Positions 1-64,000 of a stretch of 64,000 nt of DNA are shown piece after piece (position 1 is the stretch's first letter; each line of letters starts with the position of its first letter). The stretch comes from Kiritimatiellia bacterium (lineage in GTDB: Bacteria > Verrucomicrobiota > Kiritimatiellia > RFP12 > UBA1067). Made by a program: the position numbers and the translations under genes. The stretch covers positions 1,856,001 to 1,920,000 of the forward strand of contig JBMNFY010000017.1 of assembly GCA_050949565.1 (NCBI GenBank), given 5' to 3'. The notes beneath the pieces are model-generated. The model was not told the origin of the DNA, ran no database searches, and saw only the letters and a list, made by a program, of their open reading frames with translations.

Positions 1-2
1 CT

Positions 3-857
3 GGCCTTCTGCTTGTAGTCCAGATGAGCCATGGCGCAGAGAGTCTGCATGTGGTGTTTGCGATTGCCGTCACGATCAAACCGTCTCGTCATGAAGTGGG
101 CGCGCTCGTTCTCTTCCAGCAGACGGCAGGGCGACATTCTGATGCCGGCGGCTGTCGCCATCTTGTAGTAGGCGTACTCGATGCGCCCGTAGTCCTGCGA
201 ACCGCCCAGCTCCCTGTCCTCGCCCATACCGTCGAACTTCAGCAACCAATGCTCGAATCCATCCTCCGCGTCGAACTGCCCGGCACGGATCTCCTCCGTT
301 TTCGGATTCCATGCCACGACCGCTTTGGCGCGTGCACCGCCCGCCGAAGTGCCCACGCTCACGATCTGCGACAGTACGGCTCGCGCTGAAGCGTCCGAAC
401 CCAAATCGCCCCGCACGGCACGGCGAGCCCCTTCCACCAGATCGGCGAGGGCGATCGCCGTACTGTCTTTGGCCTCAGGCCCGATGGCCGGTTTGAACTC
501 CAGAGCACCCATACTGCGCACCCCCATGTAAGCCAAGCGATCGAGCGCGGTGACAGCATCACGTTCAACACCCTGCGCGGCCATCCACCCGTTGATCAGT
601 GTGTTGCCGAAATCATCAGGCAGAGCATCGGCCAGAAGCGCCGGCAACCGCTTGTAGGTCTGTTCCGGCAAATCCGTGAACACGAACGGTTCCGAGGCTT
701 TGGCGAGCGGCATGGTCAGCGGCGCAAGCTCGATGCCCGTCTTCACGAAGTTCGGCTCGTATTCAAACACATAAAAACGCAGATTTGGATCCAGCGCCAC
801 CGCGCCGACTTTCTGGCCCCATATCCGAACTTCGATTGCTTCAACGGGTTTATACAC
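3..857 (-). CDS. hipA: HipA-family serine/threonine kinase toxin (3' end runs off the window)
   Basis: Manual translation from GTG at 857 gives VYKPVEAIEVRIWGQKVGAVALD...FEYEPNF...DALPDDFGN...LDRLAYMG..MGALEF...VGTSAGGARAKA...HWLLKFDG...GRIEYAYYKMA...HFMTRRFDR, which are HipA N-terminal and P-loop motifs. Not in the ORF track because it is truncated. Start overlaps the antitoxin stop (GTGTATAA). Confidence 0.9.
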   Translation of the reverse strand, partial: MYKPVEAIEVRIWGQKVGAVALDPNLRFYVFEYEPNFVKTGIELAPLTMPLAKASEPFVFTDLPEQTYKRLPALLADALPDDFGNTLINGWMAAQGVERDAVTALDRLAYMGVRSMGALEFKPAIGPEAKDSTAIALADLVEGARRAVRGDLGSDASARAVLSQIVSVGTSAGGARAKAVVAWNPKTEEIRAGQFDAEDGFEHWLLKFDGMGEDRELGGSQDYGRIEYAYYKMATAAGIRMSPCRLLEENERAHFMTRRFDRDGNRKHHMQTLCAMAHLDYKQKA

Positions 858-1164
858 GCGGCGCCTCCTTCGACGGGGATGCCCGCTGTCGGACGGGCTT
901 CTTATTTTTCAGCATTTGCAAGGGGCTCACGGAAACCCTCGGTGCCAGCGCATTGAGCCAGTCTTCCCGGCCCAAAGCTCGCAACACCTTGATCAGAGAC
1001 GTGACCGTTGCGCCTTTCCCGCCCTCCAGCTTTTTAACCACATTCAGCGCCACCGAGGCCCGCTCTGCCAACTCGCGCTGGCTGATGTTCTGGCGTAAGC
1101 GAAGGCTTCGCAGGTGCTGACCGAGCGCAATCTCCAAATCATCTGTCCTCGAATAAGTCCTCAT
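850..1164 (-). CDS. XRE-family HTH transcriptional regulator, HipB-like antitoxin
   Basis: 104 aa with LRSLRLRQNISQRELAERASVALNVVKKLEGG (HTH_3-like); lies immediately upstream of and overlaps hipA. Confidence 0.85.
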   Translation of the reverse strand: MRTYSRTDDLEIALGQHLRSLRLRQNISQRELAERASVALNVVKKLEGGKGATVTSLIKVLRALGREDWLNALAPRVSVSPLQMLKNKKPVRQRASPSKEAPRV

Positions 1165-1228
1165 TAATAGCCCTCATTAAGTCCATTGGCAAATAAATAA
1201 TACCCAATAGCCCCAAAGAAGTCTATTG
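1165..1228. promoter_or_regulatory. Two candidate antitoxin operator boxes, CAATAG-N12-CTATTG-like
   Basis: TAATAG-ccctcattaagt-CCATTG at 1165-1188 and CAATAG-ccccaaagaagt-CTATTG at 1205-1228, 40 bp apart in the AT-rich leader of the TA operon. Confidence 0.55.
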
Positions 1229-1262
1229 TAATAATATCAGAACTGTCGATTTATGAGGTCTT

Positions 1263-2642
1263 TTATGGCGAGTCTCCGCTATCGGGGGGTGGCGGCAGGC
1301 GGCGCACGGCGCGTAGGATGAGAAGCCCCAGCGCGACCATCACGGCTAGCGAGACGAGTAGCAGGCCGTGCCGGACGAAGAACCGGCGCACGCATACGGC
1401 GAAACCAACATGGATTCCGCCGTCGGGCGCGGCGGCGAGCGACCAGACCTCCGCCTTGCGCCCGCCGCGCAGATAGTTCAGTACGCTCTGTTCGTAAACC
1501 GGTGCCGTCACCGCTTCGGGTGCGCCGTAAGTCAGCGCGTAGCGCACGCCCGGCTCGGCGATGAAGAGTGCGCGATACGCCTGACGCAACGCAAGCACGC
1601 TGTTCGGCGCGAAGGTCAGCGGCGGGTTGTCGTGATTTGCGATCACCACCCGCAACCGCGCTGCGCGTGTCTCGGGTAACGTGATTTCGCATTGCTCGAC
1701 CGGCGCGGTGTTCGGTAAGCGTACGCGTGTCAAACGCCCGGAGGTCAGCAAGCGCCACCCGCCTGGCGCCTCGCATGCTACGGTGATGCTACGGTCGAAA
1801 TTCTGTTGTTCGGGCAACAGCACGAGACCGGTCAGCGGCCACTGTGCGGTCTCGATCGTCACTACCGTTTGTTTGCGGTCGCTCTGCTCCTCGACCGTGA
1901 ACGACGGCACGGCCACTCGCTCGGTGCGTAGCTTTCCTGCCACCGCCACCTGTCGGGTGTCGCGGAAGAGTACGGCGTCGATGCGGAACGGCCGCTGTTC
2001 CACGCTGTAGCGTTTGAAGGTGCGTTGCCGGGTTTCCGCAGCGTCACGCTCTTCGGTCATCGAGGCGTAGGTCGAGAACACCGTGTCGTCGGCACGGGCG
2101 ATTTCCAGTTTGAAGAGCCGGTTGGTGAGATTCGGCAGCGTGACGCTCTCTTTCTTCACGTCGGCGTAGCGGCTGTAATCGAACAATGGTTCTGCGGCGC
2201 GCAACGGTGTCCAAGTACCGTCCGCGCTCTGGGTCGAGACCGTCACGCTCTGTTCGTAATCGCGTAGCGGCGTGCGCACTGTCAGGCGCGTGAGCGTGAG
2301 CGCGTTGGTGCCTTCCAGCTCGCACACGACGGCGAGTCCACCGTCGGGGAGTTGCTGGATATTTTTGAGAACCGCTCGCCGTTCGGTATGACTCTCCTCG
2401 AAACGGTAATCGCGCTCGGGCTCGATCACACGCGGGATGTCGCGTCCACCGACCTCGGTCACGCGCAGATCAGCCCACTGCGGCTGCGTGTGGGCGAACA
2501 CATGATTGTCCAACGGTACGGCGACAACCGCAGTGGCGGTGGCCTCGCCTTGGATCACGCGCGTCACCCGCGCACCATCCGCAGCGGCCAGACTCAGCGC
2601 GGCTGCGCACCAACATCCACCTGCATAGAACAGCATACGCAT
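1263..2642 (-). CDS. DUF3999-like exported protein with C-terminal membrane anchor
   Basis: Signal peptide, WADLRV motif, FIAEPGVRYALTYGA..APVY motif and a C-terminal TM helix; directly downstream of a DUF2339-like gene, a pairing I recall as common. Confidence 0.6.
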   Translation of the reverse strand: MRMLFYAGGCWCAAALSLAAADGARVTRVIQGEATATAVVAVPLDNHVFAHTQPQWADLRVTEVGGRDIPRVIEPERDYRFEESHTERRAVLKNIQQLPDGGLAVVCELEGTNALTLTRLTVRTPLRDYEQSVTVSTQSADGTWTPLRAAEPLFDYSRYADVKKESVTLPNLTNRLFKLEIARADDTVFSTYASMTEERDAAETRQRTFKRYSVEQRPFRIDAVLFRDTRQVAVAGKLRTERVAVPSFTVEEQSDRKQTVVTIETAQWPLTGLVLLPEQQNFDRSITVACEAPGGWRLLTSGRLTRVRLPNTAPVEQCEITLPETRAARLRVVIANHDNPPLTFAPNSVLALRQAYRALFIAEPGVRYALTYGAPEAVTAPVYEQSVLNYLRGGRKAEVWSLAAAPDGGIHVGFAVCVRRFFVRHGLLLVSLAVMVALGLLILRAVRRLPPPPDSGDSP

Positions 2643-2654
2643 AAACAGTCTCTC

Positions 2655-4637
2655 CTACCTGTCGGTATCGGCGTGTTCATCCGTCTCGAACAGGGGTTTG
2701 TAGGTCAAATACACGAATGATCCCAGCACCAGCAGCACACCGGTGGAGATAAAGGCGATGATCCGGTAGAGCGTGGCCAATTCATTGAGATCGGAGAACA
2801 ACAGCTTGATTACGGCCAGCGCGAAAAGCGCCAATCCGCACCAGCGCAGCCAGCGCCCGCGCAGGCGAATACCGGAGAACAGCAGCGCGAAGGCGAAGAG
2901 GGTCCAGACCAGCGTCACGGCGCCGTCATGGAATTCCGGTGCGAACACGCGCGCCAGCAAGCTGGTCTCCAGCGTGAGTAGCAACCACACTTGCAACAGC
3001 ACCAGTCCCAATATCTTGGCGGCGTGCCGGTGCGTGCGCACCAGACGCCACGCTGCGGTCAGTGTGACGGGGAGCACGCCGCAGAGCAACGCGCGCAATC
3101 CCGCCGCCTTCCAGAAGGCAACGCCGGTCAAGTCCTCAGGACATGACTTGTCATAAAAGCGGTAGAGATCGACAAACATTCCGCGCGCACTGGCCAGCGC
3201 GAAGAGCGCGATAGCTGCCTTGGCGAGAAGGGGCTGGCCGGCGCGCTGCGCGATCCAGAGCATGGCCAGTGCTTGCAGGCACCAAGCGAAGGTCAGCCAC
3301 TGCGCTGTCAGCATGAAGACCGGGCTCATGGCTAGGAAGACCGCTGCAAACGCGGCAAAGAGCATGAGCGCTGCGCGATCCAGTACGGCACGACGGATAC
3401 AGACGTAAACCAACGCCACGTAGACTGCAGCCACGGTGAGCGCGACCAGTCCCGCCCCCTCGCGTCCGTAAACCGGTTTGAAAAGCAGGAAAGCCCACGT
3501 CCAATAGATCGCGGCATTGAGGCTGAGTGCGGTCCACTCGAACGCGCCGGTCTTGAGTTGCGCGCGCAGGTGCAGCACGATCACCGAGAGCAGATAGAGC
3601 AGGTGTACGCCCGAGGTGAAGAGCAGATCGTTGAAAAGCTGGTCGGCCGTCGTGTGTTGTGAGCAGAAGAGGAACGACAACCCGTAAGCCGCCAGCATGC
3701 CGAGTCCGTTCAGTATCGGCCAGCGGCGCACCCACGAGATGCCGAGTACGCCGACGCCCAGCGTCAACACGTAGGCATAGAAGAAGAGCGGATTTGCCGA
3801 GGAACCGCCCATCATCAGCGGCGTAGCGTAGCCACCGACTACGCCGAGCAAGGCAATGCTGAGTGATCGATAAAGTACCGCAAGGGTACCGGCTGCGGCG
3901 GTCACGCAGGCCATCAGGCCGAAGGCCGCAGACAGGGGCATCAGGTGGTAGAGGACCGAGGCCGCATAGAAGGCGAAATAGAGCATCACGAAGCCTGCAC
4001 CGGCGAGACCTTGGCCCAGCAGGTGGTAGCGTTTGAAGAGCAGGCGTACGCCCAGCACGATCAACGTTACGCCGGCTGCCAAGCTTAGTGCCACGCGCCC
4101 GAGCGGCCCCATCAAGCCTTTCTCGATCGAGTACTTGAGGAAGAAGGCGACGCCTGCGAGCTCGATCAGAATGCCCGTCCGCAGCAGCCAGTGAGTCGCC
4201 GCCGCGTACTCCCATGACTCGCCGGGCTTGCGGTACTCCTCGCCGATGATGAACCAACTCCATATTCAGGCCAAGGCACGCTCGACCGCATTCGGCGCAT
4301 ATGGCGCGGGCGCAGGTGCAGCGTCGACCGAAAGAACAGGCTCCGCGCATGGCTGTTCAGGCATGGGCGGCGGCGCAGCGGCGGGAACGGAAGCAGGTGC
4401 GGGTTCCGGCCCTGCATCGCTGACAGATGCGGCGGCGACCGGTGCGGACTCCGGTGCAACTGCGACCGGCGCGTCGGGCTTCGCGGGCTCGACTAGGCGT
4501 TCCTCCAGCCGGATGAGCTGCTGTTGCAACTCCCTCATGCCGCGACACAGGCCCGCAACGCGGACGAGCAGGATCACCGGAATCACAAGCAGGATCGCGA
4601 CGATTCCCAGCCCGATCATCAACCCTAGTAGTTCCAT
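2655..4637 (-). pseudogene. DUF2339-family multi-pass membrane protein interrupted by an in-frame TGA at 4266-4268
   Basis: ORFs 4266..4706 and 2655..4115 are in the same frame. Reading through the TGA gives ERALA*IWSWFIIGEEYRKPGESWEYAAATHWLLRTGILI..GVAFFLKYSIEKGLMGPLGRV. ATG at 4637 has a GGAG SD upstream. Confidence 0.75.
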
Positions 4638-4782
4638 GGCCTGACTCCTTGCATATACCACCCCGCCAAACGGCAATCGGCACGACACCGGACGATTAGC
4701 GAGCACACGTTTTCTTCAGGTTCTGAACGGGGCTTATTGTGACATGCGGACGGAGTATCGGCAAGAGTGAACCTTCAAAATG

Positions 4783-5130
4783 AGGTAATCGGTCGGTGGT
4801 GGGAACATGCGAAGCTCGTGCGTTTCCTGTGAAAAGGGGAGCAGAGAGTCGGGCGCGGGCGTCCTCGCCCGCAACAGCGTGTCTTGCGCTTTCTGGTTTT
4901 ATCTGCAGATTTGCGCGGATTTTTTTATTTTGACCAAAGGAGGGGAGGGACGAGCGTCTGCTCGTCCGCGGGCAAGCAGACGCTTGCCCCTCCCGGCGCT
5001 CCGCGAGCCCGGACGCGCATCGGAATCACGAGCGGCCTTTCACAGAGCGGGCGGGGGCACCGCGCTCCCGCCCGCGCGCACACAAAACACGCACTCGACT
5101 CTCGTGCTCCCTGTCACTAACCGCTTACCG
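4783..5130. repeat. Nested intergenic repeat cassette (outer GGTAA-type inverted repeats, REP pair, inner REP doublet)
   Basis: Outer degenerate IRs at ~4783-4806 and 5107-5130; REP gggcgcgggcgtcctcgcccgc (~4851) with inverted partner gcgggcgggggcaccgcgctccc (~5047-5069); inner 55-bp doublet 4943-4997 identical to 35135-35189. Confidence 0.8.
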
Positions 5131-5136
5131 CTCGGA

Positions 5137-8100
5137 TCACCGGAGCATCATAAATGTTCCCTGTGACCCGGTTGTGTAGAGCCAGCCGCCGCGCAGACTC
5201 ACGCGGTCTGTCGCATCGCCCCCGACCAGCACGAAGTTCACCTCGTCCAGATTCGCGATCGTGGCACCGCGGAAATCCACCAGATTCATGCGACCGGCGG
5301 GGATCGGGCCATCGACGACAATCATGACAGTCGACGGCAAGGTCAACGCGCCCGACAACGTCAGCACAGCTCCCGGCGTGAAGGTCCAGGTGTCGCCAAC
5401 GATAGCAGCCGCACTCCCCGGCGCGACCGCCAACGTGCCGTCACCGCGCACGATCAGATCGCCGAGGTGCAGGAACACGCAGTCAGGATCGGTGCCTGCG
5501 GCCGGCTGGAGCGTGAGCGAAGCGCCCTCGTTGACGGTAACGTCACCCACGATGAGCGGCAACCCCTCCGCCAAGGGCGAGACGGGTTCAATGGTGGAGG
5601 CCGTGCCGACGGCCAACTCCAGCGCGTTGGTGAAGCTCCGCGCCGCTTCACCGGTGTACGAGAAGGTGAAGGCGTCGATGAACTGCTGCGCGTAGTTGCC
5701 ACCCGTACCACCGACGATCCCCAGCCAAGCCGGTGTGCCCAGCTCAGCAAGTTTCGCACCGGCGTTTTCGTTGGTCATGCTGTAGACGTTTGCGCCTTGC
5801 TGCATGTCGATGACCATTGTCGTGCCGTCAAAGGTCATGCGCGCGTTGAACGCTCCCCGGTTTTGGCTGAAGAGCGTGCTATTAGCCCGGCCGGCCAGCG
5901 CTCCGTTTTCAATCCATGCCAGATAACAATCCCCCGGCATCAGGTAGTACTGGAAACCGAAGCTGGGCGAGTAAGGGGAGACGATTTGCCACCATCCGCC
6001 GGTCGGCAGTGCATTCGTACCGCGCGGGTCGTTCTGGAAGAAGACGCCGAAGCCGTCGCCCGGACTGGTGGTGGAAACCCCCTTGCGGAACGTGAGGTCG
6101 ATGACCCACGGCTCGGTGGCGACCACTTGCTCGCGGTAGTAAGCCGCGCCGCGTTTGTTGGCGACGTTCGGCGTCAGCTCCAGGATCGTACCACCTTGGC
6201 CATCATCCACAAAGCGCGTCACGCCGGTGGTCACCCACATCGTGTCGTCGAAACCCAGAGCGCCGCCGTTGTTGAGCAGCAGTGTACCGCCTTCGAGCAG
6301 CAGGCTCTGGCTGTCGGTAAGGCCTCCGCCGTCAACCAGCAAAGATGCGCCCGTGCCAACATGCACCGCGCCGCCGCCGGAGATCGGCGCACGCAAGCGG
6401 AACGTCCCGGGCGTGTTGAAGACCAGCGTACCTTCGTTGTGGATTTCCCCTGCCATCGTCACTGTGCCCTCGACCGCCGCGCCGTCGAGGATCACGGTCT
6501 GTCCGGCGGCGACCTGCACGCCGCACGAGACCGCGCCCGTCAACGTCAGCGTGCCGGGCCCCTCGTTGCGCACCACGCCGTCACCGCTGATCGCACCGCC
6601 GAAGACGAGATTCGTCGGGCTGCGGAACACCAGTGTGCCGCCCGCGCGTGTCTCCACGGCGGCATCCGGTGCGAGGCATCCCCCTGACAGTCCGTCAATG
6701 ACCAGTTCGCCGTCATACACGGCCCAGTCGCCGGGGTACGCGCTCAAGTCTGTGGCGATTGTCAACGTTGCGTCGCCGCCCTTGGCAATCACGCTGTCGG
6801 TCGTGCCGCCGGTCAGCGTGCCCGCGAACGCGCCTTCCGTCGTCTGATCGATGTACAGGCGGGTGCGCCCCGCGAGCGTTACGTCGCCTTCCGCCGCGAC
6901 ATCCAGCGCGCCGATCAACACCGGGGCCGCCGCCGTGCCGCCGCTCGCCGTGAGCGTCCCGGCCACGACATCGAAGGCCCCTGTGTGCGACACGCCCGGC
7001 GCGAGCGTGATGCCGCCCTGCTCAATGCGCGTGGTCCCGATAAAGCTACTGGTCCGCTGCAGCGTGATGACGCCGACACCCTGCTTTTCGATCACGGCGT
7101 CCGTCGCGGCCGCGCCGCTGAACGCGCCGAGGGTGGTGTCTTCCGCTTGATCCACAATCAGGTGCGCGAAGGCCTCGGCGCCCAGATTGCCGCCAGCCGT
7201 GCCGTCAACACCCACGATCCTCGTGGGGTATGCACGCAGCAGACGTTGCGACAACGCGACCTCGGTTCCGCCGGGCGGCGTCATGTGGAGGCGCACCACT
7301 TGCAAACCGCCATTTTCATAGAAGAAAACGATGATGTCGTGCCAGCCTTGTGTCAGCGAGACGGAACCTGTGGCCCAGCCGCTGCCGGTCCGGTTGTTCA
7401 CGACGAGTTGTCCGTTCAGAAAGATCAGGCAGCCGTCGTCGGCAAAAACCCGGAAGGTGTAGGTGCCGGCTTGCTCCGCCAAGAACTGGCCGGTCCAGCG
7501 TACCGCGAATTTGTCGACCGAGCCGCTATATTTGCCGGGGAAGTACTCGCCGCTGGTACCCGAATCAAACGTCTCGCCGAAGCTACCCGATCCGGCGATC
7601 AACGCCGGAGAGAGCCCCGCCAGAACCGCGTCCACCGCCTCCGGCGTAGTGCCCAGCGTCGGCCAAGTACCGCCGGTGGTGCCGGTGAAGGCGTTGTCGT
7701 AATACTCGCCGCGCAGTCCTTGGTAGCCCAGCGCCGCGACGGTCGCGTTCTGCGCGATCGTCACGCCGTTGGTCAATGCCGTGCCGACATTCAGCGCGAG
7801 CGTGCCGGCCGCGACCGTCACCGGCTCGGGCGTCGGGCATAGGCGTGGTTCAGCGTGAAGCGCCCCGTGCCGATCTTGGTGAGCGTAAGGGGCGGTGCCA
7901 GACTGCCGCTGAAGATCGAGTCCAGCGTGTCGCAGCCCACCTGCACCTCCAGCGCCGTGCCGACCGAGTTGGTCACGCAACCGCCGCCGGTCAGACCGTT
8001 GAACGTTCCCGCCCAGCCGTTGATGTCCAGCGCCGCGTTCCCCCCTAGATCGACGACACCGTAGCCTGCGCCGTGCGGCAGCGCGTCGGCGACGCCGTAC

Positions 8101-10977
8101 CGCAGCGTGCCGGCCTCGACCACCGTGTTGGTGGGCAGGTAGGCATGGGTGTTGGCGGTGGCCAGCGTTATTGTGCCGAGCCCCTTTTTGGTCAGGATGC
8201 CCTTGCCCGAGAAGGTGTCCTCGAAAGTGTCCTCGGCGCCGTTGTTCAGATAGAGCCAGCCGCGCGATCCCGTGCCCACGATGCCGCCGGTGGAGGCCCA
8301 CGAGAAGTTCGTGCCGTTGCCGATCATCATCGCGCCCCACGATCCTTCAAGCTGCACGCGCCCTTGGTAACTGTTGTTGGTGCCGGCAAACGTGACCCAG
8401 CCCATGTCCGTCATGCGCAGGGTGGCGTTGCCCGTGATGTCGCCGGGGATCATCAACTGCGCCGGCAGGCCGCCCGAGGCATGGATGCGGCAGGTGCCGT
8501 TGAAGGCGATACCGCGCGTCGGCGCCAGCGTGACGAATTGAGTTTCTGTGCGGAAGACGCCGCTGTCGAATACGACGTTCGATGGATCAAAGACTGCGGG
8601 CACGGTGCCGAAGCCGCGGTCGCCCATGATCACGATCTTGCCGCCGTTTTCCACGCGCGTGCCGCCGGAGTGGGCGGCGCTGTTACGCGTATCCACCACG
8701 CCCTTGCCGCGGATCAGCACGCGGCGCGGCGCGCCGCCCGCGCCGTCGGTCAAGTTGGTGATCACAAAGCCGTAAGCACCGTCGCCGACATCGATGCCGG
8801 TGTTGCCAAGCAGATAGGTGTCGCCATAGGGCGTGAGCGTGCCGGTGAAGTAACTTTTGACCGAGGTGTTCTCGGTGCCCGTGAAGAGATTCGGCGTGGC
8901 GGAAAGATCCAGCGTGTTGGTCAGTCCCGCGCCGCTGAGCTGCAGTGAGACATCTGGGTCGGCTGCGATGCGATTGAAAAAGGCCGCATCCGCGAGCTGA
9001 CACTGCACGCGCAGCACCGTGCCGCTACGGCAGACGATATCCGCCGTGTCGGGCGTTCGCGCACCGAGAGCGTTGGCATGCGCCATCACGATGCCGCCCG
9101 ATTCGAGCAGCGTGCCGCCGGTGTAGGTGCTGTCACCCGCGAGTCTCACGAACCCGTTCACCGTGCCGTTGACTTCCACCCGTCCGGGGACACCGGGCTT
9201 ATCGGCGATCGGTTGTTCATAAGACAGCGTACCGCCGCGCGGTGTAAAGCGATACAGATTGGTGTACGGCGTCAATGTGCCGGTATAGGTGAAGGAGCTA
9301 TCCGCACTCAGCGTCACACCGGGCAACGCCGAGAGGTCGATCGCGTCCGCCGCATTGGCGGCAAACAGCATGAGGATTCCGGCGGTTTCCGGGGTGAAGA
9401 GCGATGCCAGCGTTGTGGCGCCGCCGCTCTTGTTCCAGCCGATGGTGGCGTCGTTGGCCAGCGTGACCGGCGCGGCGTAACCGGCGGGCAGGGCATTGGC
9501 TGCAAGCGTGAGAGCGCCGCCGTTGACCGTGAGCGGTCCCGTGATCGTATTGGCACCACCGAGCGTGAGCGTGCCCGCGCCCTCTTTGACAAGGCCGCCG
9601 CCGGGGCTGCTTGCGTCTTCGAGCAGCGATTGATTGACGCTGACGGAAATATTCTCCGGCACATGGAAGGCGATCCCGCCGTCCTGCACCTTGGCGCTGG
9701 TGAGCCCCTGCAGGTGATCGGTGGCGTTGCCCACCGCTTGGAGCGTGCCGCCGTCCGCGATCAGCGTGGCGCTGCCGTCCCCGCGCACCACACGCTGCGT
9801 GATAAGCTTGCCGCCCGCGCCGAGCGTCAGCGTGGCGCTTGCGCCTGAGGTCATCGCCCAGACGCAGTGTATTGGCGCCGATGTCGAAGGTGCCGCCCGC
9901 CAGCGTGAGCGCGAAGGCGCTGCCCGCGCCGATGCCGGCGCGCACGTAAGCGCTGTTGGCGAAGGTCGGCAGCGCGGTGAAACGTCCGTCGGAGAGCGTC
10001 ATGCCGCCGTGTGCTGCGTGCCACATGCCGGTGTAGACGCCGTTCGCGTAGGGCGCACCGTCATAGACCGCCGTGCCGCCCGAGCCGAGATACACCGGCT
10101 GCCCGGCCGTAGGCGGCGTACCGGCCGCCCAGTTGGCCGCATCGTTCCAAGCCGCGGTGCCGGTGGTTTGCCACATGCCGCCGAAGCGGCCACCCTCGAC
10201 CATGAAATTGTGTTTCACATCTTCGGCGCTGAGCGTGCCGTCATGCACGCGCACCACCGCGATCGCGCCGCTGAGCGGATAGCTCCAGCCGCTCGAGGTG
10301 TCCACCGCGCCGACCGCGAACAACGCATTGTTGGTAGCGAGATTGAGCATGTAGGTACCGCCCATATCCAGCGTGTTCACCAGCCGTCCGTCGAGATAGA
10401 GGCGATTGATGCAGGCCGCGTCGCGGGTACAGGCTACGTGGTGCCACTGCCCGTAAGCAGGCAGACCGATGTTCCAGCCGATGTTGCGCGCCCAGTGTTC
10501 CACCGCGTTGTTGAGGTCGGAGCCGTAGCGCATCTCCATCATCCGGCGCTCTCCGCCGTCGCGCCGCGAAGTCCAAGCGAGGAGCGTCTCGATACCGGTA
10601 CCGACCGGATTGTAGACCCAGACTTCGGCCGACCAAGCATTTGTGCCGAGGATGCTCAGAGGCACACCGCCCTTGGTGGCATTGCTTGTGTGTCCGGCCT
10701 GCGCCATCGCACATCCGGACGTGCCGTCGAACCACAAGGCCACCGCGCCGCCGACATTCGCCGCATAGGTGGCACCCTGGCCGGCGACCGCCGGTACGAA
10801 ATTATTCAGCGTCCCCGCATTCGGCCAAACGGTGACCTTATCGCCGTCAGCCAATCCCGTTACCTGCGCCGCGTCCAGATGAACGAACAGTTCGCCCGCC
10901 GTGCGGATCGCCTGCGCACTTGCGCTCATGATCCCCGCGCACACAACACCACATACCCACCGGTGACTTACTCGCAT
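5137..10977 (-). CDS. ~1946-aa secreted adhesin-like protein: LamG-like domain, autotransporter-associated beta-strand repeats, PA14 and L-type lectin-like domains; two compensating frameshifts (~9855, ~7838)
   Basis: Three consecutive ORFs (9298..11016, 7818..9854, 5137..8340) join into one protein. Signal peptide MRVSHRWVCGVVCAGIMSASAQA; WHHVACTRD..LYLDG (LamG); GLVKEGAGTLTLGGANT repeats; GLRGEYYDN..FAVRWTGQFLAEQAGTYTF..ADDG (PA14); ELTPNVANKRGAAY..GDGFGVFFQND (lectin). Ends GTFMMLR; no beta-barrel. Confidence 0.8.
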
Positions 10978-11027
10978 ACTTTGCCTTTCCTCGTGATGAA
11001 AATCCACACCATTCAAGTCTCGGTAAC

Positions 11028-11056
11028 AGTATGCGCCTTTGATCCAAGCGTGTCAA
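11028..11056 (-). promoter_or_regulatory. Sigma70-type promoter for the adhesin gene
   Basis: Minus strand reads TTGACA-17 bp-CATACT, about 50 bp upstream of ATG 10977. The -35 overlaps the palindrome TCAATGCACATTGA. Confidence 0.6.
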
Positions 11057-11066
11057 TGCACATTGA

Positions 11067-11340
11067 ACGGTAATCGTTAGTGCCAGGGGGGAAGAGTTAT
11101 CGTGTCGGGGTACGTGAGCGAGTGTGTGCACGGGGGTGGCCAACGTTCACGTTCTCCAAATCGGTATCGGTATCGCTATCGGGTTCGAAATCGACTGTTG
11201 CGCCCACGCAGTGGCTCGCAGCGGCGAGTGTAATGATGGCGGCGATACCGATCCCGATACCGATAGCGATACCGATGGTGGCGCAATGGAACCCTGAAAC
11301 GCATGATCTTCGCACTCCCTTGTCACTAACCGATTATCGT
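11067..11340. repeat. ~274-bp MITE-like element with imperfect terminal IRs and internal inverted (ATCGGT/ATCGCT) hexamer tracts
   Basis: Left end acggtaatcg-ttagtgccagggg matches the reverse complement of the right end, acgataatcggttagtgacaaggg. Inner tracts 11160-11187 and 11243-11276 are inverted relative to each other. The terminal motif recurs at 5107-5130. Confidence 0.7.
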
Positions 11341-11422
11341 GGAAGCCGGGCGTCCTTAAAAACCTAAAAAATCTCATCTGAAAATGATTCACAAACCGCG
11401 CCTGATCTGCTTTGATATGGTC

Positions 11423-12037
11423 ATGGATGAACAATCAAAACGGCTGATCGTGAACGCGATCACCTTTGGGCGTGTACCGTTTGTCGTACTGTTTATGGTG
11501 TTGGCCGTGATTGACGCCTATTGGCCGTCACGCTGGCTCGCGATCTCGGCGACCGCCTCATTGGTGATCGCCTCGCTGACCGACCTCTACGACGGCAAAC
11601 TGGCGCGCAAGTGGAACGTAGTCAGCAAGTTCGGGGCGATGGCCGATCCGTTGATGGATAAGGTCTTCTACCTGGTGGTTTTCCCCACTTTGCTCTGGCT
11701 ACTGGGCCGCCAGCCGGACGAGGCGATCCACGCCTTGGTCATGCTGATTTTCACCGTGCTCTACATCCTGCGCGACCAGTGGGTGACCTTCCTGCGCTCG
11801 GTGGGTTCGCTCTATAACGCAAACTGCGGCGCCAACTGGCTCGGCAAGTTCCGCACGGCGATCAGCTTCCCCTCCGCCTGTATCATCTACGTCTACGTCT
11901 CTCTACACCCGTGGTTCTTACCGCAGGCGTTGGTTTACGTGATTGAGGCGTTCCTGATCTTTGTCAACTTCTGGTCGATCGTGGTCTATACCCGTCAGTA
12001 CATGCCCTATCTCAAACGAGCGATCGGCAAGAATTGA
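11423..12037 (+). CDS. CDP-alcohol phosphatidyltransferase (PgsA-like)
   Basis: NAITFGR...ASLTDLYDGKLARKWNVVSKFGAMADPLMDK matches the DxxDGxxAR...GxxxDxxxD signature. Start uncertain (11384, 11417 or 11423). Confidence 0.9.
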   Translation: MDEQSKRLIVNAITFGRVPFVVLFMVLAVIDAYWPSRWLAISATASLVIASLTDLYDGKLARKWNVVSKFGAMADPLMDKVFYLVVFPTLLWLLGRQPDEAIHALVMLIFTVLYILRDQWVTFLRSVGSLYNANCGANWLGKFRTAISFPSACIIYVYVSLHPWFLPQALVYVIEAFLIFVNFWSIVVYTRQYMPYLKRAIGKN

Positions 12038-12807
12038 CGCTTCTGATCGCAAAGAGCGCCACGGCCAGCGCACTCACCACGTTCAACGAATTTTTGCGGC
12101 CGGCCAAAGGAATACGTACAACCGCGTCACAAGCCTGCACGACGTCAGGGTCGAGTCCGAAACGTTCGTTACCGACCACCAGCGCACACGGCAAAGGCCA
12201 CTCGAACGCCCCCACCGACGGCGCGTCAGCCACAGTCTCCAACGCCACGCACGGCACTCCCGCCGTGCGCAGTTCGTCAATCACTTCGCGAACCCCGCCG
12301 GCATGACGCCAAGCCACCAGCCGCTCGGTGCCCAGCGCCGCACGTGCGGCCTGCGGCTGCTCAGGCGACGGCGTGTAGCCGCACAACAACACCTCGCGCA
12401 CACCGAAACACTCAGCGGTGCGGAAGAGCCCGCCGACATTGAAGGCCGAGCGGATCGAATCTGCAACCACCGTCAGCGGCAGCGGCGGTGCCGCCGGTGC
12501 CTCGTCGGGCGGCAGGTCGGCATCCAGGATCTCCACGTCAGTGATCTTGAGACGCGCCACCGCGCGCTCGACCGGTACCCGCACGCAGTCAAACTGGCGC
12601 AACGTGAGCCCTGGCAACAACAGACGTGCCAGAGCGGCCAGAGCGCGGCAACGCGCGCTGTTCCGCCAGCCAGGCGCGGCAGGCCTCACGTTCGCGTTCG
12701 CGCGCCGCTTCGTCCGGCCAGACACGTTCCAAGGCGCGCAGCCGTTCGAGCGCTTCGCGCCACATCCGCTGCTCCTCGCCCGCAGAGAGACGGCCCGTGC
12801 CCGGCAT
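12012..12807 (-). CDS. TrmH/SpoU-family RNA methyltransferase, one frameshift near 12640-12665
   Basis: VVADSIRSAFNVGGLFRTAECFG, ALVVGNERFGL and RIPLAGRKNSLNV are SPOUT motifs. The N-terminus lies in another frame (ORF 12589..12807), whose ATG follows the upstream stop at 12811. Confidence 0.85.
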
Positions 12808-12810
12808 GGC

Positions 12811-13719
12811 TCACTTGCCTTGCGGCGTCCCCTTGACCTTAAGCGGAACCGCGTAAAAACCCTTCGAAGCGGTTACAAAGAGCGTGTCCTTTTTCGGGCC
12901 ACCGATACAGACGTTGGCCGTCCAGCCTTCGGGAATTTTGATCACGCCCAAGAAGGCGCCCGCCTTATCGTAGACATAGACCCCCTCTTTGTGGGTCAGG
13001 TAAACCCGGCCGTCGACATCGAGCGTCATACCGTCCGAGCCCTTCTCGCAGAAAAGCCGCTTGCCAGCCAGCGTGCCGTCAGGCTGGATCTCATACACGA
13101 AGGTTTTGTTCGCCTTGATGTCAGCCACGTAGAGATGCTTGCCGTCTGGCGTGCCGACGATCCCGTTCGGTTGCAGCAGGTCATCGGTCACACGGCGCGG
13201 CGTGCCGCCCTTGGGCAGGAAATAGACCTGTTGCGAGTCTTGCGGCGCATCTGTGTGCGTCCACCACGGACGCTTGTAAAAGGGATCCGTGAAATAACAG
13301 CCGCCGCCCTCCGGACAGGCCCACACATCGTTGGGGCCATTCAGCGCCTTGCCGGCGTGCGCCTTCGTAAGCACCGTCACCTTGCCATCCGGCGTGACCG
13401 ACCACAACTCCGTCTTCTCATCGGCGCAGACCAGCAGGTTGCCGTCCGGCGCGAAGCACATGCCGTTGGCGCGGCCCGCTGGCTCCATGAACGTTCGCAG
13501 TCCCTGCTCACGCGACCAGCGCAGGATCTTGTTGTTCGGTTGGTCCACAAAGAAAACCTCACCCGCCGCATTGACGGTCGCCCCTTCCGTGAACTTAAAT
13601 CCGTCTGCCAGCTTTTCCGCCACTGTGCCCGGCGCGACCACATCATCTAGCCCCGCCGCGACTGCGCATGCGACCACCATGCCCGACGCCAGCCCGATCA
13701 ACCCTAATTTCAGTTTCAT
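12811..13719 (-). CDS. SMP-30/gluconolactonase/LRE-family protein, exported
   Basis: GFKFTEGA, ANGMCFAPDG, LNGPNDVW, PNGIVGTPDG and GSDGMTLDVDG motifs; N-terminal signal peptide. Confidence 0.9.
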   Translation of the reverse strand: MKLKLGLIGLASGMVVACAVAAGLDDVVAPGTVAEKLADGFKFTEGATVNAAGEVFFVDQPNNKILRWSREQGLRTFMEPAGRANGMCFAPDGNLLVCADEKTELWSVTPDGKVTVLTKAHAGKALNGPNDVWACPEGGGCYFTDPFYKRPWWTHTDAPQDSQQVYFLPKGGTPRRVTDDLLQPNGIVGTPDGKHLYVADIKANKTFVYEIQPDGTLAGKRLFCEKGSDGMTLDVDGRVYLTHKEGVYVYDKAGAFLGVIKIPEGWTANVCIGGPKKDTLFVTASKGFYAVPLKVKGTPQGK

Positions 13720-13851
13720 GCCTTGTCCTTTCCTTGCTGTTGTTCATTCGTCCACCCACAGGATTGGACACCAGTTTACCGTTTCACGCCTGTCATGGCA
13801 ACGGCGGCTTCCGCGCTGTGCGCGGAGTTAACATTTAGGAATTAGGATTTA

Positions 13852-14136
13852 GCCTAAAAAGAGCAGTTGAACCTTCAACTCTCTTTGGTTTCTGGTTTCA
13901 AGGTTTCATGGTTTCATCCAAATCGGGATCGGGATCGCTATCGGGATCGATTGTTTAACCACGGAACACACCGAACACACGGAAAGGCATGGCTCTGTTT
14001 CCGTGTGTTTAGTGTGTTCCGTGGTTCCAATCAGAAATTGCGTTCTGCACCAAATAGGTGCGGCGCGGATCTCAACGGAAGCCAATGTTTACGGGGCTTT
14101 GCTCAAAATCTGCATGCTCAACTGCTCTTTTTAGGC
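13852..14136. mobile_element. MITE copy 1 (TIR CCTAAAAAGAGCAGTTGA)
   Basis: Perfect terminal IR agcctaaaaagagcagttga/tcaactgctctttttaggct; near-identical second copy at 42271-42560; no transposase inside. Confidence 0.85.
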
Positions 14137-14209
14137 TGAATCGAGCTCAGGCGTATGTTATTTTTAAGTGCGTTGAAGGAAAGACCGCAGACCAAGCAGC
14201 AGAAAAGTC

Positions 14210-14482
14210 ATGAAGCTCGAAGACACAATATGCCCAAAGTGCAATGCGAAGGGAACTTGCGAAAGTATTCCTCATCTGGGTCATGTCAACATTGCGGCAC
14301 TTCTGTTCGGTGGCGCACTCTTCTCCCTGCTTTGGAGCGGGAGCCGTCCAACTCGACTGAAGTGTTCCTCTTGCGGGCACCGGTTCTCTCGCCGCTTACG
14401 GTGGGCCAAGATCGGGTTTGTCTTGTTCTGGGGCATCATCATCGGCGTGGTGCTGCTATGGATGCTTGCGCCAGAGGAATGA
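14210..14482 (+). CDS. Small membrane protein with two CxxC pairs (zinc-ribbon/LITAF-like)
   Basis: CPKC, a hydrophobic segment, CSSCGHRF and a C-terminal TM helix; visibly lower GC than neighbouring genes. Confidence 0.6.
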   Translation: MKLEDTICPKCNAKGTCESIPHLGHVNIAALLFGGALFSLLWSGSRPTRLKCSSCGHRFSRRLRWAKIGFVLFWGIIIGVVLLWMLAPEE

Positions 14483-14574
14483 AACGAAGGCCCTTACCCA
14501 CTTCCGCTTTCTAGTCATTAGCCGCTTTCCTTTCGTGTTCTTCGTATGAAAAAACTACGTAGCCATGCTCCACT

Positions 14575-14611
14575 TTGAGCATTGAAAGTTGGAAGTTAAG
14601 CGTTGAGCGTT
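14575..14611. repeat. Degenerate heptamer tract (TTGAGCG/TTGAAAG-type)
   Basis: ttgagca ttgaaag ttggaag ttaagcg ttgagcg tt, abutting the GH10 stop codon. The same unit (either strand) occurs at ~35252-35279, ~45377-45395 and ~60502-60523. Confidence 0.7.
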
Positions 14612-16383
14612 CATGGTATTGCAACAGTCAGGTTACATCCCGAGTTTGTCAGTGTGACAGGACGCGATACGGTCTTGCCGTCCCGCATGACCGTGATGAC
14701 GTAGTCGCCTAGGAAACCGCGCGTCCGCGCCGTACCGTCCGCGCCGGAGGTGAGCGTTTCGTTGGTCCACCAAGTCCGGGTGACAAGATCCAGCCAGACC
14801 TGTCCGGCGGGCTTGAGCGACCAATCGCTGCGGTAGTAGGCGGCGTTGGGCCGCCAGTGCGAGTCTTCCCAGAACCCCCATGTCAGCAGCGCGACCACGG
14901 CAGGATGGCTGAACACGACAGTCAGGAAGTCGCGCGTGAAGTCGGCCTGGAGCTGTTCGTCTTGGGTGTCGATGTCATGCTCGGTAATCGAAATCGCAAG
15001 GCCGAGTGCGGCAAAGCGGTCCAAGATTTTGAGCATGCGTTCGGGCGGCGTGGGCGTGCCTCCGAAATGTGCCTGCATACCGAGTCCGTTGATCGGTGCG
15101 CCGCCCTGCTTGAGAAACCGCAAGGTTTTTTCGAAATGATCTTGATGTGCCCGGTCCAAGCCGCCGCCGGACAGGATGGCGTAATCATTGAGGTAAAGGT
15201 TGACCTCCGGATCGTAGCGGCGGGCCAGCTTAAACCAAGCGATCATCTCCTCGTCACCGAGAACCTTCATCAGATCGTGGTTGGTGTAAGGTTCGTTGAT
15301 GACATCCCAGTCGATCAGTCGGCCTTTCAGGATCGACACCTCGTGTGCGATGTGTGCGTTGATGCGCGCGCGCAATTTTTCGGGGTCGTCTTTGTGCGTT
15401 TGCAGGTCGCGGGGTGTGTGCCTCCATGAGGGCCACACCAGACAATGACCACGCACGTCAATCCGCCGCTCGCGCAGCCAGTCAAGCGCCCGCAGAACAG
15501 ACGCTTGATGATCTGGTTTGTCCCAATTGTTCCACTTGAGGTCGTTTTCAAACACGACGCGTGAAAAGTTTTTTTCGATGACCGCGCGGTATTTCTCGCC
15601 GTCGGCATCCTGCCGCAGAATGCCCTTCACGGTCACGGCCGAGCCCCAACCGAATGCGTGCCGCCGCATCTCCACCGCCACCTTGGCGCCGGGCACAGGC
15701 CGACCTGTGCTGTCGGTCACGCGCACCGCAAGATCGGCCTTGCGGTGTTGCTCGATGCGTGCTGCGGCTGCGGTGCGCCAAGGTGCGTCCAACGCCTGTC
15801 CCGCGTAGGAGATCCGTGTACGCGGCAAGCGTGCGAGGTCGTAGCCGGTTCCAAAGGCGTAGAGCGCGACATCCGCGATTTCGACACACTGCGCCATGAC
15901 ACCCAGATGGAACCCCGCGCTGGCACGACCGGCCTCATAGGCTTCACGCGACTTGAAGGGCAGGAAATATTCCTGCCATGTGCGCCCCAGCGTGACACCG
16001 CAACTCAGCGATTTGTCATGCGGCGGTCCGGCCTTCTCAAAGATCGCATGGACCTGTCCTTCGCCGTTTTCTGTGCGGGATTCCAGTGTGCGCGCAAAGA
16101 AACGCATCCAGAGCACTTCGCCCTTTTCGATGCGGCGTGTCGTACGGAACTGAAACTGAACCGCCCAAGGGCGTTCGGGCTGTGTGCGGATGTCGCAACG
16201 GATCGCTTCGGCGAAAGGCTGGCCCTCGACCTTCACGCGCGTCAAGGTGGCATGTTCGGTCTGGCTCTCCGCGCGTAGCGACGCGATGGCGTTTTCCTGA
16301 ATCGCGGGCACACCGCCCTCAGGCACTGCGGCAATCAGGCTACAAGCAACAAGGAGCGTCAAGCTCATCAATAGGCGTTTCAT
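14611..16383 (-). CDS. GH10 endo-1,4-beta-xylanase-like protein with N-terminal CBM-like domain
   Basis: VVFENDLKW, VRGHCLVW, DWDVINEP (acid/base Glu), LYLNDY, GLGMQAHF and ISITEHDI (nucleophile Glu); signal peptide from MKRLL at 16383. Confidence 0.92.
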   Translation of the reverse strand: MKRLLMSLTLLVACSLIAAVPEGGVPAIQENAIASLRAESQTEHATLTRVKVEGQPFAEAIRCDIRTQPERPWAVQFQFRTTRRIEKGEVLWMRFFARTLESRTENGEGQVHAIFEKAGPPHDKSLSCGVTLGRTWQEYFLPFKSREAYEAGRASAGFHLGVMAQCVEIADVALYAFGTGYDLARLPRTRISYAGQALDAPWRTAAAARIEQHRKADLAVRVTDSTGRPVPGAKVAVEMRRHAFGWGSAVTVKGILRQDADGEKYRAVIEKNFSRVVFENDLKWNNWDKPDHQASVLRALDWLRERRIDVRGHCLVWPSWRHTPRDLQTHKDDPEKLRARINAHIAHEVSILKGRLIDWDVINEPYTNHDLMKVLGDEEMIAWFKLARRYDPEVNLYLNDYAILSGGGLDRAHQDHFEKTLRFLKQGGAPINGLGMQAHFGGTPTPPERMLKILDRFAALGLAISITEHDIDTQDEQLQADFTRDFLTVVFSHPAVVALLTWGFWEDSHWRPNAAYYRSDWSLKPAGQVWLDLVTRTWWTNETLTSGADGTARTRGFLGDYVITVMRDGKTVSRPVTLTNSGCNLTVAIP

Positions 16384-16394
16384 TGGATTCCCTT

Positions 16395-18374
16395 TCATGC
16401 AGCGTGAAAGCGGCTGGCGTTCGGCAACGGCATGTCCAGCAGATCGGCTAACGCACGCAGCAGTTCGGTTTCGTCCACGGTCAGCATGCCGTCGGCGCGC
16501 ATCACGAATGCGCAGGCGTTCAGCAGTTCGCCCTTAAAGAGTGGTGTGAGGCCATCAAGCCGTTGCACGGCGGCCTCCCACTGGGTCAGCGTGCAATCGC
16601 GCCGTGCCGGCATCGGCAGCCGGTCGACGCGGAAGGAGGTCGCGCGCGCCACACCTTCACGCCATGCTGCTTCGGCGGCGGCGTCATCGTGCGGCTGCCC
16701 CAGATAAGCCATCACGCCCAACACGGTCGCGGCCTCGGCCTGTACCCGCGCGGGCGGCAGCGGCTTGCCGTAGAAGCCGCGCCTCACGCTGGTCGACGAT
16801 AACGCGCGCTGCATGCGTCCGAGCAGCAGGACTTCGAACAGCGAGCGCTCATGGTCTGCATCCGCCAATTCGCGAGCCAGCGCTAGACAGGTCTCGCAAC
16901 CGGCGGACGGACGCTGCCGGACCCCCTCAACCGCCAGATCCAGCAGTTTGCGGCGTGCGGTGCGGTCTAAGCTCCGCAGCGCGTCGTACCAGCGTTCGGC
17001 AGCCGTGGCTAGCGCGGTTGTCTCTGTGACGGCGATCTGGCTGCGCTGACGTTGGCGCACGTCCTCATCTTCGCTCAGTAGCAGCCCGTAAAGCGCGGCG
17101 GCGGCATCGTCGGGGCGGACCAGTGTTTCGCGCAGACCGGGATCAAGCGTAGGCAATACCACGGTGGCCGTCGGAATTTCCGCCGCCTCGGACAACGCTG
17201 TGTCCGCCGCTGATGCCAGGCTCAGTTCTGAAGCGACTCCTGCCGCAGATGGAGGCACAGGCGGGGGTGCCGGTGGCGGAGGCGGCTCATTTCCTTTTGG
17301 TGGTTTGCGCCACGGCTTGAAGTTGCCCGTAAATTCGGGGTCCAACTGTTGGATACGCTCCAGTAGCGGCGGATGCGTGGCGAAGAGCTTGTCTACTGTG
17401 CCGGCCGAAAAGAGCAGGTGCGAAAGCTCGCTGCGGTTGGCACAGCGCATCTCGCTGCCATGTTGCGATGCGCCGATCCGCTTGAGCGCGCCGGCCAGTC
17501 CCATAGGATTACGCGTGAACTGCACGGCAGAGGCATCCGCCAGATATTCGCGCTGGCGCGACACCGAGGCCTGAATTAACCGTGCGAAAAGGACCCCTAT
17601 GCTGCCGATCACCCAGAGCGCCAGCCCGGAAAGGAACAGGATCAACAGAGCACCGCCGCCATTGCCTTTCTTATCGTCCGACGAGCGTGCGTAGCGCAAC
17701 GAGCGCATCAACTGGTAGCCCAGGATCGAGGTCACCAAGATGCCAAAAAGAATGCTGAGCAGCCAACAGTTGAGCCGCATGTCGCCATTTTTGATGTGAC
17801 TGAATTCATGTGCGACCACGCCATGCAGTTCTTCGCGCGACAGCCGTTCCAGCGCGCCGCGCGTCACGGCGATCGCCGCATTGTGCAGCGAGAAGCCTGC
17901 CGCAAAGGCATTGATGCCGCGCTCCTTGTCCAGTACGAAAACCCGCGGCACCGGCACGCCCGAAGCCAGTGCCACCTCCTCCACGATATTGAGCAGACGC
18001 CGTTCCAGAAACTCTTTGACATAACCGGGAGCGATCTCGCGACCGCCGGCCGAACGTGCCACCGCCGCGCCGCCCCCCGCCAGCGAGATGCGGCGATAGA
18101 GCGTACCGCCCCCGATGATCAGCGCGCTGATCCCGGCGGTCACCAACATCCAGTGCGGATCCCACGCGAACACCCGGATGCCGGCACGGTCTTGATCCAG
18201 CGTCTGCCGCTCCTCTGTTTCCTCCTCGTCACGCGACAGCTCCACCGCGAGCACCGCAATCGCTCGCGAGGCGAGGTAGAAGGCGCAGACAATCAACACC
18301 ACGGCTGCCGCGTAGTATACGAGCAACACGCGCGTCCGGCGGCGGGCGGCTTCCTGGCGGGCAAAGAAGGTCAT
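16395..18374 (-). CDS. M48-family (HtpX-like) zinc metallopeptidase, copy A
   Basis: INAFAAG, VVAHEFSH (HExxH), SRQREYLADA and LFATHPPLLERI; C-terminal TerB-like tail; downstream of lemA. Confidence 0.9.
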   Translation of the reverse strand: MTFFARQEAARRRTRVLLVYYAAAVVLIVCAFYLASRAIAVLAVELSRDEEETEERQTLDQDRAGIRVFAWDPHWMLVTAGISALIIGGGTLYRRISLAGGGAAVARSAGGREIAPGYVKEFLERRLLNIVEEVALASGVPVPRVFVLDKERGINAFAAGFSLHNAAIAVTRGALERLSREELHGVVAHEFSHIKNGDMRLNCWLLSILFGILVTSILGYQLMRSLRYARSSDDKKGNGGGALLILFLSGLALWVIGSIGVLFARLIQASVSRQREYLADASAVQFTRNPMGLAGALKRIGASQHGSEMRCANRSELSHLLFSAGTVDKLFATHPPLLERIQQLDPEFTGNFKPWRKPPKGNEPPPPPAPPPVPPSAAGVASELSLASAADTALSEAAEIPTATVVLPTLDPGLRETLVRPDDAAAALYGLLLSEDEDVRQRQRSQIAVTETTALATAAERWYDALRSLDRTARRKLLDLAVEGVRQRPSAGCETCLALARELADADHERSLFEVLLLGRMQRALSSTSVRRGFYGKPLPPARVQAEAATVLGVMAYLGQPHDDAAAEAAWREGVARATSFRVDRLPMPARRDCTLTQWEAAVQRLDGLTPLFKGELLNACAFVMRADGMLTVDETELLRALADLLDMPLPNASRFHAA

Positions 18375-18384
18375 GGCCGTTCAA

Positions 18385-18975
18385 TCAGAAGCGCACCTGC
18401 GGTGCCTGCCGTTCGGCGTCCGACTCCAGTTCCAGCGACTGCGCCGCCGCGAAGTTGAACATCGAGGCGATCAACGAGCTAGGAAACACCTCGCGGCGGG
18501 TGTTGTAGGCCATGACCTCGTCGTTGTAGGCCTGACGGGCGAAGGCGATGCGGTTCTCGGTGGAGGCGATCTCCTCCTGGAGCTGCATCATATTCTGGTT
18601 GGCCTTGAGGTCGGGGTACTGCTCCACCACCACCATCAGGCGGCCAAGCACACCGCGCAACGCGCCTTCAGCGCCGGCCAGCGCACGCATGGCCGCACCG
18701 TCGGTCGGCGCGGCGGCGGCAGCATTGGCGGCGGCGAACGCCTGGTTACGCGCCGCGATCACGGCTTCGAGCGTCTCGCGTTCGTGCTTCATATAGCCTT
18801 TGGCGGTCTCCACCAGGTTGGGGATCAGGTCATAGCGCCGCTTCAATTGCACATCGATCTGGGCGAACGCATTTTTGAAGCGGTTGCGCGCCTGCACCAA
18901 TCCGTTGTACACGCCGATTGCCCATCCGGCGAGCACCACCAAAACACCGATCACGATTAACAACGTCATGCTCAT
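18385..18975 (-). CDS. lemA: LemA family protein
   Basis: YNGLVQARNRFKNAFAQIDVQLKRRYDLIPNLVETAKGY, EQYPDLKANQN and TENRIAFARQAYND. Confidence 0.95.
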   Translation of the reverse strand: MSMTLLIVIGVLVVLAGWAIGVYNGLVQARNRFKNAFAQIDVQLKRRYDLIPNLVETAKGYMKHERETLEAVIAARNQAFAAANAAAAAPTDGAAMRALAGAEGALRGVLGRLMVVVEQYPDLKANQNMMQLQEEIASTENRIAFARQAYNDEVMAYNTRREVFPSSLIASMFNFAAAQSLELESDAERQAPQVRF

Positions 18976-19039
18976 ACATGCTTCCTTTCTGTTTGTGCTT
19001 TACCGGCGCACAAGAGTGAACCTCTCTCCTTACGGGAGA

Positions 19040-19069
19040 AAAATACCATTCCCGATCTTGCCGCGTCAA
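19040..19069 (-). promoter_or_regulatory. Candidate sigma70 promoter for lemA
   Basis: Minus strand TTGACG-18 bp-TATTTT with a TG extended -10. Confidence 0.4.
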
Positions 19070-19089
19070 GGATGCCGCCGCATTTTCCG

Positions 19090-20970
19090 TCACACGGCCT
19101 GAAAACGACTGTCATCCGGCAGCGGCATGTCCAGCAGATCGGCCAGCGCGCGCAGGAGTTCTGTCTCATCCTCGGTCAGCGTGCCATCGGCGCGCATCAC
19201 GAATGCGCAGGCATTCAGCAGCTCACCCTTAGAGAAAGGCGTGAGGCCGTCAAGTCGCTGCACGGCGGCTTCCCAATGGGTCAGCGTACAATCACGACGC
19301 GCTGGCATCGGCAGCCGGTCGACGCGGAAGGAGGACGCATGTGACACGCCTTCGCGCCATGCCGCTTCGGCGGCGGCGTCATCCTGCGGCTGTCCCAGAT
19401 AGGCCATCACCCCCAGCACGGTTGCGGCCTCGGCCCGTACCCGTGCGGGTGGCAGCGGCTTGTCGAATAAAGCACGCTTCACGCCGGCTGACCACAGTGC
19501 GCGCTGCATGCGCCCGAGCAGTAAGACTTCAAACAGCGAACGCTCGTGATCCGCATCCGCCAGCTCGCGGGCCAGCGCCAGGCAAGACTCGCGACCGGCG
19601 GGCGGTCGTTGCCGAACCCCCACAGTCGCCAGGTCCAGCACTTGGCGGCGTACCGTGCGATCCATGCCCCGCAGTGCGTCGTGCCAGCGTTCGGCGGTTG
19701 TGGCCAGCGCGGTCGTTTCCGCGACGGCGATCCGGTTGCATTGGCGGCGGCGCACGTCCTCGTCTTCGCTCAGCAGCAGCCCGTAAAGCGCGGCGGCGGC
19801 ATTGTCGGGGTGGACCAGTGTTTCGCGCAGGTCGGGATCGAGTGTGGGCAGTACAACGGCAACCGTCGGGATTTCCGCAGCCTCGGACGGTGCCGTGCTT
19901 GCTGATGTCGGGTTTGCGGTAGCATCCGTCGCCGGAACAGGTGCGTCCTCTTGCGGCGACTCGCTCCACGGCGTGAAGTCGCCCGTGAATCCGGGCTCCA
20001 ACCGCTGGATGCGCTCCAACAGCGGCGGATGCGAGTCGAAGATCTCGTCTGGTGTGCCGGCCGAAAAGAGCAGATGCGAAAGCTCGCTACGGTTGGCGCA
20101 GCGCATCTTGTTGTCGTGGCTTGATGCGCCGATCCGCTTGAGCGCGCCGGCCAGTCCTGCAGGGTTGCGCGTGAACTGCACGGCAGAGGCATCCGCCAGA
20201 AACTCGCGTTGATGCGATACTAAGGCCTGGATCTTCTGCGCGAACACGACTCCCACGCCACCGATCAAACAGATCACCATCCCCAGGATGACCATGTCGT
20301 TGCTGTCGTCCTCCATGATAAAGTTGCCCAGGATCGAGGTCGACAAGATGCCGAAGAGGAGGCTCAGCAACCAACTGTTGAGCCGCATGTCGCCATTTTT
20401 GATGTGGCTGAATTCATGCGCGATCACGCCGTGCAATTCCTCGCGCGACAGCCGTTCCAGTGCGCCGCACGTCACGGCGATCGCCGCGTCGTGCAGGGAG
20501 AAGCCCGCCGCAAAGGCATTGATGCTCCGCTCCTTATCCAGCACGAAAACTCGCGGTACCGGTACGCCAGAAGCCAGCGCCACCTCCTCCACGATATTGA
20601 GCAGACGCCGCTCAGGAAACTCGAGGGAACGATCGGGGGTGATTTCACGGCCGCCGGCCGAGAGCGCCACCGCCGCGCCACCCTTGGTCAGCGAGATGCG
20701 GCGATAGATTGTGCCGCCCACGATGAACACCGCGCTTACCCCGGAGGTCATCAGCACCCAGACAGGATTCCACACGAACACCCGCATATAGGCGCAATCC
20801 GGCGAGTATCGTTCCCCCGACATGAGAAGCAGCAGATTCATCAAGAGTGCCGCAAGCCCCCGCAGGATGATATAGAAGGCGCAGACGGTCAGCACCACGG
20901 CTACCGCATAATACAAGAGCAGCACATACGTCCGGCGGCGGGCGGCTTCCTGGCGGGCAAAGAAGGTCAT
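19090..20970 (-). CDS. M48-family (HtpX-like) zinc metallopeptidase, copy B (diverged paralog)
   Basis: Collinear with copy A; keeps IAHEFSH, HQREFLADA and SHPPLLERI; loop and TM segments differ. Confidence 0.9.
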   Translation of the reverse strand: MTFFARQEAARRRTYVLLLYYAVAVVLTVCAFYIILRGLAALLMNLLLLMSGERYSPDCAYMRVFVWNPVWVLMTSGVSAVFIVGGTIYRRISLTKGGAAVALSAGGREITPDRSLEFPERRLLNIVEEVALASGVPVPRVFVLDKERSINAFAAGFSLHDAAIAVTCGALERLSREELHGVIAHEFSHIKNGDMRLNSWLLSLLFGILSTSILGNFIMEDDSNDMVILGMVICLIGGVGVVFAQKIQALVSHQREFLADASAVQFTRNPAGLAGALKRIGASSHDNKMRCANRSELSHLLFSAGTPDEIFDSHPPLLERIQRLEPGFTGDFTPWSESPQEDAPVPATDATANPTSASTAPSEAAEIPTVAVVLPTLDPDLRETLVHPDNAAAALYGLLLSEDEDVRRRQCNRIAVAETTALATTAERWHDALRGMDRTVRRQVLDLATVGVRQRPPAGRESCLALARELADADHERSLFEVLLLGRMQRALWSAGVKRALFDKPLPPARVRAEAATVLGVMAYLGQPQDDAAAEAAWREGVSHASSFRVDRLPMPARRDCTLTHWEAAVQRLDGLTPFSKGELLNACAFVMRADGTLTEDETELLRALADLLDMPLPDDSRFQAV

Positions 20971-21074
20971 GGCCGTTCAACAAGAGGCGCACCTACGGTG
21001 TCTGCCGTTTGGTGTCCGGCCCCACCCCCAACGACTGCACCGCCGACCACGATTACCAACATCGTCGTGCTCAT
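20967..21074 (-). pseudogene. lemA: Internally deleted lemA remnant forming a 35-aa mini-ORF coupled to M48 copy B
   Basis: The 5' part matches the lemA leader and first codons (~18947-19018). It joins directly to sequence matching the last lemA codons (~18373-18449). Reads MSTTMLVIVVGGAVVGGGAGHQTADTVGAPLVERP*, with TGA overlapping the M48 ATG. Confidence 0.8.
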
Positions 21075-21140
21075 GCAGGCTCCCTTTCTGTTTACGCTTT
21101 ACCGGCGCACAAGAGTGGCAACCGGAAAGCGGTAGAATAA

Positions 21141-24100
21141 TCAACGCAAAACCATCACGGAGCCGCTGACGTAGAAGAGCTTCAGCGTGCCATCCGCTGA
21201 CGGTTTAACCTGCCAGTGGCTATTGGGCCTGTTGGTCCAGTCCAGCGCACCGGAAATCGTGTTGCCACCGCTGACCGTCGCGATGGTGTACTGCTTGGCG
21301 GTATCCAACAACTCGGGGTTGGCGACGGTCAACGTTGCGCCCGCGCCGAAAGTCAGCGAACCGTCGAGCAACAGGCGGTCGTTGCCAGCCGCAGCGATAT
21401 CGATCAGCAAAGCACCGGTCAGGGTCGTGTCGCAGGCGAGCGTCAAGTCGCCGACTGTGCCCACGCCGCCGGGCGCGAGCGTGCCGGTCACCATCAGCGT
21501 ACCGTTGCTGACCGCACCGCTGCCGCTCAGTGTAGCGAGCGTCGGGGCACATCCGTTCAGATCGAGCCCGGCCCCTTCAGCGATCACCAGCTCGGTGCCG
21601 ACGGACAGCGGGCTTTCGCCGGTCAACTCGGTGGTCAGCAGTGAGCCGTCACCGGGGTCGGTCAAGGTTACGAAATACGCGATGTTGGTTTCGTTTCGCC
21701 CGTAGAAATCCACGCCGAAACCGAACGATGTCGTCGTCCACCATTGCGATTTGACTGGGCCGCCACCGCCACCACCCTGGCCGAAGCGTGCCTCAAAGGC
21801 GTGCGGACCGGGTGTCAGCGTGTACGAGCCGATCGTCGGAACGTTCCACGAGACGCCATTGGCGATCACCGTCACGCCGTCGATCGTCAGCTTGACGTTA
21901 TCGTCAAAGTTTTCGGCAAATGTCCAGGTCTCGTTCGTCGGCGACCGGTTCCAGACATAACCCTTGTAGATCCATGTGGTGTAGTAGGGCTCCGTATACA
22001 CGATATTGGCCATGCGGGTCGTGAGGCGCGTGACGATGCTGGTCGACATCGCCTCGGTGGTATTGAAGGCACCGGCCACCGGAGCTTCGTACAATCCCGG
22101 CCGGGCGCCGCGGAGTTGCAACACGCCCTCACTGATGACGATCGGTGTTGTAGCGTCGATGCCCGTCGCGATGGTCAGCACCTTCTCGCCGACCTTGGTA
22201 AGGCCGTCGCACCGCAGGTGCCCGTCGGCGAGCAGACCGCCTTCGGCCGTAACCACACCGCCTGTGACCGTGAAACCGCCGAGACTCAGGACGCCACTGG
22301 CCAGTACGATATCGGAGCCCTCCGGCAGTGCGCCAGCCACATCGAGACTCAGCGTGCCGTTGCTGACTGTCGTCGCGCCGCCGTAGGTGTTGGCCGCATT
22401 CAGCAAGAGCGTTCCGGCACCCAGCTTGGAGAGGCCGCCACTGATGTTGGCACCGAGTGTGGCGGTCGCGGCGTTATGGGTACTGACACCGCCGCCGGAG
22501 AGCGTCACGGACGGAGCCGAGGTGTAGCCGAAGCCCGGGCAGGTCACTTGGATGCCGCTGACCGTGCCGCTCTTCGAATCAAACGTCGCGATGGCCGTCG
22601 CACCGGTACCGCCGCCGCCCTCAATCGTGACCATCGGCGGCCCGATGTAGCCGCCACTCGGTTCCACGGTGATGCTGGCTACGCCGCTACCGGCCGGCGC
22701 CTGCAATGGCACATCGATCGTCCCGTTCCAGTCGGCGGTATCGAACGCCGCGCCGTCTGCGTAGACATGCACAGCATCTGGAGCGTTGGCACCGGTGTTG
22801 AAGACTTTGCCATTCTGGCGCATCAGGAAGGTGCCGCCGTCAAAGTTCACATAGGCGGCGGATCCCGTGCGCGATGACGACTTCGTGATCATCGACGCGC
22901 TGACCGTGCCGCCGTTGAAATTGGCGATCGCCAGCATGTTTGTGCGGTCGGCCATGTTGATCGTTCCGTTGATTCTGACCTGCGCGTCACCGTCCGCCGT
23001 GAACACCGCAAACCCGTTTTGTAAGCCATTGTCGCTGGCTTCTCCCACGCTCAAATATGACGCTGTATTGAATGTACCGCCGACCGTGTGCACCACAGCG
23101 GTGCCGCCGCGGCTGAGGCCCAAAATTCCGGCATAGACGTTGCCCATCTCGAAGGCTCCGCCGGTCTGCCGCAAGATGCCAACGCTGTTGACGTTACGCC
23201 CGAGATGAAAGTAGCCCATGTTTGTGAAGGTCCCGCTGTTCAGTTCATAGTAGCCGTATCCAGAGAATCCGATACGCCCGTCACTGGCGCATCCTCCCCA
23301 GTTGTGCATGACGCCGCCATTCTGATAGACCGCGCCGTGGCTGCTGCTATTGTTGCCGACATAAAGCCGCTGCGTGATAGAGGCATTGTCCTGAATCTCA
23401 AGAATGCCGCAGCCGCTTTGGCCGATCACCAGCGTCGACTGTGGCACATTGTAGGGATAGAGATAACCGCCCCACGCGGTGTTCCCGCCGACGGTCATAC
23501 GGCCGAAGTCACCCGCATTGTATCCGACATACGCCGAATTGTTGGTCACGTAGACGAACGTCGGCGCCGGATTGGTGAGGAACAGATGGGCATTGCCGAC
23601 GTATAGCGTACCGATCTCATGGTCGCCCGGTGCGTCGAACGCTAAAGCGCCGCCGTTAATCCGCGTGTGACCACGATAGGCGGCCTTGCCTCTCAGCGAA
23701 AGGGTCTGATCCCCCAGCTTGGTCAAACCCATCAAATTGGTGAAATCGTAGGTGTAGGCCAGCGGCGCGAGGCTGGTGTCGATTGCGAGGCATGCGTTGG
23801 CGCCCGTGAAGGGGGCGGCATCGTGCAGGTCGCGTATCTCTTCGGCGGTCCAGCCTTGCTCGCCGTTGCTGGCATGCATCGCGAGCGTGCTGTCGTTGAC
23901 CACCGTCACGCGTCCGTCTTTATAGCCCGGCAGTGAGCCTGTGTGTTTCACGTAGAGCGTGCCGTTGCTGATCGTGGTCGTACCGGCGTAACTGTTGGCC
24001 GTATGGTTGAGCGAGATCGTGCCTGCACCGACCTTCACTACGCTACCCGGTCCCGTGACCTCTCCATTGAACGAGGCGTAGCATGCGCTCGCCGCATCCA

Positions 24101-27051
24101 AACGTGCCTGGCCGTCCAGTAGCGTGACCGGACCGTTCCAGAAGTTCCGCGTGTTGTTGCCCAACCGGGCGTAGAAGCGGGCGTTGTCTTCCAGCACCAA
24201 ACTCCAAAGCGTGGGCGTCGTCATATCATAGATGTCGAAATACGCGCCGCCACGGACGGTCATCACATTGTTCTCATCGCCGCCCATATTGGTGCTGGCC
24301 TCGATCGTGAAGCTACCCTCCCGGATGTCGATCGCCGCTGCGGGGCCGCCCGGCGCGACGGACACGGAGGTCAACCCCACCATGTTCTGACCGACTTTGG
24401 TGAGGGTGTGGTTGTTCATGGTAAGTGTCGAGGTGCCGTTGACGTTGCGCAGATCCCAGCGTCCGCTCTGCACACCGCCGAAGGTCGTGTCGCCCGCGAG
24501 CGTGACAATGCGCAATGCGTTGAATTGCGAGATACCGGAATTGTTGACAATTGCGCCCAGACCGTCGACCCCCGCGCCGGTAACCGTGATCGCCTCGGCG
24601 TTCAGGTTCATGGCCTGGCCGGTCATCGAACCGCCCACGTCGAGCGTGCCGCCGTCCTCAATGAACGTGCCGGCTGCAGGCGAGCCGAGCGCTGCATTGT
24701 TTGACGCCAGCACCATGCCGCTCTTGATGACAGTCGGCCCAAGGTAGGTGTTCGCGCCGGTCAGAACCAGCTTGCCCGATCCCTCATGAGTCAAGGTGCC
24801 GCCGCCTGAGATGACGCCTGCAATCGTTTGCGTCACGCTGCCGCCGAAAGCCAGCGTACCCGCGCCCAGAGCGGTCGGTCCGGTGTAGCTGTTGGCTGCC
24901 GTGAGCAGTGCCTTGCCAACGCCGTCTTTCGCGAGGCCTGCGGCTGCGCCGTTGTCTGCGATAGACGCATTGACCGTCAGCACGGCTGCGGCGTCATCAT
25001 TTTGCAGGATGACGTTCCCGCCCGACGCGAGCGGCGCGAGGAAGCCGTCGCCAGCGGCCTCACCGACCGTAACGGAAGCCTTGTTCTCTCCGATGAAGAG
25101 GGCGTCCGTACGCAGGGTTTTGTGAGTACCGTTCTCCTGGGTGGCGATCACCGCCGGCGTGGCGGTATTTTGACGGATGTAACGGATACTGTTGGCCTGT
25201 GCGCCCGCTAGCGTGATCGCGCCGACCGTGCCGTCGCTATCGATCTCCGCACCGAGGGCCGCATCGTCAGGGATGACGGAATTTGGTCCACGCGCTGCGA
25301 TGGAGGTAGTCGCCGCGCCTGATGAAACGTGCAACCCGTTGACCGCATCATAGGCCACCATGCCTTGGCCGTTGATCGTGATCCACGATCCGATCAATCC
25401 CGCAGGCTGTCCGGTGATGAAAATCCGTGCACGGTCGCTTGCGCCGATATCGGCACCCGTGATGTTGAGCGTGCCACCACCGGCGCGGGTCAGGGACGCG
25501 AAAGTCAGCGTGGCACTCTGTCCCTGGGCGGCTGGCGTGAAGGCCAGCGTACTGGCGTTGTGCCGCACGGTGAGCGCACCAGCCGTCTCGCTGAAATTCG
25601 CCGCGCTGCCGTCGTTCTCGACACTCAGCGTGCCGCCGTCCAAAATGATCGACGATGCGTCGCGCAGACGGTTGCCGTTGTTGGCGGTGGCGGTATTGAC
25701 CAAACGTAGCGTCGCGCCGTTGGTGATTGTGTAGGATGCAGAAGAAGCGATTGCACCGGCCGCACCAGAGAGAATGAGTGTGCCCTCCTCGATGGCGGTC
25801 GAGCCACTGTAGGAACTCGCCCCTGAGATCGTCCACGTGCCGCTGCCGCGTTTGATCAACGTGACCGTGCCGGAATCATTCATGATACCGCCGCTGAACT
25901 CGCCGGTGCCGTCAGTCGAGCCCTGCAGAATCAGGGTCTTGCTACCGCTTGTGGCACCGGTGGCGCGCGTAAAGAGCAGGTGGCCGCTGCCGCCCTGCTC
26001 GATGGCGCCTCCTCTGTGGAGTTCCACCAGACGGTCGCTGGTGCTGCCCGTGCCGAGGTAGAGATAACGGCAGTCGGCGTGGTTGAGAATGACACTGCCG
26101 CCGGCCCCCAGACTGCACGGGGTCGAGCCGTTGGCGATGGTGTCGAATGCGATCGTGGCGGGTACGTTGATGATAGTGCTCATTGTGTAATCATTCGCCG
26201 GATTCATCAGTGCGATCGTCCCGTAGTACGAACTGTGCCAGAACTCAAAACCTGTCGCCCCGGTCAGCTTGGCGTTGATGGTAAGGGTCTTGCCGTTGGC
26301 CGCACCGTTGTCGAGATGGTTGTTGCCTCCAGCGGTGCTCAGGAAAATCGATCCGGGGCCATTGATCGTACAGTTTCCAGCCGCCATGATACCGCTGCCG
26401 CCTGTGTTACTCACGGTCAAGGTCGTCCCGGCGCCGAGATTGATGACGCCGTCCGCCGCGTTGATCTGAATCTGCCGGATGCTGGTGTTGCCGTTCAGAT
26501 TGACCACGCCGGAGGAGTTGTAGGTGATGTCAAGCACGCTGGAAGCGCGCTGCAGCGGTCCATCCACCGTGATCGTGCCGACGCCGTTCAGATTGAGCAT
26601 CTTGGTGCCGCCGCTCATGCCGCCGATCGCGCCGACAGTCAAGGTCCGCTCTGCATGGTCGTTACGCAGCGAATAGGCCGCGTTGGCCGAGTCGGGGCCC
26701 AGACGCAGCGTGGTGTTGAGCGTTTGGCTTGCGCCGGCCGTGTCGGTGATGCGGACCTCGCCGCCATCGCGCAGGATGGTGGTCTGGCTGGTTCCGATGC
26801 CGATCGTGTATGCGGCGACCGACGCCGTGTCGAACACGATATTTAGGATGCCGGGGAGCCCCGCCGTGTTGATCGTTGTGTTCGCGCTGGCTCCCGAGAA
26901 GGTAGCGGTGTCTCCGCCCGACGGATAGGGCGACGCACTCCAGTTGGCGCTGTCGGTCCAGTTGGCGCTTTGTGCGCCGCTCCACGTTCCGCTGGCGGCG
27001 TACGCACTCAGGCAGGCTCCCAGCAAGGTGACGGTAACGAAGACATCCAAT
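21141..27051 (-). CDS. ~1970-aa secreted autotransporter-associated beta-strand repeat protein with PA14-like domain; native start removed by the IS
   Basis: Many LxKxGxGTLxLxxxNTYxGxTxV repeats; WIYKGYVW..WTFAENFDDNVKLTIDG..FEARFGQGGG (PA14-like). Signal h-region VFVTVTLLGACLSAYA begins right at the IS edge. Ends GSVMVLR; no beta-barrel. Confidence 0.85.
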
Positions 27052-28500
27052 AAGGACTTTCCCCAAAAAATCGGGGGCAATTATATCTAAGTCCTTGAAA
27101 ACAAAGGGGATGCGTCTCTGACGGGCGTGCCTGAAAGTGAAAAAGTGGTTTTCCTCCGCCGGTTCTGCCAAAATGGCGGTTCAACCAAAAACCAAAAACC
27201 GGAAAGGAAAACCGACGTGAATCATAGCGCAACGGCGTTCAAAGCGCGAGAGCAACTCAAGAATTTTTTGGGGGAACTTTCCCCCCGGTTTTCCAAGCCG
27301 CTCGGCAAGTTCGTGGGCGACATGGTCTACGGGATACAGGCGTCGCAGGACGTGAAGCTCAGCCGGATCGCCCGCGCGCTCGACGAGCCGATATCGATGA
27401 AGAAACTGGAGGACAGGCTGAGCCGGATGCTCGGGAGCGAGGGCATCGAGCAGGGGATTTCCGACGCTGTCGCCCGTCTGGGCTCGCGTCACGTCCATCA
27501 GGACACGCTGATCGTCATCGACCCGACCGACATCCGTAAGCTGTACGCGAAGAAGATGGAATATCTCGCCCGCGTCCGGGACGGGAGCACGGGGGAGATC
27601 GGCAACGGATACAGCGCCTGCCTGGCGGTCGCCTGCGAGAGCGGCGGCCGCCGGATCACGCCGTTGCACATGCGGCTGTGGTCGAGCGAGGCGGAGGGCT
27701 TCATCAGCCAGAACGACGAGGTGCTCGGCGTCATCGACCAGATCAGCTCCCGCGCGAAGAAGCGCGGCATCTACGTCATCGACCGCGGAGGCGACGGAGA
27801 CTGGCTGTTCGACGGCCTGGACCGGCGCAAACTGGACTACATCGTGCGCCTCGTGGGCAACCGCAACCTGCTCCACGGCCGGCGGACCGCGCTGGCCGAA
27901 GAACTGGCGGCATCCTGCCCCATGAAGCACATCGAGATCGTCACGAGGGAGACGGGGGACGGGGTGAAAAGCTATAAGCTGGAGTTCGGCGCCATGACCG
28001 TCGCCCTGCCGCAGAGGCCCGACAAGCCCCTGCGCATGGTCGTGGTGAAGGGGTTCGGCGAGCGGCCGATGCTCCTGCTGACCACGCTGGCCGGGACGAC
28101 GTCGCGCAAGTCCCTGTGGCAGGTCGTCGAGGGCTATCTGACGCGGTGGCGCGTCGAGGACGCGATCCGCTTCGTCAAGCAGAGCTACAACCTCGAGGAC
28201 ATCCGGGTCCTGACGTACCGGCGCCTGAAAAACATGGTCGCTCTGCTGCTGGCCGTCATCTACTTCAACTGCGTCTGGCTGGCCGGACGGCTGCGCTGCG
28301 AGATCCTGACGACCAACATCACCCACGCCGCCAAGCGCATCTACGGCGTGGCCGAGTTCCTCCACTACGCCGTCGCCGACGGCCTCGGGAGGCTCTTCAC
28401 GCGCCACGGGAAATGGTACGGCTACAAGCCGCCAGACCCCGAATCAAACCCGCTCGGACTGGTCTTTCTGGAATGACCAGATTTTTTGGGGAAACTCCTT
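27052..28500 (+). mobile_element. IS4-superfamily insertion sequence (complete copy)
   Basis: IRL aaggactttccccaaaaaatcggg (from 27052) and IRR ccagattttttggggaaactcctt (ending 28500) enclose a DDE transposase. No target-site duplication is visible. Confidence 0.9.
27217..28476 (+). CDS. DDE transposase (IS4-like)
   Basis: VIDPTD (D1), IYVIDRGGD (D2) and YLTRWRVEDAIRFVK (Y-2-R-3-E-6-K signature); GTG at 27217 follows a GAAAGGA SD. Confidence 0.92.
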   Translation: MNHSATAFKAREQLKNFLGELSPRFSKPLGKFVGDMVYGIQASQDVKLSRIARALDEPISMKKLEDRLSRMLGSEGIEQGISDAVARLGSRHVHQDTLIVIDPTDIRKLYAKKMEYLARVRDGSTGEIGNGYSACLAVACESGGRRITPLHMRLWSSEAEGFISQNDEVLGVIDQISSRAKKRGIYVIDRGGDGDWLFDGLDRRKLDYIVRLVGNRNLLHGRRTALAEELAASCPMKHIEIVTRETGDGVKSYKLEFGAMTVALPQRPDKPLRMVVVKGFGERPMLLLTTLAGTTSRKSLWQVVEGYLTRWRVEDAIRFVKQSYNLEDIRVLTYRRLKNMVALLLAVIYFNCVWLAGRLRCEILTTNITHAAKRIYGVAEFLHYAVADGLGRLFTRHGKWYGYKPPDPESNPLGLVFLE

Positions 28501-28505
28501 GCGAA

Positions 28506-28573
28506 GTTGACCGTTGAGCGGTCAACAGGCGATGTGGTACTATCACGTAAACGTTTGGACTATCACGGAGGGG
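28506..28573 (+). promoter_or_regulatory. rhaB promoter/operator region (repeated at +2997)
   Basis: Palindrome GTTGACCG-ttgag-CGGTCAAC; TTGAGC-18 bp-TACTAT with TG; direct repeat ACTATCACG x2 (20 bp apart) around an AAACGTTT core; SD GGAGGGG. Confidence 0.5.
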
Positions 28574-28575
28574 TT

Positions 28576-30081
28576 ATGGCTGAGAAGAAGTTGTTCGCAG
28601 TGGATTTGGGCGCGTCGGGCGGCAAATGTTTCATCGGGTTCTTTGGCGACGGCACGTTCCGCATGGAAGAGGTGCATCGCTTTGCGCACGAGGGGGTGTC
28701 CTTCTTCTTGCCGGACCGTACCGGCGCAGTAACGGAGCGCACCTATTGGGATGACACCGCGATTTACCAGAATATCGTCAAGGGCCTGCAAGCGGCGCGG
28801 CGCGCGTACGGCGATACGCTGGACGGCATCGGCATCGACACTTGGGGGGCGGACGGCCACTTGCTTACCCAGGACGGCGATCTGCTGGGCAAAGTCTATT
28901 GTTACCGCGACCACCGGCTCGATACCATGTGCGACGAGGTCAAAGCGCGCATTGACGCCGAGAAGGTCTACGCCATCACCGGCAACCATTTCCAGCCGTT
29001 CAACCAGTCTAACCAGCTTCTGTGGGTGGCCACACGTCGGCCGGAGCTGCTTAAACTCGCCAAGATCTATCTGCCGATCCCCGCGCTCTTTTACTACTAC
29101 CTCGGCGGATGCACGGCGGTGGATTCGACCTTCGCGAGTGTCACGCAGATGATGGACGCCAAAAGGGGCAAGTGGAGCCGGGAGATCCTGAAGGCGCTGG
29201 GTATCCCCAAGAAGTTGATGCCTGAGATCGTCAAGCCCGGTACGCGTGTCGGCACGCTGCAGCCCAAGTTGGCCGCTACCTGCGGTCTGAACGAGGTGCC
29301 TCTGATCGCGGTCGGCTCGCACGACACCGCCAGTGCCTTCGCCGCAGCGCCGGTTAAAAACACCAAAAAGGCGCTGATCATCAGTTCGGGTACGTGGTCG
29401 CTGGTCGGCAAGCTGATCAAGAAGCCCATCACCACGCCCGAGGCGATGGCGTACGGCCTGAGTAACGAAGGCGGTATTGGCAACACGCGTTTCCTGCGCA
29501 ACTGCATGGGCACGTGGATCGTGCAGGAGTTGCTGCGCGTGTGGGAGATTGCGGACGGCAAGCGCATGGAGTGGAAAGAGGTGGACACCATCACGCCCGC
29601 CGCACCGGCCTTCACGGCGTTTATCGATCCCGACGATCCGCGCTTCTACAACCCCGCCGACATGGAGCAGGCGATCCGTAGCTTCATCGCCGAGACCGGC
29701 CAGACCGCACCGGCTGACCGCGGCACGGTGTTGCGCTGCGTCTACGAGAGTCTGGCGCTCAAATACCGTTACGTCAACGAGATGATCAACCGCGTCACCG
29801 GTACCGAAACCACGGTCGTGCACATCGTGGGCGGCGGCAGCAACAACCCGCTGCTCAACCAGTTCACCGCCGATTCAGTCGGCGTGCCGGTCTTGGCCGG
29901 ACCAAAAGAGGCGACCGCCATCGGCAACCTCATGGTGCAGGCGATCGGCGCCGGGATCATTCCGGATCTCAAGGCCGCGATGCCGCTGATCAAAAACGCT
30001 TTTCCGATCGCCACCTTCAAGCCGCAGGATACAGCGGCTTGGAACGCGGCGTACGAACGCTTTACAAAACTGCTGAAGTAA
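28576..30081 (+). CDS. rhaB: Rhamnulokinase / FGGY-family sugar kinase, copy 1
   Basis: FAVDLGASGG, GIGIDTWGAD, YCYRDHR, VGSHDTASA, ISSGTWSLVG, SNEGG and VHIVGGGS.N; ATG 28576 follows an SD. Confidence 0.9.
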   Translation: MAEKKLFAVDLGASGGKCFIGFFGDGTFRMEEVHRFAHEGVSFFLPDRTGAVTERTYWDDTAIYQNIVKGLQAARRAYGDTLDGIGIDTWGADGHLLTQDGDLLGKVYCYRDHRLDTMCDEVKARIDAEKVYAITGNHFQPFNQSNQLLWVATRRPELLKLAKIYLPIPALFYYYLGGCTAVDSTFASVTQMMDAKRGKWSREILKALGIPKKLMPEIVKPGTRVGTLQPKLAATCGLNEVPLIAVGSHDTASAFAAAPVKNTKKALIISSGTWSLVGKLIKKPITTPEAMAYGLSNEGGIGNTRFLRNCMGTWIVQELLRVWEIADGKRMEWKEVDTITPAAPAFTAFIDPDDPRFYNPADMEQAIRSFIAETGQTAPADRGTVLRCVYESLALKYRYVNEMINRVTGTETTVVHIVGGGSNNPLLNQFTADSVGVPVLAGPKEATAIGNLMVQAIGAGIIPDLKAAMPLIKNAFPIATFKPQDTAAWNAAYERFTKLLK

Positions 30082-30096
30082 AAGGAATACCGCACG

Positions 30097-31473
30097 ATGA
30101 TGTCGCGTCTTTCTCTCTCCGCCGGGCTGATTGCCTTGGCGGGCCTCGTATCTGCCCAAGGGCTGCTTTCAAACAAGAACCCCGCCGTGTTGCTTGATGG
30201 CGTGGCCGCCTACGTCAACTCCGAGATGATCACCATCGGCGAGGTGATGAGCGAGGTGCGGCGCAGTCCATGGGCTGACACCGCGCCGGAGCTGCGCGAA
30301 AAGCGGTTGCGCGAGTTGTATGCCGCCACGCTCAACGCGTTGATCGACCGCAAGTTGATTCTGGCCGCCGCGCAAAAATCGAAGATGGAACTGCAATCCT
30401 GGGCGGTGGACAACCGCATCCGCGAAATCGTGGCCAACAACTTCGACGGTGACCAGACCAAACTGCACGACCTGCTGGCGGACCGCAAGATCTCTTTCGA
30501 GGAGTGGAAGAAGAACATTGAGGAGGACTTGCTGATCACGGCCATGCGCAAGATGGAATATCTCGCCCGCGTCCGGGACGGGAGCACGGGGGAGATCGGC
30601 AACGGATACAGCGCCTGCCTGGCGGTCGCCTGCGAGAGCGGCGGCCGCCGGATCACGCCGTTGCACATGCGGCTGTGGTCGAGCGAGGCGGAGGGCTTCA
30701 TCAGCCAGAACGACGAGGTGCTCGGCGTCATCGACCAGATCAGCTCCCGCGCGAAGAAGCGCGGCATCTACGTCATCGACCGCGGAGGCGACGGAGACTG
30801 GCTGTTCGACGGCCTGGACCGGCGCAAACTGGACTACATCGTGCGCCTCGTGGGCAACCGCAACCTGCTCCACGGCCGGCGGACCGCGCTGGCCGAAGAA
30901 CTGGCGGCATCCTGCCCCATGAAGCACATCGAGATCGTCACGAGGGAGACGGGGGACGGGGTGAAAAGCTATAAGCTGGAGTTCGGCGCCATGACCGTCG
31001 CCCTGCCGCAGAGGCCCGACAAGCCCCTGCGCATGGTCGTGGTGAAGGGGTTCGGCGAGCGGCCGATGCTCCTGCTGACCACGCTGGCCGGGACGACGTC
31101 GCGCAAGTCCCTGTGGCAGGTCGTCGAGGGCTATCTGACGCGGTGGCGCGTCGAGGACGCGATCCGCTTCGTCAAGCAGAGCTACAACCTCGAGGACATC
31201 CGGGTCCTGACGTACCGGCGCCTGAAAAACATGGTCGCTCTGCTGCTGGCCGTCATCTACTTCAACTGCGTCTGGCTGGCCGGACGGCTGCGCTGCGAGA
31301 TCCTGACGACCAACATCACCCACGCCGCCAAGCGCATCTACGGCGTGGCCGAGTTCCTCCACTACGCCGTCGCCGACGGCCTCGGGAGGCTCTTCACGCG
31401 CCACGGGAAATGGTACGGCTACAAGCCGCCAGACCCCGAATCAAACCCGCTCGGACTGGTCTTTCTGGAATGA
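30097..31473 (+). CDS. Chimeric ORF: SurA N-terminal 151 aa fused in frame to the C-terminal 307 aa of the transposase
   Basis: ...EEDLLITAMR|KMEYLARVRDG...; created by the duplication junction at 30549/30550. Confidence 0.85.
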   Translation: MMSRLSLSAGLIALAGLVSAQGLLSNKNPAVLLDGVAAYVNSEMITIGEVMSEVRRSPWADTAPELREKRLRELYAATLNALIDRKLILAAAQKSKMELQSWAVDNRIREIVANNFDGDQTKLHDLLADRKISFEEWKKNIEEDLLITAMRKMEYLARVRDGSTGEIGNGYSACLAVACESGGRRITPLHMRLWSSEAEGFISQNDEVLGVIDQISSRAKKRGIYVIDRGGDGDWLFDGLDRRKLDYIVRLVGNRNLLHGRRTALAEELAASCPMKHIEIVTRETGDGVKSYKLEFGAMTVALPQRPDKPLRMVVVKGFGERPMLLLTTLAGTTSRKSLWQVVEGYLTRWRVEDAIRFVKQSYNLEDIRVLTYRRLKNMVALLLAVIYFNCVWLAGRLRCEILTTNITHAAKRIYGVAEFLHYAVADGLGRLFTRHGKWYGYKPPDPESNPLGLVFLE

Positions 31474-31497
31474 CCAGATTTTTTGGGGAAACTCCTT
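30550..31497 (+). mobile_element. 5'-truncated IS copy (transposase 3' part + IRR only)
   Basis: Matches 27553-28500; lacks IRL and the first catalytic Asp. Confidence 0.9.
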
Positions 31498-31572
31498 GCG
31501 AAGTTGACCGTTGAGCGGTCAACAGGCGATGTGGTACTATCACGTAAACGTTTGGACTATCACGGAGGGGTT

Positions 31573-33078
31573 ATGGCTGAGAAGAAGTTGTTCGCAGTGG
31601 ATTTGGGCGCGTCGGGCGGCAAATGTTTCATCGGGTTCTTTGGCGACGGCACGTTCCGCATGGAAGAGGTGCATCGCTTTGCGCACGAGGGGGTGTCCTT
31701 CTTCTTGCCGGACCGTACCGGCGCAGTAACGGAGCGCACCTATTGGGATGACACCGCGATTTACCAGAATATCGTCAAGGGCCTGCAAGCGGCGCGGCGC
31801 GCGTACGGCGATACGCTGGACGGCATCGGCATCGACACTTGGGGGGCGGACGGCCACTTGCTTACCCAGGACGGCGATCTGCTGGGCAAAGTCTATTGTT
31901 ACCGCGACCACCGGCTCGATACCATGTGCGACGAGGTCAAAGCGCGCATTGACGCCGAGAAGGTCTACGCCATCACCGGCAACCATTTCCAGCCGTTCAA
32001 CCAGTCTAACCAGCTTCTGTGGGTGGCCACACGTCGGCCGGAGCTGCTTAAACTCGCCAAGATCTATCTGCCGATCCCCGCGCTCTTTTACTACTACCTC
32101 GGCGGATGCACGGCGGTGGATTCGACCTTCGCGAGTGTCACGCAGATGATGGACGCCAAAAGGGGCAAGTGGAGCCGGGAGATCCTGAAGGCGCTGGGTA
32201 TCCCCAAGAAGTTGATGCCTGAGATCGTCAAGCCCGGTACGCGTGTCGGCACGCTGCAGCCCAAGTTGGCCGCTACCTGCGGTCTGAACGAGGTGCCTCT
32301 GATCGCGGTCGGCTCGCACGACACCGCCAGTGCCTTCGCCGCAGCGCCGGTTAAAAACACCAAAAAGGCGCTGATCATCAGTTCGGGTACGTGGTCGCTG
32401 GTCGGCAAGCTGATCAAGAAGCCCATCACCACGCCCGAGGCGATGGCGTACGGCCTGAGTAACGAAGGCGGTATTGGCAACACGCGTTTCCTGCGCAACT
32501 GCATGGGCACGTGGATCGTGCAGGAGTTGCTGCGCGTGTGGGAGATTGCGGACGGCAAGCGCATGGAGTGGAAAGAGGTGGACACCATCACGCCCGCCGC
32601 ACCGGCCTTCACGGCGTTTATCGATCCCGACGATCCGCGCTTCTACAACCCCGCCGACATGGAGCAGGCGATCCGTAGCTTCATCGCCGAGACCGGCCAG
32701 ACCGCACCGGCTGACCGCGGCACGGTGTTGCGCTGCGTCTACGAGAGTCTGGCGCTCAAATACCGTTACGTCAACGAGATGATCAACCGCGTCACCGGTA
32801 CCGAAACCACGGTCGTGCACATCGTGGGCGGCGGCAGCAACAACCCGCTGCTCAACCAGTTCACCGCCGATTCAGTCGGCGTGCCGGTCTTGGCCGGACC
32901 AAAAGAGGCGACCGCCATCGGCAACCTCATGGTGCAGGCGATCGGCGCCGGGATCATTCCGGATCTCAAGGCCGCGATGCCGCTGATCAAAAACGCTTTT
33001 CCGATCGCCACCTTCAAGCCGCAGGATACAGCGGCTTGGAACGCGGCGTACGAACGCTTTACAAAACTGCTGAAGTAA
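31573..33078 (+). CDS. rhaB: Rhamnulokinase, copy 2
   Basis: Translation identical to copy 1. Confidence 0.9.
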   Translation: MAEKKLFAVDLGASGGKCFIGFFGDGTFRMEEVHRFAHEGVSFFLPDRTGAVTERTYWDDTAIYQNIVKGLQAARRAYGDTLDGIGIDTWGADGHLLTQDGDLLGKVYCYRDHRLDTMCDEVKARIDAEKVYAITGNHFQPFNQSNQLLWVATRRPELLKLAKIYLPIPALFYYYLGGCTAVDSTFASVTQMMDAKRGKWSREILKALGIPKKLMPEIVKPGTRVGTLQPKLAATCGLNEVPLIAVGSHDTASAFAAAPVKNTKKALIISSGTWSLVGKLIKKPITTPEAMAYGLSNEGGIGNTRFLRNCMGTWIVQELLRVWEIADGKRMEWKEVDTITPAAPAFTAFIDPDDPRFYNPADMEQAIRSFIAETGQTAPADRGTVLRCVYESLALKYRYVNEMINRVTGTETTVVHIVGGGSNNPLLNQFTADSVGVPVLAGPKEATAIGNLMVQAIGAGIIPDLKAAMPLIKNAFPIATFKPQDTAAWNAAYERFTKLLK

Positions 33079-33093
33079 AAGGAATACCGCACG

Positions 33094-34086
33094 ATGATGT
33101 CGCGTCTTTCTCTCTCCGCCGGGCTGATTGCCTTGGCGGGCCTCGTATCTGCCCAAGGGCTGCTTTCAAACAAGAACCCCGCCGTGTTGCTTGATGGCGT
33201 GGCCGCCTACGTCAACTCCGAGATGATCACCATCGGCGAGGTGATGAGCGAGGTGCGGCGCAGTCCATGGGCTGACACCGCGCCGGAGCTGCGCGAAAAG
33301 CGGTTGCGCGAGTTGTATGCCGCCACGCTCAACGCGTTGATCGACCGCAAGTTGATTCTGGCCGCCGCGCAAAAATCGAAGATGGAACTGCAATCCTGGG
33401 CGGTGGACAACCGCATCCGCGAAATCGTGGCCAACAACTTCGACGGTGACCAGACCAAACTGCACGACCTGCTGGCGGACCGCAAGATCTCTTTCGAGGA
33501 GTGGAAGAAGAACATTGAGGAGGACTTGCTGATCACGGCCATGCGCTACCAGCAGGTTGAGAAGCGCGTAGCGCCGACGCCTTCGGAGATACGCGCGGAA
33601 TATGAGGCCAACAAGGGGCGCTACCAGACCGAGACCGCGACAGCCGTTAGCATGATTATCCTCGATCCGCCGGCACAGGAGGGTGACGAGAGTGTCGAGG
33701 TGCGTGCGGCCAAGATCGCGAAAGCGCTCAAGGAAGGCACCTCTTTCGCCTCGCTGGCCAAGACCTATTCGCGTGATGCTAAAGCGGCGGATGGCGGTTC
33801 GTGGGGTAAGGTCAATCCGGTAGATGTCTTTCGGCGCGAGATCGTCGAGGCACTGGATAAACTGAGTCCGGGCGAGACCTCACCGATGCTGGTGCTGGAC
33901 GGCTACGGCTACATCGTGCGCAAGGACGAACAGCAAGACGCGCGTGCGCTGACCTTCGAGGAGGCCGCGCCGTATGTCGAAAGTCACCTGCGCATGCGCC
34001 ATGCGGAAAAACTCTACAAGGAGTGGACCGACCGCCTGCGTACCGAGTCCTACATCAAGATATTCGAGCTGCCGACCGGAAAGTGA
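33094..34086 (+). CDS. SurA/PrsA-like periplasmic chaperone with parvulin PPIase domain
   Basis: Signal peptide; DGVAAYVNSEMIT (SurA N); FASLAKTYSRD..AADGGSWG and LSPGETSP (rotamase); lies upstream of rsmA as in the classic surA-rsmA context. Confidence 0.85.
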   Translation: MMSRLSLSAGLIALAGLVSAQGLLSNKNPAVLLDGVAAYVNSEMITIGEVMSEVRRSPWADTAPELREKRLRELYAATLNALIDRKLILAAAQKSKMELQSWAVDNRIREIVANNFDGDQTKLHDLLADRKISFEEWKKNIEEDLLITAMRYQQVEKRVAPTPSEIRAEYEANKGRYQTETATAVSMIILDPPAQEGDESVEVRAAKIAKALKEGTSFASLAKTYSRDAKAADGGSWGKVNPVDVFRREIVEALDKLSPGETSPMLVLDGYGYIVRKDEQQDARALTFEEAAPYVESHLRMRHAEKLYKEWTDRLRTESYIKIFELPTGK

Positions 34087-34093
34087 GGCCCGC

Positions 34094-34996
34094 TTGAATC
34101 TCACCTCGCCCTCACAGGTCAAGGCTTGGTGCATTGAGAATGGGTTCCATCCGAACCGGACCCTCGGGCAGAACTTTCTCATCGACCGCAACATTCTGGA
34201 GGTGATCCTCGACACAGCCGGTGTAGCGGCGGGCCAGCGTGTGCTGGAAGTGGGGCCGGGGCTGGGTGTGCTCACCGAGGGAATGCTGGCGCGTGGTGCG
34301 CGCGTGACGGCGATTGAGAAGGATGCCCGGCTCGCCGCACGGTTGGCCGGGGCACTGGGCGATCCGGAGGGGCTTGAGGTGATCGAGGCGGACGCCCTGC
34401 AACTTGATCTGGACACGCTACTAGGTGGTGGTTTTGATGCTTTCGTTTCGAACCTGCCGTATTCGGTCGGCACCCGCATTCTGCTGGACGTAGCACTGCA
34501 CCGTTGCGCACCGCCTACCTTTACCGTGCTGGTGCAGGCCGAGGTGGCCGAACGCTTCGCCGCGCCGCCTTCGACCGCCGCGCGCGGCCAGGCCGGGGTC
34601 TGGCTTCAGCTTGATTACGACGTGCGTCTGGTGCGCACCGTCAAGGCCTCCTGTTTCTGGCCGCGTCCCGAAGTCGGTTCGATGATTGTGCGCCTAGACC
34701 GTCGCGGTAGCGACCTGACGCCGCAGGAGCGGGACGCGTTCTTCGCCCTTACGCGCTACGCGTTCACGTACCGCCGCAAGCAGTTTGCTTCAGTGCTACG
34801 TAAAGCGCCCGCGCCGCTGGGACGTGACGACGCAACGCTGACGGCACTTTTCGCTGCCGCCGACATCGCGCCGACCGCCCGTGCCGAAGAACTTACGAAT
34901 AACCAATGGCAGGCTCTGGCCCGCAGGTTCGCGGGAGCAGAGAGCCGGGAAAGTCGGGAGCGCGGGCGTCCCCGCCCGCAACAACGCGTCACGTAA
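34094..34996 (+). CDS. rsmA: 16S rRNA m6,2A dimethyltransferase RsmA/KsgA
   Basis: LGQNFLID, VLEVGPGLGVLT, AIEKD, VSNLPY, VQAEVAER, FWPRPEV, RRKQ and RAEEL; probable TTG start at 34094. Confidence 0.93.
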   Translation: MNLTSPSQVKAWCIENGFHPNRTLGQNFLIDRNILEVILDTAGVAAGQRVLEVGPGLGVLTEGMLARGARVTAIEKDARLAARLAGALGDPEGLEVIEADALQLDLDTLLGGGFDAFVSNLPYSVGTRILLDVALHRCAPPTFTVLVQAEVAERFAAPPSTAARGQAGVWLQLDYDVRLVRTVKASCFWPRPEVGSMIVRLDRRGSDLTPQERDAFFALTRYAFTYRRKQFASVLRKAPAPLGRDDATLTALFAAADIAPTARAEELTNNQWQALARRFAGAESRESRERGRPRPQQRVT

Positions 34997-35309
34997 AAGT
35001 CTGGCGTGCGTGTTTGCTCGGTTTTTTTGTTTTTGACATGATTAACATGATTAACATGATTTGGAGGGCGAGTGTCCCCACGAGCCGCCTTCCGCTGTGC
35101 GGAAGGATGGTTTCAGGGTTCAGTGCTGAGCATCGGGAGGGACGAGCGTCTGCTCGTCCGCGGGCAAGCAGACGCTTGCCCCTCCCGGCAGCGGCGGTCA
35201 CGCCGCATCCGTCAAAACCTCTGCGTCTCTGCGTCTCTGCGTTAAAAAACTCTCAACGCTCAACTTTCAACTCTCAACGTTCTGCGGGCGGGGACGGCTC
35301 GCGCTCCCG
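34933..35309. repeat. Nested REP/short-tandem-repeat cassette
   Basis: Outer REP gggagcgcgggcgtccccgcccgc (~34956) with inverted partner at ~35285-35308. Inside: (ACATGATTA) 9-mer x3, REP ggagggcgagtgtccccacgagcc, the 55-bp doublet 35135-35189, (CTCTGCGT)x3 and a TCAAC-type heptamer tract. Confidence 0.85.
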
Positions 35310-35394
35310 ACTGCGCATACGCAAACCATGCGCTAAACTCCGCATCCCCCTGTTACTAGCTGACTACGATTGACACGATTGATTGATGAGGGAA

Positions 35395-37651
35395 ATGATC
35401 ATGAACTCACGCCCGAATGTTTCAAAGCCCGCAATCGCCATTTCAGGGTTGGGGGCGGTTACGCCCTTTGGTAGTGGTGTCAACGCCCTTTGGCAAGCCC
35501 TGTTGCGGGGTGACTCCGCGATCTCCGACATGGATCTCTTCGATCTGGGCGGCATTGCCTGTACGCGCGGTGGCGTGATTCGCAACTACACACCGCCTGC
35601 CGGTGTGGCGAGCACGCCACGTGCCTCCAGCTTTGCGGCCGGTGCCTGCCACGAAGCGCTCGCCCAGGCACGGTTGCTGGATGATCCCGCAGCGCTTGCC
35701 GAGACCGCCTTGATCACGGCATCGAATTTCGGCGATATCGACGCCGGCGAGCCCGCGCTTATTCCGCCCGGCCAAGAGGGGCGGCAACCCGCCGCTGGCA
35801 TCCACTGTGCGCACGCATCGCCTGCTGACAGGCTGGCCGAGACCTTCGGACTTGGCGGGTTGCGTATCGCGATTTCGCTTTCTTGCGCCTCCGGTGCCTC
35901 CGCCGCTGCCACCGCTGCGAATTTGATTGCGGCGGGTCGTGTAAAGCGGGTTTTGATCGTCGGCTACGATGCCCTCTCGCGTTTCTCGTGGAGTGGCCTC
36001 TGTTCGTTGCGCACCATGACCAAAGAGGTCGTGCGGCCCTTCGATGCCGCGCGTAGCGGCACCATCTTTTCGGAAGGCGCGGCCGCTTTGGTGATTGAGC
36101 GGGCCGATCTCTGCGCCGCGCGCGGCGCGACAGCGCTCGCGTGGCTGCGCGGCTGGGCGTCCGGCAACAACGGCCACCACATGACCGCTCCCGCGCCGCG
36201 CGGTGCGGGGTCGACTGCCGTCATGCGCGAAGCTCTGGTCTGCGCGGGTCTCCCGCCGGAAGCTGTCGACCACATCAACACACACGGCACCGGTACGAAG
36301 CCCAACGACAGCACGGAAACGCAGGCCATCCAAGACCTGTTCGGCGAACGCGTCGCCACCATTCCCGTGACCTCGGTCAAAGGTCTGTTGGGGCACATGT
36401 TGGGCGCGGCCGGATCGGTCGAGTTGATCGTCTCGGTGCTGTCGCTGCAACAGGGTGTTATTCCGCCGACCGGCAATCTCACCACGCCAGACCCCGAATG
36501 CGCGCTTGATGTTGTGACCTCACCGCGCAATGCCGCGCTTCACTGTGTACTCTCGAACTCGGCCGGTTTCGGCGGTTGCAATGCTGCCGCAGTTCTGACG
36601 TGCGACGCGCCCGAACCGCCTTGCGTCGCTCCGGGCGCAGCGGCGACCGTCCCTGTTTTGATTACCGGTCTGGGTGTCATCAGTGCGTTGGGTGCTGATG
36701 CCGAAGAGCACAGCGCGGCCCTTCAGGAGGGAGAGCCCGCCCTCTTTCCGCTGGCACGCTTCACGGTGCCGGAAGCCGCCGAGCCGCCGCTGGTCGGCGA
36801 GGCGCCCGATCTGGACCTCGACGCGTGCGGCGTCGCGCCCAAGGCGTATCTCGACCGCGCGAGCCAGCTTTTTTTGGCGGCGTGCGGCATGGCATTCCAG
36901 ACATCCGGGCTCGACGCCGCTGCGCTCTCCGCGCTGAACGTCGGCATCATGGGCGGAACGGCTTGGGGGTGCCCGTCAACGAGCCGAACTGTTTTTTGCC
37001 GACTTCATCCTCAAAGGCCCGCGTCTGGTCAAGCCGTTCCTCTTCCCGCACGCCTACGCCAATACCGCTGTCAGTCTGGCCGCGATGGAGTGGGCGCTGA
37101 AGGGCCCGCACGAGAACGCGGTGACGCGCGCGACCGCATCAGGCGTGGCGCTGATCGAAGCGTTTGACCTGCTCCGCAACGGGCGGACAGAGGTGATCGC
37201 CGTCTGCGGCGCGGACGCACTCTCCGGTGTCGCTCTGAACGTGCGCACCGCAGCCGGCGATCCGGCACCGATAGGCGAAGCCGCCGCCGCGCTGGTTCTC
37301 GAACACGCCGACACCGCCGAGGCGCGCGGCGCCCGTCCACTCGGTCAACTGCTAGGCTGCGGTCTTGCGCCGACGGCCGATGAGGCGCTCCAGACGGCGT
37401 TGACCCAAGCGGGGCAGACGCCGGACACATTGCACACCGTTTATGTCAACACCGCCGCCCGCGACGCGGCGGCGCGGCTCCTGCCCGGCCTGTCCATCGA
37501 AGAACCGGCGCTCCTGTGCGGCGATGTCCAAGGTGCGACCTCAGCCCTGCATCTGGTTCTCGCGCTATTGGCCCGGCCAACGAAGCCCGTGCTCGTCCTC
37601 ACAGCCGAACCCGGCGCATGCGTTGCGCTGATCGCATCGTGCGCGGCTTAA
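35395..37651 (+). CDS. FabF-like ketosynthase fused to a second, Cys-less ketosynthase (chain-length-factor-like) domain; frameshift near 36980
   Basis: Domain 1 has SLSCASG, HINTHGTGT and LLGHMLGAAG (Cys-His-His). Domain 2 starts VLITGLGVISALG and, after a +1 shift, continues AELFFADFILKGPRLVKPFLFPHAYANTAVSLAAMEW..GPHENAVTRATASG with no catalytic Cys. Confidence 0.8.
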
Positions 37652-37724
37652 TGTCAGGCTTTGGCATCGGGTTTCAGAAGGGCAGAACTGAACGTTCTGT
37701 CGTGTTCTACGGTGGTGATAGGTA

Positions 37725-38169
37725 ATGATGCGCTTTCGTATAAAACCAGTCTTGATAGTCGCAGGCGCTATGGCGGCATCCCTTGTGGCGTTGTTCTCTC
37801 TGATCTCCTGCATTGAGTGGGCGTACATAAAATGGGAAGAGACTTTTGACATAGAGTTTGACTTAAATTTATGGAATCAAGGTAGCCGCGAACGACTGTA
37901 CTCTGAATTTGCAACACAGATTGACGCTCCTCGCTCCTCGCATCAAAATGTGTCGCGACATCATCGCGAAAAAACTTTTGCTGGGAAAGACAAAAGCAGA
38001 GATCGTTGATCTGCTCGGCCAACCAGACAATTATCCATTCAGAGAACCTTGGGGATTCAATTATTGGGTCGGTCTACAAAGGGGACCAATGAAAATGGAC
38101 TCTGCATGGTTGGCAATAAGGTTTGATGACACACATCATGCCGTTGAAGTTAAAATGAAACAAGACTGA
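37725..38169 (+). pseudogene. Low-GC small membrane-anchored protein (SmpA/OmlA-like core) frameshifted by a 7-bp duplication
   Basis: LLGKTKAEIVDLLGQPD motif. Removing one CGCTCCT of the tandem at 37925-37938 joins ORFs 37725..38009 and 37909..38169 (..QIDAPRIKMCRD..). Confidence 0.7.
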
Positions 38170-38187
38170 GAACGCCCAGCACACGGT

Positions 38188-42220
<4,033 letters not shown>

Positions 42221-42270
42221 GGGGACAAGCTTAGCACGACGGTGCGCTCTGCGCGAGACGAAACGTTTAC

Positions 42271-42560
42271 CCCTAAAAAGAGCAGTTGAACTTTCAACTC
42301 TCTTTGGTTTCTGGTTTCTGGTTTCAAGGTTTCATCCAAATCGGGATCGCTATCGGGATCGCTATCGGGATCGATTGTTTAACCACGGAACACACGGAAC
42401 ACACGGAAAGGCATGGCTCTGTTTCCGTGTGGTCAGTGTGTTCCGTGGTTCCAATCAGAAATTGCGTTCTACACCAAATAGGTGCGGCGCGGATCTCAAT
42501 GGAAGCCAATGTTTACAGGCCTTTGCTCAAAATCCGCACGCTCAACTGCCGTTTTTAGGT
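42271..42560. mobile_element. MITE copy 2 (TIR CCTAAAAAGAGCAGTTGA) with TTAC target duplication
   Basis: Near-identical to 13852-14136; flanked by TTAC at 42267-42270 and 42561-42564. Confidence 0.85.
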
Positions 42561-42618
42561 TTACTGGTTTTCTGGCTGGATCCCAGTAACCGTCTAAATA
42601 CCTGTCCCTCTGTTATCC

Positions 42619-42653
42619 AAAAAACTCCTGCCGCGCACCGCACGGCAGGAGTT
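42619..42653 (-). terminator. Rho-independent terminator downstream of the lpoB operon
   Basis: Minus strand AACTCCTGCCG-tgcggtgcg-CGGCAGGAGTT continuing into a T run. Confidence 0.7.
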
Positions 42654-42667
42654 CACTTATTACCTCT

Positions 42668-42768
42668 GGGGGTCTTGCAAAACCCCTTGCCTACAGGCGT
42701 GGCACGGGCATCTTGCCCGTGTTTCATGGGCGGGACGCCCATGCCACGAGAGGTTTTGCAAGATCCTT
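42668..42768. mobile_element. 101-bp MITE (TCTTGCAAAACC-type TIR) carrying a GTGG-footed REP doublet; CTCT target duplication
   Basis: TIRs gggggtcttgcaaaacc/ggttttgcaagatcctt; core gtggcacgggcatcttgcccgtg-ttt-catgggcgggacgcccatgccac. Removing the element plus one CTCT restores a regular (TACTTATTACCTCT)n tract. Inverted copy at 53618-53718. Confidence 0.85.
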
Positions 42769-42794
42769 CTCTTACTTATTACCTCTTACTTTGC

Positions 42795-43397
42795 TCAAAA
42801 TCCGACGCGCGGCCTGACGCTCTCTTTGCGGATCTCTTGTTCATCCGCCCAGACCAACTCGCCGGAGCGCAAGTCTTTGAGCGTCATCGAGAACTTGTAG
42901 TACTGGTCCACTGTGCGTCCGACTTGCGTCTTGATTTCGCTTAGGGCACCGGTTAGATACATCTGCGCCGCACTCTGCTGGCCCGGCCTGATGGCTTTTT
43001 TCTGATCGGTCAGACCAAGGTTGGCTTGGGCGTCCATGAACTCGATGTCCGTGCCGGAGGTCGACTTATCGACGAACCGGAACATGCCGGAACGCAGTAA
43101 CTGCATGCGCAGCGAATCGGTGATACTCACCATATCAACATGCTGCGTCGTGCGGTTCTTGAGCGGCTCGACATCCAGCACCGGCCGTGTGCCGCCGACC
43201 GCCTCGCGCACGCCCGGCGCGCTCAACAGCGATTCCGCCATCTTCTCCACCGTGCGCCGCACGTCCTGCGGTTCCAGCTTGGAGGTGATCGGCGCGCGGT
43301 CGAGTTCCACTTCGCGTACTCGCGGCGTACTCGCGCACCCGGTTAACCACAGGGCTGCAACAGCCACGCCCGTCATCATCCACAATGTCTGTTTCAT
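42795..43397 (-). CDS. lpoB: Penicillin-binding protein activator LpoB-like lipoprotein (COG3417)
   Basis: Lipobox LTGC; LKNRTTQHVD..ITDSLR..LLRSGMFRFVD; YYKFSMTLKDLRSGELVWADEQEIRK. Confidence 0.8.
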   Translation of the reverse strand: MKQTLWMMTGVAVAALWLTGCASTPRVREVELDRAPITSKLEPQDVRRTVEKMAESLLSAPGVREAVGGTRPVLDVEPLKNRTTQHVDMVSITDSLRMQLLRSGMFRFVDKSTSGTDIEFMDAQANLGLTDQKKAIRPGQQSAAQMYLTGALSEIKTQVGRTVDQYYKFSMTLKDLRSGELVWADEQEIRKESVRPRVGF

Positions 43398-43422
43398 CTC
43401 TTCCCTCTCTTTCGTTTTACAA

Positions 43423-43847
43423 TCAGTCTGCCGCTTCCAGATCCCGCACGCGCAGCTTCGAGGTCACGCACGCCGGGGAGTTCGCCACGCCGGTCACCGT
43501 GACTGTGTCGCGTCCTTCCAGAATCAGGTTGCGATAGGTCTTGGTCGCAGGGTCGATCTCCATACCGTTGATGTCGAACCACGCGATCCGGTAATTAAGC
43601 CGCAGCCGACGGTGTCTGGCTGACTGGAGCGTGATGTGGACGCGCTTGAGTCCGTTCACCTCATCATAGTTCACCTTGAGGACTTGGAGTTGATCCCGCA
43701 GCCGGGTGCTGTCCTCCAGTACCAGCGACGTGCCGGCCATGTGATCGGTCAGTCACCGAGGTGCCCGGCAGTCTCGACGCAGCCGGTCAGCGTAACCAGC
43801 GCGGCCGTCAGCAGGACGGCGCCGGCGAGAGTGGTCATACGTTTCAT
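43423..43847 (-). CDS. YcfL/DUF1425-like lipoprotein, frameshifted near 43750-43770
   Basis: ATG 43847 gives MKRMTTLAGAVLLTAALVTLTGC (lipobox). After a net +2 shift it joins ORF 43423..43740 with LNYRIAWFDINGMEI. Lies between COG3014 and lpoB. Confidence 0.75.
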
Positions 43848-43863
43848 AATGTCTCCTTTCTTA

Positions 43864-45396
43864 TCAGGGATGTGTGCCTACATGATACAATGTTTTCGGT
43901 CCGCCCGGAAGCGTGACCGGTGGAAAACCGGCTTGCAGGCTACCGCAGACGTGATAGTCGGTCGGCGCGCCCTTGCCGTTCAGCGAGGTCGTCGCGATAC
44001 GGGAGTTGCCGCCCAAGTCCGCCACCCACACCAGACGGGTTTCGCCTTCCGCCACCTTGACGGGGAAACGCGTGACAAAACCGTTTGTCTGGTTGCGTAG
44101 CTCAATCGTGTGTTCTCCTGGCTGGCATGCGCCACGGTAGAGATGAGCCACTGTCGGCAGCGTATACCACGCGCGCGTATCGGCCTTGTTGATCGCCGTG
44201 GCTACCGCCGTTGCCAGAAAGACCGCAGCCTGAACGCCATCGTTGCCGGCATTACGCGCAGCTTCCTGCGCGACGATACGCGTCGTCGCACGTGTGACGT
44301 TGCGCACCACGACGCCGGGCATCTTCTCTTTGAGATCGCGGTACGCCAGCGACTGGACCGAGAGCGCCAATGCACTCAAGCCACACGAGCGTCCGTTCTC
44401 CATAACCTCAACTGCCATCGGTATGTGGGCCGGATCCTGATAGAACGGGAAGTCCACCGAGACCACCGCCGATCCGATCGGCAGCGGCACTTTCATCGAG
44501 TGTCGTTGCGGCACAAAGCCCTCCTCCACGATCACAACCAATTCGGTGGGCGCACGCGCCAACGCGGCGGCATCGGTGCCGGCCTGCGCCGCTAACGTCT
44601 TGAACGCCTCGAAATCCTGTGTTCGCAGTGTCCGCAGAAAATCCTTCTGGACATACGGGTTGCCGGGGATCAGTTCCCACGCCTTGCGGTAGGCGAGCGC
44701 GGCGTTGGCTTGGTCCTTGTCCTCCTCGAGCAGGAGGCCGGAGAGGTACCACGCCAGGCCGTTCTCATACGAGCTGCGCGTCATCTCGATCACCGGTGCC
44801 ATTTCCTGCATACGGCCCTCGACCACGCCCATGCTGTTGGCAGACTGACCGGAAGCCGCCTGCACCCGCGCCTCCTCAACCTCCTTGCCGTACTTCTCGG
44901 CAATCTGGTCCTGCGCGAAAACCGCACGCCGCGCTTCGACCGTGGCCGCATCGCGTTGCCCGAGGAACAGGTGGTTGAGCATCTGATACTGGAGCGCGTG
45001 GATAAACTCATAAGCCGGCAGGTGGTACGGACGTGTGCGATCATCCGTAATCGTACCGGCCATCACCGTTGCACCAGCATCACCCAACTTGAATACAGGG
45101 CCGCTTTCGGTCTCCTCGATCACGGTGTCGATCGCTGCGGCGAAGTTGGTTGAGCTCCCCAGAAAATCGCCCGAGAGCATCCGCACGCGCCCCGTCTCGA
45201 CAAACCCCAGTTCCCGGCTGTAGGTGCTATGCTTGAGCTTCTCAGACCATGCCAGCGCGACGGGGTCGTTACCCGCGCGCAGACCGGAGCGCGCCCGGTC
45301 CACGCCGGGGTTGGTCGAGACACAACCGACCGTCGCGAGCAACGCAACCAAGCAGAACCCGAGCCACATATAGTCGGTTGAGCGTTGAGCGTTCAC
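43864..45396 (-). CDS. COG3014-family lipoprotein
   Basis: Lipobox TVGC; ETGRVRML.GDF..S, RPYHLPAYE, ATVEARRA, YENGLAWYLSG, EEGFVP and KADTRAWYTLP. Confidence 0.8.
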   Translation of the reverse strand: MNAQRSTDYMWLGFCLVALLATVGCVSTNPGVDRARSGLRAGNDPVALAWSEKLKHSTYSRELGFVETGRVRMLSGDFLGSSTNFAAAIDTVIEETESGPVFKLGDAGATVMAGTITDDRTRPYHLPAYEFIHALQYQMLNHLFLGQRDAATVEARRAVFAQDQIAEKYGKEVEEARVQAASGQSANSMGVVEGRMQEMAPVIEMTRSSYENGLAWYLSGLLLEEDKDQANAALAYRKAWELIPGNPYVQKDFLRTLRTQDFEAFKTLAAQAGTDAAALARAPTELVVIVEEGFVPQRHSMKVPLPIGSAVVSVDFPFYQDPAHIPMAVEVMENGRSCGLSALALSVQSLAYRDLKEKMPGVVVRNVTRATTRIVAQEAARNAGNDGVQAAVFLATAVATAINKADTRAWYTLPTVAHLYRGACQPGEHTIELRNQTNGFVTRFPVKVAEGETRLVWVADLGGNSRIATTSLNGKGAPTDYHVCGSLQAGFPPVTLPGGPKTLYHVGTHP

Positions 45397-45420
45397 GTTG
45401 ACCCCTCTTGGGTGTAGGCG

Positions 45421-46647
45421 TTACTGAACGGCATTTTGCTGGATGTTGATCGCGTCGCCACGGTTGCCGACATCACGCCAGGCCGCCGTGTCGAAATTGA
45501 CCTTGATACCTTTGCGCATCACCGCCTCGGCATAGCCGATGGCCACCGCCGCACGAAATCCCTCCAACGAACGGTAGCGCTGCAAACCAGCGTCCGACAG
45601 CTCCAACGCCACGCGGAAGGTCGCGCCGGGTTGGATGTTGACCGTCTGCTGCCACGGCTGCATCCACTGGCGCGTTACGCGCATCTGATGCAAGCCCGGT
45701 GTCGCCTTGAAAGTCCCGGGGGACGAGCCTACCGTCGCACCGTCGATCTCCACCGTCACGCCGCCGACCAGCCGCCGCATTTCGTCAAGCAATTCGTTCG
45801 ATGCGCGCACGCCGCTCTCAAGACCCTGAATCAGCTCGTCGACAGTCGTGGAGACGCTGAACTCGACCATCGTCGTGTCGACAGCCGGACCGCGACGCCA
45901 CGTCGGCGCCTTCTGGGCAATCTCCTCGCCGGTCGCAGTCGCCCACTGGTCAAACAGGTCGTTGTAGTAGTTGAGGGCGTCGCCGCCGTCGGTATATTGT
46001 CCGGGCACCGGCAACTTGTTGGTCCAGTTTGAACCGTAAACCGATGATCCTTGCGCCGCCTCGTTGACCTTGGTGCTCATGCGCAGCGTAAAGACGGTCA
46101 CCTGCCGGTCACCGGCGGTCCGGGCGGTATGGCTGGCGCCGATGATCGACACCAGCATGATGTAATCGCAGCCCAACATCTGTGCGACGCGCACAGTCGA
46201 GCCGCCCGTGAAGATGCCCTCGACCAGACCGGAGCGCTCTTCGGCCGTCGTGATCTTGAAACGGTTGAAGCCGTCCGCGATCTCCGCCTTATCCAGCACG
46301 ATCAAGCCGGCGCCGGCCAACTCGGCTGAAATACGATCACGTACGCCGTCCACCTCGTCATCCATACCCGCCACGCGCGTCTGGTTCTTGACGAAGATCG
46401 CGATCTTGGGGTTGACCGGCTGCGGCCGCGGCGCGAGCACCGCCCGCTTCACCACGTCCGCCTCGACGGCCACGACATCCAAGCCAGGGTTGGCTTCCTG
46501 CACCTTGGCCTTGAACGCCTTCAATTCAGCCGAGGAGTTAGGATCCAGTTTTTCAGCTTCGGTCACCACCTGCGCCCGCGATCCTGCGGCAGCACAGAGA
46601 ATCAGCGCCAGACTTACAGCCCAGCGTACACTTTTTTTCACAGTCAT
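45421..46647 (-). CDS. Exported protein with a CsgG/FlgT-like alpha/beta domain and a C-terminal PEGA-like domain
   Basis: Signal peptide; RVAQMLGCDYIMLVSI; VTVEIDGATVGSSPG..ATPGLHQMRVTRQWMQPWQQTV. Confidence 0.6.
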   Translation of the reverse strand: MTVKKSVRWAVSLALILCAAAGSRAQVVTEAEKLDPNSSAELKAFKAKVQEANPGLDVVAVEADVVKRAVLAPRPQPVNPKIAIFVKNQTRVAGMDDEVDGVRDRISAELAGAGLIVLDKAEIADGFNRFKITTAEERSGLVEGIFTGGSTVRVAQMLGCDYIMLVSIIGASHTARTAGDRQVTVFTLRMSTKVNEAAQGSSVYGSNWTNKLPVPGQYTDGGDALNYYNDLFDQWATATGEEIAQKAPTWRRGPAVDTTMVEFSVSTTVDELIQGLESGVRASNELLDEMRRLVGGVTVEIDGATVGSSPGTFKATPGLHQMRVTRQWMQPWQQTVNIQPGATFRVALELSDAGLQRYRSLEGFRAAVAIGYAEAVMRKGIKVNFDTAAWRDVGNRGDAINIQQNAVQ

Positions 46648-46662
46648 GAAAAATCCTCCGGT

Positions 46663-47289
46663 TTAGAAGTAACAGTTGATGATTGGCAGGAAAGGGACGT
46701 CCTTGTTTTGGATCACATTGACCACGCCGATCTGAAAACCGATCATTTCGCGCGCGATGTTGATCACGCCGATCTGGCAGCCCTTGATAAAATCAGAACC
46801 GTTGAAAACGCCGATCTGCAACGCCTGCGCCGTGGATTGCGGTTTCGCCGCGCCATAGTTGACCGCACCGATCTGCCAGCCGTCGTAAGAGCCGGAGACA
46901 TAGTTCACCGGCGCAATCTGCAGGCCCAGCCCCTCGCCGTCCACGATATTGGCGAGCAGTGCCACCTGCAAGCCGTTGCCGTGTCCCCGTGCCCGCCCGA
47001 CCGTACTGATATCGAAGCCGTCGAAATTCTGGCACTCGCCATAGATCGCGTTGATCCGCAGTCCGCCGACATCGAAGTTGCTGGACGGCACCTGCAGCGG
47101 CGTCACGATGCTGAACATAAAGGGCGTGTACGGATACACGGAGGTGTCTACATCCGCTGTGGGTGCGGCCGCCGCCGTAGCCGCAGACGAAGACGAAGAC
47201 GAAGACCTGATCAACGTTGACGTCTGCTGCGCTAACGCCGCGCCGCCGACCGTGATCCCTAACATCCATACGATGAACTGTCTTTTCAT
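46663..47289 (-). CDS. LA_2272-like surface repeat protein
   Basis: Repeated G[LW]Q[IV]G..N units (NGLQVALLAN, GLQIAPVN, GWQIGAVN, GCQIGVIN, GFQIGVVN); ends FLPIINCYF; signal peptide. Confidence 0.7.
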   Translation of the reverse strand: MKRQFIVWMLGITVGGAALAQQTSTLIRSSSSSSSAATAAAAPTADVDTSVYPYTPFMFSIVTPLQVPSSNFDVGGLRINAIYGECQNFDGFDISTVGRARGHGNGLQVALLANIVDGEGLGLQIAPVNYVSGSYDGWQIGAVNYGAAKPQSTAQALQIGVFNGSDFIKGCQIGVINIAREMIGFQIGVVNVIQNKDVPFLPIINCYF

Positions 47290-47462
47290 TTTGTGATCTC
47301 CTTTCATATCCGGCACGCGGCCCCGCCGCTCATGCCAAAACCTACCGTTTGATAGTGAGAGTAGTGTACGTGAAAACAACCGCGGGTTCAATTCAGAACT
47401 ATTACCTCTTTCCTGTTTGCCGCTAAACCGCTACCATGCCACGGTGTAATTGAGGAAGAAGC

Positions 47463-49394
47463 ATGAAGCGAATTGCGAGTATGTTGATGGCTGGCGCTTT
47501 GGGCTGGGCCGTTCAGGCCGCGCCGGTCGCAGTGATCCATGGAAATACGGCGGTACCCGCCGGTGAACGGCGTTTCGCGGCGTCGCTGGCGCGGCACGTT
47601 GAGCGCTGGTACCGCGAGGCGGGGGTCGAGGCGACGTTTTCCGATGATACTGACCTCGCTAAAGCTTTGGCGGGCAAGCGCGTCGCCGTGCTGGTCTATC
47701 TGGCGCAGCCGAACACCGCGCAGATGGCGGCATTGACAGCGCATGTGAACCGCGGCGGCAAACTAATCGTCTGCTACTCATCATCCCCCGCCCTGGCCGC
47801 GCTCATGGGCATGCAGACGGTCGGCTACCAAAAAGGCTCTACCGATGGCCGCTGGTCGCTGATGCGCTTCACGGAAGCACGCCCGCGCGGCGTCCCGGAG
47901 TCGATCCTGCAAACTTCGCAGAACCTCTTTCTGGTTCAGCCGCTGCCCGGCCGTTCGCATGTGCTGGCGTGGTGGCACGACCGTCAGGGGCGTAAAACTT
48001 CGGACCCCGCCTGGCTCGCCTCGCCCGGCGGCTACTGGATGACCCATGTGCTGCTGGCGGACGGCGATGCCGAAGCCAAAGGACGCCTGCTGCTGGCGCT
48101 CGCCGCGACCCACGACCCCTCGCTTTGGCAACCGGCGGCATCCAGCGTGTTGCGTCAGGCGCGTCTGATCGGCGGCGGACCCAATACGTTGCTTCAACGC
48201 GCCATGAATCTGCCCGACCTGACGCGGCGCACACGCGCGATCACGGCTACGCAGTCGATGCAGTACGCCGAGGCGGTGGCCCGTCAACGGCTCGCCGCCG
48301 GCCAAGGTTATGAGGCTTGGCTCGCCGCGAATGAACTCAAGTCGCGGATGTACGAGGTGTACGGGCTTTTGCAGGCTCCGCGCCACGGCGAGATCCGCGC
48401 GGTCTGGGATCACTCCGGCATGGGGCTCTATCCCGGCGATTGGCCGCGAACCTGCCAGTTGCTGAAAGATGCGGGCATCACCGACCTCTACGTCAATGTC
48501 GCGGGAGCGGCTTTTGCCCACTACGCCAGCGCCGTGCTGCCGCGTTCGCGCGTCTTCGACGAACAAGGCGACCAACTGGCCGCTTGCCTCGCAGCCGCCC
48601 GGCCGCTGGGGCTGCGGGTACACGCCTGGCTGCTCTGCTTCTCGACCGAGGGCGCCACTCAGGACCGCCTCGCGATCTTCGCCAAGCGCGGCTGGGTACT
48701 GACCCAGCCTGACGGCTCGCCGCGCCCCTGGCTCGACCCCGCCGTACCCGAAGTCCGCGCCTACCTCGATGCGGCCGTGCGCGAATTGGCGGTAAAATAT
48801 GCGACCCACGGCGTACACCTCGACTTTGTACGCTATCCGGACTTTGCATCGAGCCTCGGTCCGACCGTCAAGACGCGCTTCGAGCGGGCAACCGGCCGCC
48901 GCGCCGCCGATTGGCCCGAGGATGTCAAAAGCGGTCCGCTGCGCCAGCTCTTCATCCGTTGGCGCGCCGAGCAGGTCTCTGACTTTGTGCAGACTGCGCG
49001 CAAGACAGTCCGGCGCGGCGCGCCGGGCAAGCTCGTGACGGCTGCGGTCTTCGGCAAGTATCCCTCCTGCCTCGACGCCGTGGGACAAGACTGGGAGTCT
49101 TGGATCAACATCGGGCTGGTGGACTACGTGACGCCGATGAACTACACCGAGGATATGACCAAGTTCAACGAGTGGCTCGGCCAACAGACACGTACGCGGC
49201 AGCAAGCCCTCAAGGTGGTGCCCGGCATCGGTGTGACCGCCGCCGAAAGCCGGTTGGACGCGGCGCAGGTCATCGACCAGATTCAAGCCGCGCGCCGCGC
49301 GGAGTGTCCCGGCTTCGCGCTCTTCGACCTCGACACCACACTGCGTCAAGACATCCTGCCTATCCTGCGCATGGGCGTTACTGCGCCTAAATAA
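47463..49394 (+). CDS. GHL10/DUF187-type glycoside-hydrolase-like protein
   Basis: EIRAVW, LKDAGITDLYVNV, GLRVHAW, WLDPAVPEVR, GVHLDFVRYP, GQDWESW and DYVTPMNY; signal peptide. Confidence 0.8.
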   Translation: MKRIASMLMAGALGWAVQAAPVAVIHGNTAVPAGERRFAASLARHVERWYREAGVEATFSDDTDLAKALAGKRVAVLVYLAQPNTAQMAALTAHVNRGGKLIVCYSSSPALAALMGMQTVGYQKGSTDGRWSLMRFTEARPRGVPESILQTSQNLFLVQPLPGRSHVLAWWHDRQGRKTSDPAWLASPGGYWMTHVLLADGDAEAKGRLLLALAATHDPSLWQPAASSVLRQARLIGGGPNTLLQRAMNLPDLTRRTRAITATQSMQYAEAVARQRLAAGQGYEAWLAANELKSRMYEVYGLLQAPRHGEIRAVWDHSGMGLYPGDWPRTCQLLKDAGITDLYVNVAGAAFAHYASAVLPRSRVFDEQGDQLAACLAAARPLGLRVHAWLLCFSTEGATQDRLAIFAKRGWVLTQPDGSPRPWLDPAVPEVRAYLDAAVRELAVKYATHGVHLDFVRYPDFASSLGPTVKTRFERATGRRAADWPEDVKSGPLRQLFIRWRAEQVSDFVQTARKTVRRGAPGKLVTAAVFGKYPSCLDAVGQDWESWINIGLVDYVTPMNYTEDMTKFNEWLGQQTRTRQQALKVVPGIGVTAAESRLDAAQVIDQIQAARRAECPGFALFDLDTTLRQDILPILRMGVTAPK

Positions 49395-49398
49395 GTAA

Positions 49399-50598
49399 TC
49401 AGTTTGCGACGAACTGGATGATGCGCGCGGCGTGCCCTCCGGCGCGCGTTTCGCCTGATACCCGCAACGTCAGAGTGTGTGCGCCTTCTGCGGCGTCCAC
49501 TGTGAACATCACCGTGCGCGGATAGTGCAGCCCTTTGCTGTAGGCGTGGTACAGTTCAACCTGCCGGAAGGGGCCGCCGTCGATACTCGCCTCGACGATG
49601 CCTGCGTCGGGGCCGGCCACGACATACGCGCCTACCGCGCGCCCTTCGAACGTCAGCGTGAGTTCCGCGCCGGGCGTTTCGGCACACAGCATCGGCAGCG
49701 CCGTGAAGCGTGCGCGCTTGCTGCCCGGAATCGATTGCCAATCCGGCACGCCCAACGTCCATCCCTGCTTCACCTTCGCCGTCGCCGGATCGATGAAACG
49801 TCCTGCGGCGTAGTTCAGCGGATCAAGCGGCGTCAACGGCACTGGGCGCGGCGTTTTCGCAACCTCTTTGGGCAGAGATGCGGACCATGCGCGGTTGAAG
49901 AGTTCATCAATCATGCGGGCACAGAGGGTGTTGCCCTGTAGCGACGGATGCACGCCCCCGTACTGCTGCCAAGTCAGCGTACCGGCCGTGATTCGCGTCG
50001 CAACCTCTTTGGCCAAGTGGATGGTGGGCACCGCGTACGCCTCAGCCACCGCTGTATGCGCCGCGACCGTCAACGGCGTTTCACCTTTCTGCAGCGTGCT
50101 CAACATGCCTTCGTTGAGAAAGAAGGTCATCACGATATCCATGTCGGGGTACGCCTGCCGCGCGTGGCGGATGATCCCCTCCATACCGCGGATACATGCG
50201 TCGCGCGTATGGTGCGCGTCCTGATCGTCATTCACCGCGAACTCCACGAAGAGCAGATCGACCGGCCCCTGCCCGAGCACATCGGTGCCGAGGCGGAACG
50301 CGCCGGTGGTCGAGCAGGTCGAGGAGATACCGGCGTCGATAAACTTAAACACGGTCTTCGGGAAACGGCGTTGCAAGATTTCGCAGACCAGCGGCCGGTA
50401 GCCGTTCATCTCGGTGATCGAGCCGCCCAGAAACGCCACGGTGCCCCGACCCTCGCGCTCAAAGGCGATGCGCGCGTTCCGAAAGTCACCGCGCAAATGA
50501 ACGTTGTCGCCGAACTCCGCCGCCGTTGCACAGGCCGTGCTCAACACTGCCGCCGCACACATCCCCAAACGCTTTACCATCTGAAACATCGCTTTCAT
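49399..50598 (-). CDS. SGNH/GDSL-family esterase
   Basis: VAFLGGSIT (block I Ser), DAGISSTCS, LLFVEFAVND and GGVHP; probable start MKAMFQ at 50598. Confidence 0.85.
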   Translation of the reverse strand: MKAMFQMVKRLGMCAAAVLSTACATAAEFGDNVHLRGDFRNARIAFEREGRGTVAFLGGSITEMNGYRPLVCEILQRRFPKTVFKFIDAGISSTCSTTGAFRLGTDVLGQGPVDLLFVEFAVNDDQDAHHTRDACIRGMEGIIRHARQAYPDMDIVMTFFLNEGMLSTLQKGETPLTVAAHTAVAEAYAVPTIHLAKEVATRITAGTLTWQQYGGVHPSLQGNTLCARMIDELFNRAWSASLPKEVAKTPRPVPLTPLDPLNYAAGRFIDPATAKVKQGWTLGVPDWQSIPGSKRARFTALPMLCAETPGAELTLTFEGRAVGAYVVAGPDAGIVEASIDGGPFRQVELYHAYSKGLHYPRTVMFTVDAAEGAHTLTLRVSGETRAGGHAARIIQFVAN

Positions 50599-50744
50599 GT
50601 CTCCTCCTGCCGCATATCGTAACAAGCGCGACAAGATGCGGCAAGGTCGGCGATGCGCTGTAACCCATCGACAGGGAGGCGTGGGCATGGTACTCTCATG
50701 CGGTGTTTGGATCATACTGACCGGCCATCCGGGAGAGGGGGAGA

Positions 50745-53594
50745 ATGAAAAATTGGACTTTGGGAGTCGTTTTGCTGATCGCCTGCGGCGCTATGGCCGC
50801 ACCGAAACAAATTTCTGGCATCTACCCGCACCTCACGATGTATAACAATGAGGGCGAGTGCGGTACCGGGGCGGTCGTGCCATGGGCTGACCGGCTGTGG
50901 GTCATCACGTATGGCCCGCATAGCCCGCTGGGCTCCAGCGATAAACTGTATGAGATCACTCCCGCTCTGGAACAGATCATCCGTCCCGAAAGCGTGGGCG
51001 GCACCCACGCGAACCGCATGATCCATCTAGAGAGCCAGCAACTCAACCTCGGCTCCTACTTCATCGACAAGGAGCGCAACGTGCGCGTGATCGCGCCGCG
51101 AGCGATGCCGGGACGCCTGACCGGTAGCGCGCGCCATCTGAGCGACCCGGTCAACAAGCTCTACATCGCCACGATGGAGGAGGGGCTTTACACCGTCGAT
51201 GTCCGCACCCTTGCCGTTGAAGAGCACATCAAGGACGGCAACGGGCAACCGCGTGTCGGCAAGGGCATCGACTCCAAGCTACCGGGCTATCATGGCAAGG
51301 GTCTCTACTCCGGCCAAGGTTTTCTGGTCTACGCCAACAATGGCACGCAAGGCAAAGATGCCATGGCGCGGCCCGACATCCCGGCCGGTGCATTGGGCGT
51401 CTGGCAGGGCGAGGGCGACTGGAAGCTTGTCCGCGAGAACCAGTTCACCGAAGTCTCCGGCCCCGGTGGCATTACCGGCAACCCCAATCCCGACACCGAT
51501 CCGATCTGGTCGATGGGCTGGGACTACCGCTCGCTGATCCTGGTGCTGTTGGAGAACCGTCAGTGGTACGCCTACCGCTTGCCGAAGGGCAGCCACTCCT
51601 ATGACGGCGCGCACGGCTGGAACACCGAGTGGCCGCGCATCCGCGAGATCGGCGAAAAGGATCTGCTGGCGACCATGCATGGCACCTTCTGGCGCTTCCC
51701 GGCCACCTTCTCGCGCCAACGTTCCGCAGGCATCGCCCCGCGCTCCAATTATCTCAAAGTGATCGGTGACTTCGCGCGCTGGAACGACCGCGTGGTCTTC
51801 GGGTGCGATGATTCGGCGCAAAAAGAATTCATGAACGTCCGCCCCTTCAAATCGGCGCGCGGCGCTCCGGTGCAATCCAACTCCAACCTCTGGTTTGTCG
51901 ATCCCGCGCGGATCGACCGCCTCGGGCCGGCCATCGGCCGCGGTTCGGTCTGGCTGCGCGACACGCTCGCCGCCGGTCAGGTGAGTGATCCGTTTCTCTT
52001 CGACGGTTACGACTATCGCATGTTGACCTTCTGCCACGCCAATCCCGAACCGGTGACCTTCACGCTGGAGATCGACCGCGCGGGCAACGGGAGTTGGGAG
52101 AAGTTGCGCAGCTTCACGGTCGACCGTGCGCTCATTCATCTGCCGACCGATGCCGAACGTGGCGCTTGGGTGCGGGTGCGCGTCGATGTCGCCGTCAAAT
52201 CGGCCACCGTACACTTCCACTACCGCAACAAAGACCCGCGTGGTCCGGCCAACGCGCCGATCTTTGACGCTCTCGCCAAGGTCGGCGAAACGTCGCGCAC
52301 ACGCGGCGTGATCCGCAGCAACCGCACCGTGCTGAGCATGCTCGATGATGGTCGCTACTATGAGTTGAACAACCGTTTGGAACTCACCGCGACCGAATCG
52401 ACGACAGGCGCGACACTGGTCGCCGAGGGTGCGCAGCCCGAGAGCGGTATCCGTTTCGATGACGCCTCCCTGATCGTCGTTGAAGATGGTAAAACCTATC
52501 GTCTGCCCAAAAACCCTGCCTATGCGCTACCGCCCGCGTCGGCACCGCAAGACACGCAACGGCCGACCCTTGAGGCGCTGTTGCCACGGAGTCTGGCAAA
52601 AGGTGCCGCGGCCACGGCCAGCTCGGTTCATCAAGCCTATCAAGCGGCCTTTGCCGTCGACGGCGTGTTCGACGACGATTCGCGCTGGATCGGCGTCGGT
52701 CCCGGCAGTTGGCTCGCGCTCGACCTAGGTGCGCCCAAGACGTTCCGCAGTGTCTTCGTGGCTACCGGCTGGAAGCGTGAAACGATCTACGCTGTGCGCG
52801 ATTTCGATGTGCAGGTCAAACGCGGCACGACTTGGCAGACTCTGCCCGGCGGTGAGATCCGTGGCAACGCCGCTACGGTTGTCGGCGTGCGTCTGACTGA
52901 ACCAGTGACCGCGCAAGAGGTACGTGTGCTTATCAAGGACGCAGGATATACGCGTATCTATGAGGTCGCACTTTTCGAAGATCAGCCCGAGTTGCGTGAC
53001 ACTGACGCCTCGCGTCTGACCCACGCTCGCGTCTGTCGCGAGGTTGCGACTGAGCGCGACCTCTTCAACATTCACGGCACCTTCTACGAACTGCCGGCCC
53101 GTAATGCGCAGGGGTTCGCCAAGATCCGTCCGATCGCGACGCACAATCTCGCGATCCACGACTACGCCTCGCACTTCGGCATGCTCTTCCTCACCGGTCT
53201 CCGCGATACGCAAGCCGGCGAACGTGTCTTGGCCAGCGCCGATGGAAAGAGTGCCGTCTGGGCCGGCGTGGTCGACGACTTGTGGCAACTGGGCAAGCCG
53301 CGCGGTGAGGGCGGTGTGTGGGCGCGTACCGCCGTGAAGGCGGGTGTCCCTTCTGATCCCTATCTGATGACCGGCTACGACCAGAAGAGTGTGCGCTTGC
53401 TGAGTACTGCCGATGCCCGCATCACGTTGGAGATCGACATCGACGGCACGGCACTGTGGGTACCTTACCAAACTTTCACGCTCAAGGCCGATGAAGCGCA
53501 GACCCACCGTTTCCCGGAGGGCTTCTCCGCTTACTGGGTACGCGCCGTCAGTTCATCCGACACCACGGCTACCGTACTGTTCTCTTACGAATAA
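50745..53594 (+). CDS. Large secreted hypothetical protein with an inserted F5/8 type C (discoidin/CBM32-like) domain
   Basis: Signal peptide; beta-rich body; insert SLAKGAAATASS..AVDG..DSRW..WLALDLGAPKT..IYEVALF. Confidence 0.7.
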   Translation: MKNWTLGVVLLIACGAMAAPKQISGIYPHLTMYNNEGECGTGAVVPWADRLWVITYGPHSPLGSSDKLYEITPALEQIIRPESVGGTHANRMIHLESQQLNLGSYFIDKERNVRVIAPRAMPGRLTGSARHLSDPVNKLYIATMEEGLYTVDVRTLAVEEHIKDGNGQPRVGKGIDSKLPGYHGKGLYSGQGFLVYANNGTQGKDAMARPDIPAGALGVWQGEGDWKLVRENQFTEVSGPGGITGNPNPDTDPIWSMGWDYRSLILVLLENRQWYAYRLPKGSHSYDGAHGWNTEWPRIREIGEKDLLATMHGTFWRFPATFSRQRSAGIAPRSNYLKVIGDFARWNDRVVFGCDDSAQKEFMNVRPFKSARGAPVQSNSNLWFVDPARIDRLGPAIGRGSVWLRDTLAAGQVSDPFLFDGYDYRMLTFCHANPEPVTFTLEIDRAGNGSWEKLRSFTVDRALIHLPTDAERGAWVRVRVDVAVKSATVHFHYRNKDPRGPANAPIFDALAKVGETSRTRGVIRSNRTVLSMLDDGRYYELNNRLELTATESTTGATLVAEGAQPESGIRFDDASLIVVEDGKTYRLPKNPAYALPPASAPQDTQRPTLEALLPRSLAKGAAATASSVHQAYQAAFAVDGVFDDDSRWIGVGPGSWLALDLGAPKTFRSVFVATGWKRETIYAVRDFDVQVKRGTTWQTLPGGEIRGNAATVVGVRLTEPVTAQEVRVLIKDAGYTRIYEVALFEDQPELRDTDASRLTHARVCREVATERDLFNIHGTFYELPARNAQGFAKIRPIATHNLAIHDYASHFGMLFLTGLRDTQAGERVLASADGKSAVWAGVVDDLWQLGKPRGEGGVWARTAVKAGVPSDPYLMTGYDQKSVRLLSTADARITLEIDIDGTALWVPYQTFTLKADEAQTHRFPEGFSAYWVRAVSSSDTTATVLFSYE

Positions 53595-53617
53595 ATGCCA
53601 TAAACACCAAACACAAG

Positions 53618-53718
53618 GAGACTCTTGCAAAACCCCTCGTGACATGGGCGTCTCGCCCATGAAACACGGGCAAGATGCCCGTGCCACACCTGCAAACAAA
53701 GGGTTTTACAAGAGTCTT
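53618..53718. mobile_element. 101-bp MITE with REP doublet (inverted copy of 42668-42768); ACAAG target duplication
   Basis: TIRs gagactcttgcaaaacccc/gggttttacaagagtctt; ACAAG at 53613-53617 and 53719-53723. Confidence 0.85.
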
Positions 53719-53730
53719 ACAAGGTCAACT

Positions 53731-56124
53731 ATGAACGCTTCTCTTACACGTGCCTGTTTTATCATCGCCGCCGCATACGCCGCTACTGCTGCGCCGCTCG
53801 CCATTCCCAATGCGGGTTTCGAAGAGACTGAGAAGCCGGCTTGGACCCTTGCCGATGGCGGTATGAGTGTCATCACGGAAGCGGCGGCACGAACGGGCAT
53901 ACGCGGTCTGCGCGTCACGGACACCTCCGACAAAAAGGGCAGCAACTGCCGTTCCGCCCCGGTGCCGATCACCGCCGGCAAAACCTACGCGCTCTCCTTT
54001 TGGGGACGTGTGCTGGAAGGCGACGGCGCGGTCGGCGTCTACATACAGTTCGCTGACACGGATAGGCGCGTTCTCACCTCGCCCTCGCGCTACGGCGAGA
54101 TCATCCAGGCCATTCAGGGCGACAAGGGCGAGTGGCATGCTTTCACGCTCTGCGGACGTGCGCCGCCCGAGTCGGCGATGATGTGGGTCTGGGTGCACAG
54201 CTTCGTCGCCTCTCGCGGAATAGCCGACGTGGACGATTTTGCGCTCACCGAGTTGAGCGAGGCCGAGGCAGAGAAGATGCGTATCGAATCCCTGCGTACA
54301 TCGCGGAGCGGTTTCCCGCCGCCCGATCCTGCGCGCGTCGCGCAGATCGCCGCTTGGCTCGCGCCCGCGCCGCACGGTCTGGGACGTCCTGCCACCGATC
54401 GCGAGGCATGGGATCGTTTGACCGCATTGCCCGAAGCGGCCGCGCTGTTGCGTGAAGCGGAAAAGATCATGAACACGCCGCCGCCGGAGTTGCCCGACGA
54501 GCTTTACCTTGATTTCACCAACACCGGCAACCGCCGCAACTACGAACGGCCCTACGGTCAGCGTTCACAGCGTATCAGCACCTTGTTGCTGGCCGAGTGT
54601 CTGGAGAACAAGGGACGCTTTCTGCCGGCGCTTGAACGTGATGTGCTCGCAGTCTGCAACGAGCGAAGTTGGACCATGCCAGCGCATGATAGCAGCCTCA
54701 GCAATTTCAACGGCACGCGCCTGACCATTGACCTCGGTTCTTCCGCACGCGGCTGGCTGCTCGCCGAAGTGGATGCGTGGCTCGGTCACCGCCTCACGCC
54801 CGACGTGCGTACGCGGTTGCGCGACGAGGTTCGTCGGCGCGTGTTGGCGCCCTATCTGGACGTGGTGCGCAACGGCAACATCAACGGCAACTGGTGGATG
54901 CGCTGTGACAACAACTGGAATGCGGTCTGCTCCGCCGGTGTGGTTTGCTGTGCCTTGGCGTTGCTGGAGCCGCGCGAAGAACGCGCTTTGGTGCTGGCCG
55001 CCATGGAGTTCTCCAACCCCTTCTTCATCAGCGGTTTTACCGACGACGGCTATTGCAGCGAAGGCATGGGATATTGGAACTACGGGTTCGGCCATTACGT
55101 GATGATGGGGCTTGCCGTGCGTGCGGCTACTGGTGGTCGGCTTGATATTTTCACCGACGAGAAGCTGCCGCGCATCGCCGCGTATGCCAAGGGTTATCAG
55201 ATTCAGTCGGGCCGCTCACCTTGGTTCGCGGACGGTGGCGGTGCGCCGAGTCCCGGTGTCTGGGCGCTGCTCCGGCAGGTCTTTCCCGAGGCCGTGCCGA
55301 CCGACGTCCCTATGCCCGCGCTGCTGAAGGGCGACCACGCCACCATCGGGCTGCGGGCTTTCGGACAGGAGCCGCCGTGGACCGCTGTCGAGGATCGCCT
55401 GCCGATCCGTACCTACTTCCAAGACGCGCAAGTCCTGATTACGCGCTCCGGTGGCGCGACCAACGAGGTGCCGTTCGGTGCGGCCGTCAAGGGCGGGCAC
55501 AACGCCGAACATCACAACCACAACGACCTCGGCTCGTATGTCGTGGTACTCGACGGCGTCGAGATGTTGGGCGATCCCGGCGGTGAGACCTACACGCGCC
55601 GGACCTTCAGCCGCGAGCGGTATGTCAGCCCGATGCTGAACTCGTACGGTCACCCCGTGCCGGTGGTGGCGGGTCAACTCCAAGTGACCGGTCGACGCGC
55701 CGCCGCGCGTGTGCTGGAGACCGCATTCAGCGACACACGCGACCGCATCGAACTCGACATTGCGGCGGCATACGACGTGCCCGCGCTGACCGCGTTGAAA
55801 CGAAACTTCACGCATGACCGGACAGCGCGCGTGATCGAGATCAGCGACGAGGTTCGTTTCACGACGCCGCAGACATTCAGCGTGCCGCTCGTCACCTATC
55901 GCGATGTGACGCGTAAAGACGACACCACGCTGCATTTCCACGACAAAAAGCGTTGTGTCGAGGTGAAGATCGCTACCGAGGGCGGAACTTGGAAGTTGGA
56001 AGACGAGCAGCTTGAGAACCCCGGCAAGGCCTCGCCGCGCCGTCTGGCCGTGACCTTCGCCGCGCCTGTAACCTCTGCCCGCGTACGTATCACCATCACC
56101 CCCGTAGTCGGATTCAAACCCTAG
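53731..56124 (+). CDS. Heparinase II/III-like polysaccharide lyase with N-terminal CBM4/9-like domain
   Basis: NAGFEE (CBM); NNWNAVC, DDGYCSEGMGYWNYGF, KGGHNAEHHNHNDLGSY and DPGGETY; ATG at 53731. Confidence 0.8.
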   Translation: MNASLTRACFIIAAAYAATAAPLAIPNAGFEETEKPAWTLADGGMSVITEAAARTGIRGLRVTDTSDKKGSNCRSAPVPITAGKTYALSFWGRVLEGDGAVGVYIQFADTDRRVLTSPSRYGEIIQAIQGDKGEWHAFTLCGRAPPESAMMWVWVHSFVASRGIADVDDFALTELSEAEAEKMRIESLRTSRSGFPPPDPARVAQIAAWLAPAPHGLGRPATDREAWDRLTALPEAAALLREAEKIMNTPPPELPDELYLDFTNTGNRRNYERPYGQRSQRISTLLLAECLENKGRFLPALERDVLAVCNERSWTMPAHDSSLSNFNGTRLTIDLGSSARGWLLAEVDAWLGHRLTPDVRTRLRDEVRRRVLAPYLDVVRNGNINGNWWMRCDNNWNAVCSAGVVCCALALLEPREERALVLAAMEFSNPFFISGFTDDGYCSEGMGYWNYGFGHYVMMGLAVRAATGGRLDIFTDEKLPRIAAYAKGYQIQSGRSPWFADGGGAPSPGVWALLRQVFPEAVPTDVPMPALLKGDHATIGLRAFGQEPPWTAVEDRLPIRTYFQDAQVLITRSGGATNEVPFGAAVKGGHNAEHHNHNDLGSYVVVLDGVEMLGDPGGETYTRRTFSRERYVSPMLNSYGHPVPVVAGQLQVTGRRAAARVLETAFSDTRDRIELDIAAAYDVPALTALKRNFTHDRTARVIEISDEVRFTTPQTFSVPLVTYRDVTRKDDTTLHFHDKKRCVEVKIATEGGTWKLEDEQLENPGKASPRRLAVTFAAPVTSARVRITITPVVGFKP

Positions 56125-56131
56125 ACAACGA

Positions 56132-57034
56132 ATGAAAAAACGTGCACCACTCAAACTCTCTTTTGACTACATGGACACTGCTGAGCGGCGTGTCCTCTCG
56201 CTCGAAGATGACGGCTTGTTTTGTCTGCCCGTCATCGGTTTTGACAATTACCGCAAAAAATGGCAACAGGCCGCGCTTCATGTCCATGAAGAGTGTCTTG
56301 AGATAACCTTATGTCTGCGCGGCGACTTGGAGTTTGAGACCCGGAGCAAGACCTATCCGTTCAAACCCGGGAGCATCTTTGTTTCGGGGCCGAAGGACGT
56401 CCACCGCTTGAAGTCCTACCCCAAAGGCATGAGCAAGTACTGGCTCCTGTTCCGCATTCCGGGGCCGGATTGCCGACTTCTCGAATTGCCGCAAAAGGAG
56501 GCCCGGTCACTTGTTCATGATTTGACGCATCTCCCGAACCGTCTTTTCGCCGGGACAGATGAAGTCCAGCGTCTTTTCAAGAAACTGTTCCAGCAATACG
56601 ACACGCTGCCGGCCAAGACACCGGATCGGTCGTTGCGTCTGCGGTCAACGGCCCTGTCGCTTCTACTGGCGATCGTGGACGCGGCGTCTTCCCCGCCGCG
56701 CGAACGCCCCGAGGTACGGCTAGAGCGGATCATCGCGGAAATGCGCGCGCATCCCGAACGCTCATATCCGATTGATGTTCTTGCCGAAAAGGCCGCCCTC
56801 TCGCCAAACAGCCTTCTTACGCGCTTCAAACGTCTCACGGGGTCGCCGCCTCATGCGTTCCTGATCGCGCAACGCATTGCTCGCGCCAAGGAGATGCTGG
56901 CCGAAGATAAACCGATCTCCCTCATTGCGGATCAACTCGGCTTTTCATCCCCGCAACACTTTTCCAGCCTGTTCAAAGAGATCACCGGGCATACACCTTC
57001 TAAATGGCGGATGTACAGAAAATCACCGAAGTGA
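56132..57034 (+). CDS. AraC-family transcriptional regulator
   Basis: Cupin HVHEECLEI..H; C-terminal double HTH LAEKAALS..FKRLTG..IADQLGFSSPQHFSSLFKEITGHTPSKWR. Confidence 0.93.
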   Translation: MKKRAPLKLSFDYMDTAERRVLSLEDDGLFCLPVIGFDNYRKKWQQAALHVHEECLEITLCLRGDLEFETRSKTYPFKPGSIFVSGPKDVHRLKSYPKGMSKYWLLFRIPGPDCRLLELPQKEARSLVHDLTHLPNRLFAGTDEVQRLFKKLFQQYDTLPAKTPDRSLRLRSTALSLLLAIVDAASSPPRERPEVRLERIIAEMRAHPERSYPIDVLAEKAALSPNSLLTRFKRLTGSPPHAFLIAQRIARAKEMLAEDKPISLIADQLGFSSPQHFSSLFKEITGHTPSKWRMYRKSPK

Positions 57035-57128
57035 TATTTAATCCCTCGGCTTGCCTTTGTCGATTTATACTTGTGCCCTAATTACGTCGTGTTCTGTTTG
57101 TAAACTCACAACCGAAAGGAGACAGAAG

Positions 57129-60100
57129 ATGAAACATCAAAAGCAGTCGTTAAGTTTCATTACAATCGGACTCGCGAGCATTTGCACGATGCTGGCCGGA
57201 GGTGTCGTCGCATCGCTGCCGACACCGATGGCGTGGTTCACGATGGCCGAAGTCGAAGGGGCAGGAACCGTTATCGACGCATCCGGGAACGGGCGCAATC
57301 TCACCTTAGGGGCGAACGTGCAGATTGTCGACACCGAGCGGCACGGCAAGGCACTCAAATTCAGCGGCACGACGGCTGACTGGGCGCGGTTCTCCTGCCC
57401 CGCAGTCACGAACACCACGATTTCGTTCTGGCTCAACCGCGATGCGCAGGACAGTTCAATCACCAATGCCTCCGGCACCGAGTTGAACACGATTCCCTAT
57501 TTTCTCAATACCGGCTATTCGGGGTTCGGTATCAACTACGGAAGGAACACCGAAAACATATCGTTTATCAATCAAGCTAACAGTCCGCAGAGTAATTTTT
57601 TGGCTTTCGATGTATTGGCCAGATTGGCTTGGCACCATGTGGCGATTATCGTTGAACACATAGGGACGGACACAGTGAGCGGTTTCGAGATCCTGAAGTG
57701 TACCTCTTGTCGCGACGGATATTTTTACAAAAGTATCGTCTGGACGAACAATGCGGCGATGCGGACAGGTACCCAGACCGCCACGATCGGTAACAGCGGT
57801 GCCGGCGGTAATCGCCCGATCTCTGGTCTGATGGCCGACATCCGTTTTTACGATCAGGCACTGACCCCCGCCCAAGTTGTGCAGGTTGCCTCAGAGGGCG
57901 GCGGTGCTGGCGCGCCCGAGCTGGTCATGCACTGGCCCTTCGACGAGATGACCGCGAATGAGGACGGCACATTCACGACGCCCGAGGCCACCGGTAGCGG
58001 TGCCACCATGACGTTGGGGGAGAACATGACGCTCGTCGACGACGGGGTCATCGGCAAGGCTCTGTGTTTCAGGGGCACGAGCGGTCTCGGCGGCAGGGCG
58101 ACGTCGATCGATCGTCCGGTCTACGAATATACGGCCACATGCTGGGTGCGGCGTTCGAGTCAGGCTCATCTGTACGACGCACTGGTCGATAAGCCCTATC
58201 CGCGTCTTTTTGACAGCTTCACCTCTTCGGGTGGTGGCGGTTACTGCATTTTTGAAGATCTCGCCGATAACGGCAAGGGCTTTTCCCTGATGCCGGCCGG
58301 GGCGGGCACCACGTTTAAGGCCGTACTTGGCACGCGCTCTCCGATGTCGATGTGTGGAGTCACTTGGCCATGGTGACGCGTTACATCACGGAGGGCGCTG
58401 ACGCAGGCAAGGGCATCATCGATTTTTACGTGAACGGGGAGCCGGTCCATTCATACGATCTCCAGGCTGTGTTCAATCTGGTGCCAGTGCAGGCAGGTCG
58501 GGTATTCTGGGTTGGCAATGCAAACAGCGGGTACGATGGCAACCGTTATTTCTGTGGCGAGTTTGACGATTTTCGCATCTACGATGGCGCGCTATCGTCC
58601 AACGAGGTTAGGCGCATCTCCCGTGGACTGGCGGCGATTTCCGCCGGATCGGACTTCACCGTCACCGGAGACTCGGCGGTTCTGGCCGGTACGGTCGGCA
58701 ATCAAGCCGAGGGCACGTTGCGCAAGGGGTACGCCGGTACGACGGCATGGTCGCTCGTTTCGGCACCTGAGGGCGGGGAGGGTGCTGTCATCCTCCAGCC
58801 GGAAGCCGCGCTCACGTCTGTCACGTTGCCAGTCGCGGGAGAGTACGTCTTCCGCCTCACGATTTCCGACCTTGGTGCCTCGATGTCGGATGACGTCACG
58901 GTGACCCGCGTCGTCGAGGATACCGCCAACACAGCACCGACCGTTTCGCTGGCGGCGATGGCGGCGATGGCGGCGGTCACGCTGCCGGCGCCTCTGGAGC
59001 TTACGGCGACCGTCTCCGACGATGGCAGGCCGGCACCAGCGGCGCTCCGCACGCGCTGGACCAAAAAGTCAGGCCCCGGCGGTGTGTGGTTCGAGCCTGC
59101 GGACGCCGTGTCGACCAAGGCGTATTTCTCGGTCGGCGGCACGTATGTCCTCACCTGTTGCGCGGATGACGGACAGGCGCAGACGGCCTCCGACGTGACG
59201 GCGACGGTGGCGGACGCTGCGGACGGTGACACGCTCACGAACGGCCTGACGCGTTGCTGGACGCTGGAGGGGCATGCCCTGCCGTTCGGTACGGATGCGG
59301 TGACGGGCACGCCGATAAGCAGTGCCCCGGACTATGTGACACGTGTCTATCTGCCGGGCAGGCTCGGAAACGGCATCCGCTGCATGGGCGCACACCTCTC
59401 TTACTTCAACACCGGACTATCCTTTGCGGAGACCAAGGATCCGGCCATGACCCAAAACTGGTGGCCTGTGGAGCAGTACCAGACCATCAGCGCGTGGATT
59501 AAGATCGACTCCACAGACACCAACGAGGTGTTGGGTGCAAACATCCTCATGCAGCCGTATACGCTCGGCATCCGCTACAACGAAACAGGTACGTCCGCGC
59601 AGACGGGCGGCTTCTGCATTCATCAGCAGGGTGCCCTTGATACGGGCGGGATTAACATCGGTTGGGCACGGTATTTCTATCCCGCGCCGACGGTGAGTCC
59701 TGTCGATCGTTGGATGCACATCTGCGCTGTCGTCGACCGTCGTGAGGGGGAGGACATGGAGATGTGGTATGACGGTGTCAAGCAGACGCGGCTGAACACG
59801 GGTTCTGCTCGCGGTCGTGTAAATGGCAACAAAATCCTGCTTGGTGGACATGACAAGGCGGACGGAAACGACTACAACGGGTGCTGGACGAACTCCGTTT
59901 CCGGCGGGTTCTACAGCCGCACCTTTCCCGGCGTGATCGACGAGGTGCGCATCTGGACGCGCAAGTTGTCGGAGGGTGAAATCCGCTATCTGGCGGCGAA
60001 CCCGGTGATCGACCCCAATCGTGCGCCGACGATTGACGTGCCGGATGTGCCGCCACGGATGGTGGAGAAGCGCGTTACGGCGGTAGCGGCGGCTGTGTTT

Positions 60101-60331
60101 GATGATGCATTGCCCACAGGTAGTGTGCTGACGTATGCGTGGAGTGTACTTTCGGACAATGCGTCCGATGCTGTCTTCGGCGACGCGTCGGTGCGCGAGA
60201 CGACCTTCACCGCGTACGCGGCCGGTACATACAAGCTCCAGCTTGTTGTTTCGGACGGCGAGCGGACAACCTATTCGCGGATCTGCACTGTGGATGTGTC
60301 TACAGCGGGAACCCTGATCCGCATCCGGTAA
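57129..60331 (+). CDS. Secreted multi-LamG / PKD-like protein; frameshift near 58325
   Basis: Signal peptide; three LamG-like units (WHHVAI..ADIRFYDQALT, WSHLAM..DDFRIYDGALS, WMHICAV..DEVRIWTRKLS); PKD-like units (WSLVSAP..GEYVFRLTISD, WTKKSGPG, GTYKLQLVVSDG). ORFs 57051..58376 and 58352..60331 join. Ends GTLIRIR. Confidence 0.8.
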
Positions 60332-60447
60332 ACACGAAGGATGGAGAGGAATCAGAAGTGAAAATCGTGAAAAGATACGCAGATACCACCCCGGCCACAA
60401 ATAATGCCGCAACTCTGGACAGCGACCATAGCCGTTCAAGTGGAACC

Positions 60448-62373
60448 ATGAAACACATGAAATTTCATGAAAAACAGGGGCTCCTTGGCGGTTTCAGAAG
60501 GCGTTCAACTTTCAACGCTCAATTAAGTGTGCAAAATTTGGAGTGCGGTGACAAGAGTCGCGCTGTGCGCGGGTCGCGGCACCGCTTTCTCTCCGCGCTG
60601 TGCGCGGAGACACTCTTAGTCCTCACTCTTAATGCCTTTGCGCTTGCGCTGGTGTGTGGCTGCGCTGTGTGCGAGAAGACGGCGCAGCCAGCGATAGGCC
60701 CGGCGGCGCCGCTCGTGTTCACGGGTGACGTGCGCGGCGGGGCGCTCATCGAAGCGCCCGGTGGTGCCGAGCAGACGTTCGAGTGCTGGTTCATGGCGCT
60801 CGGTATGGGTCAAGGCGACAAACCCTATGACCGTATCGTGCAGACGCCGGACTGGTACCTTCACACGATCGCGAGCGAAGACGAGGTGAGCGCACTGACC
60901 TTCGGTTACACAGGTGCCGACGGGAAGGTACAGGGTTTCGGCAATCTCGGTGGCGCTGAGGGCGTCTATTTCGGCAAGTGGCAGCATGTCGCCGTCACGT
61001 ACGCGCCCGAGGGTTTCCGCGTCTACCTGAACGGTACGCTGATTTCCGGTGCCAAGGCACTTGCGCGCGCGCTTCCCGAGTCGCTCAAAGGCGGCCTTGC
61101 GTGTCTCGGCAACAGTTCCTTTGGCGCGCAGCGTGCATTTAAGGGCAAGATCGCGGGTGCGCGCTTTCTTGATCGTGCGCTGTCTGCCGCCGAGGTCGCC
61201 GCGCGTGCGACGATCAATCCCGACGGTAAGCCCATTGAGGTGCCGCCGAGCGCGGCAGCGACCGAGGCCGATCAAATTCCGGTCGTCGATATCTCGACCG
61301 ACGCGTCGCGCCAAGTGATCATAGCCGAAGGAGCGAAAGACCGCTACGAAGGCCATCCGACGACACTCCTCGCAGATGACGGTCGGACGATGTTCTGCGT
61401 CTGGACGACGGGACACGGCGGCCCGTGCGGACAGATGGCGCGTTCGGACGATGGCGGCTTGACGTGGACGCGGCTCGATGCGACACTTCCCGAGGTCTAC
61501 GGGCGTACCCACCAGAACTGTCCCGTGCTGCAAAAAGCGAAGGGGCCGGACGGCAAAATGCGGTATTTCATCTATAGTGCTAAGGCTAGGGAAGGGCGCG
61601 GCCTCGGCATCCTCATGAGTGAGGATCTCGGTAAAAGCTGGCGGGAAATGCCCTTTCAGGCGCATCTTTCCGCAGGCATGCCGCCGACGGGCTTCATGGT
61701 GCTTAAGGACGGCACCTGTGCCCTGTTCGGGCAGATCTTCAAGTCGCGTGCGAAGGCCAAGGACCGCCCCACCGACGACCAAGCGGTGTGGATGTCTGTC
61801 TCGCAGGACGGCGGTATCACTTGGGGGCCGTCGCGCATTGTCGCGGAAGCCGACCGGCGTAACCTCTGCGAGCCGTGCTGCCTGCGTTCGCCGGACGGCA
61901 ATACGCTTGTCCTGATCATGCGTGAGAACCGTCACCGCGGGCGTAGCATGATGTGCTTCTCGCGGGACGAGGGCCAGACGTGGACGACGCCGGTCGACAC
62001 GCCGTGGGCGCTGACCGGCGACCGTCACGAAGGCGTGCTGCTGCCGGACGGACGCTATGTGATTGCGTTCCGTGACCGGGCGCTCGGCTCGGAGACGTAC
62101 GGCCAGTTCATGGCGTGGGTCGGCACATGGGAGGATATCGTGCATGCCCGTCCTGGTCAGTACCGTATCCACCTGCTGCGTCACTACGGTCGCGGTGGTG
62201 TCTATCCGAGTGGCGACGGCGACACCGGTTATCCGGGGGTGGAACTGTTGCCGGACGGCACGCTGGTCTGTACCACCTACACGCGCCATTTCCCCGACGA
62301 CCGTCAGAGTTCAGTGGTCCTCACGCGCTTCAAGATCGAAGAGATCGATAACCTTTACAGGAAAGCCAAATGA
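60448..62373 (+). CDS. BNR/Asp-box (sialidase-like) glycoside hydrolase with LamG domain, probable lipoprotein; start uncertain (GTG 60358 or ATG 60448)
   Basis: Asp boxes SDDGGLTW, SEDLGKSW, SQDGGITW and SRDEGQTW; YEGHPTT, LCEP and DTGYPG; lipobox-like LVCGC. Confidence 0.8.
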   Translation: MKHMKFHEKQGLLGGFRRRSTFNAQLSVQNLECGDKSRAVRGSRHRFLSALCAETLLVLTLNAFALALVCGCAVCEKTAQPAIGPAAPLVFTGDVRGGALIEAPGGAEQTFECWFMALGMGQGDKPYDRIVQTPDWYLHTIASEDEVSALTFGYTGADGKVQGFGNLGGAEGVYFGKWQHVAVTYAPEGFRVYLNGTLISGAKALARALPESLKGGLACLGNSSFGAQRAFKGKIAGARFLDRALSAAEVAARATINPDGKPIEVPPSAAATEADQIPVVDISTDASRQVIIAEGAKDRYEGHPTTLLADDGRTMFCVWTTGHGGPCGQMARSDDGGLTWTRLDATLPEVYGRTHQNCPVLQKAKGPDGKMRYFIYSAKAREGRGLGILMSEDLGKSWREMPFQAHLSAGMPPTGFMVLKDGTCALFGQIFKSRAKAKDRPTDDQAVWMSVSQDGGITWGPSRIVAEADRRNLCEPCCLRSPDGNTLVLIMRENRHRGRSMMCFSRDEGQTWTTPVDTPWALTGDRHEGVLLPDGRYVIAFRDRALGSETYGQFMAWVGTWEDIVHARPGQYRIHLLRHYGRGGVYPSGDGDTGYPGVELLPDGTLVCTTYTRHFPDDRQSSVVLTRFKIEEIDNLYRKAK

Positions 62374-64000
62374 ACAAAACCTTCTTTCTGGGAGTGGCGG
62401 CGAGTGTCGCATTGAGCGGGAGTGCGCTCTGCGGCGAAGCACTGCGTCCGCCTGCTATGCACGTGCTGCCTGATGGTGCGATTCAAGCGCGGGCGTGGCT
62501 CCGGCATCAGCTCGAACTGCAACGCGATGGCCTGACGGGACATGCGGAGGAGCTTTACGATGACATTGGTAACAGCGACTGGCTGACCGGCGCAGGACGG
62601 GGCGGCCAGTACGCCTGGGAACGCGGTCCCTATTACGCGAAGGGGCTTGTGGCACTAGCACTGGCGCTGGACGACGCCGCGCTCAAAGCGAAGGCGAAGC
62701 GCTGGGTGGATGCCATCCTCGCGAGTCAACGGCCGAATGGCGATTTCGGTCCGCGCGAACGCAACTGGTGGGCGAACATGATCGCGCTCTGGCTCGTGCG
62801 CGATTGGTGCGCGGCGACCGACGATCCGCGTGTACCGCCGTTTCTGGAGCGTTACTTTGCGTTTCAGGCGCAGGAATTGCAACGCTATACGTTGGTGGAT
62901 GAGTCCAAGTGGGCCATGGCCCGCGGCGCGGATGAACTGGACGTGGTTCTCTGGTTGCACGCGCGTACGGGCAAGAGGGAGCTTGAGGCGTTTGCCCGTC
63001 TGCTGTCGGGGCAGATCGCCGATTGGAGCACCTTCTATCATCGCGGCGGCGACCCCTCAAAGGCGGGCTGCCGCAGCCACATCGTCAACTTCATGCAGGG
63101 CATCAAGGCACCGCCGCTGCAGTGGCGCGTCAACGGTGATCCCCGCCACCGCAACGCCTATGCGGCGGCGTTTGCGCCGGACGGTTGGATCATGACCTCC
63201 TACGGTCGGCCCGACCGCATGGTGAACGGCAGCGAGCCGCTTTCAAGTCGCAATGCATCAGAGGCCACGGAACTCTGTGCGATTGCCGAGCGCATCCTCA
63301 GCAATCTGGTGGCGCTGAGCACGTGGGGTGACGCCAGCATCGGCGATGATCTGGAGACGGTGGCGTACAATACGCTACCCGCGACTCTCGGCGCGGATGG
63401 ACGCGGTATGCGCTACTACAACATTCTCAACCTGCCGTACTGTGTGGATGGGCGCTACGGGTTTGTCAATAACGGCGAAAAGGTTGGATCACTTTGTCCC
63501 GGTCCGCATTCAGGTTTTGGCTGTTGCCGCTCTAACTTCCATTTCGCTTGGCCGAAATTCGTCCAGTCCCTTTGGATGCAAACGGCCGATGGCGGCCTCG
63601 CGGCGACAGCGTACGGACCTTGTACGGTGACGGCGGTCGCTGGCGGCACGCAGGTGACGGTGGAGGAGACGGGGAGCTATCCGTTCGGGCCGGATGTGAA
63701 GCTGACCTTCCGCGCGGGTGCGGCGACGTTTCCGCTCAAGCTGCGTATCCCCGGATGGTGTCGTGCGCCTCGGGTGACGGTGAACGGCGCAGCCGTGGCG
63801 GATGTCAAGCCGGGTTCATTCTGCACGGTCGCCCGTGCTTGGAAGCCGGGCGATGAGGTGGCGCTGCACTTCCCGATGGAGGTGACTGTCTCGGGCGGCT
63901 GGGATCGGGATGCGGCGGTGGTGACGCGGGGGCCGTTGCTCTATGCGCTCAAGCTCGCTTATGAAGACAAGGTGGTCGAGTCTTACGAGGTGCCGTTTGA
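62370..64000 (+). CDS. GH127/GH146-like beta-L-arabinofuranosidase-family protein (3' truncated by window end)
   Basis: Manual translation from ATG 62370 (ATGA overlap) gives a signal peptide, WLRHQLELQRDGLTGH, WERGPYY, SHIVN, TELCAIAE, LETVAYNTLP and GCCRSNFHFAWPKF. Confidence 0.85.
   Translation, partial: MNKTFFLGVAASVALSGSALCGEALRPPAMHVLPDGAIQARAWLRHQLELQRDGLTGHAEELYDDIGNSDWLTGAGRGGQYAWERGPYYAKGLVALALALDDAALKAKAKRWVDAILASQRPNGDFGPRERNWWANMIALWLVRDWCAATDDPRVPPFLERYFAFQAQELQRYTLVDESKWAMARGADELDVVLWLHARTGKRELEAFARLLSGQIADWSTFYHRGGDPSKAGCRSHIVNFMQGIKAPPLQWRVNGDPRHRNAYAAAFAPDGWIMTSYGRPDRMVNGSEPLSSRNASEATELCAIAERILSNLVALSTWGDASIGDDLETVAYNTLPATLGADGRGMRYYNILNLPYCVDGRYGFVNNGEKVGSLCPGPHSGFGCCRSNFHFAWPKFVQSLWMQTADGGLAATAYGPCTVTAVAGGTQVTVEETGSYPFGPDVKLTFRAGAATFPLKLRIPGWCRAPRVTVNGAAVADVKPGSFCTVARAWKPGDEVALHFPMEVTVSGGWDRDAAVVTRGPLLYALKLAYEDKVVESYEVPF

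Follow-up and report, generated by a model that had tools for sequence, protein, structure and literature searches.

A position-fixed C-terminal tail on secreted proteins of Kiritimatiellia as a candidate envelope sorting or docking tag

In digesters, guts and sediments, bacteria of the class Kiritimatiellia are abundant and degrade polysaccharides. Some of their proteins, of lectin, beta-helix and adhesin type, are very large and have no autotransporter barrel; the route by which these are exported and displayed is the question touched by the stretch of DNA analysed here (64,000 nucleotides; 'the window'), which comes from a member of this class living in anaerobic digesters, where sequencing runs show it to be common. 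Three secreted proteins encoded in the window end in seven-residue tails of one pattern, and an earlier note, made from the sequence alone, saw in these tails a candidate signal for export or anchoring. The genes and their tails are arranged as follows.

5137-10977, minus strand: gene 1, a large secreted LamG_3/PATR/PA14 protein (from its translation and Pfam hits), the C-terminus being the tail
5140-5160, minus strand: tail 1, GTFMMLR (stop codon, 5137-5139)
21141-27080, minus strand: gene 2, an intact 1979-aa secreted PATR-repeat protein, the C-terminus being the tail
21144-21164, minus strand: tail 2, GSVMVLR (stop codon, 21141-21143)
57129-60331, plus strand: gene 3, a secreted protein free of PATR repeats, its domains being LamG_3 and K319L-like PKD and its C-terminus the tail
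60308-60328, plus strand: tail 3, GTLIRIR (stop codon, 60329-60331)

The three termini were recovered as claimed when the DNA was read again, at 5137-5160 and 21141-21164 on the minus strand and at 60308-60331 on the plus strand. The residues ahead of them differ (...TTGSQ-GTFMMLR, ...FYVS-GSVMVLR and ...VSTA-GTLIRIR), and tail 3 begins three to four residues past the last PKD strand of gene 3. Gene 1 lies in three frames in this assembly, with two indel sites; contigs from four of four other runs lack one base at 9851/9853 and two bases at 7837-7844, exactly at the two shift sites, and a single frame is thereby restored. Gene 3 lies in two frames, split near 58330-58350, and a protein of 1044 aa (P0243) is 98% identical to both halves and continuous across the junction. 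Genes 1 and 3 are therefore single, intact genes in other data sets. For gene 2, the earlier span of 21141-27051 was right at the tail end and wrong at the start, 27051 being one base off the in-frame TTG at 27050; the other in-frame TTG starts are at 27080 and 27026.

All three proteins have signal peptides, as judged by eye. The lectin-like modules that had been ascribed to all three were not recovered at significance in the gene 2 protein, in which Pfam finds PATR only (six PATR/TIGR02601 stretches by Pfam and NCBIfam together). Conversely, the third protein was correctly described as free of passenger repeats, Pfam finding LamG_3 and PKD in it and no PATR. The tail is confined to these three among the 40 ORFs called in the window; the GH10, GH2-N/NPCBM, GHL10 and LamG+BNR proteins lack it.

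Terminal frequencies were assessed in a gene set of our own crude calling from the whole 4.66-Mb genome, which is 92% complete (2801 ORFs). A strict motif, G[ST][FVLIM][FVLIM].[FVLIM][RK] at the C-terminus, ends 44 of the 2801 ORFs, as compared with 0.04 expected from its internal rate (18 internal motifs per 1,297,258 residues) or 0.06 from composition; among the 22,698 rejected ORFs it is terminal in only 7. A looser core, G-x-h-h-x-h-[RKQH] at the C-terminus (h, hydrophobic), ends 71 ORFs as compared with about 1.5 expected, while 200 shuffles of the last 30 residues gave a mean of 1.6 and a maximum of 5. Terminal enrichment is evident with either motif.

The position of the motif is as striking as its frequency. 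Occurrences of the strict form lie at offset 0 from the C-terminus in 44 cases, at offset 1 in one, at offset 3 in one and further in for 16. The simpler pattern G-x-x-Phi-x-Phi is found one residue from the end in 101 ORFs (with R last in 55, K in 16 and Q in 10), 28 ORFs having it at the very end and 34 two residues from the end. The tail glycine lies exactly seven residues from the C-terminus. The last residue of the 71 tails is R in 48, K in 13, Q in 8 and H in 2; position -9 is mostly P, S, A or N, with Pro in 23 of the 71. The conserved face of the tail strand comprises positions -2, -4 and -6 (Leu, hydrophobic and Thr) together with the last residue, and the residue third from the end is variable. 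The tail is a real, strongly enriched and position-fixed terminal tag, carried by about 70 large secreted proteins, or about 2.5% of the proteome. A signal-peptide heuristic was positive in 27 of the 71 tail ORFs as compared with 43% of all ORFs, a comparison affected by an over-permissive predictor and by the many tail ORFs that are N-terminal fragments. Chance probably accounts for at least two of the 71 matches, those in a membrane protein and in a prophage minor-capsid/PBECR2 protein.

What lies upstream of the tail is diverse. The 120 residues ahead of it fall into 36 clusters (26 singletons), and some tails come after a Pro-rich linker behind a LamG domain. In AlphaFold2 models of two unrelated families the protein ends in a beta-sandwich, and the last domain strand stops ahead of a lower-confidence coil tail. 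Residues 568-578 of the protein of family L002 are modelled as coil, with a pLDDT of 65 in the last block as compared with a mean of 89; in the last 200 residues of gene 2, the last strand is modelled at 186-191, and residues 192-200, which hold the tail, as coil. With 36 unrelated upstream contexts and a free coil in both models, the tail is independent of the upstream domain, and the earlier suggestion that it is not simply part of one shared domain stands. The Pfam families found on the 26 tail-bearing ORFs or pieces scanned are LamG_3, PATR, PA14, PKD, F5/8-type-C, Big_5, NPCBM and beta-helix, with no glycoside hydrolase among them. An exported, mostly non-catalytic cargo of lectin or adhesin type is supported at the level of sequence.

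The tail is conserved in homologues of its carriers. Glycine at -7 with a hydrophobic tail was found in 66 of 91 homologues of the L002 family, in 133 of 150 for the gene 2 module (the last 200 residues of gene 2 have 381 representative homologues) and in 49 of the 60 matches listed for gene 3, with four more near variants. The terminal Arg is not universal, since 34 of the 150 gene 2 module homologues end in a hydrophobic residue (L, M, Y or F). Orthologues at 35-50% identity retain the tail; selection would appear to act on its pattern rather than on its exact letters.

When the DNA pattern of the tail was profiled, it was far above control in the genus of the window and in several families of its order, and of the 151 genomes of the phylum that were profiled, none outside that order had more than two matches to the strict form. 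Tail-rich and tail-poor genomes are told apart by this profile, which under-counts variant tails and makes pattern-negative genomes unreliable: genome G022 is negative by the DNA pattern, although homologues from it terminate in GLVISIR and GMCVLVR. Because the pattern misses such variants, the lineage specificity claimed earlier is upheld for the strict G-T...L-R form only, whose enrichment, among the 151 genomes, is confined to the window's own order.

An indication of function comes from the L002 family. Its Kiritimatiellia members end ...FDFHRLEV-AEAPKGTLIRLR, while the ending ...FDYHRLEV-FVPEPATLSLLG...RRRR is found in twelve homologues, for some of which the source gives the name Planctomycetales or PEP-CTERM. 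A T-L pair lies seven and eight residues past the domain in both the tail and the PEP-CTERM forms, and the tail of this family occupies the same register as the PEP-CTERM of the Planctomycete-type homologues. It is because the tail replaces PEP-CTERM in orthologues that we argue for a sorting role.

We consider it probable, though by no means certain, that the tail, G-[T/S]-h-h-x-h-[R/K/Q] and often with Pro at -9, is a free-standing, selected envelope sorting or docking tag of Sec-exported lectin- and adhesin-type proteins in this order of Kiritimatiellia. Once the cargo had been exported to the periplasm, some component of the envelope would bind the short terminal strand and the free basic C-terminus. 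Binding would most likely occur through beta-strand addition to a protein of the outer membrane or the periplasm, and this component would route the cargo to the cell surface or hold it there. Both evolutionarily and functionally, the tail would stand in for the PEP-CTERM anchor that related proteins have. We infer that the tail is read at all, as well as where and by what component. A seven-residue tail acting in this way would be, to our knowledge, the shortest C-terminal sorting signal in diderm bacteria. It would offer a way in to the machinery by which it is read, give a simple annotation rule for the surface proteins of this lineage and allow a test of beta-signal-like strands outside barrel assembly.

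The C-terminal domains of T9SS substrates are folded units some 70-100 residues long, whereas a transmembrane helix is part of the tripartite signals (LPXTG, GlyGly-CTERM, PGF-CTERM). The tail would resemble both as a C-terminal address on secreted or surface proteins that is lineage-restricted and present many times per genome; unlike them, it has seven residues and is matched by no NCBIfam model. The T9SS domains TIGR04183 and TIGR04131 gave no NCBIfam match at E <= 0.01 on six protein pieces, and NCBIfam on five C-terminal stretches gave none at E <= 10 except an irrelevant TafC match (0.18). A search of Pfam and NCBIfam for an existing model, as the earlier note had advised, found none that matches the tail, and the same collections bear out its statement that the three proteins have no barrel, PEP-CTERM-type transmembrane tail or T9SS C-terminal domain. 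The literature searched on Kiritimatiellia sorting signals and exosortase, outside subscription journals and supplements, gave no description of the tail.

A closer likeness is to the outer-membrane beta-signal, for which the published consensus is zeta-x-G-x-x-Phi-x-Phi (PMC10945584; also bioRxiv 10.64898/2026.09.25.754295). Like the signal read by BamA, the tail is C-terminal and likely to be a beta-strand, with an invariant Gly followed at the same spacing by x-x-Phi-x-Phi; all 71 tails have Gly at -7 and a hydrophobic residue at -4 and -2 (by construction of the motif), with one extra residue after. The tail might then be a stand-alone beta-signal, which engages strand 1 of BamA at the lateral gate and either docks barrel-less cargo at BAM or passes the cargo through. 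This is a sub-case of the sorting-tag explanation with a named reader. Besides the fit in register, it is favoured by the gene content of the 92%-complete genome, in which BamA is the only Omp85 gene found and the autotransporter barrel (PF03797) has no match, the control being positive in three reference genomes. There is also a precedent in lectin proteins: the lectin-like bacteriocins LlpA and LlpB and the L-type pyocins are reported to bind BamA strand 1 through a C-terminal peptide (preprint, bioRxiv 10.64898/2026.09.25.754295). They share with the tail proteins a lectin-type domain and a short, free, strand-forming C-terminal peptide in which the hydrophobic pair is not the last residue. 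Nevertheless, they are described there as external toxins acting against other cells, with peptides that are hypervariable, aromatic-rich and nearly always without Gly, whereas the tail sits on the cell's own Sec-exported proteins and its Gly is invariant.

Other features sit poorly with a stand-alone beta-signal. The genome's own barrels have alternating hydrophobic residues and an aromatic residue at the very C-terminus (its four TonB-dependent receptors end ...QASF, ...TFTF, ...GCDW and ...TYAW). In the tails, by contrast, hydrophobic residues adjoin at -5 and -4, aliphatics stand for aromatics, which are rare, and an extra R, K, Q or H replaces the hydrophobic or aromatic C-terminal residue of the beta-signal. 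No barrel lies ahead of the tail, Pfam and NCBIfam finding no barrel family on tail proteins, and some 70 abundant proteins on BamA strand 1 should inhibit BAM, as Llp peptides do. We regard the stand-alone beta-signal as unlikely. We are equally doubtful of a variant in which the Arg-capped strand, not being insertable in the membrane, docks by strand addition on a lateral-gate barrel (BamA or an unrecognised partner) and either pulls large beta-helix and lectin proteins across the outer membrane or anchors them to it non-covalently; if true, neither secretion types I-XI nor exosortase sorting would cover such a route of secretion or anchoring.

The shared register raises the further possibility that the tail is a shortened exosortase substrate, a cut-down PEP-CTERM still handled by the exosortase-EpsI fusion. 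According to Haft et al. 2006 (PMC1569441), the PEP-CTERM tag of the exosortase system (EpsH, XrtA; PF07589, TIGR02595) is found at the C-terminus of signal-peptide proteins of diverse, poorly characterised families and in many copies, all of which is true of the tail; in orthologues the two also share place and register after the last domain. One strong exosortase, encoded in a polysaccharide locus of this genome (G000) as an Xrt + EpsI-like protein of 602 aa, stands beside only three canonical PEP-CTERM proteins, and 39 of 41 relatives have an exosortase as compared with 0-8 canonical PEP-CTERM matches each. Against this, the tail has 7-9 residues rather than about 25 and lacks the Pro-Glu-Pro motif, no Glu-Pro being conserved in the 71 tails and Pro at -9 being confined to 23 of them. 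It also lacks the transmembrane helix and the basic cluster: its four to five hydrophobic residues come with a single R, K or Q at the end, while in the genome's canonical PEP-CTERM proteins some 17 hydrophobic residues are followed by RRRK or RRK. With no helix, nothing would retain the protein at the inner membrane, where exosortase acts. The tails do not score with PF07589, whose three canonical matches genome-wide include no tail protein and none of the three window proteins, and small proteins of this tail-bearing genome still have the canonical form, with no forms between the two. Among the relatives, canonical matches show no inverse relation to tail counts. The earlier note had hoped that phylogenetic profiling would find a reader family co-occurring with the tail. 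Exosortase did not discriminate, being equally present in genomes with few or no matches to the tail pattern. We judge a shortened exosortase substrate to be decidedly improbable.

The fixed distance to a free C-terminus points to end recognition, and it could be a protease that recognises the end. CtpA, a tricorn-like S41 protease or a DegS/DegP-like protease would then trim, degrade or sense the tail as a processing or quality-control handle. Among the genome's five PDZ proteins are a CtpA that is a lipoprotein, a tricorn-like S41 protease of 1090 aa and an HtrA with one PDZ domain and a membrane anchor. However, recognition by PDZ domains usually involves the last residue together with the antepenultimate one, and the variability of the latter in the tails makes for a poor fit to this preference. 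The candidate proteases are housekeeping rather than lineage-specific, and a degradation signal on about 70 large structural proteins would be hard to explain. There is, in our view, little chance that the tail is such a handle. That the tail has no reader, being either a decaying PEP-CTERM relic or a self-acting sticky strand for self-association or membrane adhesion, is very improbable: the register equals that of PEP-CTERM, the hydrophobic stretch is short and aggregation-prone with Gly/Pro and Arg flanks, and no reader emerged from this analysis, but a relic would not keep Gly exactly at -7 and the hydrophobic pattern in orthologues at 35-50% identity and in 36 unrelated contexts, nor show about 50-fold to 1000-fold terminal enrichment.

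For the sorting or docking tag that we favour, neither exosortase co-occurrence nor the neighbourhoods of the tail genes identified a reader. TpsB (ShlB, PF03865) had no match in the genome, a search in which the control was likewise negative in every reference genome, and LptD (PF04453) was not found in the genome by profile search. The three sigma genes (PF04542) of the genome include no tail ORF, no prepilin-like gene lies within two genes of any of the 71 tail genes, and no conserved neighbour family is enriched next to them. Tail genes within two genes of each other numbered 0, as compared with 6.8 +/- 3.4 expected, a count affected by ORF fragmentation. The commonest neighbour of the tail genes is a 75-member TAT-signal family, which is found near 15 of the 71 where about 11 would be expected by chance from the size of the family.

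The three window genes end as the earlier note had read them. Their extents, domains (Pfam and NCBIfam) and terminal codons are:

5137-10977, minus strand: gene 1, with LamG_3, PATR and PA14 domains; its end, GTFMMLR and stop, lies at 5137-5160
21141-27080, minus strand: gene 2, with six PATR stretches; its end, GSVMVLR and stop, lies at 21141-21164
57129-60331, plus strand: gene 3, with LamG_3 and K319L-like PKD domains; its end, GTLIRIR and stop, lies at 60308-60331

All three carry apparent N-terminal signal peptides, judged by eye, and the third has no PATR by Pfam or NCBIfam, bearing out two further claims of that note. Lectin-like modules, said to be on all three, were found in genes 1 and 3 (LamG_3) but not in gene 2, which has no significant lectin domain in Pfam or NCBIfam. 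The tail (the seven C-terminal residues) is absent from the remaining 37 of 40 ORFs called in the window, including, as had been said of the enzymes, the GH10, GH2-N/NPCBM, GHL10 and LamG+BNR proteins. The check for an existing Pfam or NCBIfam model found none covering the three ends, and a literature search of openly accessible article text found no paper on the tail.

Gene 2 is a single open frame of 1979 codons with a TTG start at 27080 and further in-frame TTG codons at 27050 and 27026. In this assembly gene 1 is spread over three frames (9298-11016, 7818-9854 and 5137-8340) and gene 3 over two (57051-58376 and 58352-60331, with the shift at about 58330-58350). These breaks are not general to the organism; both genes are intact in other data sets. 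In four other public runs (X1, X2, X10 and X17, metagenomes from digesters, bioreactors and sludge) the contigs covering gene 1 are all shorter by one base at 9851/9853 and by two at 7837-7844, precisely the two places where the frame shifts; with these three bases gone, a single frame is restored. The database protein P0243 (1044 residues) is 98% identical to both halves of gene 3 and continuous across the junction. In our own gene call, 287 of the 2068 pairs of adjacent ORFs on one strand share at least 20 bases, some of them because of over-long starts; small indels seem to be numerous in this assembly, as a result of which many tail-bearing ORFs are fragments without an N-terminus.

The observation of a shared tail is real and strong. 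The genome (4.66 Mb, 21 contigs, about 60% G+C; the window lies within contig C17) yielded 2801 ORFs under a simple codon-usage model, and the strict motif, G[ST][FVLIM][FVLIM].[FVLIM][RK], forms the C-terminal end of 44 of them, where 0.04 would be expected from its internal rate or 0.06 from composition. It occurs internally just 18 times in 1.30 million residues, ends only 7 of 22,698 discarded ORFs, and is fixed in register: offset 0 in 44 cases, offset 1 in one, offset 3 in one and deeper in 16. With position -6 and the last residue relaxed (G-x-h-h-x-h-[RKQH], h being hydrophobic), 71 termini match against about 1.5 expected; 200 shufflings of the last 30 residues averaged 1.6 matches and never exceeded 5.

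Residues of the tail at the 71 termini, by position from the C-terminus
-9: Pro 23
-7: Gly 71
-6: Thr 39, Ser 14
-5: L, V, I, M or F
-4: L, I, F, M or V
-3: variable
-2: Leu 49
-1: Arg 48, Lys 13, Gln 8, His 2

Chance probably accounts for at least two of the 71. One is on a membrane protein; the other is the end GTLVYVR of a prophage-type minor-capsid protein at C17:1393495-1395219 (Phage_min_cap2 plus PBECR2 nuclease domain), which indicates the false-positive level of the motif. At C17:821905-822180 (minus strand) lies a gene for a 91-residue secreted mini-protein with little beyond signal peptide, linker and tail (...EKPQGLILFLR); the gene 4 bases downstream belongs to a 22-member paralogous family and, judged by eye from its sequence, looks formylglycine-generating-enzyme-like.

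The tail is not simply part of one shared domain, as had been argued. Clustered by BLAST, the 120 residues preceding the last ten form 36 groups (two large modules of 18 and 11 members, eight pairs and 26 singletons); a Pro-rich linker separates some tails from a LamG domain, and that of gene 3 begins 3-4 residues beyond the last PKD strand. AlphaFold2, run with alignments, modelled two unrelated families confidently, each with coil beyond the last strand: L002, a tail-bearing protein of 578 residues (mean pLDDT 89), has its last strand at 555-567 and then coil 568-578, with pLDDT 65 in the last block; the C-terminal 200 residues of gene 2 (mean pLDDT 85.8) have theirs at 186-191, followed by coil 192-200.

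Homologues of three tail-bearing proteins mostly keep a related end.

Tail classes, counted among the matches listed for each set; the PEP-CTERM-like class was assigned by our own pattern
L002 family, 91 listed: strict 39; Gly at -7 with basic or amide end 23; Gly at -7 with hydrophobic end 4; PEP-CTERM-like 10; other 15
Gene 2, last 200 residues, 150 listed: strict 46; Gly at -7 with basic or amide end 53; Gly at -7 with hydrophobic end 34; PEP-CTERM-like 0; other 17
Gene 3 search, 60 listed: strict 20; Gly at -7 with basic or amide end 26; Gly at -7 with hydrophobic end 3; PEP-CTERM-like 0; other 11

By eye, the PEP-CTERM-like homologues of L002 number 12 rather than the 10 found by pattern. 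Near variants make up several of the 15 'other' ends in that family, most of the 17 in the gene 2 set and four of the 11 in the gene 3 set, the remaining seven being distant proteins. The hydrophobic-end tails of the gene 2 set (34 of 150 representative homologues; last residue L, M, Y or F; for example P0097, P0099, P0103, P0114 and P0120) often have Arg at -3, as in GTLIRVL and GTMIRIM. They may represent a form of the tag peculiar to one lineage, perhaps matched by changes in its reader.

At the DNA level, G-[ST]-h-h-x-L-R-stop matches 17 times in this genome against 0 for the reversed control, 5-12 times in the six congeneric genomes and, in another family of the order, as many as 24 times; in the window's own genome a looser pattern gives 52 matches against 4. 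Among 151 genomes sampled across the phylum, the strictest pattern exceeds two matches only in the window's order (G029 24, the window's own genome 12, G109 11, G021 3, G007 3), and in none of 34 genomes from the class's remaining orders or 101 from other classes; eight genomes of one family within the order have none. Genome G022 looked negative by pattern, yet homologues there end in GLVISIR and GMCVLVR. Because such variants are missed, the order-level restriction, and with it the claim of lineage specificity, holds for the strict form only.

We consider it probable that the tail is a C-terminal tag for sorting or docking, free-standing and specific to this lineage, on exported proteins of lectin/adhesin type. 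It would be read at its free C-terminus by an envelope component and would functionally replace PEP-CTERM. No gene family is enriched beside the tail genes of this genome. A search for sigma factors found three genes, and the tail is on none of them.

BamA is an unlikely reader. The barrel beta-signal, zeta-x-G-x-x-Phi-x-Phi (Phi, aromatic or hydrophobic) in PMC10945584 and bioRxiv 10.64898/2026.09.25.754295, is matched by the tail in register, including the invariant Gly, provided that a single further residue may follow it. In 101 ORFs G-x-x-Phi-x-Phi is followed by just one residue (R in 55, K in 16, Q in 10), in 28 by none and in 34 by two. Lectin-like bacteriocins, which according to the same preprint bring a short peptide at their C-terminus to strand 1 of BamA, are a precedent for a lectin and terminal strand acting on BamA. 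However, all four TonB-dependent receptors of this genome have an aromatic residue at the very C-terminus and alternating hydrophobics (...QASF, ...TFTF, ...GCDW, ...TYAW), whereas the hydrophobic residues of the tail are aliphatic and adjoin one another, its last residue is R, K or Q, and no barrel precedes it. The genome has one Omp85 gene, and no autotransporter barrel was found in it; a TpsB search gave no match, but its control likewise matched in no reference genome. Six secretin matches (PF00263; C4:44039, C17:185743, C18:13827, C17:1466114-1466756 and C17:757677) represent about five genes, one of them split over two frames, which is many for a 4.7-Mb genome.

An exosortase is a still less probable reader, despite the position of the tail in the L002 family. 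There the last domain ends ...QFDFHRLEV, to which Kiritimatiellia members add, for example, AEAPKGTLIRLR and then stop, and the twelve more distant homologues add FVPEPATLSLLGLSALALLRRRRRR and similar canonical PEP-CTERM ends, some of which carry the source label Planctomycetales or 'PEP-CTERM sorting domain-containing'. In both forms the seventh and eighth residues past the last domain are Thr-Leu, and the tail thus occupies the place, even the register, of the start of the PEP-CTERM signal. Against this, that signal as defined in PMC1569441 comprises a PEP motif, transmembrane helix and basic cluster, and the tail has no Glu-Pro, helix or basic cluster. Exosortase is present in 39 of 41 relatives (the other two are 81% and 88% complete), with 0-8 canonical PEP-CTERM matches per genome irrespective of tail count, a distribution that weighs neither for nor against exosortase as the reader. 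The window's genome has three canonical PEP-CTERM proteins, all small, and one strong exosortase match, a protein of 602 residues encoded in a locus for polysaccharide synthesis. Its gene (C15:53403-55211; 5404-7212, minus strand, of locus L012) specifies an exosortase, a low-complexity linker and then a periplasmic EpsI-like domain with pairs of CxxC; WecA-like and CapD-like genes adjoin it, and a peptide repeat of the 'RTQNSGRRTPNVEVG' type recurs in overlapping frames in the flanking regions.

Reading by a C-terminal or PDZ protease is about as improbable as reading by an exosortase. The conserved face of the tail (-2, -4 and -6) does not seem typical of PDZ ligands, and the five PDZ proteins of the genome are all housekeeping types (CtpA, DegP-like, RseP, a one-PDZ HtrA and a tricorn-like S41 protease). 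That the tail has no reader at all is the least likely of these readings. Across homologues its letters vary freely while pattern and distance to the stop codon are kept, as selection on a recognised peptide would produce; this argues against a decaying relic.

Two other features of the window were noted. Between the GH10 gene and gene 2 lie paralogous genes with near-identical N-termini (MTFFARQEAARRRT...) and C-termini (...LDMPLP..SRF...), separated by a gene for a 196-residue membrane protein. At 27127-34086 (plus strand) a unit of roughly 3 kb occurs twice in tandem, suggesting either IS-mediated duplication or a repeat in the assembly; the ORFs at 30097-31473 and 33094-34086 have a common N-terminus, and the first shares its C-terminus with the DDE transposase.

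16395-18374, minus strand: paralogue of 659 residues
19090-20970, minus strand: paralogue of 626 residues
27127-28476, plus strand: DDE transposase, 449 residues, ahead of the first kinase copy
28486-30081 and 31483-33078, plus strand: identical-looking copies of an FGGY-family sugar kinase, 531 residues, in the tandem unit
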